64,000 nt of DNA, taken from contig RDEW01000026.1 in NCBI GenBank assembly GCA_011109175.1, positions 637,695 through 701,694 on the forward strand, read 5' to 3'. The notes under the pieces were generated by a model. It saw only the letters and a program-made list of their open reading frames with translations. It was not told the origin of the DNA and ran no database searches. This DNA comes from Dicyema japonicum. Taxonomy: Eukaryota; Animalia; Dicyemida. Made by a program: the position numbers and the translations under genes. This document shows, in pieces, positions 1 to 64,000 of the stretch. Within the stretch, counting starts at the first letter, position 1. Each line of letters begins with the position of its first letter.

Positions 1-856
1 AACCATTAGAGTATTTTGAAGATTTAAAGGATTTTTTAATTACAAAGCTCATCAGAGAAAAGAAAGATAGGGCGTGGAACCGCCATTATCATCTATTGGA
101 CATATGAAATCCACGAGTCTTTTATGGAAAACTATTCGTCGAATCAAGCTAAACTTATCAGATGAATCAGAATCTTTTTCTGCTCCAAATACTGTGAAAG
201 CTAACAACCTAATGAAATACTACGCATCCATAAGTCACAAGGACTTCTCGAAATCCCATTCTTGTCACCTTCGAATTTAATGCCTAAACCAACTTCGTGA
301 ATCAATTTATTACCCATGCCGAGGTCACACAGGCAATAAGATCGATGAAGAGATTTTATACATGTGGTCCTGACGGCATTCTGGGAATTTTGCTAAAACA
401 CCTTGGTAATGTTGCAATCAATTCGATTACGTCAATTTTTAATTTGTCTTTTAACATGAACGTCATCCCATGCAAATGGAAGAACTCACTTATAATACTA
501 ATCCTAATTTTCTCTCCGGAAGGACGTGTCTGTATGGGCCACGCAAGATCGAGGTCTCGTCTACTACCAAATGGCGTCCTTCAAGGATCGCTCCTCTCTC
601 CGGCGTTATTCAACTTATTCCTCAACGATTTACCCTGCCCTGGAGGACCAGATTCAATGCTTTCTCACCTATGCTGACGACCTTATCATCGCTAGCAGGA
701 ACAAATACGTGGGTACAGCAAAATCAGAGCTTCAGTCACATATTGACGACCTGGGAGCCTGGTTGAAGTTGAATCGTCTCTCCATATCCAGGGATAAATC
801 AACGTGTACAATCTTCACCACGGACAGAAAAGAAAAACATACACTGGATTTGAACT
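1..856 (+). mobile_element. Degenerate Jockey/I-like LINE, RT region (resumes at 1363-1493 after a nested insertion)
   Basis: Frameshifted ORF pieces with CGPDGI, GVLQGSLLSPALFNLFLNDLP and YADDLII; continuation LPLQIRPTILGVTFD at 1363-1493. Confidence 0.85.
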
Positions 857-1362
857 TTTATTATTATTATTATTTAAGCCAAAGAAACACCGTCTTAACC
901 AATAACTAATATTCAGGTGATCCCGGCATCTCTCAATAATCGGGCCATTTTTTCTCTTTTCTCGATGCTCCGACTGTGATCCCACGCATTTTCTATACGG
1001 ACGGGGGTCTTTTTCCTTTCCTCTTCTGAAATTGCCTCCAGTTGCCTCTATGATAGACTCGAGTGCTCTGGGGGCAATTTCTTTATCTGTATATTTTTCT
1101 AGTAACTTTTTCGCTCTTGACTGGATATCTTGAATTTTTGTTAGGTTCGTTGCCGACAGGTTAGATCCCCATGCAGCATATGCATAGCCTATTGTTGGCT
1201 CGACATACTGCTTGTAGAGGGTCCCGATACCTGGCGGATAAATTCCTCCACAGTTCCAAAGGAAGGCCTTTACAAAATTGATCTTCTTTGCACAGGTTGA
1301 TATGATAGATTCCACATGGGCTGAGAAGCAGAGGAAAGTATCAAAAGTTACTCCCAGAAACT
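857..1362 (-). mobile_element. 5'-truncated LINE 3' end with (TAA)n tail, nested in the preceding RT
   Basis: ORF 815..1480(-) contains FLGVTFD...TLYKQYVEPTIGYAYAAWG (post-RT region). Ends ...TTTCTTTGGCTTAAA(TAA)n at 857-880. Same family recurs at 50416-50800 and 62325-62352. Confidence 0.8.
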
Positions 1363-1499
1363 CCTTACCATTACAGATTCGTCCAACTATCCTGGGAGTG
1401 ACATTTGACCCTTTGATGACATTTTCCCAACATATGAAGAACGTTATGACAAAGGGTCTCAGGAAACTATACATAATCAAACCGATCTTGTAGTCCAGG

Positions 1500-3350
1500 C
1501 CGTTACTTTAATGCGCTGTCGTCTTGTTCAATTAACTCCTAAAACCGACGATAGAGTATAGAGTTGGAGTACCTAATGGATGTGAAACAGTAATACATTC
1601 AATCCGGAATCCTGACGCGCAGGATTCAATTATAGTCAAACTGGACATACGTAATGCATTCAATAGCATCCGAAGCGATAGAATCATAGAAGATAGTGTC
1701 TCTAGGATTCCTGAGATTAGCAGGATGTCAGACTCTCATATGGTTCCCCGTGTACGCTGATCTTCGGACAACGCGCCATCAAGTCCAAGACTGGAGTCCA
1801 ACAAGGAGACCCACTTGGCCCTCTACTCTTTGCTTTGGGTATCGACTGTATCTGCGATCAAAACTCCTTGAAATTATGGTACCTTGATGACTCGACCATT
1901 GGGGGAGTTGGGAAATTGTTGTAAAAGAAGTTAAACGCGTCATCCCTGCCCTCGCGGCACTCGGACTGGAGCCGAATCCATCGAAGTGCGAAGTTATTAA
2001 CGTGACCTGTGGAGAGGACACCTTTAAACGCGCAATAACGATCATTTCTACTTGCCTCCAGGACATCAAAGTCTCCCGACTAGAAAAGGCGATTTTCCTC
2101 GGATCTCCTCTGTATGACATGTCAACTGTTCTGGAGGAGAAGAGTGAATCCGTACAGCTGCTCACGCACAATCTAAAGGCTTTGGACTCCCACATTTTCT
2201 CTTCATCCTCAAGAATTTTTTCCACGACTCCTTTTTTTTCTACGGACATCCCCATGTTTCACAGACATGGATTTCTTGAGAGTTTATCGATGAGAAGCTG
2301 AGGACCTCTGTTGAAGAAACACTTAACATCTCTCTGGATAAAGCAGGGTGGACCCAATGCAAGTTACCACTTCGTTATGGAGGAATTGGGATACGCTCGC
2401 CACTTGAACTTGCCCTCCCAGCCTTTCTGTCTTCGACATATGCTTCCCGTGGTCTAGTTCACCAGATCCTACGCTACATTAACAGATCGGACACTGAACC
2501 AATGGCATGCATGGCTCACGATGTTAGAATTGGACTTAATTTGGGACTCCCGAAGAACTTCAACTTCAACAAACAACGAGACTGGAACGAACTTGTATGT
2601 TCGAGGACCATCGATGAGCTAAAACCACAACTCGACCAGCATCGTCTGGCTTGTCTGGCTACCGCATCAACAAACGTAAGTGGTGCATGGCTCAAAGCAT
2701 TCCCGTGCATTTCACTCGGAACTTTTCTGGACGATGACTCCACGAGGATTGGGGTTTGCGTCCGCCTCGGAATCGATGTTTGCGCAATCCATCGCTGTAG
2801 ATGTGGAGGAATAGTCGACGCGAAAGGACTCCACGCACTTTCCTGCCGAAGGAGCGCTGGAAGGAGCCTGAGACATAGTGCAATCAACAAGGTTATTGCG
2901 TGGGGATTAGAAGCTGCCAGATTCCTTGTCCAGATGGAGCCCCTAGGACTTGCCACGGCAAACAGAAGGCCGGATGGAGCGACTCTGTTCCCGTGAGATG
3001 CTGGGAAGTACCTGGCCTGGGATGCCACCTGCGTAAATGGCTTCTCTTCTTCCAATATTACAATGAGTGCGACAAATCCAGGCTCAGCTGCAGAGAAAGC
3101 AGAAATACTTAAAGCAAAGAAGTACACATGCCTCAGCGAGCAGTACATTTGAACCAGTCGCAGTCGAAACTTCGGGAGGCATAGGATGCAGGTCGTTAGC
3201 ACTGCTCAACAAAATTGGATCGTTAGTCGCTAAAAAGAGGAGGCATGTCTGAGAGAAGGCTGGCTCATTGAGCGCATCTCCTTACAGATCGTAAGGGGAA
3301 ATGCGCTCTCAATCCTGAGAGCAGCCAGTAGCCTTTAACTATTTGGTTTT
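1500..3350 (+). mobile_element. CRE-clade non-LTR retrotransposon (RT + CCHC zinc knuckle + restriction-like endonuclease), 5'-truncated, degenerate
   Basis: KLDIRNAFNSI, QGDPLGPLLFALG, WYLDD, PLRYGGIGIR, CRCGGIVDAKGLHALSC, RRPDG, LAWDATC, FEPVAVETSG and IVRGNA across frameshifted + frames. Confidence 0.9.
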
Positions 3351-3819
3351 ATTTTTCAATAAATAGATATTTTTTTAAAAAATACCTAACTATAAGATTA
3401 ATTAATTGAAAAATCTTATGCAGATCTGAACAGCATAGAATTTTCATCAGATCGGTGAAATATAAAAATTATACATCAAAAAGGCTTCAGAAATCTTGGA
3501 TACTAAGTATTCTTCATATCCCAAATGAAAATATTTCGACAGAAGTTTACTATCATACCTTCGAAATTGTTGCGGAAGATCAGCTTCTGTTCGAAAGGGC
3601 GATTTCTTTTTTGACGAATATTCTTTAAAAAAATCGAAACTTTAAACCTGAAAATATTCAGGATATTTAATTTCGTATTTCATTGAATGATTTCGTTTAT
3701 TAGTATTAATGCAATTTCTTACAATTAAAAAAATTTATTTCAATTTTCATTAATAACAGTATTTTTTGATAAATTGACATTTATTAACAGTAAATATTAT
3801 TTATCAACTATGGGGGAAA

Positions 3820-3910
3820 GTGGGTCTTGACATTACGGAGTAAAGCGTTCCCGTGAACAACTGAGATCCCAATTCGTTGCCTCATCCAAGACCGCTTCCC
3901 GCACAGTATT
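3820..3910 (-). mobile_element. CRE C-terminal fragment
   Basis: Minus frame reads MRQRIGISVVHGNALL, matching the CRE terminal R-x-S-x-x-I/V-x-R/H-GNA motif. Confidence 0.6.
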
Positions 3911-3929
3911 TATTAAACATTTAAAACTA

Positions 3930-4233
3930 AAATTATAGATAATTAAGACACAAGAATGGCAACAGTGTTACCTCTGATAATCGCCATTTCGAGCCTCTGC
4001 CTCAACCAGAGTCCCTCCCGTGGCTCGCAGCTTTTTGGAGCTAGTTTGCTTCCAATGATGTGGAGAAACGCTTCCGTCTTCGCTCCCAAGGTTCCAGTTG
4101 TCTCCACAGCAATAAGGGTTAAATGGTATTGGTCTCCGAGGGATTCGTACCTACGGATCTTCTTGGCCTCCGCCTGGTCACATTTTTTAAAGCGTTTCCG
4201 TGGTAACAAGCTATCATTGCAAGATTTAACCAA
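3930..4233 (-). mobile_element. CRE C-terminal RLE fragment
   Basis: ORF 3943..4233: AEAKKIRRYESL...IAVETTGTLG...LRQRLEMAIIRGNTVAIL. Confidence 0.8.
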
Positions 4234-4689
4234 AAATTATTTAATATAAAAAAAACAATTATTTTTAAGTCTTGACATTAAGACCGATCTTCTCTTCCTC
4301 AATTGTTGAAGTTTTTCTGCTTGCTTGTCTGTTCCTCCTCTCTCTTCCTATTAAAGTGGTGTCATGTGATCCATTTATCTAGGTGACGCCCAGTGCCAGG
4401 CCGTCACGAAAAACTATCATTTGCTCTTCCCACTCCACTGGAGGGGTTTCCACAACTGAATGTAATGGACGTTTTCCTTTTAAGCTGATACCTGATGGAC
4501 TCTGTTTTATTAGAAGTAGAAACTGAATACACTTAATTAGTTGTTTACTTTAACTTCTTTATCGGTGTATCCGGTGTTAATAAATTAAAATTAAATTAAA
4601 TGAGAAAATTCAACCTATAAATAATTTCTAAAATTACCTCTACATGTGAATTAGATAAGATAGAGACTATTCGCAATTATCAGAAAATT

Positions 4690-5635
4690 GGATTCAAACT
4701 TTTCAAGCATCAATGCAGGCTGTTCTACAACGACGCATTTTGGGATTTCTCTCACAGTTCATCACAGACGGCTTCAACATGAAGACGCAGTTACGGACGG
4801 CTCTGGTGTCTTAGATACACAAAAAGCCCTCTACTCGATTCGAGGATTCTCCAAACAAAGAAGATCATTAACTCAAATTTACATCAGAGCATCATGCTAT
4901 GGCTGAAAAATTTTTTAAAATGGCCGACGTGCAAGATTCTGATTTGGAAAAATTACTTCAATTAAAGACTACTCCCTAATGGGATCCCACAAGACTTGCC
5001 TCTGTCTGCTCTCTTATTTAACATATTTCTACACGATTTACTTTACCTACTATCAATGATCAGGATAGCATGTTTTTATCTTATACGGACGATCTGATTG
5101 TCGCTGTAAGAGACAAATCTTTTTCCAGAACTGTGGCAGTGGTTCAGTCACACCTCATCCAGGTATGAGACTAGGTATCCATGAATTTGCTGTCTGTGTC
5201 TGCATCCAAGTCTCAGTTCACCCCTATTTACAACGGATAGAAGATTTAAAGGTGGATTTGAGATATTCCTCGGAAACATTCCCTTCCCTTATTCATGAAT
5301 CCAGAAGATCTTTGGAGTAACTTTCAACTCTCTGATGACGTTCGCCAGTCACACGGAGGAGGTGTTAACCACGAGTCTCCGAAAATGGAACGTCCTAAAT
5401 GCTATCATAAAGAAGAGCCCCTTCACTCCTACTGCTTGGATCAGCAAAGAATATCTACAAGTTATTTCGCCAATGATTGAGATGCGCTATTCCTTCAACG
5501 AGGGTGGAACGTATGAACTCTCTCAGACGGAAGTTCATGAGGTATATACAATCAGACTCCATGTCCGTCTCTGGTATGCTTTCAGAGATGGCGACGGTGA
5601 AAAATGGCCTGGGCTTCATACGTATATGCAATGAG
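4690..5635 (+). mobile_element. Degenerate Jockey/I-like LINE RT
   Basis: LDTQKALYSI, LLFNIFLHDL, SYTDDLIV and LGVTFNSLMTFASH motifs in shifted frames. Confidence 0.75.
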
Positions 5636-5639
5636 CTAG

Positions 5640-7846
5640 GAAACCGATTCAGAGAGAGGGTGGTTCCCTCTGCCCATATGACATTTCCGAGCTCTGCCTA
5701 TACTACAGTGTCAAGCTCTCTAGATTCCGCATGAATACAGTGGACTATAGATAGGCTTGGAGCTTCATATCTACCCCCAACTGCTTCAGAATACCCTTGT
5801 TGTACTTTGTTGAAATTACTTCCACCTCATTACTATTAGAATAAAAAGGATTTTGCAACCAACATCTGCCCCATCTCGTTCGCAAGCAAGTCATACTTCA
5901 TTTTTTTCACTTCCACAGTCTGCAAACGCTCTCAACTCTATGATAAGGACTCGGCCAGACTCCTTATCGTGTACCACAATGTCCGGTTTATTGTGCTTGA
6001 CTAGAACCGAGGTATGGATAACACTGTCTACCTTAATTTGGACCCAGGTGTTCTCTACTACAGATTGCACTTATAGTCCGCAACTTTCTGGTGTGGCGAA
6101 TACCATACATATTGCATAGTAGAAAATAAAGACTCTTACTACCTCTGTTATGCCTCCAACATAATCGTGGCAGAATCGATCCACATCGAGTGGCTAAAAG
6201 ATCAACCGACATGCTCCTTGACTTACAGCGGGACATGTATTTGTTGATCGACCCCAAAAGATATTGCGGTCTTTGTGAACAGCGCTCCGATCGAGGTGAG
6301 TTGTCACCGTGACTACTTAAGGTCGACATGTGGGTTGTCAATGCTCTGAAGAGGACTTATGAAGGCTTTTTAAGTTGATCTTTTCCATAAATATTATATT
6401 GTAATTCGATCAACGCTTCACATTTACTACCACCATCATCAACACGATACTTAGCAGACAAAAGAGGTCTGATAGTGCCTAGGTGGGTTGCCCGTGTTTT
6501 TCGGTCGTTATTATGGCGTGCTTCCTAGCAGACACACTTGACCCAGCTATCAGGGTGTCATGCATTCGCATTAGGATACGCTCACTTAGTTGGACTACTC
6601 CACACAGTCCACGGCCTAATTTATCACGGGGTAAATATAGTCTCTCCATTTGGTTGCCAGCACATGGACATGGTTCTCTCTGAGTACTACACGGACATAA
6701 CAGATACTTAGAAATTTGGAGTTCGGTAAAACCTAGTTCCTCTAGGACTCTTACTAACTCGCTTCATACTTGCTTGTTAGTCGCAGACTTTGAATAATTC
6801 GAATATAGTCCTATATTTTTGAAAAAGTTCCATGCCACAGACCCACATGGAGTATAGCATCTCGGCTGTTCTAGCATACATTTTCAGGTCATCGATGAAA
6901 AAAGGTGATTTGTACTGAATCAAACCCCCTCACAATGAACTGGTATTTGCTTAAACAGGTCATTGAGGCGGCGACTCAATGGCTCCAAACAGAGAACAAA
7001 GAGCAGCGGAACATGCCTATCCACCTGAAAGATCCCGCTCTTGAGTTTTACCACGCCTATCTGTGCCTTTATAGTTCAGATGAATACTCCACCTATTTAT
7101 GAAGCACACATGCATACACAGACCGTGTAGGCACTCGACAAGGTAAAAATGATCAACTGAATCGTAAGTCTCTTCACATCCACCTACATAGACAAAAGTG
7201 AGTTTCCGTGAGACACATAAAGGCATTTGTTGATTAAAGCCTGCTCTTTTGCCCCCTGACAATTTCGCACAGTACCCAACTGATTCTCGAAGAGAATCCC
7301 ATTTGCTTCTACAAACCTCCTGACCTCATTAGCCACCAATTTGGTCATCAGTTTATACAGGGTTGGCATGCAGGTAATCGGTCTATAATCTGCAGCAGAC
7401 TAGTGGTTGCTCCAGCTAAGGATCAAATATGTTGCCCCTGTGCATGCCCAATCAGGAATCGTTTCCGGGTTAGTGATGCTTTTTTATGTAATACACGACA
7501 CATAGACTCGTGCGATGAAGTGCACCTTTTGATAAAGAAATTATAAACTTTATCGACCCCGGTCGTTTTCCAATCAGGGAGATGTCTCACTACCGCCTCA
7601 AATTTCTTGCGAAAATCGAAAATTTCGCAAGATTCCGCCAAGAAAAGAGCAGCGCTGTACGGGACATTCCACGCATTTCCTCTGCGTGGTTTAGCCTCCC
7701 ACATACTACCCCATTTGGAAAGCATTTCCGCGTCCTGCTAGGAACATGCACTATGGCCATTTTCGAGTAGGCGACGGTAAATCAATCTGCGATTAAATTC
7801 AAACAGATTATTTTCTCTCCTTCTAATACACCGACTTTCATGTGTA
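5640..7846 (-). mobile_element. R4/Dong-like RLE LINE, family A copy 1 (5' part cut off by a pogo insertion at TA 7845-7846)
   Basis: LPDWKTTGVDKVYNFFIK, MPTLYKLMTK, NQLGTVRNCQGAKEQALIN, KHNKPDIVVHD. Alignable by eye to 30845-33010 and 53445-53990. Confidence 0.9.
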
Positions 7847-7864
7847 CAGTCCGACCCCGAATTG
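7847..7864 (+). repeat. 18-bp terminal inverted repeat of pogo family (exact reverse complement at 52433-52450)
   Basis: cagtccgaccccgaattg vs caattcggggtcggactg; each is flanked by TA. Confidence 0.9.
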
Positions 7865-9087
7865 CGGCAGACCTCAGGGGTGGGGCACCCTCGGATTTTG
7901 TGGTACCTCCGCATTTTAGTGCATTTTTTTGGCTAACATTTTGGCAGAGTAAAATGGAAAATCGATAAAAAATATGAAAATTTTGGGGCTCTATAAAATT
8001 GTGGGGAATAAAATTATAAGTAAATAAAATTATATTTTATTAATAAATAAATAATTTTAATTTACACGTTTATTTACATTTTTTTGTGAATGGTTATCAA
8101 CTACGAAACAAAATTAACGATTCTAAATTGATATTGAAGAACAATTTATCTGAAAGACAGATAATTAAAAATACAAAACTAGTAAAGGAATGATTTCGCA
8201 AATAAAAAAAACAATTGTACCTTTTCTTGAACAAGGAACTGTAAACACGAATGAGGATCCTATGCTTTATTCTGAGAAATCTAAATTCGATGATCAAGTT
8301 TCTGAAATATTTCAGAAACTACGCGAAGATAAGGTTCCAATATCAGGTCCTTTCGTAAAGAAAATTGCCTTATATACGGCTTCAAAAATTGGATTTGATA
8401 CTTTCAAAGCTTCAAACGGCTGGCTTGACAGATTTAAAAAGCGACATGAACTGAAATTTAAATCAATTTGTGCAGAAAAAAATTCATGTGACTTGACTTA
8501 CATCAATGAGTTTTTTTAAAATTCTTGACGAGAAAATTATTCAATATGGAAGACAAAATGTTTTTAATTGTGATGAAACTGCTTTTTATATAAAAAGGAC
8601 TCCACGAAAGTCGTTTGTAGGAATAAATGACGATACTTTTGGCTTTAAACAGGGAAAGAAAGAGTCACTGTACTTCTTTGTTGCAATTCCATGAGGGAAA
8701 AACTTGAACCAATGATTGTTTGAAAATTTAAAAACCCTCGATGTCTCAAAAATTTCAATGTGAAAGATTTTGGAATTTCATATTCATCCTCTAAAAATGC
8801 ATGGATGACTGGAAATATTTTTATGAGCTGGTTGACTTGGATAAATGAAAAATTTTATACAACCAACAGAAAAGTATTAATATTGCTTGATAATGCGGGA
8901 TGTCATAAAATTATTGAATGCTCAAATATTGAGTTTTTATCTTTGCAAAAAAATCCAACACCGTATTTGCAACCATTGGATATGGGAATTATCAAGACCT
9001 TTAAAGATTATTACTCAAATTATATAATTCAGTATTTGTGTTTTGAGGAGGATGATGATGAATTTAAATGGTTGATAAACAAAATAA
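7847..9087 (+). mobile_element. pogo/Tigger (CENP-B/DDE_1) DNA transposon copy 1, left TIR present, right end missing
   Basis: TA|CAGTCCGACCCCGAATTG left TIR. Transposase pieces FKASNGWLDRFKKRH, FNCDETA, LLDNAGCH and QPLDMG. Near-identical to 51063-51960. Confidence 0.9.
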
Positions 9088-9149
9088 AAATGATTAAGAA
9101 TCTTAAATGGCATTTATTAAAAAATGTAGTAAAAATTGGATAGAATAAA

Positions 9150-12100
9150 TAATCTATGCCATATCACAAATAGTTTACAATACCTTTTGTAGATAGTGTA
9201 ATGATCATAATTATCTAATTTATTACAATAATATGGATAAAACTATAGTGCATATCAAGTCACAACGAGATGAACAAAGTACGAATGCAGAAAAAAAGAA
9301 GTCATGAATCTATACAAGATATAAATATTCGCCAAGAAAATGAAAGACACCGGAAGCAGTTAACAAGAAGTCAAGAAACTGAAGAAAAAAAAACTTATCC
9401 GACAAGAAACAGACAGAAAAAGGAAGCAGTTGACAAGAAGTCAAGAAAATGAAGAAAGAAAACTTATCCGACAAGAAATAGACAAAAAAAGGAAAAAGTT
9501 GACAAGAAATCAAGAAATTGAAGAAATAAAAATTATCCGTCAAGAAACAGACAGATTAAGAACCGTTACAATGAGAAGCCAACAAAATCAAGAAGAACGT
9601 TATATAGAAAATCATGAAATTATACCACGAAGGAATGCGAGGTTATATAATCCTGAATTATTGGGTAATCTAGGATTTAATTATGCTGCAGCTAATGATT
9701 TTAGATGTTTGGAGAATATCGGCACTATGTCCGATGTATGTAAATTTTGTTCGGCACTAAAATTTAAAGGGAAAACTACAGGCATGTGTTGCAGTCTCGG
9801 TCAGGTAGATTTGCCTGCCTTATTGATTCCACCAGAACCACTATTGACGCTATTAAGAAATGAATTACCAACCTCGAAGCATTTTATTGAAAATATTCTA
9901 AAGTATAATAATTTTTCTTATGACATCGTTTGGAACAAACGGTAATTTTATTTATAAGGGTTATATGCCTACATATAAGGTTCTTGGTCAAGTTTATCAT
10001 AGGATGGGGTCACTACTCCCAAATGTAGGAGAGCAACATAGCTTTTTACAAATATATTTTTTAGAAAGTTTTGAGGATCAGTCAACAAGAAGATTAGAAA
10101 CAGAGCCACAATTACGTCACTCTATAACTAGCATGTTACAAAACATGTTAATTGAACATAATTCATATATTTTATCTTTTAGGAGTGTTATGCTGACTAC
10201 AAAAGAAAAGGACTACAAAGTAATTATTCATGCAGATAAGGCACCTACGGGAGTTCATGAAGGACGGTACAACACACCAAGCTCTAATCAGGTTGAGGTT
10301 TTAATAGTTGGCCAAGAATATGATAAACGAGATATTATCGTTAATAATAAAGACAGTGGACTACGAAGAATTTCAGAAACACATCGTTCTTATGATGCTC
10401 TACAGTACCCTCTGATATTTTTAAGAGGGGAAAAAGGATATAATTTTAAGCTTATGCAGCGAAATCCATCTACAGGACAAAACACAAATAAAAAAATTAG
10501 CTGTATGGCATTTTACTCTTATAGATTCATGTTAAAAAAAGAAAAATTTAATACTATTCATCGAACAGGCCAATTGTTTGATCAATATTTAGTTGATATG
10601 TATGCGAAGATTGAATCAGAGATACTATTATACTTTCGTTTAAATCAACGAAAACTTAGAGCAGAAGAATATATACATCTAAGAGATGCGATTATTAATG
10701 ATGGTAATGTTTCTGATATAGGTCAAATGATCATATTACCCTCATCATTTACGGGAGGGCCAAGATATATGCATGAACGAACACAAGATGCAATGACGTA
10801 CGTAAGAAATTACGGAACACCGGATTTGTTTATCACTTTTACATGTAATCCAAAATGGCCAGAAATTAGTGATAACATATTTATAGGGCAAAAGTACGAG
10901 AATAGACATGATATAATTGCAAGAGTTTCTAGACAGAAAATTATGAAACTGATGGATCTAATTACGAAGAGTCATATATATGGTAAGACACGATGCCATA
11001 TGTACACAGTTGAATGGCAGAAAAGAGGACTTCCACATGCACACATTTTAATATGTTTAGTTGACAAAATTAGGCCTACTGAAATTGAAGACTGCATATC
11101 CGCAGAAATTAAAAATCCAGAAGAAAATCCGGAATTATATGAAACCATCAGGAAAAATATGATACATGGACAATGTGGAATTCTTAATAGGTCTTCACCA
11201 TGTATGAAAGACGATAAGTGTAGTAAAGGATATCCAAAAGAATTCTTTTTTATCACTCGAACGGGAGAAAACGGGTATCCTCTTTACCGTAGGAGAAGGC
11301 CAACTGATGGGGGTATATAGTGACTATTAACGAAGGCTAGGTAAATGAAATAACAGTGGATAATAGGTGGGTAGTACCTTTTAGTCCACTGTTATGTAAA
11401 ATTTTTAGTGATCATATAAATGTAGAATTCTGTAATTCAATTAAATCAATTAAATATGCTTGCAAATACATCAACAAGGGGTCAGGTCAGGCAGTTTTTA
11501 CTATAGAAGGACAGGATGAGGTTACACAATACATGCATGGGAGATATATTTGCAGCAGTGAGGCTGCGTGGAAAATTTTTGGATTTCCCATACATGATAG
11601 ATATCCTTTGGTAATGGATTTGAGTACACTTGGAAAATGTACAAAGAGTTTACTTCAATGAAGAAAACGTAAAAGACCAAATGCAAACCCCAAAGAATTC
11701 TACGCTTATGGATTTTTTTAGACTTTGTACACAAGATACATTTGCAAAAACATTATTATATTGTGAAATTCCTAGATACTAGACATGGGAAACTACCGGT
11801 AAGAAATTCAAACGAAGAATAAGAGGAGAACCAGTGAATGGATATCCAGGGATTGTAAGTAGTGATGCATTGGGCAGGGTGTACACAGTTCACCCTAATA
11901 ACTCCGAATGTTATTGTGTTAGGTTACTTCTGCATACCATCCGAGGACCGAAATCTTTTACTGATTTAAAGACAGTCGATGGAGTAATCTACGCAACATA
12001 TAGATAAGCCTGTTTTAAATTGGGACTTTTAGAAGATGACAAAAGCTTGGACGACGCATTGACCGAAGCTGGGATTTTCAATATGCCATCACATATTAGA

Positions 12101-13560
12101 TATTTATTTACATTGATGTTGGCATATTGTAATATATCAAATCCTCTACAACTTTGGGAGAAACATAAAGAAATAATGTGTGAAGATATATTAAAGAGGG
12201 ACACAAAAATAGATTCTAACGAGGACATTTTTAATGAAGGATTACTAATCATTAATAGATTATCGAATCAGGTGATTGGGAAAAATCTAAATGAGTACGG
12301 ATTTACCGGTAACAGTCAAAATACTGCAAAAAATTTGGAATGTGAAAAATATAATTTAGAAGAACTACATCAAATAATAAAAGAAAGGGAACAGAATTTA
12401 TTGGAAGGTCAGTCAAGAATCTCACTGAAATAAACAGAAATATTGAAGAAAATGATGGAAAGATATTTTTTTATAGATGCACCAGGAAGTACAGGTAAGA
12501 CATATTTGTTAAATCTATTGTTAGCAAAGGCTAGATGCAATCATAAAATAGCCATAGCAGTTGCATCTACAGGTATTGCGGCTACGCTTTTAGATGGTGG
12601 TCGAATAGCGCATTTAATGTTCAAACTACTATTAAATCTAGCAAGAGATATGGACCCAGTTTGTAGCATTAAAGGAAATTCACTTATTGGGACTATTATA
12701 CGTGATTGTGATCTAATAGTATGGGATGAGTGTACAATGGTAAGTAAAGAGCATTTGAAGCAGTTGATAAAACTTTTCGCGACATAAAACACTCTGATAT
12801 ACCGTTTGGTGGAGCGGTATTAGTATTAGCAGGTGATTTTAGACGGACACTGCCTATTATTCATAGAGGAACACCAGCAGATGAATTAAATGCATGTCTA
12901 AAATCATCGTATTTGTGGTCTTTTGTAAAAAAGGTAAGTTTAGATGTAAATATTCGACCACAAAACAAGTCAGAATTAAATTAACCGGGTTGGAACGTAT
13001 TTATAAATCTGTCGATGTAATTATGGATCAAGAATCAGTATGTGAATATCCTGTGGAATTTTTAAATTCTTTAGAACCGTCAGGGATGCCTCATCATACT
13101 TTAAAATTAAAAGTAGGAGCGCCAGTTGTTCTATTACGAAATTTAGAATCTCCAAGGTTATGTAGTGGTACAAGATTGGTAGTAAGAAATTTGATGTTTA
13201 ATATTATAGAAGCATCGATATTAACGGGGCGAAATAAAGGAGAAGACGTTTATATTCCAAGAATTCCGATAATTTCAGATGAATTACCATTTAGATTTAA
13301 GAGACTACAATTTCAATTGAAATTGAGTTTCGCAATGACAATCAACAAATCACAGGGACAAACTCTTAAAGTAGTAGGTTTATATTTAGCAAGTGAATGT
13401 TTTGCACATGGACAGTTATATGTAGGTTGTTCTAGAGTAGGTGAACGAGAAAACCTATTCATATACACAAAGGACGGTCGTACAAGCAATGTTGTATATC
13501 AACAAGCATTACAATAAGATAATTGATAATTTTTACTATAACAATCAGTTTTTTAATAAA
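9150..13560 (+). mobile_element. Helitron (Rep + PIF1-like helicase), frameshifted; termini uncertain
   Basis: Rep motifs PDLFITFTCNPKW, VEWQKRGLPHAHIL and YACKYINKG. Helicase motifs DAPGSTGKT, IVWDECTM, SFAMTINKSQGQTL and GQLYVGCSRV. ORF pieces run 9270-13517; part of the helicase appears deleted near 12930-12990. Confidence 0.95.
9363..9570 (+). repeat. 69-bp (23-aa) coding tandem repeat, 3 full units plus degenerate flanks, at the Helitron N-terminus
   Basis: Units TRSQETEEKKLIRQETDRKRKQL / TRSQENEERKLIRQEIDKKRKKL / TRNQEIEEIKIIRQETDRLRTVT. Confidence 0.85.
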
Positions 13561-13599
13561 AATAGTTTAATTCGTTAAATATAATTCACTAAGGAAAAA

Positions 13600-13850
13600 A
13601 CTTATCTCCGCAGGAGCGAAATGGGAGTGAACTCCGAAGGTGGGAACAAAATTAATCTAAACGATTTAATTACTTCTATGGATTTGAGTTTCAACTCAAT
13701 ATCTTCAACAAAAAAAATCACAACTTGTAGCCTTTCTCCTATAATATGTTCCTTCTTCGTCAAAAATAAAATTTATAGCTATTTTCGTTAAACGATCTCT
13801 TTCCTGTCTTAAGATGTTTAACTCTTCCTTAATTTCCTTTATTTTTTTTC
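13600..13850 (-). pseudogene. Possible integrase N-terminal (pre-H2C2) remnant
   Basis: Minus frames read RDRLTKIAINFIFDEEGTYYRRK...FVEDIELKLKSIE, resembling the region upstream of Gypsy/Ginger integrase zinc fingers; resemblance only. Confidence 0.35.
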
Positions 13851-13939
13851 AAGGTTTGTATTATTATTATTATTTGTTAAGCCGTTAGAAATCAATAATT
13901 TTTAATGAAAAATAAATCAATAAATTAATTAATTCTATC

Positions 13940-16900
13940 TTATAATGATTATTAATTACGACATTTGTTGTTGTGGTGTTGACATGTCCGTTTCTAATCC
14001 TATGGCCCTTCCTGCAAAATCAAATAAAGAAGATAGTATAGTAGAAGCAGGACCGTCGTCTGTGGGGCTGGATAATGTCACAAGAACTAATATCAACATC
14101 GTTGGGAATATTGGTGCCAAAACCAACTTGCATTCATTATCTGCCATTATTGAAGAGGTCACTTTGTCTCTGAAGCTGAGTGGGTATCTCAGATTTTTCT
14201 TGCCACGAAACATAGATTTGGAAGGATACCTAGAGGTGGCTTGAACCTCGTACTTAAAAAGTTCAATGAATAGTACTCCAAGAGTTCCACTCTATGTCAG
14301 CAAAAAAAGATGCTGAAAGCTGAAAATCGGAATAACAATGTAAAAGGAGGCGAATGTTTCAAAGTGCAAATGATACTAATGTGGAAATTTCCACCTTCAG
14401 AAATTGCCTTGACGAACTAAAAGTACAAATTGAGAAAATTAAGTCAATTCCGAGGGATACTCGAAAACCAACACTAAAAATTCAGAGAAAGTATGTCAGA
14501 GTTAATGTTTTGTCGGGACTAAATTCTGCAATATATTATATTACGAAAGATAATCCGCCTCAAGATATCAATCAAATTACTGATATTCTATATGCTGTAC
14601 AGTGTGCTTATATGGCTTTAACTGCGAACGTTAAACCGCAAAGTACGTGGTTGGAGAACATTGAAAAGAAAATCTCAAAGCTGATGGCAGAACTAGAACT
14701 TGTCAATCGCTTTTCCAGACAAGCTCTCCCTGTGTATGAAAAACAAAAGGTTATGGATGTTCTTTGTGCCTATGGATACAAAAGGGCCAAAAAGGGGAGG
14801 TTGCCAGGATTGAGGCTCTACTATGTGACCTTGTCAGAATTAAGAAAAGCAAATAGCTGTACATCATTCGAGGAAGGACTTTCGCAAGGACAACTGTTGT
14901 TTTGAATTAAATCGAAGAAGATTTTATCGGAACCTATCAGCAAGCAATGAAGTAACGTTATATGGTTTCGATGATGAGGATTGTATGTCGTTTTGGGAAA
15001 AAGTGTGGTCTAAAAGAAAAGAGATGAACGTGCCATATGACAGTGTGGGTAAAGTAAATACTGGTATTGAAGGCATGTTGCCAGAGTTCACAAATGAGTT
15101 TATCCTGGATGTTATTAAATGGCTCCCTGATTGGAAGGCGTGTGGATGCGATGGCTCATATAACTTCTTTATTAAGAAAATGGAATCTTTACATGGCTTT
15201 TTATGTACTGAGATTAACCGAATTATTAATGGGGAATATATGCCTGAAAGTTGGTTTTATACTGGAATAACCTATTTAATTCCTAAAAAGGATGATTGTG
15301 AGACTCCTAATGACTTACGTCCTATCACGTGTATGCCAACTTTATATAAACTTATTACCAAATGTGTTAATTCCAAACTCTCAGATTTTGTGGATTCGTT
15401 TGGGCTATTATCTGACAATCAGCTGGGAACGAGGAAACATTGTCAGGGCGCTAAGGAACAGGCCCTTATTAATCAATGCTTAAATAAGGAGTATGGAAAC
15501 GCCCTTTATTCTGCTTGGGTGGATGTGAAGAAGGCCTTTGATTCTGTTGACCATGAATTTTTATTTCATGTATTGGACTGCTCAGGAATACCCCGTTGGA
15601 TTGTTAACTTTGTAAAGACCATAGTCAAGAAGTGGACTGTAAATCTCCACTTAGATGGAAGAAGAATTGGTTCTGTAAAACTGGGACGTGGAATTCTGCA
15701 AGGAGATTCATTATCCCCTCAACTATTTGTTATGGTAATGGAACCCTTGAGCAGGACCCTTAACACTATGTTCCCAAGACTCCAAATTAATCAGGAGGAT
15801 CCTAATACACTGACTTATTCTACAAATCATTTGTTATTCATTGATGACCTAAAGATATTTGGGCTAAAAGAAGATACTGTTATTAAAATGATGAAAGTTG
15901 TTCGCGATTTCTTTTATGTTGCCGGCTTGGAGATGAATTCGGAAAAGTCACTTCTAATGTTAAATCGTTATCATGTTGTGAGACTCTGGAAGGAGTCAGT
16001 GGATATCGATATTTGGGTGTTTTTGAAGATGAGGGAAGTAATGTTCTTAAAAGCAAAGTTATGGAGTCCATACTTGAAAATGTTAAGAAGAGAATAACCA
16101 TGCTTTCAAAAACAAAGTTAAATTCTGTGAACTTATTTCGTGCAATAAATGAATACGCAATGTCCCTAACTATTATATAGGATTAATTAATATTGAACCT
16201 TACGAATTTGATGATATTGACCAACAAATACGGCAACTGCTTACGTCACTCAAGTTGCACCTCAAACCTGCAAATAAAGAGAGGCTGTATTTGGACAGGA
16301 AGACTTTTGGAAGAGGACTTTCCTCGATTTCATTAAAGAGCGAATTAATACTTTTCCAGTTCCTTAAAAGTTTGGAAAAACAGTCGACTGTGTGTTTGCG
16401 AAGGTCGGGGATTCTGCGAGTAATAAAAACAAAAAAATGGCACTTGGCTACAATCGCAGGATTTCTTGCCTCTAAATATGCAATTGCCGACAGGGAAAGC
16501 ATGGATATTAAGTCCCTCAAGGACACTCAGAAAAAATATTTATTAAATAAAATTTATTGCAGAACACTACACTCAATTATGTTCAAATGTATTGATGAAA
16601 CAAATGTCGACCTATATACTTCCTCAGAATGGTTATCCAAAGGAAATAACGGCCCACGGAGCGAAGCATTGTACTGTCTTTTGCAAGATAGGAATTTGTT
16701 TTTTGCACACACGGGGTCATTATGCAACCATTGTAAAAAAAGCAAGAAAACTGTTGATCATTTGGCCACTCAGTGTGGAAAAATGCTAAATAGTGATTAT
16801 CTCCGAAGACATAATGAAGTGGTAAAGTGCATCCATCTTCATCTTTGTCGAATTTATGGAATCAAAAGAAGCAGGAAATTGAAAGGACATTCGGTTCAGT

Positions 16901-17520
16901 CAATATTGACGAATCAAAATGTCGAAATTAGAGTTGACTCGTCGATTTTGACAGAAACAAAAGTCCAATACAATAAACCTGATATTTTCGTGTATGACAA
17001 AATAAAGAAGGAAGTAACGTTAATTGAAGTGGGGATTACCTCACAAGACCGACTAAAGCAAGTTGAAGTTGAGAAACTTCACAAATATGACTTGCTAGCA
17101 AATGAACTTTCGCTGCTCTATGAATGCCAAGTGAAGATTATTCCAGTGGTTTTGACATGGGATGGAGTTGTCTCAAGATGCTTCAAGAATCATATGGATA
17201 AATTATCTATTGAAGAATCAACGAGGACTTACATCCAATCGGTTGTACTGAAGAGAACGCTCGAAAGTATGCTCATTGAACATAAGCATGGGATGAAGGT
17301 ATACGATGAAGAGTACGCCTCTGCTACCTCCCAACTTGTGGAACTGGCATGCCGTGAAGACAGCCCACTGGACTCAAACGGAGATATTTTGACTGAATCT
17401 GATGTGGAGATGCGGAGTAACAGGGAGGTTATGGCCACACTCTTCTTCTTCTAAGAGAAGAAGAGGGATTACCAACAATCTGGATCAAAATACGCTTAAT
17501 TAATTAATTAGTTAATTTAT
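13940..17520 (+). mobile_element. R4/Dong-like RLE LINE, family B, near full length, frameshifted
   Basis: ORFs 14354..14905, 14985..16097 (GILQGDSLSPQLF, NHLLFIDDLK) and 16255..17454 (CNHC...TVDHLATQC, YLRRHN, NKPDI, LIEVG, KLHKY). Confidence 0.95.
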
Positions 17521-17652
17521 TCGTTATTAGAGTTATACAACGAACAGAACGTAAGAAAACTAACAATTTGACGAGACACAGCTGTAATACACAATTTGAA
17601 TTGACATAGCAAAAATCATCAATGTAACTAAGAGAAATAGTATCCATTAAGT

Positions 17653-17800
17653 CAGGGGTGTCGAACTCATTTCCCTTGAGGGCCGCATTGACAAGCTGAT
17701 AGTCGGCTCGATATACTGGTTGTAGAGATGCTCCAATGCCAAAGCCGCATTGACAAGCTGATAGTCGGCTCGATATACTGGTTGTAGAGATGCTCCAAGA
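17653..17800 (+). mobile_element. hAT-type left end followed by a 55-bp tandem duplication
   Basis: CAGGGGTGTCGAACTCATTTCCCTTGAGGGCCGCAT resembles common hAT/MITE termini; 55-mer at 17682-17736 is repeated at 17744-17798. Confidence 0.6.
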
Positions 17801-18049
17801 AGATAGCAAAATCATCAGAAAAAGTATTTAGTAACGTTTTTCTGTTTAATCGAAATTTTAATTAATATTAATGAAATTTATATTATCAAAAAATAAAATG
17901 ATGTAAATTACATTTTTTAATCTTGTGGATAATTTGACTAGTTTAAAACAATCTTTGTTTAGATATAAAACTTCAATTTTTCAAAAATTTAATGTTCAAT
18001 CATTAAAACGGAACGATTGCAGTTCCTCAGTAGAGTAGACCCTCAGTAG

Positions 18050-19200
18050 TTATGCTCGAAGGTCTTCCGACGTGGATTGAAACGAATGAGTTGGAAGAAT
18101 ACCTTGGAACGATATTGGGAGAAAAATTTTGGTTGAAAGATTTGAAAAGCAGGGCATCAGACTATCTGTTGTCAAACTTACAATATCGGACAGAAATGAG
18201 GCTGAATCCCTTGTAAGATTTGGACTGATAATTTGATATCTGAAGATAAAAGCTGAATGGTTCAATAAACCAGAGATCCAATGTTTTCGTTGTCAACAAT
18301 TTGGCCATATTGACGTTTTTGCAAATATGTTGAAAGATGCCTTGTTTGTTCTGGGCCACATAGAGGATCGCAGTGTCCGGTTACAAACAATAATAAGTCG
18401 TGTGTGAATTGTGGTTCATCCTGCCACTTTGCCAATTATGGAGGATGCCCCAAGGCTGTTAAAGCTAACATAGCGAAGAAAAACAAAATTGACCAAAAAG
18501 GAAAGAATCGAATGGAAAATTATTTCTAAAACGAGAAAATGCCCATAATGGAGAAAGTGCAGTTTCCAAAATTGGAACGAATAAGAAATTAAAGTCAGAG
18601 TTTAGAATGTTTGGGCAGACTGGCTGGAATACGACATATAATAAGAAACCTTCTAAAAAGAAACAGTAGAAGCTTCAACACAGACAAGCAGTCTTGATGA
18701 GAGTGACCAGGCAGAAGCACCTGTTAGAAAAGTGACTTTTGGAGTTGCTACGCAGACTGTCGAGACTCACTCAAACATCTTGTCTGAAAATGAAGAAGTA
18801 GTAGCTTCCAACTCGATTCTTGACAAGTTGGAGAAAAGCATTAAAGATATGACTAGAACAAAAAAGGATTCTAAATTTTTACTAGATTTGGTGGCGCTCT
18901 TAAGAAGAGAGGGCAGCCACCAAAAAAACCAGAAGTAGTCAGGATAACCCTGATTAAAACGGGCCTCAGTGCTGGTTGCTCTAGCCAGCACGATCCAGAT
19001 GGATGTTCTAATTATAAACGAAACTAAATTAAAGAGAAGACCATTTAAAATTGATGGATACGACTCATTAGATACTTTTTTGGAAGACTGGTTCTTGTGC
19101 TGGAAAATGAACTTGAATTTACTACAAAATTTCTTTAAATACAAGACTACCCACGATCAATGAAGAAAATCTTTGTGAACTATTATATGAAGATCATTAA
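18050..19200 (+). mobile_element. Jockey/I-like LINE fragment: ORF1 CCHC knuckles and start of APE
   Basis: QCFRCQQFGH, CLVCSGPH and CVNCGSSCH knuckles; MDVLIINETKL at about 19000. Confidence 0.75.
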
Positions 19201-19289
19201 GTTTATGAATATTTTTTTGTAGTGCTGTAATAGACGGTACATGATAATTTAATTTAAGGAATAGTTTTTTTATATATTTTTTTTACAAA

Positions 19290-19485
19290 ATAATTTTTTA
19301 ACAAATGTCAGTTGAGGAAGCCTGTTGCGTGGATAGAGAACGAGTTCCCTCGGAGTATGGCTATTTCAATTTTTTGTCTTAGCCATAACCCTTCTCGTTA
19401 ATCCCTTTTCTTTCTGGCAAGCAATCCTCCAAGTTCTCGCAAGAACTCAGCCGTCATTGGACTAACGGCTCCGATGATTCGGTTT
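19290..19485 (-). mobile_element. CRE 3' end with 3'UTR (same family as 25400-27722/30746-30840)
   Basis: Reverse complement aligns to 27560-27722 plus 30772-30810 and reads AILRGNSFSIHATGFLN*. Confidence 0.9.
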
Positions 19486-19499
19486 TTATATAACTATTC

Positions 19500-19720
19500 C
19501 TTATTTTTTGAAGTGGAATATCATCATTTAAAAATGCTTTAACCAAAAAGATATCCAGTTTTCTTCTCTTTCATCAGAAAGAAAAACTTAAGTGGTTTGA
19601 TGTCTTTGTCTAGTTCTGTTTGATGTCTTTGTCCATTAAGATGTTGATCGATGTAGTATTGTTTAGATGATTTTACTATCTTAGAGCATTTTTGGCTAAA
19701 TCTCCTTTAGGTGTTATTGC
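19500..19720 (-). pseudogene. CGGBP1-like hAT transposase N-terminal fragment
   Basis: CSKIVKSSKQYYIDQHLNGQRH zinc-finger-like segment and LVKAFLNDDIPLQKIRN. Confidence 0.6.
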
Positions 19721-19728
19721 GATATATA

Positions 19729-20070
19729 CAGTAAACTCTCTCAAATATGCCACTCTTAAATTTGCCAATTCTGAAATTTGCCAACAATTTTAAAAATTAT
19801 TTTTATTTTTTTAAATATTTTTAAAAATTTAAATAATTTAAAGCAAGCATGGGTCGGAATGTTCCTGTTGGAGGCGACAACAAATTTTTAATTGCTCAAA
19901 AAATGAAAATATTGCGGTATAAAGAAACCAATAAATCAGCTTCATGTCATACGATGTGCAACATATTTTCTTCTATTTAAAAAAGAGAATCTCAAACAGG
20001 ACAGTCAATGCAATATTAATGAATGCAGAATCTCTTTTTTTCAGTTAAAGAACAGAATTCCTAAACTAAC
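19729..20070 (+). mobile_element. Tigger-like left end and HTH remnant
   Basis: TA|CAGTAAACTCTCTCAAATATGCC; downstream QKMKILRYKETN...ISNRTVNAILMNAE resembles the psq-type HTH. Confidence 0.6.
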
Positions 20071-20099
20071 CATGGTCCCATAACGATACATTTGTGATT

Positions 20100-20410
20100 C
20101 GATGACTACGAGTCCAGCACTTTTGATGTCCTTTACCTCCTACACAAGGAGGTATAGCATGAGATTTTCTGTTTCTGGGCTAAAATTTATCAAATCAGAC
20201 CTTCGAGCTTCCATGAAGGAAGACCTGGTCGAAGCTATATTATTTCTAAAAAATAATAGTCAAACTTTCTTTTCTAAATGTTTTTTTTTCTGTTATTCTT
20301 ACAACGTCTGAATTTTTTATACAATAACAGAGTCAAAACGAAGTCTGAGTCGAATAAATAATATTTGAGGAGTCGGAGTCGTGCTATATTTTACCGACTC
20401 CACACCCTAA
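20100..20410 (+). mobile_element. hAT 3' fragment: dimerization domain and right end
   Basis: FSVSGLKFIKSDLRASMKEDLVEAILFLK; terminal GAGTCGGAGTCG...ACCGACTCCACACCCT. Confidence 0.75.
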
Positions 20411-20419
20411 TAATGAATA

Positions 20420-21470
20420 TCTATTCTTTTGATCTGGAATAGTAATCCCAATCCAGAAACCAAACAAGCAATTGACCCATTGGAAAACCTACGATTGATA
20501 ATCTTTTTCAATACTCTACGTAAAATTTTGGCATTGGTTACACTGATCGCGTCAAGGATCTAGTGAACGACTATCTCGCACCAAGTCATAGTGGATTCAG
20601 GGCAGGGAGATCAATAACTTTATAGTAAGGACCCACATGTGCTGTCTGTTAATCAAAGGTACCAAAACACAACTACAAACCTTGGCAGAGACTTATCGAG
20701 GGCCTACGACACAGTGCTTCGAGGTCTACTATTGAAGACAGTGGAAGGATTTCTGGACTCTGACTCTGTGAAAATGATAAGAGCTCTCCTATCAAACACG
20801 AGCTTGAGTTCGAATTGGCAAAACTGCGTAAAGAGAATTCCTATATAATGTGGGTATTCCTCAAGGGGAATCCTCTGTCCTTTTCTATTTATCATATACT
20901 TGGAAACGGCGCTACCTGATCGAAGATTTTATGAAAGTAACATAGAAGAATCCTTTTATGCTGATGAATTCAACTTCATATCGAGAGATAAATCATTCTT
21001 ATTCACCTATCGGAAGTAGATCCTAATAAACTCAAAAATGGTAACTAACCATAATCATTCCAGTTAAGGCTATAAAATACCTTTGTTAAACCGGTCCTGC
21101 TATATAATTAATCAGCGTGAGCAATGTTCAAGGTTGGAGAACAGAAGATAGACTTCTTTCATTGAATGTAGTTGAGGAGAATCGATTTAAATTGGCCAAG
21201 AAAAATAAGCAAGAAAGCTTTATATAATGTTTGTTGCTCCCTTGAGTCTCGAGATCACTGATTTGAGATGGAGGTTTTTCGACATATAATGAGAATGAAA
21301 ATAGATCCCACAACTAATATAGCGATGGAGGAGTATTTCGTTGAGACTTGATCATTTTCTGTGGGTGCCCGCGAATTACACTCCTAAGTATGCCAAAATG
21401 AAATGAGGAGAACATCTGGACGACTTGAGAGAGTTACGCATGACCGCGAAAGGTGGAATCGCTTAGTTTA
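20420..21470 (+). mobile_element. Degenerate RTE-clade LINE related to 27723-30745
   Basis: HSGFRAGRS, DLSRAYDTV, YADEFNFI and RWRF...HIMRM...NIAMEEYF motifs. Confidence 0.7.
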
Positions 21471-21845
21471 ATAGTTTATAACGCCTAAGAATGAAATTAT
21501 AACCATTATGGATTTAATAATGTCTTGACATCTCAAAGACTTTTGATAGGGTAAGCCACGATAACGTAATTCTCTATTTCGGAGAGGAAGCCCTGGAGAT
21601 CTTGTATAATGGATAAAGTAATACTCAAAAAGATTCCTAGAGTTTACCAAATGAAATACTGAGGGTTCTACTCTCAGCCAACTATTATTTAACTGATGGG
21701 TTTTTATGACGTTTTGATTATCTCCTTAAAGTTAAAAATAGTATTTCAAATCAAATTTGTGTATTTTAGTGCTAATAAAACAATATCTTTAATAAAATGT
21801 CGCCTAGGTAAACTAATTGGAAATTTTATATTTTAAATGTTACAA

Positions 21846-22725
21846 TCATGGCAATTCCTTAATTGAAAAATCATTTAAGCTAATTTCATCCTTTATAAGT
21901 TTCCTCTCTATATCTAGACATATTCAATTAACTGTACTTTTTAATAAAAATTCACAATATCTTAGTTTTTTCATGACTTCTTTAAGGATAAAGTTTGACC
22001 CCTTGTTTTTTTGGGTTTCCCTAATTTGAAATTCCTCATATTCGATCATTTTATTATTGCTGAAATCATAAATAATATTTTACAGAATTTTAAAGGTTAA
22101 AGACTGAGAGAGAGCAATCAATCGCTCCGTGAGCGTCCTCAATGAATCTGCTTGTAAACAACATGAAAAAGTATGATTTGACTATAATTAGAACGTATAA
22201 AACTGATATATGCGATCTTTTATCAGAATACATATTCTGGTCCTCAAATCCGAAAGATTCATTTACGATATTATCAACACTTTTAAAACTATCCCGTAAT
22301 CCACTTTTCCCACTTTTATAAACAATATTTTTTGATCTTCCATTATGTTTATCAATTTTATATTTTTGCCAAATTTCATTGATTTTTGTTTGATAATCTC
22401 TTTCTTTCACATTTAATGAATCTTTCATTTCATCAATTCTTTTCTGGTTTTGTCGATCAGTTGAAATTTTACTAAATTTTTAAATATTTAAAAACTCATC
22501 TGTTTTAGTTTGTACAATACTTTTGTTGTTCATTGCATTATTCAAATTATTAAGAACATTGGCTGTTTGGTCAAATAAATATTTAATTTCCTTTATGTCT
22601 GAATGGGGGGTATTTTTCAAATCATCTTTATATTTTTTATTCTCATTGGTGGAGAAAAAGTTTTTCAGTTTCTTGAATTTACAATCTGATTTATTAAAAA
22701 TTTTAATAATACTTATTGGTGACAT
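21846..22725 (-). CDS. Spliced host gene, 5 exons, 261-aa K/N/E-rich protein of unknown function
   Basis: Exons (minus) 22725-22496, 22471-22204, 22181-22084, 22059-21938, 21913-21846. GT-AG introns of 24, 22, 24 and 24 nt. Phases join into one 786-nt ORF MSPISIIK...KTDDKIS...SHISSNHTFSCCLQ...KILNNK...LKNIERK...KELP*. Confidence 0.8.
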
Positions 22726-23139
22726 TAAAGTTTATTAGTAATAACACGTGGTTACTATGGTGATAATAATTAAACTTTGGATAGTTGCCTTATATTAAAT
22801 TATTCCAAGACCAAGGGTAGACCAAGAGTAAAATCATTCCTATATCCTTATATTATTAATGTGGTGCTATGTGGTTATTCGTTTCAAAATTTTTTTTCCT
22901 TCCCTCTGATAACGTCACTGGATACACCTTACACAGTAGACGCCCAATGGTATTCAACTATTCTTTCTGTCGGGAGACAGTTTCGTTCTCTGGCGACGAG
23001 TTCTGGAACCAACCGCAGCTCCCCGGAAATTGTCCTCTAGATCACTGTTCTCGTGGAAGTTCTCCTGGAACGCGTCAGGATAAAGGGATTAGTTAGTTTT
23101 GTTTTACCCTTAGTCATTGGAATAATTTATTTTATTATT

Positions 23140-23450
23140 AGTCATATGTCACAATCATCTGTTTCCACTTGCCCACGTTATATAGCTCAGGCTCTGATCC
23201 AAAAATACAAGAGTACCGGAAAAAAATCAACGAGCTCCGCACAGAGAGAGGCAGAGTCCTAACAAAGATCAAACAAATAAAAAAATTCCTTTCTAGAAGT
23301 GAAGCAGAAAATCAAATTTCCGAAATAACGAAATATAAAGACGGACCAAGGACGTTTAACGCAATTCGCCAGCTTAACAGAAAAAGAAGTTCGGCCTCGA
23401 ACATTGTCCATGATAACCTCGGCCGTACTGTCATTAGTAGGGCGAACTAA
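23140..23450 (+). mobile_element. RTE-family fragment (APE-RT linker), homologous to 29400-29620
   Basis: LRTERGRVLTKIKQIKKFLSRSEAENQISEITKYKDGPR vs LRTQRGRVLTKIKQIQRFLAKNEAEEKISDILKYKNGPR. Confidence 0.85.
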
Positions 23451-23512
23451 GTTAAAAAAAGTTAAAATTTAATAATAGTAAATAAATAATCATTAAAATG
23501 ATTTTTTAACTA

Positions 23513-25259
23513 CAGTACGACCCCGCCTCAATAGAAAAGTGCCCCAAATATAGAGGGTATATAATTCTTACATTTAAAACTATTTTTAGATAATAAAATA
23601 TGTTGTTTCGATAAAAAAGATGATTTAATTTATTTATGAGAAATAATCAGTTATTTTGAACCCAGTATAATACTCATTTCTCAGAATCTTTGAAATTTTT
23701 ATTCTGAATTCATAGTATTCTTTGAGCCTTACAGGGCAAGTATTGAATAAAGAAGTTTCGAGATTATTCATTTTTCTTATTGAATCTTTTTAATATAACT
23801 AATCTCACCATTTTCATTGTACAAAGTCTCATTATCTTCAACTCCGATTATTTCAAGTTCCATTTACCCTGAAACATGCTTATCAATTAATTCAGATGCT
23901 TTTTTTTGAATTAATATCACGAACACATGTTCTCTGTTCGTTTATTTTCATCCAACAATTGACAATCGTTGTTGTTGTTACTCGATCACAGGCTTCTCCT
24001 ACAAATGCAATTATTTGCCTCATATTAATCTTCAATAGGGTCGAATAGTATTCATTTACATCGTCAAGACATATCATTTCATAAAGAACGTTGTTGTAAT
24101 ATGTCTTGAAAGAGTTTATGATTCGCACATCTAAAGGTTGAAGAAATGCTGCTGTATTTTTAGGAAATTTAAGAAATAATAAGTTTGAATATTCTTGATA
24201 TTTTTGGCACGGCGCATTATCCATAAAAATCAAAATTTTTCTGTTTTTTGACCATTTCAAAGTTTTTTTTTGTAACCATTTATCAAAATTATCAGTTGTC
24301 ATCCATCATATTTTGACGCTGTGTAAAAAACCTAAAAAAACCTAATAAAATATACCCCATAATGCTCAGTTTGTAGATTTTTAACCATCTTGGCGATTTA
24401 AATTTTCCGATAACAAGGGGCTTTAATTTCTCACCTTCAAGACTGCAGCATAAAAGAACTGAAACTCGTTCTTTGCTTTTCGTTTTACCAAAACAATCAT
24501 CATTTGAAGAGACAATTGATTTACATGAATTTTAACAAAAAGAGAGGTTTCGTCGCAGTTAAAAATATCTTTTTTCTCGTATTTATCAAATAAATTGTCG
24601 TAATCGTTAAAAAAAATCTTCGACTTTATTTCTGTCACATAAGTTCTTTTCACCCGAAATTACTTTGAACAATAATTCATGACACTTTTTTTAAATCGAT
24701 CCAACCATCCATTTGATGCTTTGAAATCATTGAAGTCAAGATTAGCTGCAATTTTTTTGCCATAGTTTTGAGAAATCTTGAAAATAAAATACCATCCGTT
24801 CTCAAATTTTTAAATACTTCGAATACTAATCGATCGATTCGAATATAAATATTTGATTCGAACTTCTTAGATGAGAGTTCATCAGAGCATATTTGTGTTT
24901 TTGAAACCCCTTTTCCAATTTCTTTTTTTAATTCGTGAGACAGTTCCTTTTCCAATATTGTATAAGTGACAAATTTTTATTTCTGACATATTTTCTTCAT
25001 TAAAGAATCGGAAATCTTCTGTTTCAGGTGGCGACTAAGCTTCGCAGGCATGCTTAAATAAAAATGAAATAATAAATTTTAATATTATCGATTGAAAAAG
25101 TGCTCCAATAAGCGGAGTTTAGTATTTTAAATTTAAGCTTCCTATTGGTCAAAAATGTAAAAAAATGTAAAAATCATTCAAAATAATATTTATTAAAAAA
25201 ATCGCCCCAAAACAGAGGGTGCTCCAAGGCCAGGGTTTTATTGGGGCGGGGTCGTACCG
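23513..25259 (-). mobile_element. Complete 1747-bp pogo/Tigger element with both TIRs and TA flanks; transposase degenerate
   Basis: TA|CAGTACGACCCCGCCTCAATAGAA ... TTTTATTGGGGCGGGGTCGTACCG|TA; minus frames give IFNCDETSLF, FMDNAPC and FLQPLDV. Confidence 0.9.
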
Positions 25260-26699
25260 TATATTTTATTATCAATAAATGTATATTAAAGAAAATTATT
25301 AGGTTAAAAAGTGCGCCAATTTTAAAATATTGGTGTTATATTGTCGTGTTGTGTTGATTTTTGCTATTGAGATATTCCTCCTATTCTTGACTTTCACCTA
25401 TTGTGATTCAGTGGAATGTTACTCGAAAAGTCATCGTCCAATTGCTCTGCCTGCAACATGAGCAATTTGAGAAAGTTAGGGATTTCTTGTTCTGCCTGGG
25501 GAGACTTCTTTCACCTCAGATGTTTGAAGCTCTCTCAGGCCTCCATCCACGCCCTAGGGATATGGCACTGCCGCTCGTGCCTTGGAATTGGCTGGGGGTT
25601 TCTTAATGGTCACGGAGTGCATACACCTCCGGAGAAGACCTTTCCCAATTGGATCCAGATTCGCTACTTAAACTTATCAATGAACGCCGTTCATCAAGGA
25701 GTATCTCGGTGAAGATCCCAAAAGCAGCACGCCCCCTAGCTGCCGAAGCCTTAACCAAAGCAATCGACGATGCTCTCCACTACGACTCTATAAACGACTG
25801 GGTACGTTTGTTTAATTTTGCTCCTTTCGCACTTGGCTCCCCCCGAGATCGCAATGGGAAACAGTCTCTCTCGATTGAAATGAAGAATAACATCCGCGCA
25901 TTTATGGATGGAACTCACTTTACGGACCTCACGTCCTTTTACATCCGTTCAACTGAGACTCGGAGTTCAACTCGGGAAACGGAGATTTTTCGCCTTAGAA
26001 AAACTGTACAATCGAAGTTGCTTGAAGGAAAAACCCGATTCGCATTGAAAGCCCTTTCACTCTCAGGTGGACCACGCAACCCAACCGCTAATACTTACAA
26101 AATTCTATTGGAAAAGCATCCACCCACTCCGAGTGACCTACGCCACTGTTCATTCTCATCAAAAGTGACCTCTTTGTCCACGTCGCCTGAAAATGTCATC
26201 ACGGCGTTAGGGAATAGACCACCAAGCAGCAGTGAAAGTCTCAATGGCTTAAGGCCCGGCCATCTTAAAGACTTTATTTCACCAACTATTGGAGACCAAG
26301 CATGTCGTCTCTCCTTCTCACTCATTTCTCTTATGAACAGGATATCATCTGGACATTTGCCTGATTTGATACGACACATCTTATTTTCGGCTAGTCTGAT
26401 TGCAGTCGACAAGAAGGGAGGTGGTATCCGTCCGATCGCCGTCGGTTTCACCCTTAGGAGACTAGCAGCCGAAATTGCTTTCAGATTTTCTACGTCAATC
26501 TTGTCAAAATCTTTACTCCCCAGTCAAGTTGGAGTCGAAGTTTGTCTTTCCGATTTCCGAATAATGTCGCTATTGCAGATGTTAACATTCCAGATTTCCG
26601 AATAATGTCGCTATTGCAGATGTTATTACGAAATTTGAAAGTATGCGCTTCACAATTGAATAAGCATATGATGGTTGGAATTTGGAAATAACAAAATCT

Positions 26700-27050
26700 T
26701 TGAGTTCAAATTTAGCTCATGAATAATACGATGAAAGAGACAAATGATGACCCGGGATTTTACTTTTCTATATTAGCACGCAGTAACACCAGGATGTCTT
26801 CCAACCATATTCGGAGCACCATTGCTGCACAAACATACAAGTTTCTTCAAATCAAACCTATAGTCAAAGAGAATTTGTAGTAGTTTTACAAAGATATCTA
26901 CTTGTAGTAGTATCGTGGATTGGTACATTAAAAAATGAATCGCTAAATGTGCAACAAAGATCGCTAATTGTGCAATTTCAACATCCAACATAGTCGACTG
27001 TTTCATTGATCTCAATTTAAGAATATACAAATTTTAACAATCCAGACATT
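26700..27050 (-). pseudogene. hAT (Charlie/GTF2IRD2-like) transposase fragment
   Basis: ORF 26773..27030: QSTMLDVEIAQLAIFV...DLKKLVCLCSNGAPNMVGRH. Confidence 0.75.
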
Positions 27051-27696
27051 AATTGATGTTTAAATTCAAAATTTGAAATTTTTTTAATAAATTTATTTTT
27101 TTGGAAGACGATTCTTTGAGGATTGGAATTGGACAAAGACTGGGACTAGACGTTTGCCAGGAGCACCGATGCCGATGCGGGAAAATAGTCGATGCGAATG
27201 GATTGCACCCGCTGTCCTGCAGAAGAAGCGCCGGAGAGGGACCACGTCATGCTGCTCTAAACGATGTGATAGTCAGAACCCTGAAGGCTACAGGCTTCAA
27301 GCACAAATTGAACCAGTGGGTCTTGATCGAGCAGATGTAAAGAGACCTGACGGGATGACCCTTTTCCCCTTCACATCTGGAAGATCTTTGGTCTAGGACA
27401 CAACATGTTACTCAGATAGTAGACACGTTCTAAATCACGAATATTTTCAAATCGGTTAAGACACCAGGAGCAGCTGCATCGACTGCGGAGAACCTAAAAA
27501 TCAAGAAATATTCTTGCCTCAGGGATCGCTACCGATTTACTCCTGTTGCGACCGAATCATCGGAGCCGTTGTCCAATGACGGCTGAGTTCTTGCGAGAAC
27601 TCGGAGAATGCTTGCCAGGAAGAAAAGGGATAAACGATAAGAGTTATGGCTAAGACAAAAGATTGGAAAGGCCATACTCCGAGGGAACTCGTTCGC

Positions 27697-27722
27697 AATC
27701 CACGCAGCAGGCTTCCTCAACT
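27697..27722. repeat. Target-site duplication, left copy (right copy 30746-30771)
   Basis: 26/26 identical; removing the insertion restores the CRE end ...GFLN TGA CATTTGT as seen in the uninterrupted copy at 19290-19485. Confidence 0.95.
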
Positions 27723-27765
27723 TATTATTTATTTTTATTTAAAGCACTCCCGAGAAGTCATAAAA

Positions 27766-29035
27766 TTAATCAAGCCTCCCTTGTGCCGTATTTCTAGCCA
27801 TCCTCTCTATCAGCCTTTTCCAGGACCCTCTACTTCGTGCCAGTTCCCTTAAGGTATCTAGGTCGTCTGCGGAAGTGAGCTTCAGTCCCACAGCCGACAG
27901 GTCTCCATTCAAAATAGTTGGGAGTGTGACTCTTGGTCTTCCACGGAAACCGGCTCCCGTATGCATTAGGTAGTTTTCCATGGCGATATTCGCGGGTACT
28001 TGAGCATTTAGACGTAAGATATGTCCAAAGAGACTCCATCTTGATCTGAAGATCTCCTCGGATAGTATACCAGATTTGCACTTCGAGTAGAGGTCATTGT
28101 TTGAGATCTTCTTAGGCCACTTGATCTTGATTACTGATTTCAATTGTGTCCTGTGGAAAGCGTCAAGACGGTCCATCTCTTGTTTAGAGATTCCCCAAGT
28201 GCCTGAATTGTAGGTCAGGACGGGGATGACAAAAGCCTTATATATTCTGAGTTTGGTGTTTAATCCCATCCTCTTCTTATGACCCCACATATTCGATACT
28301 TTCTTTAGTGCACACATTGCGAGGATTTTCCTCCGAGAAACATCTTCTGAGTCCCCGAGAAGCGAACCCACCTTCTTTTGCTTTCTCCAAGACTCGTCCG
28401 ATCTTCGATCATTGCGTGTAAGTGTTGTGAACTCTGTTTTATCGGTGTTAACGGTTAAGAACCATTTCGAGAATACGTGTGGAAGAACGTTAAGCATGTG
28501 TTGAAGTACTTGAATATCCTCAGAAACAAAGTCCAGGTCGTCCGCGTAGATTATCTCGTTATAATTGTTGCCAACCAGGGGTCTGAACTCTCTTAGTGCG
28601 GCCTCAAGGTAGACAATAAAGAGGACCGGGGATAGTGAGTCCCCCTGTGGAACTCCACGTGAGGTCGAAAAAAAGTTAGAGGTAGAGTCACCAATTTTGA
28701 CGGCAAGTTGAGTGTTCCGCATGAGTAAGTGTATTATTTTGACATCGTCAGGCAGTAGAAAACTCTCCAACACTTCCATAAGTTTTCCACGGTCCACCGA
28801 GTCGAACGCACGGGACATGTCGATACCAAGTATCTCAATAGATTTTTTGTATTTTTGGCACAGGGCACAATACCACCTGTGCCCCCATACCACGTCAGCC
28901 GTGGACCTGCCCGTCCGGAATCCACTTTGGCCGTCCGAAAGAAATATGTTCACCCTCTCCTTTATTCGGTTTAAAGCAATGAGGGATAATGTTTTTCGTA
29001 TGGAGGTTAGGAGTATAATAGGTCTGAAGTTGTGA
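27766..29035 (-). CDS. RTE ORF, RT half
   Basis: Open frame NFRPIILLTSIRK...YADDLDF...RGRPRVTLP...GRLD*. Confidence 0.85.
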
Positions 29036-30707
29036 GGGGGCCTTTACTTTTTCCCGGTTTTTGTAGTGGAATTAGCCACCCTTTTCCCAGTTCCAGTTCA
29101 TCTGCACCCTCGAGAGACCGGTTGAAAATGTTAGTAATCATTTCAATTAGCTCCTCCGGGCCGTATTGTAAAAGTTCTGCAGTAATGAAGTCTGGTCCGG
29201 CAGATCTTCCGGTATTTAATTTTTTAATAGCTTGTTGAGTTTCGGATATGGTAATAGGGCTAGTTAGAGTGTACTTGTAAGACTTCCGAGATTTCATTGC
29301 TTGGTCAGCCGCGTCCTGTTTGTTGAACATAAGGTCAAAATGGGATGCCAGAACGTTTGCTTTGTTAATGGTCCCGATAACGTCGTGACCAAGGTTGTCA
29401 TGGACAGTTAACGAAATTGGACAGTTTTCTCTGCTAAGAAGCCGGATTGCTTTGAACATTCTTGGTCCGTTCTTGTACTTTAATATGTCTGAGATTTTCT
29501 CCTCAGCTTCATTTTTGGCAAGGAATCTTTGTATTTGTTTGATCTTCGTTAAGACTCTCCCTCTCTGGGTGCGCAGTACTTTGATATCTTCCGGAGCGTT
29601 TGTGTTTTCCATCCGGAGTCTGAGCTCTTTCTGTGTTACAGAGAGTTGTCCGATATCCGGATTACATTGTTTGTGACGAGATTTGGTGATGTGACCAAGC
29701 ACACTAAAGGCTGTGTTTTGGATAGCAACCACTATTTCATCCCATAAGCTGTTTGTCGGCTGATTTTGGTTAATACTGTTGATGCTATCTCTCAGAACTG
29801 CACTATAACGACATTTGGTGGATTCTTCGTAGCGTAACCTCTCAGTGTCGAAACGTACTGAGGTAAGGCCTTTGTGTTTCCCGTGTATTCCATGGATTCT
29901 TTTAAGTACTAGCCGGGCGACCACAAGTTTATGATCGCTACTTGTTTCAAGTCCACCGTAAGATCTCGAGTCCTGTAGGAGGGCCTTCTGATGTTGCTTG
30001 CAGATAATATAGTCGATCTGATTGTATATATTGACTGTGTTTCCAGATTTGCCTTTTCTGGTACCAACCCACGTGGTCCTGTGTCTTGCCGGGTGCTTGA
30101 AACAAGTGTTGCATATGAGTAGGTTGAATGCCGTGCAAAATTGTATTAATGCCTCTCCGGGGATGTTACGGCGGTTTCTACCGTGGGATCCAATACACGT
30201 TTCACCAGGTCTTGCTTTTCCGGCCCTGGCGTTCCAGTCCCCGGCGATAAAAAGAAAGTAAGAGGATGAAAGTGAGTTGTACACACTTGTGAGAGTAGAG
30301 TAAAACGTATCCAGTTCTTCGATATTCGTTGATACACGTGCTCCGGTTGGGGCATATACATTTATGATGGAGATCACTGAGTTGAGTTTGTTTCCGCATT
30401 TGATTTGTAACACCGCGACACGGTCAGATACTGCCCATACTCTTGAGACACAGTGAAACAAGTGCCGATGAACAGCAAATCCGAGCCCATAGTGCCTGCA
30501 GTCTGGTGTGAGGGTCAAAAGGTAAAAATTCTGAAACAGTTCTGCTGATTGTTCGGTTATTTTCGTCTCTTGCAAACAACAGACAGAGATGTTGTATTTA
30601 CTCAGATCACGCGCCAATTGTTGTTTCTTGTAGCACTGATTGAGGCCTCGGCAGTTGAGGGATCCAAGTGTGAGGGGAGAAACTGGTAAGCAATACGAAG
30701 AAGACAT
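29007..30707 (-). CDS. RTE ORF, APE half (566 aa as assembled)
   Basis: Open frame with all APE motifs; adding one C at the 29036-29040 run fuses it to the RT frame (GPPHNFRPIILL), giving 980 aa. Confidence 0.85.
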   Translation of the reverse strand: MSSSYCLPVSPLTLGSLNCRGLNQCYKKQQLARDLSKYNISVCCLQETKITEQSAELFQNFYLLTLTPDCRHYGLGFAVHRHLFHCVSRVWAVSDRVAVLQIKCGNKLNSVISIINVYAPTGARVSTNIEELDTFYSTLTSVYNSLSSSYFLFIAGDWNARAGKARPGETCIGSHGRNRRNIPGEALIQFCTAFNLLICNTCFKHPARHRTTWVGTRKGKSGNTVNIYNQIDYIICKQHQKALLQDSRSYGGLETSSDHKLVVARLVLKRIHGIHGKHKGLTSVRFDTERLRYEESTKCRYSAVLRDSINSINQNQPTNSLWDEIVVAIQNTAFSVLGHITKSRHKQCNPDIGQLSVTQKELRLRMENTNAPEDIKVLRTQRGRVLTKIKQIQRFLAKNEAEEKISDILKYKNGPRMFKAIRLLSRENCPISLTVHDNLGHDVIGTINKANVLASHFDLMFNKQDAADQAMKSRKSYKYTLTSPITISETQQAIKKLNTGRSAGPDFITAELLQYGPEELIEMITNIFNRSLEGADELELGKGWLIPLQKPGKSKGPLTTSDLLYS

Positions 30708-30844
30708 AGTGCAAGTAGAGGGACGTCACCACCTCAACCAAAAAAAATCCACGCAGCAGGCTTCCTCAACTGACATTTGTTTAATTGTTAAAAAAATTAT
30801 TTTGTTTAAAAAAATTATTTATAATATTTATTATTTATTGCTGA

Positions 30845-33830
30845 AACAACTCCGAGAGCGCCTTGTCCAATTAAACCCTCTGCCCATATGGCATCTCAGG
30901 GCTCTGCCTCCTATACTCCAGTGTCAGGCTCTCTAGGGTCCGCTTTAACACAGTGGACTGTAGATAGGCCTGAGGTTCTCATTTACCCCCAACTGCTTCA
31001 GATAACCCTTGTGGTACTTTGTTGCAATAACTTCCCACGTCATTACTATTGGAATAACGAGGACCTGCAACCAAGCATCTGCCCCATCACGTTTGCAAGA
31101 AAGTCATACTTTCTTTATTTCTCAACCTCCACATTCTGCAAACGGTCTTGAGACGTGATGCCAACCTCTATGATAAGGACTCGGCCAGACTTTTTATCGT
31201 GTACCACAATGTCCGGTTTATTGTGCTTGACTAGCACCAAGGTACGGATAACACTGTCTACCTTAATTTGGTTGTCCAATGTCTGAAGAGGACCTTATGA
31301 AGGCTTTTTAAGTTGATCTTTTCCGTCAAATTATTATATTGTAATTCGATCAACGCCTTCACATTTACTAGGCCCACCATCATCAACACCATACTTAGCA
31401 GACAAAAAGGTCTGATAGTGCCTAGTGTGGGTTTGCCCGTGTTTTTCGGTCGTTATTATGGCGTGCTTTCCTAGCAGACACATACTTGACCCAGCTATCA
31501 GGGTGTCGTCATTCGCATTAGGATACGCTCACTTAGTTGGACTACTCCACACAGTCCACGGCCGAATTTATCACGGGGTAAATATAGTCTCTCCTTATTG
31601 GCTGCCAACACATGGACATGGTTCTCTCTGAGTACTCCACGGATCATAACATCCATCTCATCATACTCTTTGGGCTCAAACTCCACAACACCTATGTAGT
31701 AGTTTAGCAGCGAGACAGCATACTCATTTAATGCTAGGAACAAATTCCTTGCATTTAGAGACGTCTTACACAATAACGCTGCTCTTTTACGGATGCCTTC
31801 AGTAATTTGTCGCTTTGTCTCAGGCATTATAAGGGACTTTGGAGATTCGGTAACACCCAGATACTTATATCCTTCGTGTTCCTCTAGGACTCTTACTAAC
31901 TCGCTACATACTTGCGTGTTAGTCGCAGACTTTGAATAATTCAAATCTAGCCCTATACTCTCAAAGAATTCCCTGGCACAGACCCCCATGGAGTAGAGCT
32001 CCTCGGCTGTTCGAGCATACATCTTCAAGTCATCGATAAAAAGAAGGTGATTTGTACTGAAACAGACCCCTTCACAATGAACTGGTATTTGCTCAAACCG
32101 GTCATTGAGGCGGCGACTCAATGGCTCCAAACAGAGAACAAAGAGTAGCGGAGACATGCTATCCCCCTGAAGGATCCCCTCTTGAGTTTTACCTCGCCTA
32201 TCCGGTGCCTATTATAGTTCAGATGAATACTCCACCTATTCATCACAGCCACTACAAAGCTGATGAACCACACAGGCATACACAGACTGTGTAGGCACTC
32301 GACAAGGTAAGAATGATCAACTGAATCGTAAGCCTTCTTCACATCCACCCACATAGACAAAAGTGAGTTTCCGTGAGACACAGAAAGGCATTTGTTGATC
32401 AAAGCCTGCTCTTTTGCCCCCTGACAATTTCGCACAGTTCCCAACTGATTCTCGGAGAGAATCCCATTTGCGTCTACAAAGCTCCTGACCTCATTAGCCA
32501 CCAATTTGGTCATCAGCTTATACAGGGTTGGCATGCAGGTTATCGGTCGATAATCTGCAGCAGACTGGGGGTTGTCCAGCTTTGGGATCAAATAAGTTGT
32601 CCCTGTGCATGCCCAATCAGGAATCGTTTCCGGGTTAGTGATGCTTTTCTGTAATACACGACACATAGACTCGTGTAATGAAGTGCATCTTTTGATAAAG
32701 AAATTATAAACTTTATCGACCCCGGTCGTCTTCCAATCAGGGAGATGTCTCACTACCGCCTCAAATTTCTTGCGAAAATCGAAAATTCCGCAAGATTCCG
32801 CCAAGAAAGGAGCGGCGCTGTACGGGACATTCCACGCATTTCCTCTGCGTGGTTTAGCCTCCCACATACTACCCCATGTGGAAAGCATTTCCGCGTCCTG
32901 CTGGGAACATACACTATGGCCATTTTCGTGTAGGCGACGGTAAAACAATCTTCGATTAAACTCAAACAGATTATTTTCTCTCCTTCTCTTACACTATCAT
33001 GTGTATAGAGTTTCCTCTTATACACCATTATTGCCCCCTCTAACTCCACCTTTGCCCTCCTCAACTCTTTGAGGTCCCATTTGGGAACACGGAGTTTACT
33101 AATTAGCCCCTTTTTCTAACCCCTCTCGCCACACTACTTATGTGCCCCTCCAGTGCTTCCAGCTCAGTCTGTCTCTAAGCAATCTTGGCACAGATCTGCC
33201 CCCTCCATTTACTGGGTGGTCTGGGCTTGTCCGTCAATTCCTCATAGGTGATCTGTGCTGCATACAGCACTAGGGAGATGTCACCCAGTGACCCTACTGG
33301 CTTAGCCTCCGCCGCATAAGCCATTATTGATACAGGTTAACACTACTCCGTTAACCTTACAATGAGGGATCTTGCGGGTAAATCTACGGTCCACAAGTGG
33401 GACATCTGCCGCTGCATCGAGATTCCGCGCGAAGACCTCATAAACATGCTTGAGCTGCAACGTATCACAGCTCTGGCGCTCGTACTCTCTTTGACAGTTG
33501 TGGTCACCTGGACCCCGCCCCTTTAAACCAGTACCTTCTTTGCCTACAGCCATTTTCTTGAGTTCACTCACATATATAGCAGTACTGAATCTGCCGCTGC
33601 AGAGCTCCGCCAAGTATAGCCAACCATTCCTGGGCATTTGAGATAGCCTGCTACGTACCTGCAGGATTACCTGCCTCGCCCATTCTTTTGGGTATCTGCC
33701 ACAACACTCTCGGATATGGCATGAATTACATTCATACCATCAGGTAACGAAAGTGACCCTTCTCCTTTTTTCCTTTCAACATTTTTGCCAACTCGAGAGA
33801 GTTTCAACGCCACCGAATCGAAAGCACGTT
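30845..33830 (-). mobile_element. R4/Dong-like LINE family A copy 2, near full length, with about 300 bp deleted in the zinc-knuckle region
   Basis: ORFs 33302..33637, 32118..32948 and 31498..32157 (NHLLFIDDLK). Relative to copy 1 it jumps from ccttaatttgg to gttgtc at about 31270. Confidence 0.9.
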
Positions 33831-33889
33831 GCATGTTTAACCATATTTATTATTAATATATTTAGATCATTTAACTAACACGTTGCTGG

Positions 33890-36800
33890 TTAATGGTTGT
33901 TGTTGATAAGAACCATCTAAATTCATCAGATTATGCGGACTTCTGTGCCGAATTGAGTAAAGAAAATTCAAATCGAACGGCCGCCGAGTTTGTCCGACAT
34001 GTTTCCGACGCGGATGCTTCTAGGATTCGTTCTCAGCAAGACAACACGAAATTTCTGGTTTTACGAGCAATAACGATTTCCTCAACAGCTGATTGTCCAG
34101 AACAATGGGCTACCTCAGTAATTGAAAGCACGCGCTCTAGACTCGATTGTGTCACCAGAGGTGGGTGGGCTATTCTCTTGGAAGGGTTCAAGTCTAAGTT
34201 TGGAGAGGAAATAACAATGCCTGGGTTCAAAAGACTGATATACGCCCAAAAACGTCAACAATTACCAAGAAATGGACATGATACGAAGGGGACCTCAGAT
34301 TCTAAGCCTGATATGTCTTCGACATTTATTGAGGCCAAGTTGTATGCTCGTTGTGAACGTACTTTTATTGAGGAGTTACGGACGAATCAGTCAATTGACC
34401 ATTCTTCAAGACCCGTACGAAGAAAATTCCTTATGTAAAAGTGGATATTCTCGAATGCCTGAACAGTGTCATTAATGCTTGGATCAAAGTCAATCTCCCA
34501 ACGTCAATTGATCAAATATCTTCTATTATTTATGCTGGGCAAACTGCCTACCAAACTCTTACTACAAAGAAATTTGAGCCCTCAAAATGGAGGGAGGATA
34601 TGACTAAGAAAATTGAACAACGGAGATCATATTCTGTTTTTATTGAAAAGTTTTTTTACGAAGACTCTTTCTACTGACGAGAAGTCTATGGCGTGCCATG
34701 TATTGTCGCTAGTTGGTTACAGGAAAAAACAATCCGGAGAAAGGGCCAGAATTGTGTCTTTTATGCAATATAAGACTAAAGTGATGGAGAAAAAAATATC
34801 GACATTTGAATCGAAGCGGAAATTTCGTATGGACGAACAAATGTTCGAATTTAATAAAAGATCTTTCTACAGGAACTTGAATGGAGGACAAAATAATATC
34901 AATATCTCAATTGATAATAAAAAATGCGCAGATTTTTGGGAAGAATTATAAAAAAGGAAGAGTCTAAATTTTGAAAGTTTTAATATCGGAAAAATAATGA
35001 CTAGTGTTGAAAATGTGTCTGTTGAATTCTCGAAGAATGTGTTTGAACAAACGATTCAGTATTTGCAAAATTGGAAGGCCCCAGGTTGTGATGGGATTCA
35101 AAATGCGAAGCGCCACAGTCGCCAAAGGACTTACGCCCTATTACGTATATGTCGTCAATCTATAAACTTATGACAAAGTGCATCAATGCCAAGCTAGCGG
35201 ATTATGTGGAAGTGTTTGGCCTTCTTTCTAAAAACCAGAACAAGGAAAAGATGTTAGGGTGCTAAAGAACAAGCACTAGTCAATAAATCACTTAATAAAG
35301 TAAATGGAGGTGGATTATATGCTGCATGGATTGACGTCAAAAAACATTTGACTCGGTTGACCACAACTTTTTAATGAAAGTCCTTGAAAAATCAGGAATC
35401 CCGAATGGATTATTAAAGTTGTGAGAATACTGATTATGCATTGGAGAGTGAAACTAATGTTGAATAATGAAAATATTCAGATTGAAATGGGAATTTTGCA
35501 GAGGGATAGTCTATTCATGTTATTTGTCTTAATGACCCACTTAGTCGTTTATTGACATATAAGTATCCAAAAGTCTCCGTTTTACATGATGATCAGTCTG
35601 TCTCTTCATTCTCAGCTAATCATCTTCTATTTATTGACGATTTAAAACTTATTTCGACTAGTGAAGATGTTATTGTCAAGATGATGGAAGATGTTGATTT
35701 GTACATTAGTGCTGTGAGGCTGGAAAGGAATCTAGAAAAGTTCGCTACAAATGTCTTGTTGCTATCAGATGAAGCCAAGTTGTAGGAGGCAATAAATGGA
35801 TATAAATACCTCGGTGTATTGGAAGGTCTTTCCGGACAAATTTAAAAGCCAGAAATGTTAATAATTTCTTTGCAAGTAAACCAGAGAATTGAGAAACTGG
35901 TGAATATTAAACTAAATGCAGTGAATTTGTTTAAGGCATTAACGAGCATGCTCTGTTTTTATATAACTATTTTATTGGACTCCTTAATGTGGAACCCTGT
36001 GAATACAATTTGATTGACTCAACTATCCGCACCATATTGATTAAACATCGAGTCCATCTCAAACCTGCATGCAAGCAGAGGCTTTATTTAATGAGGAATT
36101 ATCTTGGGCGAGGGCTACGCTCAATCTCTCTTCTAAGTGAGAAGATATATATGGATTTTTTCATGATTTGAACTCAGAAGTACTGTTTGCAGTAGAAGTG
36201 CCGCATTTCTTAAAACCGAAATTTCAGAGAAAAGACATTTGGCATTGATCTTTATTCAAGATAGGAATCTGTTCTTTGGCGAACAAAATACAATGTGCAA
36301 AAATGGAAGAAGACCGTGGATCATTGTGCCACAAGGTGTGAAAAGATGTTGCATGGGGATTATGTAAGAAGACATAACAAAGTCGTGAGGTGTCTACATT
36401 TCCACTTTTGCAGAGAGTTTGGTCTCAAAAACGAGAAGAAACTGAAGACTCATTCAGTGCAATCCATTGTAATGAATGACTCAGTTGAAATCAGAGTTGA
36501 CACCTTTATCAAAACGGACATAATTATTGAGCATAACAAGCCAGACCTGTTCGTTTTTGATAAAAGGAGAAACAAAATTATCTTGGTCGAAGTGGGAATA
36601 ACATCTTCCCAAAATCTACAGCAGGTGGAATGCGAAAAGCTGAGGAAGTATGACCTTCTTTCCATAGAGCTGGAGTTGATACACCACGCAGAGGTCAAGA
36701 TTGTCCCGATTGTACTCACTTGGGATGGCCTAGTGACTTCACATTCGTGGAAGTATGCCAGATCTTTGAATATAAGTGAAAGAACATATGTTTAATCGCT

Positions 36801-36900
36801 GGTAATCAAGAAGACTTTGGAGAGTATGATTGTATCATATAGGAACCAAGTCGACGTTTCGTGGCGTTATGATAAACTTAATGTATATTTACTCCCGGTC
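33890..36900 (+). mobile_element. R4/Dong-like LINE family C, near full length, degenerate
   Basis: N-terminal GGWAILLEGF (cf. GGWSLIVEQF in family D), NHLLFIDDLK, TVDHCATRC, YVRRHN, NKPDL, ILVEVG, KLRKY. Confidence 0.85.
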
Positions 36901-37299
36901 TGATTATGAAGGAATTCAAAAGAAGAGTGTGAGCGAAGTGATTACAATATATATAGAGGAAAAGGAAAATGACTTTGACAATTGGGTTTACTTCCATAGT
37001 TTCTCGAAGAGGAAACGAATTGAATAGAGAACATTTAATTAGAATCAACCTTTTAAGATAAAGGGAATGATTGATGTGACCGGTTTTAAATGGGGTTAGG
37101 TTGAAAATGAGGCGCAAAATCGATTTAACCGTAAAAGCCGTTTAACGTATGACCGAAAGTTAACGCTAACCGGTTTAGACAGGTAAATCTAAGCCTTTAA
37201 GTATCGAAACCTGACAAAACATTATTAATATCATTTAGACAGCAATACAAACGGGGCTTTTAACTTTAACAACTTTATTGGCAAAGAAAATTAAAGAAG

Positions 37300-39950
37300 G
37301 AGTTATTTGGCCTCATGCCGCAAGTCCTGCAAACGCTTGGACTCTTCTCTGCGCTCTCAGACCCCTCTTATCGTTTATTCTGTGCTGCAACATACGATTC
37401 AATGATGGCATCTCTTTTTAGGAAGTTTTCCAACGGAGGAGGATTTTCTCCTCCATTTTCCAAACACATGAAATCCAGTTTTCTTCCTGTAGAGGCTACG
37501 GCTTTTCTGGCCATCTGACAACAACCATAACTCTTCCCGTGATCACCAGACTCGCAGTTGATACAAGATCTTCTATTGTTCGGTTCCGAGAACTACGGGG
37601 ACTGTGTGAAGAAACATCTCTTTGCCCCATTGCAATGTGTCCGAAATATTGACAATTAAAGCATCTAGGGGGATATCTTCTGGCCCACTCACATTCAATT
37701 TCCATCCACCCAATGACAAGACCCAGGCGTATCAAGGACGTAGCTTCTGACTGTAAGCTCATCTTCACAACACGGAGTTTTTTTCCATTCCTTACAATAC
37801 GTTTCATCGACTCAGTGGTTGGAGCAATTTCTTTCATATAAGCTTAAGTTCGTCTTCAACTGTCAACCAATGATCTGTCGACTCCATTCTGGTCGTCGAT
37901 TTGGGTTTACCTTTCCCAGTTAACGGTTCCAGAGACAGATCCTTAATGCGATATTTTTTAAAAGCTTTTTAGAGGGGGCGATGAATTGAATAAGTTTGGG
38001 AACTCCTGCTATAACCAACAAAGTGGGACTAATAGCCCAAAAAAGAATAACTGGCACAAGGACTAACAAGAATAAACCAGCTCTTCAGCCACGAGAATCA
38101 ACCTGGCTACCCAGAGAAAAGATACCAGGGAGAATTGCAAAAGAACTGGAGAAAATAATATCAAGACTAAAAGAACTAAGCGGTATACTCGGGGTGGATT
38201 TACGAAGAATGGTGGACCTGGCAATGGAGAGCCCGGGCCACCTAAAAGAAAATTAAAAAAAAACCTGAAGATAGTGCTGGTGAATGCCCGATCCCTGAGG
38301 AAGAGGCGTCACGACCTGCCACTACTCCTGTCGTCCACCAAGATTGACATCCTGGTGGTCAACGAGACCAAGGTTAAAAAGACTAACACAACAATGCTAG
38401 AGGGATATAATTCTATAGAAATACCATAGGGGGAAGGTGCTGAGACTATCACTGGAACTACATTATTCTACAGTAATGATCTACATATACGTTAGCCAAA
38501 AGTTATCATGAATACACATTGTGAATTTGTTTCCGTTGAGGTACGCTGTCGTGGCTTTTGGATGCACCTAGGAGGGATGTAATCAAATGACCTCAGAAAG
38601 TGCTCCACAGAAATTGAAGAATTTTTTGCAGGAAACGTATGTCTGTCCTGGTAGGAGATCTAAACGCCAAGAACGTTAAATATGGATGCCTCGAACGAGG
38701 ATGGAGTCAGACTAGCAAAATTATGTGATAAAGCTGGTTTCGAGATCATGACGTCGGAGGAGCAGAATCACTTCTCGTATCAGGGTGGAGGTATCATTGG
38801 CGTGTTCCTGGTGTCACCACTGCGCTACACTTATGTGGGGATACCGATGATCATGTGGGACATCGGGAGCGATCACATCCTTCAAGAAATGACACTGAAC
38901 CTGGCTCCTGACACTACGGAGTCAGTTTTTACAGGTTATCAAGGCTAAATTGAGAACACTATAGAAGATACATATCTAGAAACCTCAAAAAGTGGAAGGA
39001 GGGACCTTATTCCCGAAGTGAAATTGACAACATAGACAGAGAGATTTCAATTGTGATGGAGAGACACTTATCATTTTACGCTAGGAGGATACTCTCCGGT
39101 ACTAATTATAAAAAAAACATCACTTTGTCCCCTTCTACGTTATCTTTGATTGGAAAAAGAAACCGATTGAAGAACAAACTCAGAAGATCTGTCGACTGGA
39201 TGACCGGATTACATTGACCGGTCAACTGAAGATGATCAAAAAGGCCATTGAAGAGGGAACAAGACTGAGTCAAGAACAATGTTGGAGCGTCGAGGCAACC
39301 AAACTAAACGCCTAAGACCCCTCGTTTAGGAAGATATACTGGCCAGAAAAGGAATGATGTGAGAATCTTTTTGATCAAGCCAGGAAGTGGATCATGTTCT
39401 AGGGAAGAAGCCCCAGATATCTTTAAGATGCAACTAGAACCGGTATTCAGGGAGTCAACCCATTAAAGCTGATTTCGAGGGAAGAGTTGGGAGCTTCACA
39501 AGAACTTTTTCCTATTCTCCGGACGATCTCAAAGATACTTTTATAAAGATAAAGACAGAGGACGTCGTGATTGCCATTAGAGCATGCAAAGCTAACGCCC
39601 CTGGACATGACCATATTAGCATGAGAATGTTCAAGGAAGGTCCAGAGGATCTGCTGCTTGTGCTGAAAAGTTTATTCAACGCAAGCATTGATCATGGATA
39701 TATCCCAAGACGCTGGAAAATTTCTATTGTCAGGATGATACTTAAACCAAGAAAGTCGGGGAGAGACCCCCTTAACTATAGGTATCAGCTTAATCTGCTC
39801 TATCTCCTAGATTGCTGAGACTAAACGAACAGATGGAAGAGAGCTGTTTCTTCCCCGCGGAACAATGTGGCTTCAGACCCGGGAAATCCTGCACGATTGT
39901 ATCCACCACATGCATTCGATGGTACTGAGAGATTCGAAAATATGTGTGGG
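37300..39950. mobile_element. Jockey/I-like LINE with inverted 5' segment (ORF1 knuckle on -, ORF1 end/APE/RT start on +)
   Basis: Minus 37496..37837 PRCFNCQYFGHIA. Plus: LVNARSL...DILVVNETK, VGDLNA, GSDH, NAPGHDHI, YR. Confidence 0.75.
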
Positions 39951-39984
39951 AATATGCTGAGCATGTACTGAAGTGTTTGAGTAT

Positions 39985-40100
39985 CCTCAGAAACAAAATC
40001 CAGATAGTCCGCATAAATTATCTCGTTTCCAATCAGGGCCCTGAACTCTCTTAATGCAGCTTCAAGATAAACAATGAAGAGGACTGGGGATAGCGAGTAA
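39985..40100 (-). mobile_element. Short RT fragment of the 27723-30745 RTE family
   Basis: Aligns to 28515-28640 (LSPVLFIVYLEAALREF...IIYADYLDF). Confidence 0.75.
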
Positions 40101-40240
40101 GTTGAACGCCGTGTAAAATAGTTTCAGTGACTCTCCATGAAGGTTGCGACGATTTTTTCCGTGTATGAACGAGTTTTGCTCGCTATTGTGAAAGGGAATA
40201 GCCATACGGTTCTGGTTTCCTCACTTAATTATACGGAATT
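40100..40240 (+). mobile_element. CRE C-terminal fragment
   Basis: ERVLLAIVKGNSHTVL terminal motif. Confidence 0.6.
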
Positions 40241-40249
40241 ATGTTTAAC

Positions 40250-40700
40250 TTTAAATTTTTATTGCCGTTTTAGACATTTTTCCTGATTTTTACAAAATTG
40301 GGTTATTTGCCAAACCCTTGGCATTGAAAATACTGAATTTCGATTTCCTTAACTGACTTCGTAAAACCAACGTCCAGTCAACGAGAGATTGGGATTCTAC
40401 GCTTTTTAAAACTTTCTAAGTGTAGTTCTTCCAAAATTCTAAGCCAAATAATCTTTATATCCTCCATTTCATACATTCATTGACCATTGACCACCAAGTG
40501 ATTACTTCAAAGTAGTTATATCTATATTCATAGCCCACTCTATTAAACTTTAAAATAATAAATTTAATGATGTAAAGTAAAAAGAACCTGACAATTTTGA
40601 CCTCGATTCTGAGAAAACCAAACCTCGGTTTTTGGATCATCCTAAGATTTTTGAACATCTTGTAGGATTTGAATAGATATGGAAAAGACTAAAAATTTCA
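40250..40700 (-). pseudogene. Probable pogo/DDE_1 transposase C-terminal remnant
   Basis: IWLRILEELHLESFKKRRI resembles the W..I..E.I..SFKK.GI end of DDE_1; otherwise degraded. Confidence 0.4.
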
Positions 40701-40787
40701 ATGTGGAACAAACTTAATTAATTGTGCCTTTATTGTATATTTCAAATTAAAATTTAAGTTACGTAATATCCATTTTACTTTCTTAAA

Positions 40788-41409
40788 ATGAGCATCAAGA
40801 AAAATATCTCTTTTATCGAAAAAATCTACTCTCAAATTCTTACACAAAATTTCGGAACGAGCATTGAAACTGTTGCTCGAATAATAAAATTCTTCAAAAT
40901 TATTAATACTTTATCGACCAATAAGATATTTTTGGAATTTCTCTACAAAGTAAATTTACGACGCTGATTTAAATCTGAGGCAAAATATAAATCATGAATT
41001 TTCTATAAAATGTTAAAATTTACAACAAAGAAACAATCTCAATCATAAGCGATGTATCCGAAATTATAATTGAGTTATTACACAAGGAAGAAATCTATGA
41101 TGAAATATAACGGTGAATCAGAGAAAATGAATTAATAAAAGGAACCCTCAAGCAAATTAATGATTTGAAAGAATCTATTTTATATTCCGCTTCGGATTCT
41201 CTGGGTTTTACTAGTGAGAAAAAACTTGAAAAAATATGGATTTGGGAGTAGAATTGGACATTTTGCTAATACGCCATAATAAACTTTGTTAAGTTTTTAT
41301 GCATTATTATTTCACAAAATCATAATTATTTATAACTTTTAAGTTTTCTCTCAAATTTGAAACAACCTCGGTATTTGAAAGCTTGGTGTTCCAAATCGAG
41401 GTCGTACTG
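40788..41409 (+). mobile_element. Tigger-like remnant with right TIR
   Basis: HTH-like LTQNFGTSIETVARIIK; right end GGTGTTCCAAATCGAGGTCGTACTG|TA, partly duplicated at 41431-41449. Confidence 0.55.
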
Positions 41410-41530
41410 TATTAAATTGGTGTACTTATGTTCCAAATCGTACTGTATTAACAAAATAATCAATATTTGACCTATTTTTGAATTCCCGATAATATATTTA
41501 ATTTATTAATCATATTGCGTTTTAATCAGG

Positions 41531-41758
41531 ATGCGAATGGTATTTCTCTGTCTTCTCTTTATGAAATGTTCTTGTCTTTTAAATGGGCTAGTGAATACAT
41601 TTAATAGATATTTTTACGGTGATGAGATCGATGAGGTTAATTTAAGATAATTTTAGGCTAATCAAATAAAAACGGTCATAATATTTTTTGGAATCTTTTT
41701 AACCAGTTTATTTTCTCTCTCGTTGATATTTTACATAATTTATAAAAAAAATAACTAA
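41531..41758 (+). CDS. Spliced microprotein gene, 68 aa: signal peptide, short acidic ectodomain, TM helix, KKNN tail
   Basis: Exons 41531-41635 and 41657-41758; 21-nt GT-AG intron with in-frame TAA. Product MRMVFLCLLFMKCSCLLNGLVNTFNRYFYGDEIDE/ANQIKTVIIFFGIFLTSLFSLSLIFYIIYKKNN*. Confidence 0.7.
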
Positions 41759-42199
41759 AACCCAAAGAAATATTTTTCATTAAATATTAATAATTCATTC
41801 TTAAATTTAATTATCTTAGTACTTTATTAGCACATATTAATTGGTGATCCAATTATGCTAGTATTAAAGAATAACCCATTATTAGTTCAAGTTTAGTTCA
41901 ACCTCAGAGAAGAAATAAAACTCCTTGTTGCAAACTTGATAAACTCTGAAGCAAAAGCTACATTCCTTGTCTGTTTAGAAATAGAGAGGCAAAAGAACAT
42001 CTGAGCTGACAAGAGAAAAATACCAAGTTATAAGAAAATCTATGAAATTATAGTGTTTTAGCACTCATTTGTAGAAAATAAAACGAGACAATAAAAGTCT
42101 GAAGAACCTTGTATTCAAAATTCTTAATAAACCGGATAAGATTATGATTATTAATTGCACCCCGACCAGTCATAAAGTTAATGATGATCCCCTTGTGCC

Positions 42200-43215
42200 T
42201 CTTAAACAACAATTCTGTTCCACATCCTCCAGGTACCTCTTTTCTTTGCCAACTGTCTCAAGTTATCACTTTAGATAATTTTTAGGTCTTGGTTCAGCAC
42301 TGATGGTAATGTTTTCTTAGTAATACGCCTCCGAATTGCGCAAAGTATATTTCTGTGGCAATGTTGTGTCGAAATCCATTCGCAGATTATGACCAAAAAG
42401 TTTCCATTTTGAATTCAGAATTTCCAAAGTTTGTGAATTACATTTTCGTATAAATAAGTGTTCGAGATCTTTAACGGATATCTTATCTGCCGCATGGAGA
42501 AAGCTGTATAGATTCTGTGATTCCTGCTTTGAAAGCCCCAGGTTACATTTCAGAATTATAATTATATATCTTTATGGTAGCTTTTTTTGATCCCCATACG
42601 GATAGAAGTTTTCTGAACGCTCCACCTGCCAGGATCTTCCTACTAATGACATCTTTGTTTTCCAAAAGTGTTCCAAAATTTATGTGCCTTCTCCACGATT
42701 CGTCGAAACGTCTTTCTGATCACATAGAAATGTTGATGTTTACTTGATCTGTATTATTGTCACTAACGGATACTATTTCTGATCTTAAAGTTTCGTTTAT
42801 GACCTTTTTAATTGGAGTTGCAATGCAAAAGTTGGTCACTGTCTTTGGAGAGAACTCTATGGGCAGGCATGCCAGGTGAGAAAAAATATGTCAGGAGAGT
42901 CGCTTGTACAATTTTGTAACGTTTTTGATTACTTTATTTGTCATTCGATCATAATGCGAAACATAAAACTACATGGACTTGACTCAGAAAAATGGAAATG
43001 GAGATTACTCCACATATACAACAACAAAAAAAATTCCCGCAGATATGGAAGCGCCAACATTCATAGTGATCATAAACTGCTTGTTGGACGATTCAGAATG
43101 AAAAGATATTTCGGAATATATGGAGATATAGAGAAGAGAGCTTACCTGGAGCGTTTTATTGTGGAAAAATTATGCTTATGTGAGAAAACGCGTAAAGATT
43201 ATTGTATGGCAATTT
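42200..43215. mobile_element. RTE-family remnant: RT C-terminus on - (42200-42860) abutting APE on + (42860-43215)
   Basis: Minus: RRFDESWRRH, TLPSVLNQDLK. Plus: GESLVQFC, HSDHKLLVGRF. Confidence 0.7.
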
Positions 43216-43224
43216 AGAAGGAGA

Positions 43225-43538
43225 TTAATAATAATAATAGCTTTTTCACGAGAGCCATAATATACCTCCTCATAGGCAGGACACACACTTTATTTAAGTA
43301 AAGAACAGTTAATTTTAACTAATCGTAGAACCAAGGATTGATCTTCACTTCTTTTTTCTTTTTCTTCCTTTCTAGACAATCCAGTTCTTCAGTGAGTATC
43401 CACTGATGACAACGTCACTCGTCAAACCATTTTAGCATCATAGATGCTTGGAACCTTCCACCAAGTGAACAGCAGCGATAATCGAACCCATAACCAAAGT
43501 CACTTTAGCCCGACACCTAACCACTATGCCACCTGGCT
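43225..43538 (-). mobile_element. tRNA-derived SINE, copy 2
   Basis: Reverse complement aligns end to end with 59860-60181; A box TGGCATAGTGG, B box GGTTCGATT, (TTA)n tail. Confidence 0.9.
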
Positions 43539-43707
43539 AAGAATGGACTGAGTATGAGATCATTAAATACTGAGTATAAGATTCTTCGATAGATACATCC
43601 CCCGACCCTATTAAAATATTATTGGAAATCCTATAGGTAAGTAAATTGTTTCATCGTTAAGAAATTTAAGGACCTCTACTATTATTTATGTGAAGAAATC
43701 CTCTAGC

Positions 43708-43790
43708 TAGTGGTTCTCAACGAGGGCGAATCGCCCCTTTTGGTCGATTTTTCTGATCAAGGGGGGGGGTCGATGGTCCTCGAGGAGTGT
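43708..43790 (+). mobile_element. hAT (Charlie-type) left end
   Basis: TAGTGGTTCTCAACGAGGGCGAATCGCCCC, preceded by CTCTAG target-like sequence. Confidence 0.65.
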
Positions 43791-43879
43791 CATATGAAAA
43801 ATTAAGGACAAATAAATAATCGAGTCTTAACCAAATAATTAAAACCAAAGAAAATCAATTGTAATTAATTAAACTATGC

Positions 43880-45576
43880 AAGCTGAATTCTTCTCCTTTT
43901 TGGGCATTGGCCCTTTGTATCACCCTCACTGTTCCCCTCGTATACCACTTGAGAAAACAAATCACTAGACAAGACAGCTGTTTCTCTTGGTTTCTCTTCT
44001 ACGTCACCTCGAGTTCAGAGCCTTTTGAGATAAGATCATTAGTCACTCTTGTAACCTCATCATCATAGTTATCAACTTTCAGCCCATATCTATGCTCGAA
44101 TATCATGCTCTCTAAAGTTTTTTTAATCGTCATTGATTGGATGTACGCCCTTGTAGAGACATCCACGTTGAGTCTTTCCATTTTGGACTTGTAGTACTTT
44201 GTTGCTACTCCATCCCATGTCAAAACAATCAGAATTATTATCACTTTGGCCTTGTGAATTTGTGCTAGTTCTCCTGCCAGAAGGTCATATTTGTGGAGTT
44301 TTTCCACTTTAACATGTTTTAGCAATTCTTGGGAAGTGATCCTTACTTCTATTAGTGTTATTTCGTTTTTAAATTGATCGTATACGAAAATATCAGGTTT
44401 GTTATTTTTTACTTGTATATCCGTTTGTAGTGTTCTATCGACTCGTATTTTAATTTTACTGTTTGACACAATCGATTGGACTGTATGCGTTTTTACCCTC
44501 TTGGTTCTTTTTATTCCAAATTGACGACACAGTTGTAGGGTATACATCTTACAACTCCGTTATGTCGCCGCATATACGCACCGCTAAGCATCCTGGTACA
44601 CCATGTAGCCAGGTGATCCACACTTTTTTGGCCATACCACAATGACTGCAATTTGCTTTCATCTCTTCAAAGAACAGATTCCGATCCTGTATCATGCAGT
44701 ACATTGGTTCCGACCTTGGACTATTGTTTCCTCCCAGTAAGCCATTCTGTTGATCCATTGATATCAGCATTCGTATTTTCAAAACACTTAAATATAATTG
44801 AATGAAGCAATTTCTGATTAGTCTAAATAATTCTTCTTTTGATATTCCTTTATATTGTTAGTGTTCAAGTTAGATAGGTCATCTACATTGTATTTGAGTG
44901 CAATAAATCTTGTGATAGTGGTCATATGTGTTTTTCTTTGTTTTAAGACCCGCAAGATTCCTGCCCTTCAAAAACACATGGAATATTTCCTCTCAAGGTC
45001 GGTCAAAAATTGAAATAACATGCATTCACTCTTATCAGAAATTGAGGTTAATTTTTTTCCAAAACTATTCCTGCTGAGATATAATCTTTCTTTGTTAGCA
45101 GGTTTTAAGTGCACTCGTAAGTTAGAGAGTATACGCCGGATTTCTAAATCAATAGCTTCAAATTCACGTGGTTCAATGTCGATAAGCCCAATGTAATAAT
45201 TATATAGCGAGAGTGCGTATTCATTTATGGTTTTAAACAAGTTTACAGCGTTTAATTTTGAATTCGCCACATCTCTATCCTTTTCTTCACATTTTCAGCA
45301 ATTTTCCCCATAACTTTGTCTTTCATAACCTTACTCCCTTTATCTTCTAACACTCCAAGATAGCGATATGCCTCACAACCATCAGATAACTTGTATCTTT
45401 GGCACATTTCAGATTAGTTGCAGACTTTTCACAGTTTTTTTAAGGCCAACAACACCCAGATATTCATCAACATCCTCCATCATTTTTATAATAGTATCTT
45501 CATATTCGGCAATTATTTCAAATCGTCAATAAAAAGAAAATGGTTAGTCGCATATGTCACAATTGACGGATCATTC
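43880..45576 (-). mobile_element. R4/Dong-like LINE family D, 3' half
   Basis: TYATNHFLFIDDLK, SKLNAVNLFKTINEY, HLKPANKERLY, NNKPDIF, LIEV, KLHKY. Confidence 0.9.
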
Positions 45577-48440
45577 TGATCAATGTTATGTTGTCCAATT
45601 AAGTCGTGTCCGACCCTTGGAGATCTCATGAACGAGTTTCCTCCACTCTCCCCGATCTGTTGCAATTTGGAGTAGCTTGATATAGGCATTCCCGTGACGT
45701 CTTCCACCGTGGATAGCCACCAAGTCCTTGGTCGGCCAGGTCTTCTCTTCCCAGTAATATTGCTCAGCATAATGGTTCTTTCCAGTGATCAGAGCGGACA
45801 ACATGCCCAAAGAACGCCAATCTGTGTTTTACGATTCTTCTTCTAGCGAAATGTCAGTCTCTACCCGTTTGAGTACATCGATGTTTGTTACTTTGAAAGT
45901 CCAAGGGATTCTTAGTAACCTCCTCTAGCACCACAGCTCAAAAGCATCAATTTTTCGTCTATCCGCCTTTTTCATATCCATGATTCTGCGCCGTATAGAA
46001 AAACCGGGAACACGATTGCATTAACTAGTCTGTATTTGGTCCTTAAGGAAATATCTTTGTTTTTCCAAATTCTATTCATTCTCTGGAAGGTGTCTCGTCC
46101 ATGGCAATTCGCCTCTTGATTTCCAAGCCTCCGTCATCATTCCGATTAATTAGGCATCCCAGAAAGACAACATTATTGCAACTCTCTATTTTCTCATTCC
46201 CAATTTTTAGTTCCATTATTCCATTATTAGCAGTCGTCATAATTTTGGTCTTACTGATATTTAGCAGTAAACCAAAGACGGTGCTCTCTTCTCTGAATTT
46301 CAGAATCAACTCCCTGAGGCCGTCTTCTGTTTCGGCCAGTAGCGTTGTATCGTCAGCATAGCGCAAATTATTGATGTTCCTGCCTCCAATTTTAATCCCG
46401 TTATTTGATACAGTATCCAATTTAGTCATGATCATTTCGGCATAAATATTGAATAGGAGATAATAAGCATCCTTGTCTTACAAATTTTGAACCAATCGGT
46501 ATCTCCATACACTGTTCTAACAATAGCTTCTTGATCCTTATAAAGAGATTTGATAATATCAGATGGGCATCGAATCCAAATTTTTTTGAAGCGGACCACA
46601 GCTTGTCATGTATAACGGAATCAAAAGCTTTCCAATAGTCAATGAAGCACATGTATACATTCTTTTGGGATTCATGGGCTTTCTCCATAATCCACCGGAC
46701 ATTTGCTATATGGTCACGTGTGTCTCGTCCCTTCCTGAATCCTGCTTGGACATCCGGTAGAATCATTTCGGCATTTGGCATTAGACGATGTTGTATTATC
46801 TTTAGAAGTATTTTGCTGACGTGGGGAATTAAGGCTATTGTACGATAGTTTGAACAGTCCTTGCTATCCCCTTTTTTCGGTATTGGAATAAATATAGATC
46901 TTTTCCACTCACGTGGCCAAATACCAATTTCCCAAATTTTTTGACATAGACTGGTGATAGCTGTCACCGGTATAGCCTTCAACAATTCACTTGAGATGTT
47001 GTCAATCCCCGGCGCCTTGTTCCCCGTTAATTGCCGTGTAGCCCACCCGCATTCCTCCTCAAGGATTTTATGCCCCTCACCCAACGTTGCTTCATCAACA
47101 CATATGAGTGGGCACACAGTTTCTGAATATAGTCGTTCGTATATTCTCTCCAACGATTTCGGATGTTCTGTTGGCCTAGCAATTCAACACCACGTGTCCT
47201 TGATTTTGCCCATCATTTTCGTAAAGGGGGTTCGTAATCTTTTTAGTTGTAAATACGCATTCCTAGTGTGACCTCTCTTATAGTCATCTTCCATTTTTTT
47301 GCAGTGTAACCTCCAGTAGTCTTCTTTATCCTTCCTGGCTGCCTTATTGAATTCAGAGTTAAGTTTTTTTATCTCGTCTATATTCCCAGAGACTTTAGCA
47401 GTTTTACAAGCCTCAACAATGTTTAGGATGTTGGCAGAGAGCCACTCAGAGCACTTGGCCGGCGTTTTGTATTTGACATGTTTTATTGCAGCGTTCCTGA
47501 TAACCAACTGCATATCATTCCATAATTCATTAGTCATCCTTCCGTTCAAATCCAGTAATCCAATATTGTGCTTAACTTACATTGCGAATTTCTTTACTCG
47601 GGGTATTCCAAGTGTTACTGAACTTCGTCCTAATTTTGCAACAAGTAGCTGATGGTATGTTCCACAGTCTGCCCCTGATATGTTTTGATGGATGTTATGG
47701 AGCTTTTCCAACGTTTGGCGCACAAAATATAATCAATCTGGTTCCTAGACATTCCATTTGGCGACGTCCAAGTGTATAATCGTCGTTTGTGCTGTTTGAA
47801 CCATTTGCTAGTTATCTGAAATCCATTTTCCTGACAGAATTGAACCAGTCGATCCCCAGCATCATTTCTTTTCCCCAAACCAAAACTTCCCATAATATCC
47901 GTGGCATACACCCAACTTTTGAATTGAAATCCCCCATTATGTAGATTATGTCCTTTTTGGTATTAGTTTTAGTGCCTCTTGAAAGTAATAATAAAATTGG
48001 TCAATTTCGTCATCCTTGGCAATAGATGTTGGGGCATACACTTGCATGACCGTGATATTCAATGGTCGTCCACGGACGTGGATTAGTATTATCCGATCAT
48101 TAAATATTCTATGACTTTCAGTAGCACGTGCAATTTTCTTTGAAGGCCACTCCGTTTCTCTTCGCATTAATGTTACCAGAATAATATTCGCTTACTCCAA
48201 GCAGGTCAATATCAAGCCTTCTCATTTCTTTTTTTACGACTTCTAGTTTCCCTTCGTTTAAGCCTCTTACGTTCCATGTTGCGAAATTGTGAGGTTCTGT
48301 GTGACGAAGACTCGAGATTTGATGTTTTGCAGTAACGTTGCTTCCAATTAGATCGTAGGAGAGTTTGCTAATAAGATTTTTTTGGCATTTAAATACAGGG
48401 TAGGTTGCCAGGTCTTTCCCCATCAACAGCTCTTATATTG
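45577..48440 (-). mobile_element. Full-length degenerate BovB-like RTE LINE nested in family D
   Basis: TWNVRGL, QVYAPT, NQIDYI, KAPGIDNI, NYRTIAL, QAGFR, FIDYWKAFDSV, LRYADDT and RRPGRPR; 3' GGGTCGGACACGACTT...ACAACA end. Confidence 0.9.
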
Positions 48441-48519
48441 GAATAAGTTTCAGAGAATGTATAAACACCACAACAACACGCTGTAACAACACGTGCAAAT
48501 TTACAAAATACATATCTTA

Positions 48520-50330
48520 AGGAATTTAGTGGGTTCATTACCAGAGTAAACAGCTGGGGAGAGGATGACTCACCATGCAAGATTCCTCTCCCGAGTTTGA
48601 TCTTTCCAATTCTTTTTTTGTTAAGGTTTAAAATAACATTCCACTTGCTTATTAGATTCTTGATAAACTTCAAATCCATTCAGGAACTCCAGAGCTATCA
48701 AGAACATGATACAAAAATTCATAATTGACAGAAGCCTTCTTCACATCAATCCATGTTGAGAATAAGCTATTTCCATGTTCAGCATTAACACACTGATTTA
48801 TTAAAGCCTGCTCCTTTGCATTTGGTTCTTCCTTTTGCTCCAAGCTGATTATCCGAGATCTGATTGACCTTCAATATAATCCATAATTAACACATTTTGT
48901 GACAAGTTTGTACAATGTAGGCATACACGTAATTGGTCGTAAGTCATTCGGAGAACAGCAGTCTTCTTTTTTCGGAATGAGGTACTAATCCGTGTAGAAC
49001 CATTCTTCCGGGCAATACTCACCGCTCACTATCTTGATGATCTCTCCACTCAGCTGACTATGAAGAGAATCAAATTTCTGGACAAAAAATCCATATACTC
49101 CATCACAGCCAGAGCTCTTCCAATTCGGCATATAGTGAATAATGTTCTTAACGAACTCAACTATCATATCTAGCGATAACTCCCTGCTCCTGTTATTCGC
49201 CTCTCAACAATATTCCTGTGAGAATAATTCTGATCCTTTTCCCATACATCTTTTCAAAATGACACACTCATCTTCTGTAACTTTACAATCATATTATTGA
49301 CGTCATCGTTGAGCCTCTGATAAAACCTCCTCTTGTTCAGCTCAAAACAAAAATTATCTCGTCTTAAAAATTTTCTTGATTCATGAATTGAGATTTTTTT
49401 CTCCATGATCTTGATTTTGTCTTAAATTAGGGTAGAGATCCTTTTCAGCTCTCCCTTCTTTATTTCTTGTATCCAAATGAGCATAAAACGTCAAGCGTTT
49501 ACTCCCTTTCTTCTTCTTGACTGCTTCCCAGTAAACCATAAACTAACGCAATTTTCTTTAATTTTGCAATTCTCTTTCCAAGTTTTCCCTCCAACAGCTT
49601 TTTACTGATCTTCTTTGTCAAATTTCATATTCGCATTGTACAGCATAAATAATGTCAGTTATCTCATTCATGTCCGTTGGCGGAGATGATGACACATAAT
49701 TTGATATCACTGCATTTAATGTAGTGAGAACATCCTTTTTAAACAACTTATATGGAATCTTTTGTGTGGGTTTCCTTCCATCTCGGGGAACTGATTTAAC
49801 TCTCTCAATTTGAACATAAAATTCTTCTTTGCATCTTCCATACATGGAAATTTCTGTTTTTGGTAAGTTGTTCTCTGAGCCTCCTGATCCGATTAAAGCA
49901 TCTCGACTTTTCTGGTCCACGGGAGTCTTTTTATTAGGCTTTACATTCAATAATTTTCTAGTGCCAAGTACACTTTTATGAGTGGAGAAACGAGCATTGA
50001 ATTGCTCGACGATGAGACTCCATCCACCCAGAAGGATTCTCCCGAATCTCCTTTTCGCAGAGTTGACAACCATTGAGATCCACTTGATCCTATCACCTAA
50101 TCGAATCTCAGTGACTAATGCTTTGAGGGACACAGATGAGCAGAAACATTTCCCACAGGAGATCGTATGCTAGTTCCATTGGCATCATGTAGTCCTGAAG
50201 ACACACTTCTCACCTCTAATTGGTTTCTATCTTCAATATTCTCTGCAAGAGGGCCCTCAGAATTTATTTGCAAACAGGTGAAAACAGACATACAGACCAC
50301 CACTAAAACAAAAATCATCGAGTCTTGTAT
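48520..50330 (-). mobile_element. R4/Dong-like LINE family D, 5' half
   Basis: GGWSLIVEQF, TDIIYAVQ, NWKSSGCDG, GILHGESSSPQLF; RT continues at 45576 after the RTE insertion. Confidence 0.85.
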
Positions 50331-50415
50331 AATTTATATTATATTAAAACTATAAAATTTATATTATATTTCATTTTTTATTATTGAACCAGAAAACTAT
50401 TGTCATATCCCCTAA

Positions 50416-50800
50416 ATATTAGTTTGTGGTTAAGACATTGTTTCTTTGGCTTAAATAATAATATCCAAAATAAACAAATTCAGGTGATCCCGTCCTCCCT
50501 CGACAGTTTTCGTATCTTTTCTCGGTGTTCCGACTGCCTTCTTGCGCATTTCCGATATGGGCGGGGTCCGCATACTCGAGTCCTTCGCAGGGGTACTGTT
50601 CCAGTCGCCTCTATCATATTTTCAAGGTTATCTTGGGAGGATTTCCACACGGAAAGATTTCCTTAGTACGTTTGCTGTCTTTACTTGAATGTTGCAGATC
50701 TTGTCTAAAATCGTTGCTGCAAGGTTAGATCCCCAGATATTACATGCGTATCCTATTGTAGACTCGATAAATTGTTTGTATATGACATCCAGTCCTGTTT
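50416..50800. mobile_element. LINE 3' fragment (family of 857-1362) with its terminal 47 bp inverted
   Basis: Body 50478-50800 is on - like 909-1240, but the 3'UTR/tail module lies on + at 50416-50462. Confidence 0.7.
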
Positions 50801-50993
50801 CAATAATAATATTTCATTTAAATTTATTAGCGTGATTTCTAATATTTAGTGATGAGTAGGGCAAACATTTTTTAACCTTAAAATTTGAAAAAATTTAACC
50901 TTAAAAAGTTAACTTTATAAACCAATTTTTTAAACCTTAAAATTAAAAAATTTTACTTTATTTATTCTCAATTTAAACATGTAAAAATAGATA

Positions 50994-52450
50994 CAGTAAA
51001 ACCTCTCGAATTCGCCAAATTCTCGAATCCGCCGTAATTTCCCAGGTCCCAAATTTGGCGGATTGATTTCGCGAATAAAAAAAACAATTGCACCTTTTCT
51101 TGAACAAGGAACTGTAAACACGGATGAGGATCCTATGCCTTATTGTGAGAAATCTAAATTCGATGATCAAGTTTTTGAAATATTTCAGAAACTACGCGAA
51201 GATGAGGTTCCAATATCAGGTCCTTTCGTAAAGAAAATTGCCTTATATACGGCTTCAAAAATTGGATTTGATACTTTCAAAGCTTCAAACGGCTGGCTTG
51301 ACAGATTTAAAAAGCGACATGAACTGAAATTTAAATCAATTTGTGCAGAAAAAAATTCATGTGACTTGACTTACATCAATGAGTTTTTTAAAATTCTTGA
51401 CGAGAAAATTATTCAATATGGAAGACAAAATGTTTTTAATTGTGATGAAACTGCTCTTTATATAAAAAGGACTCCACGAAAGTCGTTTGTAGAATAAATG
51501 AAGATACTTTTGGCTTTAAACAGGGAAAAGAAAGAGTCACTGTACTTCTTTGTTGCAATTCCATGGGGGAAAAACTTGATGCATTGATTGTTCGAAAATT
51601 TAAAAACCCTCGATGTCTCAAAAATTTCAATGTGAAAGATTTTGGAATTTCATATTCATCCTCTAAAAATGCATGGATGACTGGAAATATTTTTATGAGC
51701 TGGTTGACTCGGATAAATAAAAGATATTATACAATCAACAGAAAAGTATTAATATTGCTTGATAATGCGGGATGTCATAAAACTATTGAATTCTCAAATA
51801 TTGAGTATTTATTTTTGCCAAAAAATCCAACACCGTATTTGCAACCATTGGATATGGGAATTATCAAGACCTTTAAAGATTATATGATCAGTATTTGTGT
51901 TTTGATTCAGTATTTGTGTTTTGAGGAGGATGATGATGAATTCAAACGGTTGATAAACAAAATAAACCTTCGTCATGTATTTCTGCTAATTTCTAAAAGC
52001 TGGGAAAAACTTGATCCAAGTTTAATATTTAATTGTTGGAATCAAATTGAAAAGATTCGTGATTCCGTATAAATTGAAGATGCCATTACAGAAGAAATGA
52101 TCAACAATGCCGTAAACGAAACATTGAATGGGGAAACAGACGAATTCGTTGATAATATTTACAACGAAAGTTTAGAAAACGATAACATGGAAACAATTCT
52201 AAGAGAAACGCAAGAATTCAGTTAGAGAAGAAAATTTGTTACATATCTCCTGAAATGCTCAAAAAATTTTACGATTTTCGACTTAATTTTATGAAAAATG
52301 TAAGAAGTAAAAGGATTACTGGGGATAAATTAACTGATTATTTTTCTAAAATTGATTTTTGATGTTTAAAATCTCTGTTTTATTAAACCCCTGTTTTTGA
52401 GGTACCCCCGGTTTTTGGGGCACTTAGTGCCCCAATTCGGGGTCGGACTG
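50994..52450 (+). mobile_element. pogo/Tigger copy 2 with right TIR and a non-matching left end
   Basis: Left TA|CAGTAAAACCTCTCGAATTCG; transposase near-identical to copy 1 from 51063; right TIR caattcggggtcggactg|TA. Confidence 0.9.
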
Positions 52451-52589
52451 TATAAGGATTGCACTTACGAAAAGAAAGGAAAATTTAGAGAATCTTGTAA
52501 ACCACAGGGATTTTATTAAAACTATGATTTTTTAAATAAAAAATATTTCTTAAATAATTTCTGTATGTGGTAATAACTTTTTGACTTGT

Positions 52590-52668
52590 GAAATAAGGGG
52601 CGATAAAAAGATTGGAGGGACGAAAAAAATTGGAGGGGGCGATTAAATAAAAAGGTTGAAAATTACTG
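52590..52668 (+). mobile_element. hAT (Charlie-type) right end
   Basis: GGGGCGA subterminal repeats and AAAAAGGTTGAAAATTACTG|CTCTAGAT. Confidence 0.6.
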
Positions 52669-52826
52669 CTCTAGATCATTAGTGCCAAATACTCATAAGA
52701 GATGTGGTTCTAGTGACCTATTTACTGCTCACAAAAACGATTTGTGGATAATGATTTACGTATAACGTATGCCCGTATTGTATAGAGAATTATTCCACTT
52801 TATTCCTGATAATAAATTGCGGGCAA

Positions 52827-53200
52827 TTTTGGTGACGTCCCTCTTAGTGCTGGAATGTCTCAAAAATACTGTGAAAAATAGAATTTCTCCTTAATGACTA
52901 TTAATGTGAGAGGAATCAGTTCTGAAATACAAAAAAATCAACTTTGTCAACGGATTGGCTGACGCATGCCTTTAGGAAACTAAAGTACCCTCCAAACTGG
53001 GTAAAGACTAAGAATTTCTGTTTCTGACCGTAGCACTATGGAATGTGTTTGTAATGCATAAAGAAAGTATTGGAAAATCAATGACAGGATTTGCATCATC
53101 GAGATATGGACTATCAATAAGGCAACCAAATGCAATAAATTGCAATTAAATATAATTTAATAAAAGTAGTGAATAATAATTGTCGTATTGATACTGTCTG
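52827..53200 (+). mobile_element. Degenerate 5' end of an RTE-family LINE (short UTR + APE start)
   Basis: GGTGACGTCCCTCT...ATGTCT then LMTINVRGIS. Confidence 0.6.
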
Positions 53201-53444
53201 GGTTGATAAGACAAATTTATCACTTGAACACATTAGCACCACTAAATTTTGCTTCGAAAGATCTGTCCCTTGTTCCCTCAAAAAACAAAAAATTTTATTT
53301 TGAGTCAAAAAGCGATTAAGCGTGAAAAGGGTCGAAAAAGAATACTTGGATTGAAAACTAGTGTTTATAAATATAACATTTCTATTTATCGTGCTTCTGG
53401 AAAGTCACCTTTTCAGGTTAGCTTTATTAATTTTATTTTTTACA

Positions 53445-53990
53445 CGGACTCATAAGGTGCAATCTGTAGTAGAGAACACCAGGGTCCAAATTAAGGTAGA
53501 CAGTGTTATCCGTACCTCGGTGCTAGTCAAGCACAATAAACCGGACATTGTGGTACACGATAAAAAGTCTGGCCGAGTCCTTATCATAGAGGTTGGCATC
53601 ACGTCTCAAGACCGTTTGCAGAATGTGGAGGTGGAGAAATAAAGAAAGTATGACTTTCTTGCAAACGTGATGGGGCAGATGCTTGGTTGCAGGTCCTCGT
53701 TATTCCTATAGTAATGACGTGGGAAGTTATTGCAACAAAGTACCACAAGGGTTATCTGAAGCAGTTGGGGGTAGATGAGAAGCTCCAGGCTTATCTACAG
53801 TCCACTGTGTTAAAGCGGACCCTAGATAGCCTGACAATGGAGTATAGGAGGCAGAGCCCTGAGATGCCATATGGGCAGAGGTTTTAATTGGACAAGGCGC
53901 TCTCGGAGTTGTTTCAGCAACCAGAATCGAACCTGCCTGAGGAGGCTGGCGAACAGGTAGGCGAGGAAGGTTGTTGATTATTAAATATAT
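53445..53990 (+). mobile_element. R4-like family A 3' fragment (copy 3)
   Basis: KHNKPDIVVHDKKSGRVLIIEVGITSQDRL; matches 5640-6080 and 30845-31270 in reverse. Confidence 0.9.
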
Positions 53991-54029
53991 AAAACTTTTT
54001 TATTGTTTGTTAAATAAAGTGGGGTGTTT

Positions 54030-55487
54030 ATTGCTAATATATGGGACAATTTTTAAAGAATTAAATCAATATTTTTTGTTATTAACCTTATGACGTCAAA
54101 CAAGAGAAATGAACTTGATTTTAATACCAAAAACAAGATTGCTGAAAAAATCATAGAACAAAAAAGTTCTTATAGAGTAATTGCCCAACGATATGGAACT
54201 AACAAAACAGTCGTGGAAGAATAGCTAAGAATTTAGACAAATATACAAATTTCGATAACAGGCACGTTATCCGGACAAAATATATTCCAAGATTTGGTTC
54301 TTTGAACGAGTATTTGATTGGGGTCATTTCAAAATTAAGATCGCTGATGTGGCTCTCAGTTATTCTAACATTAAAGTCTCGCACTAAAACATAATGATAA
54401 TTCACTCAAGGGTGTAAAACAGTGGTTTTCATCATTCAAATGTCATAATATGAAATATAAACGGTTATCTGGAGAAGTTGCAAGTGCTGATTATATAACT
54501 GTGATGAAACATGCATTTATTTGAGAGGGCAACACAGCTATTCGTATGTACTACAGTCATCAAATGCAATGAAAAAAGACAGCGAAAAAATTACAGCATT
54601 GTTTTGTTGTTCAATGAATGGAGAAATTTGCATTATTTATTGGTAAAATTAAAGATCCTGGTGCTTTAAGCAATATGATTTTAAAGCAAACAATATTAAA
54701 TATGCTGCAAATAAGACAACTTGGTTAACGAAAAAATTTTTTATATATTAATGAACTGAAAAATAATTTTATTAAAGAAAATCGACACATTCTTTTGTTG
54801 ATGGACAATTTTAGCGGTCATAATATTGAAGAGCCAAGTAATATCAAATTTAACTTCATTCCTCCAAATACCAGTTCAGTAATTCAATTAGATATGGAAT
54901 TATTAAAGTAATTAAAAGTAAATAAAAGCTCAACTTCAACAGAATTTAATTAATCTTTGGGAATGTGAAGAAGTTAAATTTAAATCTATAAAATTGATAG
55001 TATATTTTGGATTAAAGAAGCCGTAAAGTTAATTTCTAAAGACACTGTTATTAATTGTTGAAAAAAGCTGGTTTGTACTATGAAGAAGTAAATCCTGACA
55101 ATATGGTGTTAGAAGATATTGAATTCAATGAACCTTTGGAAAATGAATCTGAAAATGTGAATGAATCAATATTTTTCAATCCCAAAATAACCTTTGAAGA
55201 AAGAATTGACCAAAATGATAAACCGTTTTCATATGAAGATTTAAAAGAAATAAGAATTAGACTTGGATCTCTTAAAAATGTGGTGTATGAATACGATATG
55301 TTCATTTGATGAGGTTTGAATCCAAATTAAATAAAGCTCCAATTAATAAAGAAAAAGTGATATTAGTATATTTGAAATAAATTTGTTGATTAAAAAATTA
55401 AAATATTATATGGGACAAATAATTATATGGGACGATTTTTAATAAAAAAAACCCCCTTTTTTGTCCCATATAAACGTGTCACTACTG
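54030..55487 (+). mobile_element. Degenerate Tigger element with ATATGGGAC subterminal repeats and an internal APE fragment (about 54230-54410, -)
   Basis: HTH NTKNKIAEK...RVIAQRYGTNK, YNCDET, LLMDNFSGH; right end GTCCCATATAAACGTGTCACTACTG|TA. Confidence 0.75.
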
Positions 55488-55489
55488 TA

Positions 55490-55645
55490 GTGACTTTGTA
55501 TGATGTTAAGTCACTTATTAAATCTTTCCTTTTATGTTTTTCTTTCAATCCACGGACGTGGAATGACGCCAGTTTGAAGAGATCATTAGTCATGTGTGAA
55601 ATAGACATAATTAATCAGAACCACGTTACCAGTTCAACCAACACG
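55490..55645 (-). mobile_element. RTE-family 5' end and APE start, truncated by the Tigger element
   Basis: TGGTTGAACTGGTAACGT...ATGTCT; KLASFHVRGLKEKHKRKDLISDLTSYKV. Confidence 0.75.
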
Positions 55646-55849
55646 AGGATTGAAAGGTTTGTTTAAAATATAATAAGCCAATGAAAGCTATAAATTTCAA
55701 AAGAAAAAGATTGAAATTATTAAATTGAGCCGTGTAGTAATGCAATTCGTCGTTCTACAGCATTTTATATTATTCGTGGATTCTTTAAGCAGAATTCAAA
55801 ATAGTAAATTACAAAATTGTCTATATCCCAAAATAATTGTTCATTTGTT

Positions 55850-57180
55850 ACGTATACAACCAATCACTTACTTTTTATTGATGACCTAAAATATAGAGAA
55901 GGAAGATGAGGATGATGAATAAGTTGATGAGTATTTCAGTGTGGTTGTAGTGTTGAGAAGTCTGTCACAAATCTTGAGTATATGAAAGATATAAAATTTC
56001 TGATAGACACAAAGACTATTGCTACCTCAGTGTTTTATAGGAGGCATGCTCACAATCATATAATCCGTGTTATTTCAAATATTGGAAGGTGTGGACTCTT
56101 TGGATTATTAATTTCATAAATATCATTTGCTTTTTATGGATGATTTGAAAATATTTGCTAAGAAGAGATAACAATTACTAGGATGATGGAAGACAAAAGT
56201 AGCATTTAAATCAGATGGACTTGAGAAAAACAGTGACAAGTAGGCTACCAATGTGGAATGCTTATTAAAGGATTTGATTGAACAGAGGGATATCGATATC
56301 TTGGAGTGTTAGATGAATGGAGTAACACTAAAACAGGAAATTTTACAAAAAATAGAAAAAGAATAGGTTTGACGAAACTGAATACAGAGAATAGATTCAA
56401 AGCAATAAATGAATACGCACTTCCACTTAACAATTGCTATATTGTAACCTGTATGCCAATCATGTTTAAGCTGATGACCAAATTGCTGGATAATGAGATG
56501 ACCAAATTGTCGAATACACAGTCTTAGGCCTATATGGTTCATCATCTTTGTAGTGATAGGTGGAGTATTAATTTGAACTATAATAGGTATCAAATAGGCA
56601 AGGTAATACTTAAAAGGACCATCCTTTAGGTTTATATCACGCCTCCACTCCTCTTTGTTTTCTGATTGGAACCAAAGTAAATACCAGTACGTTGTGAGGG
56701 TTTTTGTTTTAGTACAAACAATTTCATTTTATTGGTTCCACGCTCTAACAACCAAAGAGCACTACTTCACAAAGGTCTGTGCCATGGAGTTTTTTGATAG
56801 TACATAATATTCAAAGTCTGTGACTAACACACAAGTATGTAGAGAGTTAGTAATAGTCCTAGAGGAACACGAAGGAAATAAGTTTTGGGTGGTTCCGAAA
56901 CTCCAATTTCCCTTATGCAACAAGTTAACCTTCACTGTGGACAAATCCCTCAAATGAATTTGTGAATGGCATCGTTGCTATGTAAGACTTCACTAAATGC
57001 AAGGAATTTGTTCCTAAAACAAATCATTGAGTATTATTCAAGTGTTTAAAAATTAAATGAGTATGCTATCTCGTTGCTAAACTGCTACATATGTGTCGTG
57101 GAACTAGATCCCAGAGAGTATGATGAGATTGATGTTATGGTCCTTCTAATTTTCTAAGTATTTCACTTTCACGTAGAGAA
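55850..57180 (+). mobile_element. Degraded R4-like RT fragments (56440-57180 related to family A)
   Basis: NHLLFIDDLK-like motifs at about 55860 and 56125; TCMPIMFKLMTK; SLNARNLF. Confidence 0.7.
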
Positions 57181-57199
57181 AATTGGATATCAGTTTCAA

Positions 57200-57700
57200 T
57201 CTGGGAACTTAAAAAACCACAATTACTCCTCTGTCAACCTGTTCAACGACCTCTGGGAAGTCGAACTGGATGATGGCGGTTATTGAGCGGCCACATAGCT
57301 TTCGCTCCCAAAGATCGGATTAGAACTCCTAATCTTAGCTGGGGACATCGAACAGAACCCTGAGCCCCCAAAAATTGGAAATTTCTAAATTTTATTCAAT
57401 TTAACATAAAAAGCCTTGTACACAAATCCACTGAGTCTATTATCTTTCTCACTACTTACAAAATAGATATTGCCTTCCTATAGGAAACGACTATTCAGAA
57501 AATCAATTCTTCTTTATTTCAAAAATTATTCAATTTTTCCCCGTCAAACACTGGAGGCTGTGTAACCTTCATACACAAGTCTATTCCTTTCTTTGATATT
57601 TCTACTCGAACACACGGTCTGTTTTAGGTTAACAATCACATTGAGCTTACTTCCATCCTTGTCAAAATAAACCGCACAACTTACACATTCGTAAATATTT
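57200..57700 (+). mobile_element. LINE ORF2 start: 2A-like motif followed by APE
   Basis: LELLILAGDIEQNPEP (57320-57367), then after a frameshift FIQFNIKSL...IDIAFL*ET...GGCVTFIHKSI. Confidence 0.75.
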
Positions 57701-57809
57701 ACATCCTATCACCCGGTCTCTGTATGAAACAATATTCCCCAAACTGGCTGAATTACAAACGAATCAAAATGCCATAATCTGCGGAGACCTAAACGCAAAG
57801 ATCCACTTT

Positions 57810-58990
57810 CGTTATTATTATTATTTAAGCATTTCAAGAGAGCCACATTAATAATAGCATGTGCAGCAAAAGAAACAAAATTAGATTTCATCCTTTTCTA
57901 ACCTCATCTGTTCCTAGCCAAGGCTCTCATGATGTCCAGGTCGTCGGCATTTTTTAGATTTCTTTTAATATTGATTAGGTCTTTTTGTAAAACTATTGGC
58001 AGTGTTGTTCTAGGTCTTCCACGATAGCGGGCTTCTTGACTAACATAGTATGTTTCCATAGATATTTTCGGTAGGGATGTTAATTTTATCCTCAGAACGT
58101 GTCCGAAGAACTTCCATCGGGATTCCAGTACTTCTAAGCTGCTGCATCTCTTTATATAAATTCCTCAATATTTTCGTAGGCCAAGTAGTTCCTGTTATTT
58201 TTCTTAGCTGACCTCTGTGGAACGAGTCTAGTTTTTCCATATCCGCTGATGAGGTCGCTCAAGTTCCAGTGTTATATAAAAGTACGGGTTTTATGAATGA
58301 GTCGTATAATAGGATTCTCATTTTCGTGTTGATACCTCTTTGATTGAGCCATAGATTCTTCAGTTTATATAACTCAGCATTGGCTAGAGTTTTCCTACGT
58401 AAGATATCTTCGCTATCTCACATAAGTGAACCGAGTATTTTTACTTGTCGCTACTTCTCTTCTAGGACATTGTTCATCCTTCTTATCTCTGTGAGTTGTT
58501 TTCTCTCTGTTAACAGTAAGAAACCATTTCCCTAGTACATTTAGTGCTTTTTCTAATAGGTGTTCCAGGACCTCTTTGTCTTTAGAAATTAGGCCTACAT
58601 CGTCCGCGTAGATCACTTCTTCCGTCTTTCCTTGGTATAATGGTCAAGTTCCCTCATAGCGACTTAAAAATAAATTTTGAATGGTAGAGGAGAAAGGGAG
58701 TCTCCTTGTGGAGTGCCCGTAATTGTTTCAAATTTTCTTGAATAGGTCTTTCCGACTCTCACAAAGAGTTCAGTTTTGGAAAGTAGAATTCGGGTCATCC
58801 TTAGACTCGACTCATCAAGAAATCCGCTCAGCACCTTTCAGCATTAACTTGTTCCTGTTAACCGTGATAGGTCAATTCCAGAATATTGTGGCGTTACGGT
58901 ATCTTTGATATGTTGCACACCTCCATATGTGACTTCAGACCGCATCAGCTGTGGATCTCCCATCTCTTTCGTTAACCGGTCAAAAAGATA
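57810..58990 (-). mobile_element. RTE-family 3' half with (TAA)n tail
   Basis: GTPQGDSLSP, IYADDVG, LDSFHRGQLR, RGRPRTTLP; tail at 57812-57830. Confidence 0.85.
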
Positions 58991-59339
58991 ATGAGAGGTG
59001 GAATTTAGATTCTATCTCAACTTGAACATTTAGTCATCCTCAATGACAAAAAATCCAGAGCAGGACACTCCAATACTTCTCTAGACCTCTCTTTATGTTC
59101 TCCATCGATGTCGCGTAAAGTTATATATGACCTCCATTCATAACCCAATTCTTCTTTCAATCGAACTACTCTATTGTTAGGCACCGGAAAACCATAAATT
59201 ATGTCCAAATTGCTATCAGATTTTTCCATAAAAAATTCAAATCGCATAATGCCGTTTTATTCAAGATCAGGAATGTCATTAATTGAAGCAATCGTTCCCA
59301 ACTTTAATAGTCAAATTACAGTTAATCAACAAGAGGAAA

Positions 59340-59830
59340 TTGGAATGATGGAATAATTAGCACCAAACAAAACTTGAGGTAATGAGGGGACTTTATACAG
59401 TCGACAAAAAGTAGAATGTACACAGCCATGCATCCAGTATTGACAGGACCAAATTAAAGATAAATCTTTCTCTATGAATAATTTTTCTACTTCCACCTGT
59501 TTTAGGTGATCTTGAGATGTGTTTCTCACTTGTATTAGAATTATCTCATTCTTGATTTTGTTATATACGAAGATATCTGGTTTGTTGAACTGTATTTTTG
59601 TTTTACTCAGAATCGACTTTTATCTTAATATTCTGATAAAATCGACTGAATGCCTTTCAACTTTCTAGCCCTTTTGATTCCATATACTCTGTATAAATGG
59701 AGATGTAAGCATTTTACAACTTCGTTTTGTCCTCGGGCGTAATCACTATTCAACATTCTACCACACTGACTGACCAGGTGGTCAACAGTCTTCCTGTTTT
59801 TCTTGCAATGGTTACATAATGTGTCGCGAG
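59340..59830 (-). mobile_element. R4-like 3' fragment (zinc knuckle + RLE)
   Basis: LCNHCKKNRKTVDHLVSQCGRMLNSDYARGQN; FNKPDIF; SQDHLKQVEVEK. Confidence 0.85.
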
Positions 59831-59859
59831 CCACAGCAGTTACCGTCTATTTTCATTTC

Positions 59860-60181
59860 AGCCGGGTGGCATAGTGGTTAGGTGTCGGGCTAAAGTGACT
59901 TAGGTTACGGGTTCGATTCTCGCCGCTGATCATCTGGTGGAAGGTTCCACGCATCTACGATGCTAAATGGGTTTGACGAGTGACGCCGTCATCAGTGAAT
60001 ACTCACTGCGGAACTGGATTGTCTAGAAAGGACACTCACACAAGAAAGAGAAGTGAAGATCATTCCTTGGTTCTACGATTAGTTAAAATTAACTGTTCTT
60101 TACTTAAATAAAGTGTGTGTCCTGCCTATGCGTAGCTATATTACGGCTCTCGTGAAAAAGCTGTTATTAATTATATTATTT
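59860..60181 (+). mobile_element. tRNA-derived SINE, copy 1
   Basis: Head GCCGGGTGGCATAGTGGTTAGG...GGGTTCGATTCT with A box 59867-59877 and B box 59910-59920; hairpin-rich body; TTA-rich tail; second copy at 43225-43538. Confidence 0.9.
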
Positions 60182-60189
60182 GTATCCCA

Positions 60190-60660
60190 AAAAATCACAA
60201 GATGCTCTTAATTAGTAAAGAAGAAATGAGGACTATTGCTCAGGAGATTCACCAGAAAAATCACTGTGGACATAACGTTCTGGATGCGCTTTGTCGTAGG
60301 AGATTTTGCGCTATCAAAAGAACTGTTATTCGTCAAGTTGTAAAATACTGCAAATTTGCAGTGCCTCTCAAGCAGTACCTCTATCGAAAATGATGGCTTC
60401 AGATGACAAGAGTGAATAAAGCACATTTGAAAGGCTGTGTTTTTATACAATCAAACGCCTCACTCATCAACAGGTAACTTTGTGCTTTATTTTTTTTGTA
60501 GGTGTTAGTCCGTTTCAGAGATATCGAGGGATTCCGGATACAACACCATTGTGAAAAATACTAGACGGTGAAGACAACGTGGAAAGTGTGGATAATATTG
60601 CTGAATTAACAGAGCCAGACGGTAAAGACAGCCCGAAACATATAGTAAAGGTTTTTTGTC
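60190..60660 (+). pseudogene. Gypsy-type integrase (Ginger/GIN-like) remnant with a 28-nt intron; DDE core deleted
   Basis: H2C2 region IHQKNHCGHN...VVKYC; then KAVFLYNQTPHSSTG|VSPFQRYRG, joined only by removing GT-AG 60474-60501. Confidence 0.7.
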
Positions 60661-60849
60661 TATAATGTTACAAAAATGATTACAAATTTGATTTTTCTCG
60701 GGTAGACATGAATTCTCCCTACAACAAAATAAACACAAACAGCAACTTACAACAAAATAACACACCGTATTAAAAAGATAATTATCAATAATTAATGTTT
60801 GCTTTAAAATAATTGATTATTTTATTTTTTGACAATGATTGATATTGAT

Positions 60850-61470
60850 TTCAGCTATCAGAAATAACGTCTGTGGCTCGGAACCTGCTGTGGCATAATG
60901 TTCCCGACGTAGAAAAGAAAAAATTCTTGTCTATCAAGAGGCAATACATTACTTTACTTCTTGGGCCGATATTTTTGTTGACAACTATTCTTGAGAACAT
61001 AACTTCCCCCATCTTCAAAACACCCAAATATACAAAGTCTAACAGCATGATAACGATTTATTTTTTTTTAAAATGACTTTTCCGAATTCATCTCCAGGCC
61101 GGAAACATGAAAGAACTCGCGAACAACTTCCATCATTTGAATAACAGTGTCTTCTTTTAGCTTAAATATCATTAGATCGTCAAAAAAACAAATGATTGGT
61201 AGAATTAGTCAGAGTATTAGGATCCTCCTGATTAATTTATAGTTTTGGGGACATAGAGTTAAGGGTCTGCTTTAGGGTTCCATTACCAGAATCTCCTTGC
61301 AGAATTCCACGTCCCAGCTTTACAGAACCAATTCTTCTTCCATCTAAATGGAGATATACAGTCCACATCTTGACTATGGTCTTTACAAAGTTAACAATCC
61401 AACTAAGTGTTCCTTAAGAGTCCAATACATTAAATAAAAATTCATGATCAACAGAATCAAAAGAATAGAT
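60850..61470 (-). mobile_element. R4-like fragments (family B-like RT and knuckle pieces)
   Basis: Aligns by eye to 15540-15950; NIGPRSKVMYCLLIDKNFFF. Confidence 0.75.
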
Positions 61471-61905
61471 GATATAATTAATTATACCTATTGATTATTT
61501 ATGACCTAATTGGGCTAATATTGAAATCAAATTATATGTGATTCACCACCAAACAAAATTTACTACACTAATCCATATATTCAAACAATGATGAAACACT
61601 CACCATGTTCTGTTGTAAAACTGAGTCATCCGTAAAATGTTCTCTTTACGACTCTATTCAAACTTAGTCATCCTGCAATGTAAATAACCCCTGTGGTCAT
61701 CACCCGTATGGAATGTCAACTTGGGTATTCTCTTAATATGGGTGTGCAGCGCATGAAACACCAATACAGGTAATAGGCCCCAAGAAGAGAAGGCTGAATT
61801 AGAGGGACGTTATAAAATAATTACTTTTAAATAAGCATTGTTAATGTTTTTGAGTTTGGTAGTCCATAAAATTATTAACCCAAAAAGTGATTTATTAGCA
61901 AAAAA

Positions 61906-62314
61906 TTAAATCCCAAAACTAAGTTGTCTTTTTCTAAGTAAAAGACTAATTCCCAGCATAATGAAACAGCCAGTTAAGAATAAGGTAATATGACGAGTCT
62001 CATGAATACCATGTGGAATGCAGGGCGTCTTATATATGAACTGACCGCATCCACCGTTAAAATAATGATTCCCATACTTACAAGCTGTAAAGTCATCATT
62101 ACTAGAGCATTCCTTGCACTCCCTAAAGTTAATTTTCCAATCAGGACAAATGATGTCTTGTTTTAGTCACTTAACCAACCATGTTTGGAGATACTGAACC
62201 CAAATAGAAAGTGATAGACTCCCAAGAAAACATACCCCCTTAAATAGTACATTAATTATACCCAATCATAGTTATGAGTACTATGAGCACTGATAGCAAC
62301 AAAGCACTACGCAT
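61906..62314 (-). CDS. Candidate spliced gene, 120-aa membrane protein with Cys-rich loop
   Basis: Exons 62314-62262, 62238-62180, 62156-61906; two 23-nt GT-AG introns. Hydrophobic N-terminus, six loop Cys, TM ITLFLTGCFIMLGISLLL then RKR; AATAAA 10 nt after the stop. Confidence 0.5.
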
Positions 62315-62324
62315 ATTTAATTAT

Positions 62325-62352
62325 GATTATTATTATTAAAGCCAAAGAAACA
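62325..62352 (-). repeat. LINE 3'-terminal stub with (TAA)n
   Basis: Reverse complement TGTTTCTTTGGCTTTAATAATAATAAT matches the 3' end at 857-890. Confidence 0.65.
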
Positions 62353-62389
62353 ATATTAATTTATTAATTAATGTAAATAATAAAAAGCA

Positions 62390-64000
62390 TGCTATTTTGA
62401 ACGATAAACATGGTGACATCTCCGGACTTATCCGTCTGCTCACCTCGTCTTTCCCGATCATTAATTGGACGGTCCGTTATGCCCTCCGGAGCGACCACCA
62501 TTCAATGATAATGAAGCTGAACTGCGAACCACGCTTTGTACCGAAGCCTATTCATTTCTATGATTACAAAAATGCAAATTGGACTGGCTTTACAAATTTC
62601 GTTGATTCAAAACTGCAACATTTCCAACCTGAAAATTTCTCCTCCAAAGACAAAGCTGTATATTATTTCAACAAAATAATCATTGACGGGAGAAATATTT
62701 TTATCAGACGGGCGAAAAATTGAAATACGACTCAAAAACAAAAAAAATAATTATGGAAAGAAACAACCTTAAGAGAATGATACATCGTTCACGAGAGGTC
62801 ATTAATCGAATCAGGTCACTAACATTCTTATCAACGAAAAGCACAAACAACACCCAAAGGAAGAAACTTTGCGAATCTCTGCTGCCATGAATAATCAGAC
62901 CTCAATTTCCAACATGTGGAAGGTGTTGAGACGTCTTAAGAAACCAGAAAACGAAGATAACAAAAAATAATGTCAGCTCAATCTGAATAAACTTATGAAT
63001 CATTTTATCCGATTCAATAACATTCTTTATTAAAAAATAACACACAACCAAAAATAAACAGAAATTTAATCAAAATGGCCCCGCTGACTTATTTTCTTCC
63101 TAAAGATGTATACAAAGCAACATCGATTCAGATAAAAACAAACTCATGTGGCCCAGATGGAATTGCTTTTATTCTGCTGAAACACTTGGGACAAACATCA
63201 ATAAATGCATTAACAAACATCTACAACACCTCGCTAATCATAAATACCATAACGACTCAATGGAAACTATCAAAAATTCGACCAATATTGAAGCCGGGAA
63301 GACCGAAGAACGATCCCGGCTCTTACAGACCAGTTTCCCTTATATGTGTTTTGTCGAGGATCCTGGAGAAACTGGTCCTAAAAGTTATTCGCCCTTTTCT
63401 CCACAACCTACATTCCAACATGGCTTCAAGGAAGGATTATCAACAACCTCCTTCCTAACAACATTAATGAAGCTCATAACTGAAGGACACAAAAACAAGC
63501 CAAAACAGGAAAAATCGGTCATATGTACGATCGACATTCAAAAAGCTTTCGACTCTGTCCCAAGAAAGATCCTCATACGAAAAATATTTTTGACAAAAAT
63601 TGATGCACCATTAAAGTTATAGTTAGCAGATTTCTTAAGTGGACGCCGAGGGAAAGTGTCCGTCGGAAACAAGAGTTCCAGATCGGGATTATTACCCAAT
63701 GGTGTACTCCAGGGATCTCCTCTGTCACCAATCTTCTTTAATTTGTTTTTGAATGATCTCCCCGTACCTATGAATAATAATGACATGCTACTTTCCTATG
63801 CCGATGACATAGTAGAAACGTAAATGTCGAACATGCTAAGAAAGACTACAAGGAATACTAAATAACATATTTGGATGGTTGTGCGAAAATCGATTAAATG
63901 CATGTTCCGAAAAGTCAGCAGTCACTCTATTTACTAAGAATAGAATGATGGGAACGCAAACAATTGATGTCACGTTAAATGGAGTACCTATACCACAAAA
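62390..64000 (+). mobile_element. Degenerate Jockey/I-like LINE, APE end and RT (runs off the window)
   Basis: RSDHHSM, SCGPDGI, SYRPVSL, QHGFKEG, IDIQKAFDSV, GVLQGSPLSP, SYADDI. Confidence 0.9.

Follow-up and report, generated by a model that had tools for sequence, protein, structure and literature searches.

Does the Dicyema japonicum DNA analysed here, a stretch of 64 kb (the window), contain genuine spliceosomal introns of little more than 20 nt, and what would tell them from the similar GT...AG segments around them? The ultra-short intron class is not in itself new, having already been published for dicyemids (PMC2222250, PMC6543705, PMC6736024, PMC13644364). A length of 26.2 ± 1.9 nt has been in print since 2007 (Aruga et al. 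2007, PMC2222250), followed by a median of 27 bp (Zverkov et al. 2019, PMC6543705; on ultra-short introns also Ogino et al. 2010, as cited in PMC6543705), and Hadjez et al. 2026 (PMC13644364) describe reduced splice signals: GTa at the donor, AG at the acceptor and a weak A-run.

The original prediction proposed eight introns of this kind. All eight intervals are present, begin with GT and end with AG when read on the strand of the proposed open reading frame (ORF), and measure 24, 22, 24, 24, 21, 28, 23 and 23 nt. Their donors are GTTTTT, GTTTTA, GTAAAA, GTACAG, GTTAAT, GTAACT, GTATAA and GTTGGT, and their AT content ranges from 0.65 to 0.92, compared with 0.73 in the exons of the gene that holds four of them (gene 1).

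Gene 1 and its short introns

Gene 1 becomes an ATG-to-stop ORF once four introns are removed. The features below include the outcome in X5, an RNA-type run.

21846-22725, minus strand: gene 1, five exons, 261 aa, lineage-specific
22496-22725, 22204-22471, 22084-22181, 21938-22059 and 21846-21913, minus strand: exons of the spliced ORF
22472-22495, minus strand: intron 1, 24 nt, phase 2, 92% AT, donor GTTTTT, in-frame TAA; spliced and retained
22182-22203, minus strand: intron 2, 22 nt, phase 0, donor GTTTTA; spliced, exactly 22 nt absent from the X5 contig
22060-22083, minus strand: intron 3, 24 nt, phase 2, donor GTAAAA; spliced, exactly 24 nt absent from the X5 contig
21914-21937, minus strand: candidate intron 4, 24 nt, phase 1, 71% AT, donor GTACAG, in-frame TGA; predicted

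Coding potential was compared with a null model of composition-matched random DNA in 1.2-kb tiles (1272 tile-strands). Only 1 of the 1272 contained an ORF that reached 261 aa with at most four mini-introns, placing the spliced ORF of gene 1 above chance. The gene is a fast-evolving orphan, and for this reason its intron positions are incomparable with those of other animals. Its exon pieces gave no Pfam match at a family's curated cut-off and only a few weak matches, while exon 2 returned zero candidates in a word-indexed homologue search and 0 matches in an exhaustive phmmer search of 1.84 billion representatives. A tblastn search of the 64-kb window with the three spliced products proposed for it (261, 68 and 120 aa) found no paralogues. 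The 5' extent is uncertain: RNA-type contigs stop at 22551, and translation could instead begin at an in-frame ATG at 22533. If candidate intron 4 were kept in, the protein would end at 243 aa and not at 261.

Splicing was assessed by comparing the gene 1 region with the Logan contigs of X5, an independent 2017 run from a different sample and study. An automated guess labels this run 'DNA?', and its RNA nature is deduced from the coverage pattern: because depth is zero inside introns 2 and 3 and in the gene 1 flanks, X5 behaves as RNA-derived. Its contigs span only 22006-22551 of gene 1, with nothing below 22006, so that intron 4 and both ends of the gene lie outside the coverage. In a 420-nt contig over 22006-22471, precisely the segments 22060-22083 and 22182-22203 are missing, and the contig ends at the exon edge 22471. 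At intron 1, the loose end AAATTTTA (22464-22471) directly precedes 22496, joining 22471 to 22496. The DNA runs keep all gene 1 intervals (X1, X2 and X4 are named for intron 2). The two gaps and the 22471/22496 junction therefore indicate that three of the four gene 1 introns are truly removed, each being precisely absent from RNA-type contigs and present in DNA, with boundaries that the gaps and the junction leave in no doubt. GT-AG introns of 22-24 nt are really removed in this genome, which confirms mini-intron splicing for three of the eight proposed intervals, and gene 1 is a real, transcribed, lineage-specific gene.

Retention differs among these introns. Intron 1 is kept in about half of the X5 depth (three unspliced records ∼26-31, exon contigs 51-57), and no description of such retention was found in the dicyemid intron papers cited here. 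No unspliced X5 contig is present at intron 3; missing unspliced forms at introns 2 and 3 are non-quantitative, as Logan contigs lose rare variants. At intron 2, the search offers 22138-22159 as an equally frame-restoring alternative, which is unused in X5. At least three mini-introns (24, 22 and 24 nt) are thus excised exactly where the GT and AG were predicted, and the weakest, intron 1, often stays in.

The 24- and 22-nt gaps in X5 might also be read as DNA differences, with another strain carrying either alleles that lack the introns or a retrocopy. The 'DNA?' label, the different sample and a 3-nt indel allele at 22518-22521 would fit such an origin. However, each deletion runs precisely from a GT to an AG, and together they bring the exons into a single frame; X5 has no depth beyond the exon part (at 21400-21969 and 22597-22938), intron 1 is found both spliced and unspliced within this one run, and the size of X5 (11.9 Mb, 43,489 contigs) is transcriptome-like. 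DNA differences are thus an extremely improbable source of the gaps, and splicing is the reading retained here.

Choice among GT...AG pairs and candidates outside gene 1

The RNA-covered stretch contains 16 GT...AG pairs of suitable length, 3 spliced and 13 not; length and GT-AG termini are therefore insufficient for recognition. In AT content the spliced pairs take the top three places among the 16, a 1 in 560 outcome by rank that involves three introns and overlapping decoys. The donor begins with GTT in two of the confirmed introns and with GTA in one, and A residues lie 5-9 nt before the AG in all three, a sample too small for a logo. A tRNA and Rfam scan of the window, spliceosomal snRNAs included, returned nothing. 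Because only the three most AT-rich pairs are used, a normal U2-type spliceosome is the most likely agent; it would act on minimal signals like those published for this lineage: the GT, a short body rich in A and T whose A residues stand a few bases ahead of the AG, and the AG itself. Ordinary GT-AG spliceosomal introns have most likely shrunk to ∼20-30 nt among dicyemids.

The remaining proposals lie in two other parts of the window.

41636-41656, plus strand: candidate 21-nt intron in a proposed 68-aa ORF (41531-41758), AT 0.86; not distinguishable from chance
60474-60501, plus strand: candidate 28-nt intron (CAG/GTAACT...T8GTAG/G) in a degraded integrase-like relic; not supported
61906-62314, minus strand: proposed Cys-rich membrane protein, a 120-aa predicted ORF after two 23-nt removals
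62239-62261, minus strand: candidate intron 1 of the proposed 120-aa protein, 23 nt, 83% AT; ORF only
62157-62179, minus strand: candidate intron 2 of the proposed 120-aa protein, 23 nt, 65% AT, within the unspliced-decoy range

Removal of each of the eight intervals had been claimed to yield a continuous, protein-like frame. It does so in gene 1, at 41636-41656 and at 62239-62261 with 62157-62179, and fails to do so at 60474-60501, where the frame (60420-60551, 44 codons) is already open. Around this last interval stops occur in all frames, GT-AG ranks 76th among 256 boundary pairs, and the flanking pieces gave no Pfam match. As an intron it is unsupported: the element is dead, the frame is open across the interval, and removal shortens it to a 38-codon stop-to-stop frame.

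Could all eight nevertheless be genuine introns, and the ORFs of 68 and 120 aa, together with the transcript of the integrase relic, real spliced genes? The GT-AG termini and lengths of 21-28 nt match the confirmed class, and 41636-41656 (0.86) and 62239-62261 (0.83) are as AT-rich as the confirmed introns. The 120-aa product is coherent in layout (the N-terminus is hydrophobic, a Cys-rich stretch follows, and a second hydrophobic segment at the C-terminal side precedes basic residues), and only splicing supplies its Cys-rich frame with a start codon. Such ORFs are, however, frequent in random sequence: under the null model, 52% of tile-strands hold at least 68 aa with at most one mini-intron, and 11% hold at least 120 aa with at most two. 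The same frames are rescued by many other dinucleotide boundary pairs (several at 41531-41758), and a permissive search yields similar spliced ORFs throughout transposable-element debris. Neither a family, a homologue nor an Atlas match supports them: pieces of the 41531-41758 ORF had no Pfam match, and the Cys-rich exon had no Pfam match at a curated cut-off, gave no candidates in a word-indexed homologue search and reached only low scores in the Atlas search (≤0.76). Furthermore, the frame at 60474-60501 stays open without removal, and 62157-62179 and candidate intron 4 (21914-21937) are no richer in AT than unspliced decoys, within whose range they fall. That all eight are introns is accordingly improbable. 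Only the ORF of gene 1 exceeds chance, and the candidates at 41636, 60474, 62157 and 62239 are indistinguishable from it.

In-frame stops in introns of 3n length

The original prediction also held that every candidate whose length is a multiple of three (3n) carries an in-frame stop, as in genomes where translation polices splicing. As a description this stands, for all four have one: TAA at 22472-22495, TAA at 22060-22083, TGA at 21914-21937, and TAA plus TAG at 41636-41656. A Paramecium-type surveillance, in which in-frame stops are selected in 3n mini-introns and retained-intron mRNAs are caught by nonsense-mediated decay, would account for this pattern, which is documented in ciliates (PMC5014332). 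About half of the X5 depth keeps intron 1, a 3n intron that contains a TAA, and retention is therefore frequent enough for stop selection to matter. As evidence of surveillance, the claim is much weaker. Composition alone puts an in-frame stop in 56% of AT-rich 21/24-nt GT...AG segments, so that four of four has p ∼0.1, and for two of the stops the splice sites themselves provide the letters (G/TAA, TAG), the donor of intron 3 supplying its own TAA. The rule is probably an ascertainment artefact, because the candidates were found via ORF breaks and stop-less 3n introns are invisible to such a search. Nor are 3n lengths depleted below one third in this tiny sample (4 of 8 candidates, 2 of 3 RNA-confirmed). 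Selection of this kind is doubtful here; the in-frame stops are as expected from AT-rich sequence, splice-site letters and the route by which the candidates were found.

A broader proposal, which we put forward only tentatively, is that mini-introns are spliced with frequent errors (a 24-nt intron stays in about half of the molecules), that 3n mini-introns would then be depleted, or enriched for in-frame stops, across the genome, and that AT-richness, and not a branch or donor motif, would be the main discriminator of real introns. If true, a ciliate-like translational proofreading of splicing would have evolved independently in a metazoan. A search for literature combining Dicyema with 3n-intron analysis found none.

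Known mini-intron systems and consequences for annotation

The confirmed introns do not differ in kind from those published for dicyemids. They are GT-AG introns of 22-24 nt (published mean 26.2 nt, median 27 bp), with a donor that seems to hold little beyond GT(a), an AG acceptor and A residues a few bases before it; the half-depth retention of one intron is the only distinct point. The background is also alike, the window being repeat-rich, with 37.1% GC and a heavy LINE load, which fits the published D. japonicum genome (GC 36.7%, 49% repeats, multiple LINE-1 ORF2 copies; Lu et al. 2019, PMC6736024). The RTE element in the window nests in an Octopus sinensis RTE clade, and its nearest named relatives are all from Octopus sinensis. 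The octopus is a dicyemid host.

Two other lineages invite comparison. In the tiny introns of ciliates, 3n lengths are depleted and stops enriched (Bondarenko and Gelfand 2016, PMC5014332; for Paramecium, Jaillon et al. 2008, as cited in PMC5014332), and these introns resemble those described here in length (∼25 nt), AT-richness, 3n examples with in-frame stops and retention of a stop-bearing 3n intron. Unlike the ciliate case, the present one concerns an animal with the standard genetic code, shows no 3n depletion in this small sample, and has stops at a level not clearly above what composition predicts. A ciliate or other variant code was considered and rejected, because the standard code gives long transposable-element ORFs in which Pfam domains are recognised. 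Myxobolid myxozoans, the other animal group whose introns fall below 30 bp, likewise have ultra-short GT-AG introns (median 22-27 bp; PMC13644364); the signals at their 5' and 3' ends are reduced as well, and the A-run is weak. They form a different lineage, and a myxobolid source for the window is very improbable: its octopus-like RTE, GC and repeat profile point to a cephalopod parasite. Myxozoans have fish and annelids as hosts, are described as comparatively poor in transposable elements, and in H. salminicola reach a GC content of 29%, as against 37.1% in the window.

Taken as a whole, the observations are very probably best explained by dicyemid nuclear DNA with mini-introns of the ordinary spliceosomal kind, in which gene 1 is real and spliced and the other candidates are unproven. 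The expectation that ORF-based annotation misses genes is borne out by gene 1, which ORF scanning alone would miss. An independent locus thus confirms the failure of ORF-based reading, and intron-aware annotation should admit introns down to about 20 nt. At the same time, caution is needed: in AT-rich, transposon-filled DNA, chance alone usually lets a frame continue once a 20-30 nt GT...AG segment is removed, and weight should be given solely to RNA evidence or to long ORFs with several introns. A ciliate-type 3n/stop signature in a metazoan with mini-introns, and the choice of a few among many GT...AG pairs, would be of moderate interest for the minimal requirements of the spliceosome.

Gene 1 and its introns

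The original prediction named eight very short introns, and all eight intervals are present as described (8/8), each bounded by GT and AG on the strand that the proposed ORF uses. Removal of 22472-22495, 22182-22203, 22060-22083 and 21914-21937 (introns 1 to 4) from the minus strand yields a 261-aa ORF running from ATG 22725 to a stop at 21846, here called gene 1.

Features of the window (coordinates; strand where assigned; description)
21846-22725; minus; gene 1, 261-aa spliced ORF, three introns shown by RNA-type evidence
27766-30707; minus; RTE element with an intact 566-aa ORF
41636-41656; candidate intron, AT fraction 0.86; removal gives a 68-aa ORF
60474-60501; candidate intron of 28 nt; frame 60420-60551 is open without its removal
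62239-62261 (AT 0.83) and 62157-62179 (AT 0.65); candidate introns; removal gives a 120-aa Cys-rich ORF

The full gene 1 locus is found in four 2019 sequencing runs from one sample, one of which carries it in a single near-identical contig. These runs are DNA and are probably the source of the assembly. A 2017 run from a different sample and study (X5; 43,489 contigs, 11.9 Mb in total) contained 44% of the sampled words and was compared over 21400-23100. Its automatic label, 'DNA?', is a guess, and despite it the run behaves as RNA-derived. A 420-nt X5 contig spanning 22006-22471 lacks exactly 24 nt at 22060 and 22 nt at 22182 and terminates at the exact exon edge, 22471; an X5 contig also joins the eight letters of 22464-22471 directly to 22496. 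The depth of each bin is the product of contig depth and the bin's exonic fraction, which puts the depth within introns 2 and 3 at zero; the flanks of gene 1 likewise have zero depth. Because shifting either deletion by a single base alters the joined sequence, the GT and AG boundaries of introns 2 and 3 are fixed. The RNA also selects 22182-22203 as originally proposed, and not 22138-22159, an equally frame-restoring alternative returned by the search.

Intron 1 is spliced incompletely. Three X5 contigs run unspliced across 22472-22495 at a depth of ∼26-31, versus 51-57 in neighbouring exon contigs, so about half of the molecules keep this intron. Genomic contamination as the source of these contigs was ruled out, since neither the flanks nor introns 2 and 3 have any depth. 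X5 coverage extends over 22006-22551, so that three of the four introns proposed for gene 1 are shown in RNA-derived contigs, while the fourth, 21914-21937, falls outside. So do the 174 nt at the start of the ORF, which makes ATG 22533 an alternative start.

The product of gene 1 is a Lys/Asn-rich orphan. No piece of it reaches the curated cut-off of any Pfam family, no homologue was found by word-indexed search or among 1.84 billion representatives, and the window contains no paralogue. At 22518-22521, X5 holds two alleles of similar depth (28 and 23), one of which is shortened in frame by a net 3 nt in exon 1, so that Ser-Ile becomes Val. Such an indel polymorphism is compatible with coding, and it argues mildly for coding constraint on gene 1.

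Reading-frame continuity and the remaining candidates

The dynamic-programming search sought the longest ATG-to-stop ORF with GT...AG skips of 20-30 nt permitted, and as a null every 1.2-kb tile was simulated with a first-order Markov model, for a total of 1272 tile-strands. An ORF of 68 aa or more that used no more than one skip turned up in 52% of these null tile-strands. For 120 aa or more and a maximum of two skips the share was 11%, or about a dozen per window, and 261 aa or more with no more than four skips was reached by a single tile-strand (1/1272). Among the 256 possible boundary dinucleotide pairs, GT-AG ranks 22 at the real gene 1 locus, the top-ranked pairs listed all being much commoner A/T dinucleotides. 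It is tied with several other pairs for the 68-aa ORF, ranks 48 for the 120-aa ORF and 76 for the 28-nt case at 60474-60501. When as many as five GT...AG skips of 19-32 nt are allowed, the real window yields 'spliced ORFs' (170-795 aa) nearly throughout, most of them bridging frameshifts within decayed copies of LINEs, Helitrons and DDE transposons. Taken together, the chance rates, boundary-pair ranks and permissive search leave gene 1 as the only candidate that stands on sequence alone.

The set of eight mini-introns holds for the three in gene 1 seen in RNA-type evidence. It fails at 60474-60501, whose removal was said to give a continuous frame: 60420-60551 is already open across the interval, and removal shortens it. 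As introns, 41636-41656, 62157-62179, 62239-62261 and 60474-60501 are unproven. The Cys-rich and 68-aa candidate products have no Pfam match, and no homologue of the former was found.

Stop codons and intron recognition

It had also been proposed that every mini-intron whose length is a multiple of three (3n) carries an in-frame stop, as under surveillance-type selection. The count is correct (4/4); the selection does not follow from it. Of all the window's GT...AG segments that are 21 or 24 nt long and at least 70% AT, 56% contain a stop in frame for any one phase, which gives 4/4 a p of ∼0.1. The letters of the splice sites themselves make two of the stops (G|TAA, TAG). Because the introns were found through interrupted frames, one of 3n length without a stop would have escaped notice. 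The only unbiased sample, the RNA-covered stretch, holds two 3n introns, both with a stop, and is uninformative. In ciliates, 3n depletion accompanies the stop effect (PMC5014332), whereas half of the candidates here are 3n, so nothing here suggests depletion of the ciliate type. The 3n-stop hypothesis is not supported by this window.

The RNA-covered 22006-22551 contains 16 GT...AG pairs of 18-32 nt, and decoys of this size range stay unspliced, including a 24-nt pair at 22243-22266 (67% AT) whose GTAAAT donor looks better; a suitable length together with GT-AG termini is thus not enough for splicing. The three spliced pairs are precisely those with the highest AT fractions (0.92, 0.83 and 0.77, with decoys from 0.72 down to 0.52), which is a lead to AT-richness as the mark of used introns, from a small, overlapping sample. 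By this yardstick 41636-41656 (0.86) and 62239-62261 (0.83) look intron-like, and 21914-21937 (0.71) and 62157-62179 (0.65) sit among the decoys.

Genomic setting and known dicyemid introns

Open frames of 70 codons or more in the window are nearly all transposable-element debris. The standard genetic code fits, with long ORFs carrying Helitron, Pif1, reverse-transcriptase and endonuclease domains, and scans of the 64 kb for tRNAs and Rfam families gave nothing. Mean GC is 37.1%, versus 36.7% published for the Dicyema japonicum genome, for which 49% repeats and multiple LINE-1 ORF2 copies were noted (PMC6736024). DNA-run word depth is ∼550 over gene 1, 6,800-42,000 just upstream (22939-23100) and ∼1,370 downstream (21400-21456); gene 1 is apparently a single-copy island of ∼1.5 kb flanked by high-copy repeats. 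Contigs of all three DNA runs compared have two additional letters (AT) behind 21519 and one additional G behind 23052, both outside gene 1 and probably small assembly indel errors or variants.

The nearest named relatives of the RTE ORF are six Octopus sinensis entries (best two, 53-57% identity), and it nests inside the clade of these six sequences with local support of 99 (FastTree, 63 rows). Octopus is a host of dicyemids, so the nesting is a lead for a possible host-parasite horizontal transfer; shared lophotrochozoan ancestry and sparse sampling could also account for the likeness. Together with the GC and repeat figures, the octopus affinity of the RTE points indirectly to a dicyemid source, most likely Dicyema japonicum.

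Very short, uniform introns in dicyemids are not new, as the original prediction acknowledged. They have been known since 2007 (16 introns, mean 26.2 +/- 1.9 nt; PMC2222250) and a genome-wide study bore them out, the median being 27 bp (PMC6543705); the Dicyema japonicum genome paper gives a mean of 38 bp (PMC6736024). A 2026 comparison describes splice signals reduced to 'GTa' and 'AG' with a weak A-run; for its myxozoans it infers a U2-dependent spliceosome of the conventional kind (PMC13644364). The mechanism would be the already published one, in which an ordinary spliceosome removes miniaturised introns. The yield of 'spliced ORFs' under permissive search is a warning for other mini-intron calls in the Dicyema japonicum genome.

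Follow-up and report, generated by a model that had tools for sequence, protein, structure and literature searches.

Introns of 20-27 nt have been reported as the norm in Dicyema japonicum (PMC6736024, PMC13644364), and among animals such introns have been published only for myxobolid myxozoans and for this species (PMC13644364), in which the splice signal is reduced to GTa ... AG (PMC13644364; Hadjez et al. 2026). It has also been reported that the D. japonicum genome has 36.7% GC and 48.9% repeats, with multiple LINEs and a mean exon of 198 bp (PMC6736024; Lu et al. 2019), and that its annotation comprises 5,012 genes and 313 lineage-specific gene clusters (PMC6736024). The locus that we describe here lies on the minus strand at 22725..21846 of the window, by which we mean the whole 64-kb stretch of D. 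japonicum DNA that was analyzed. It resembles the described micro-intron genes of this species in having several introns of 22-24 nt with GT(a)...AG signals and exons of 68-268 nt, as well as in lying in a repeat-rich, LINE-full genome of ~37% GC.

The five-exon model and its chance expectation

The original prediction had taken two open reading frames that are listed separately and joined them, across four micro-introns, into one five-exon gene for a 261-aa product. We reproduced both the separate frames and the join from the sequence. On the minus strand, the program-made ORF list gives an 81-aa ORF (22480..22725) and a 112-aa ORF (22090..22428) that stand apart; the five exons of the model, when joined, make 786 nt, that is 261 codons followed by a TGA at 21846-21848. 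The gene had been called hidden, and it is indeed split in this list, although the word means only that it is invisible to a prokaryote-style ORF list.

Exon 1 (22496..22725, minus strand, as are all features of the gene; 230 nt) begins with the ATG at 22723-22725 and encodes residues 1-76 plus 2 nt; directly upstream of this ATG are two in-frame TAA codons, and there is an A at -3. Intron 1 (22472..22495, 24 nt, GT..AG) contains an in-frame TAA and leads to exon 2 (22204..22471, 268 nt, residues 77-166), in which only one frame is open. The 22-nt intron 2 (22182..22203, GT..AG) is followed by exon 3 (22084..22181, 98 nt, residues 167-198 plus 2 nt), which contains the SCCLQADSLRTLTERLIAL segment, and then by intron 3 (22060..22083, 24 nt, GTA..AG), again with an in-frame TAA. 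Exon 4 (21938..22059, 122 nt) is modeled from ORF continuity in its part below 22006. On the basis of sequence alone, a putative intron 4 (21914..21937, 24 nt, GTA..AG) and a putative exon 5 (21846..21913, 68 nt) would complete the gene, the latter with the last 22 residues and the TGA at 21846-21848. If intron 4 is not used and stays unspliced, the ORF would end at a TGA four codons on, and the product would have 243 aa. An ATTAAA hexamer read on the minus strand at 21788..21793, ~53 nt 3' of the stop, is a possible candidate for the poly(A) signal.

All four proposed introns are GT..AG, with lengths of 24, 22, 24 and 24 nt; two begin with GTA and two with GTT, and the splice signals of the gene (GTA or GTT ... 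AG) are without a polypyrimidine tract. It had been claimed that all four introns restore the frame. The ORF does stay open across them, but introns 1, 3 and 4 are 3n in length, each merely excising an in-frame stop, and a frameshift is corrected by the 22-nt intron 2 only.

Two variants of the model were rejected. An upstream start at ATG ~22836 (MILLLVYPW...) has no micro-intron path into the main frame. A ciliate code (TAA/TAG = Gln) combined with Paramecium-type introns was considered since exons 1 and 2 share a frame with one TAA between them; it was ruled out because the exons are without any TAA or TAG, the long TE ORFs of the window are uninterrupted under the standard code, and the splicing seen in RNA is real.

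Using dynamic programming, we searched the unique island that holds the gene for ATG-to-stop paths in which any GT..AG intron of 18-32 nt was allowed. The longest ORF of this free search was exactly the five-exon, 261-codon model, and the plus strand of the island gave 59 codons at most. When the sequence was shuffled 2000 times with its dinucleotides preserved, no shuffle gave as many as 261 codons (mean 75, 99th percentile 164, maximum 256), and when introns were limited to 4 or fewer the shuffle maximum was 184 codons. The statement that such a join is unlikely by chance holds in that the model is longer than all 2000 shuffles, though free searches do yield long spurious ORFs: in ~1% of shuffled AT-rich sequences of 1.5 kb, a free 18-32-nt GT..AG search gives ORFs that are 160-250 codons long, which calls for caution. 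Because the free search builds long ORFs even in shuffled sequence, micro-intron models need RNA support.

Transcription and three splice junctions

The stretch is contained in five public runs, among them three runs from one 2019 sample (X1-X3) and one run from another sample, of a 2017 study (X5). The X5 data, which are contigs and not reads, form the sole RNA-type run, and the type recorded for it is a guess ('DNA?'). We found that X1-X3 hold the complete genomic sequence of the locus at even depth. In X5, cover is limited to 22006-22551, where its depth is 25-65, and it falls to zero beyond both ends; this pattern fits cDNA rather than genomic DNA; the holes in X5 cover (22552-22725 and below 22006) carry no proof either way.

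RNA-type contigs demonstrate that the locus is transcribed and that three of its introns are spliced. A 420-nt X5 contig spanning 22006-22471 is without 24 nt from 22060 and 22 nt from 22182 and is otherwise identical; it covers exon 2 wholly, at a depth of 56.7, and also exon 3. Introns 2 and 3 are each removed in X5 at a depth of 56.7 of 56.7. Across the 420 nt confirmed by RNA a single frame is open, for 139 codons, and the other two frames are full of stops. In DNA runs X1-X3 the joined forms of introns 2 and 3 are at a depth of zero, although X2 reaches ~550x; a processed retrocopy is therefore excluded in that sample.

The ends of the X5 contigs coincide with the borders of intron 1 (22496 and 22471), and the spliced junction is marked by a loose end at 22496 whose 8 nt are those with which exon 2 begins (22464-22471). 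A further X5 contig of 76 nt (22442-22517) retains intron 1 at a depth of 30.6, vs ~57 for exon 2; in the X5 signal, intron 1 is spliced and retained about equally, with about half in each form. RNA-type cover of exon 1 comprises 22496-22551 only, the first ~175 nt of this exon being without cover, and in exon 4 it extends down to 22006 only, where an A7 run ends. Outside this cover, the putative start and stop codons, the remainder of exon 4, and the putative intron 4 and exon 5 are modeled from ORF continuity. The claim that the locus is transcribed and spliced is borne out exactly for introns 2 and 3, whose junctions the X5 contig confirms to the base, and in part for intron 1, but for intron 4 and exon 5, at the 3' end, it stands as a model only.

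Within exon 1 we also observed a deletion allele of 3 nt at 22518-22521, which is in frame (Ser-Ile to Val) and is carried by X5 at roughly half the depth.

Genomic setting and predicted product

The gene is held by a single-copy island of 1.48 kb (21435..22913) in which X2 depth is ~550 throughout. Outside the island, in 21174-21434 and beyond 22914, X2 depth is 1,700-66,000, and the sequence is high-copy and LINE-like. Because DNA depth is flat and at the single-copy level between high-copy LINE fragments, the gene is a single- or low-copy gene and not a multicopy TE gene, a call that holds for copies at least 90% alike. When the island was compared with the 64-kb window at the DNA and the protein level, the self match alone was found, and a search for terminal repeats or duplications around the island found none. 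The view of the original prediction that this is a host gene is supported by the flat single-copy depth, by the finding that nothing in the window resembles it as a paralogue or as a TE protein, and by the lack of terminal repeats. Nor does the product prove to be a fragment of a TE protein, as it has no Pfam TE domain and no likeness to the TEs of the window.

The window (GC ~37%) is dominated by mobile elements, and Rfam and tRNA scans of it were empty. A Helitron on the plus strand (9920-13517) carries a Helitron_like_N Rep (E 2e-55) and a Pif1-type helicase in separate ORFs, which may be joined by micro-introns in the manner of host genes. LINE reverse transcriptases/endonucleases are found at ~15-16 kb, 27.7-30.7 kb, 32 kb and 46 kb, and the LINE-like ORFs adjoining the island are on the strand opposite to the gene. 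On the same strand as the gene, and 1.2 kb upstream of it, lies a fragment of a pogo/Tigger-type DDE_1 transposase (23892-24302, minus strand, E 5e-15), with high-copy LINE-like sequence in between. In the repeat 3' of the island, at 21233-21396, the DNA contigs of all runs have alternative joints that skip 113-162 nt and insert 35 other letters; these joints are probably differences between repeat copies.

One of the mobile elements is an RTE-type LINE (~27697-30771, minus strand) with a 566-aa endonuclease/RT ORF at 29007-30707. The best relatives of this ORF are from Octopus sinensis (53-57% identity, E 6e-139), other matches being at 44% or less, and in a quick ML tree it is nested within the clade that six RTE proteins from O. 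sinensis form (SH-aLRT 98-99). A cephalopod such as O. sinensis is a host of the dicyemid type. A microsporidian or a myxozoan origin of the DNA was weighed and set aside, the GC of ~37%, the many LINEs, the 2017 and 2019 studies and this RTE being a better fit to D. japonicum. These similarities suggest that the RTE is common to cephalopod host and dicyemid parasite, and the sharing may possibly have come about through horizontal transfer; our literature search found no published account of RTE sharing between cephalopods and dicyemids.

The 261-aa product of the gene (30.8 kDa, pI 9.4, GRAVY -0.89) is basic, hydrophilic and rich in Lys, Asn and Ser (38, 27 and 25 residues), with a low-complexity-like composition. 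Its N-terminus is lysine-rich and amphipathic, its maximum Kyte-Doolittle 19-residue mean is 0.58, and neither a signal peptide nor a membrane segment was found in it. Single-sequence AlphaFold gave an all-helical model with three helices over residues 3-70 for exon 1 (mean pLDDT 77.7, pTM 0.36) and, for exon 2, a single long helix and after it a stretch of low confidence (pLDDT 67, pTM 0.28), so that the N-terminal ~115 residues are predicted to be helical (~3-70 and ~80-113). A probable coiled coil had also been proposed. We found no support for it in an analysis of periodicity: though helices are predicted, the 3.5-residue hydrophobic periodicity of the product is weak and patchy and gives no clear heptad pattern.

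Homology searches used pieces of the product as queries, with exons 3-5 (95 aa) compared with Pfam only, as three short pieces. Nothing in Pfam rose above the curated cut-offs (best E-value 0.0016), and nothing among PDB sequences was significant (best E-value 0.037). The 112-aa ORF had no match among 5.8 billion clustered proteins, an exhaustive HMMER search with exon 2 returned 0 matches among 1.84 billion representative proteins, and Foldseek found no match to the exon 1 model among AlphaFold DB (AFDB) clusters. ESM Atlas likewise gave nothing significant, and the recognition scores of a protein language model were as low as for shuffled sequences. The original reading, in which no family was recognized, agrees with these searches by pieces in Pfam, PDB, clustered proteins, HMMER and ESM Atlas, all of which were without a significant match. 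The large protein database is without this genome's own proteins, and even the LINE ORF of the window had no self match in it; because of this, the negative results say little on other dicyemids. The gene appears to be fast-evolving and taxon-restricted.

Alternative readings and comparison with known systems

Taken together, these results make it probable that this single-copy locus, which is transcribed and spliced, is a genuine host gene coding for a 261-aa protein. We consider it unlikely that the spliced transcript is not, or is no longer, translated, as would be the case for a lncRNA or for a young or decaying gene without a selected function. The absence of homologues and the recognition scores at the shuffled level would suit such a transcript, as would the half of transcripts that keep the stop-holding intron 1 and the up to 256 codons that the free micro-intron search builds in shuffles. 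Yet after RNA-confirmed splicing a single frame is open, for 139 codons, at a GC of 27%, at which ~8% of codons would be stops by chance; the full model has 261 open codons, a length that 0 of 2000 shuffles attain, and the sole indel polymorphism is in frame.

Less likely again is a TE gene or a TE-derived gene, for example one for a helical LINE ORF1-like protein or a DNA-transposon accessory gene. If copies at least 90% alike are counted, the island occurs once, the true TEs alongside it being 10-100x deeper, and it has no likeness elsewhere in the 64-kb window (protein or DNA), no terminal repeats or duplications and no Pfam TE domain, with the adjoining LINE-like ORFs on the opposite strand; these findings outweigh the neighborhood of a Helitron, LINE fragments and a pogo DDE_1 fragment, and the basic helical product, which is like many ORF1 proteins. 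A chance choice of GT..AG pairs in AT-rich DNA is the least credible explanation, and we regard it as very improbable. For exons 1-4 it is refuted by the junctions in the X5 contigs; intron 4 and exon 5 alone could be due to it. In its favor are the abundance of GT..AG pairs at a spacing of 18-32 nt, the 256 codons that shuffles can attain, and the fact that three of the four introns, being 3n, do no more than take out a stop. Against it, the cDNA-type contigs show three junctions precisely where the model places them, and none of the 2000 shuffles is as long as the model.

For the protein-coding host gene that we favor, the course of expression would be as follows. A unique island of 1.5 kb between LINE fragments is transcribed, and ordinary U2-type splicing would remove the three confirmed micro-introns and a probable fourth. 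We infer that translation would run from the ATG at 22725 to termination at 21846-21848, giving a protein of 261 aa, or of 243 aa should intron 4 stay in the mRNA, and polyadenylation may take place after the ATTAAA at 21788-21793. Transcripts that retain intron 1 (~half in the one RNA sample) would meet its in-frame TAA, leading either to an 81-aa product or to mRNA decay. Speculatively, the product could be a soluble intracellular protein, helical or partly disordered, with a structural, adaptor or nucleic-acid-binding role. A more far-reaching reading, which we find doubtful, is that of a very young, species-restricted gene that came from TE-flanked DNA of a drastically reduced parasite genome and whose output is tuned by inefficient splicing of intron 1; if this were true, the product of the locus would be either the complete helical protein of 261 aa or an N-terminal peptide of 81 aa.

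The gene is real but unremarkable, another lineage-restricted gene in a genome known for micro-introns, and it is possibly already included in the published gene set. The biological gain is small, namely one added orphan in a parasite genome with ~5,000 annotated genes; orphan or unannotated genes in such a genome may bear on the parasitic way of life. That a 3n intron with a stop is retained in part provides a small data point on the accuracy of 24-nt splicing in animals. In addition, a reading from sequence only recovers real micro-intron genes that prokaryote-style ORF lists split or miss.

Compared with orphan genes generally, this gene is alike in being short and compositionally biased, in its helical and disordered predictions and in its TE-rich location. 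It also shares with them the absence of a homologue outside the lineage, a status that here concerns the two large exons only. Tiny introns that are 3n and contain a stop were reportedly described in Paramecium by Jaillon et al. in 2008. All three 3n introns of our gene similarly carry an in-frame stop, so that retention truncates the product, but the likeness is partly circular (stops prompted the intron calls) and not significant (~0.13 by chance at ~8% stop codons). Paramecium differs, furthermore, in its ciliate code, the standard genetic code being used here. With the micro-intron genes of D. japonicum itself there is no structural difference, two of the introns here starting with GTT rather than GTA.
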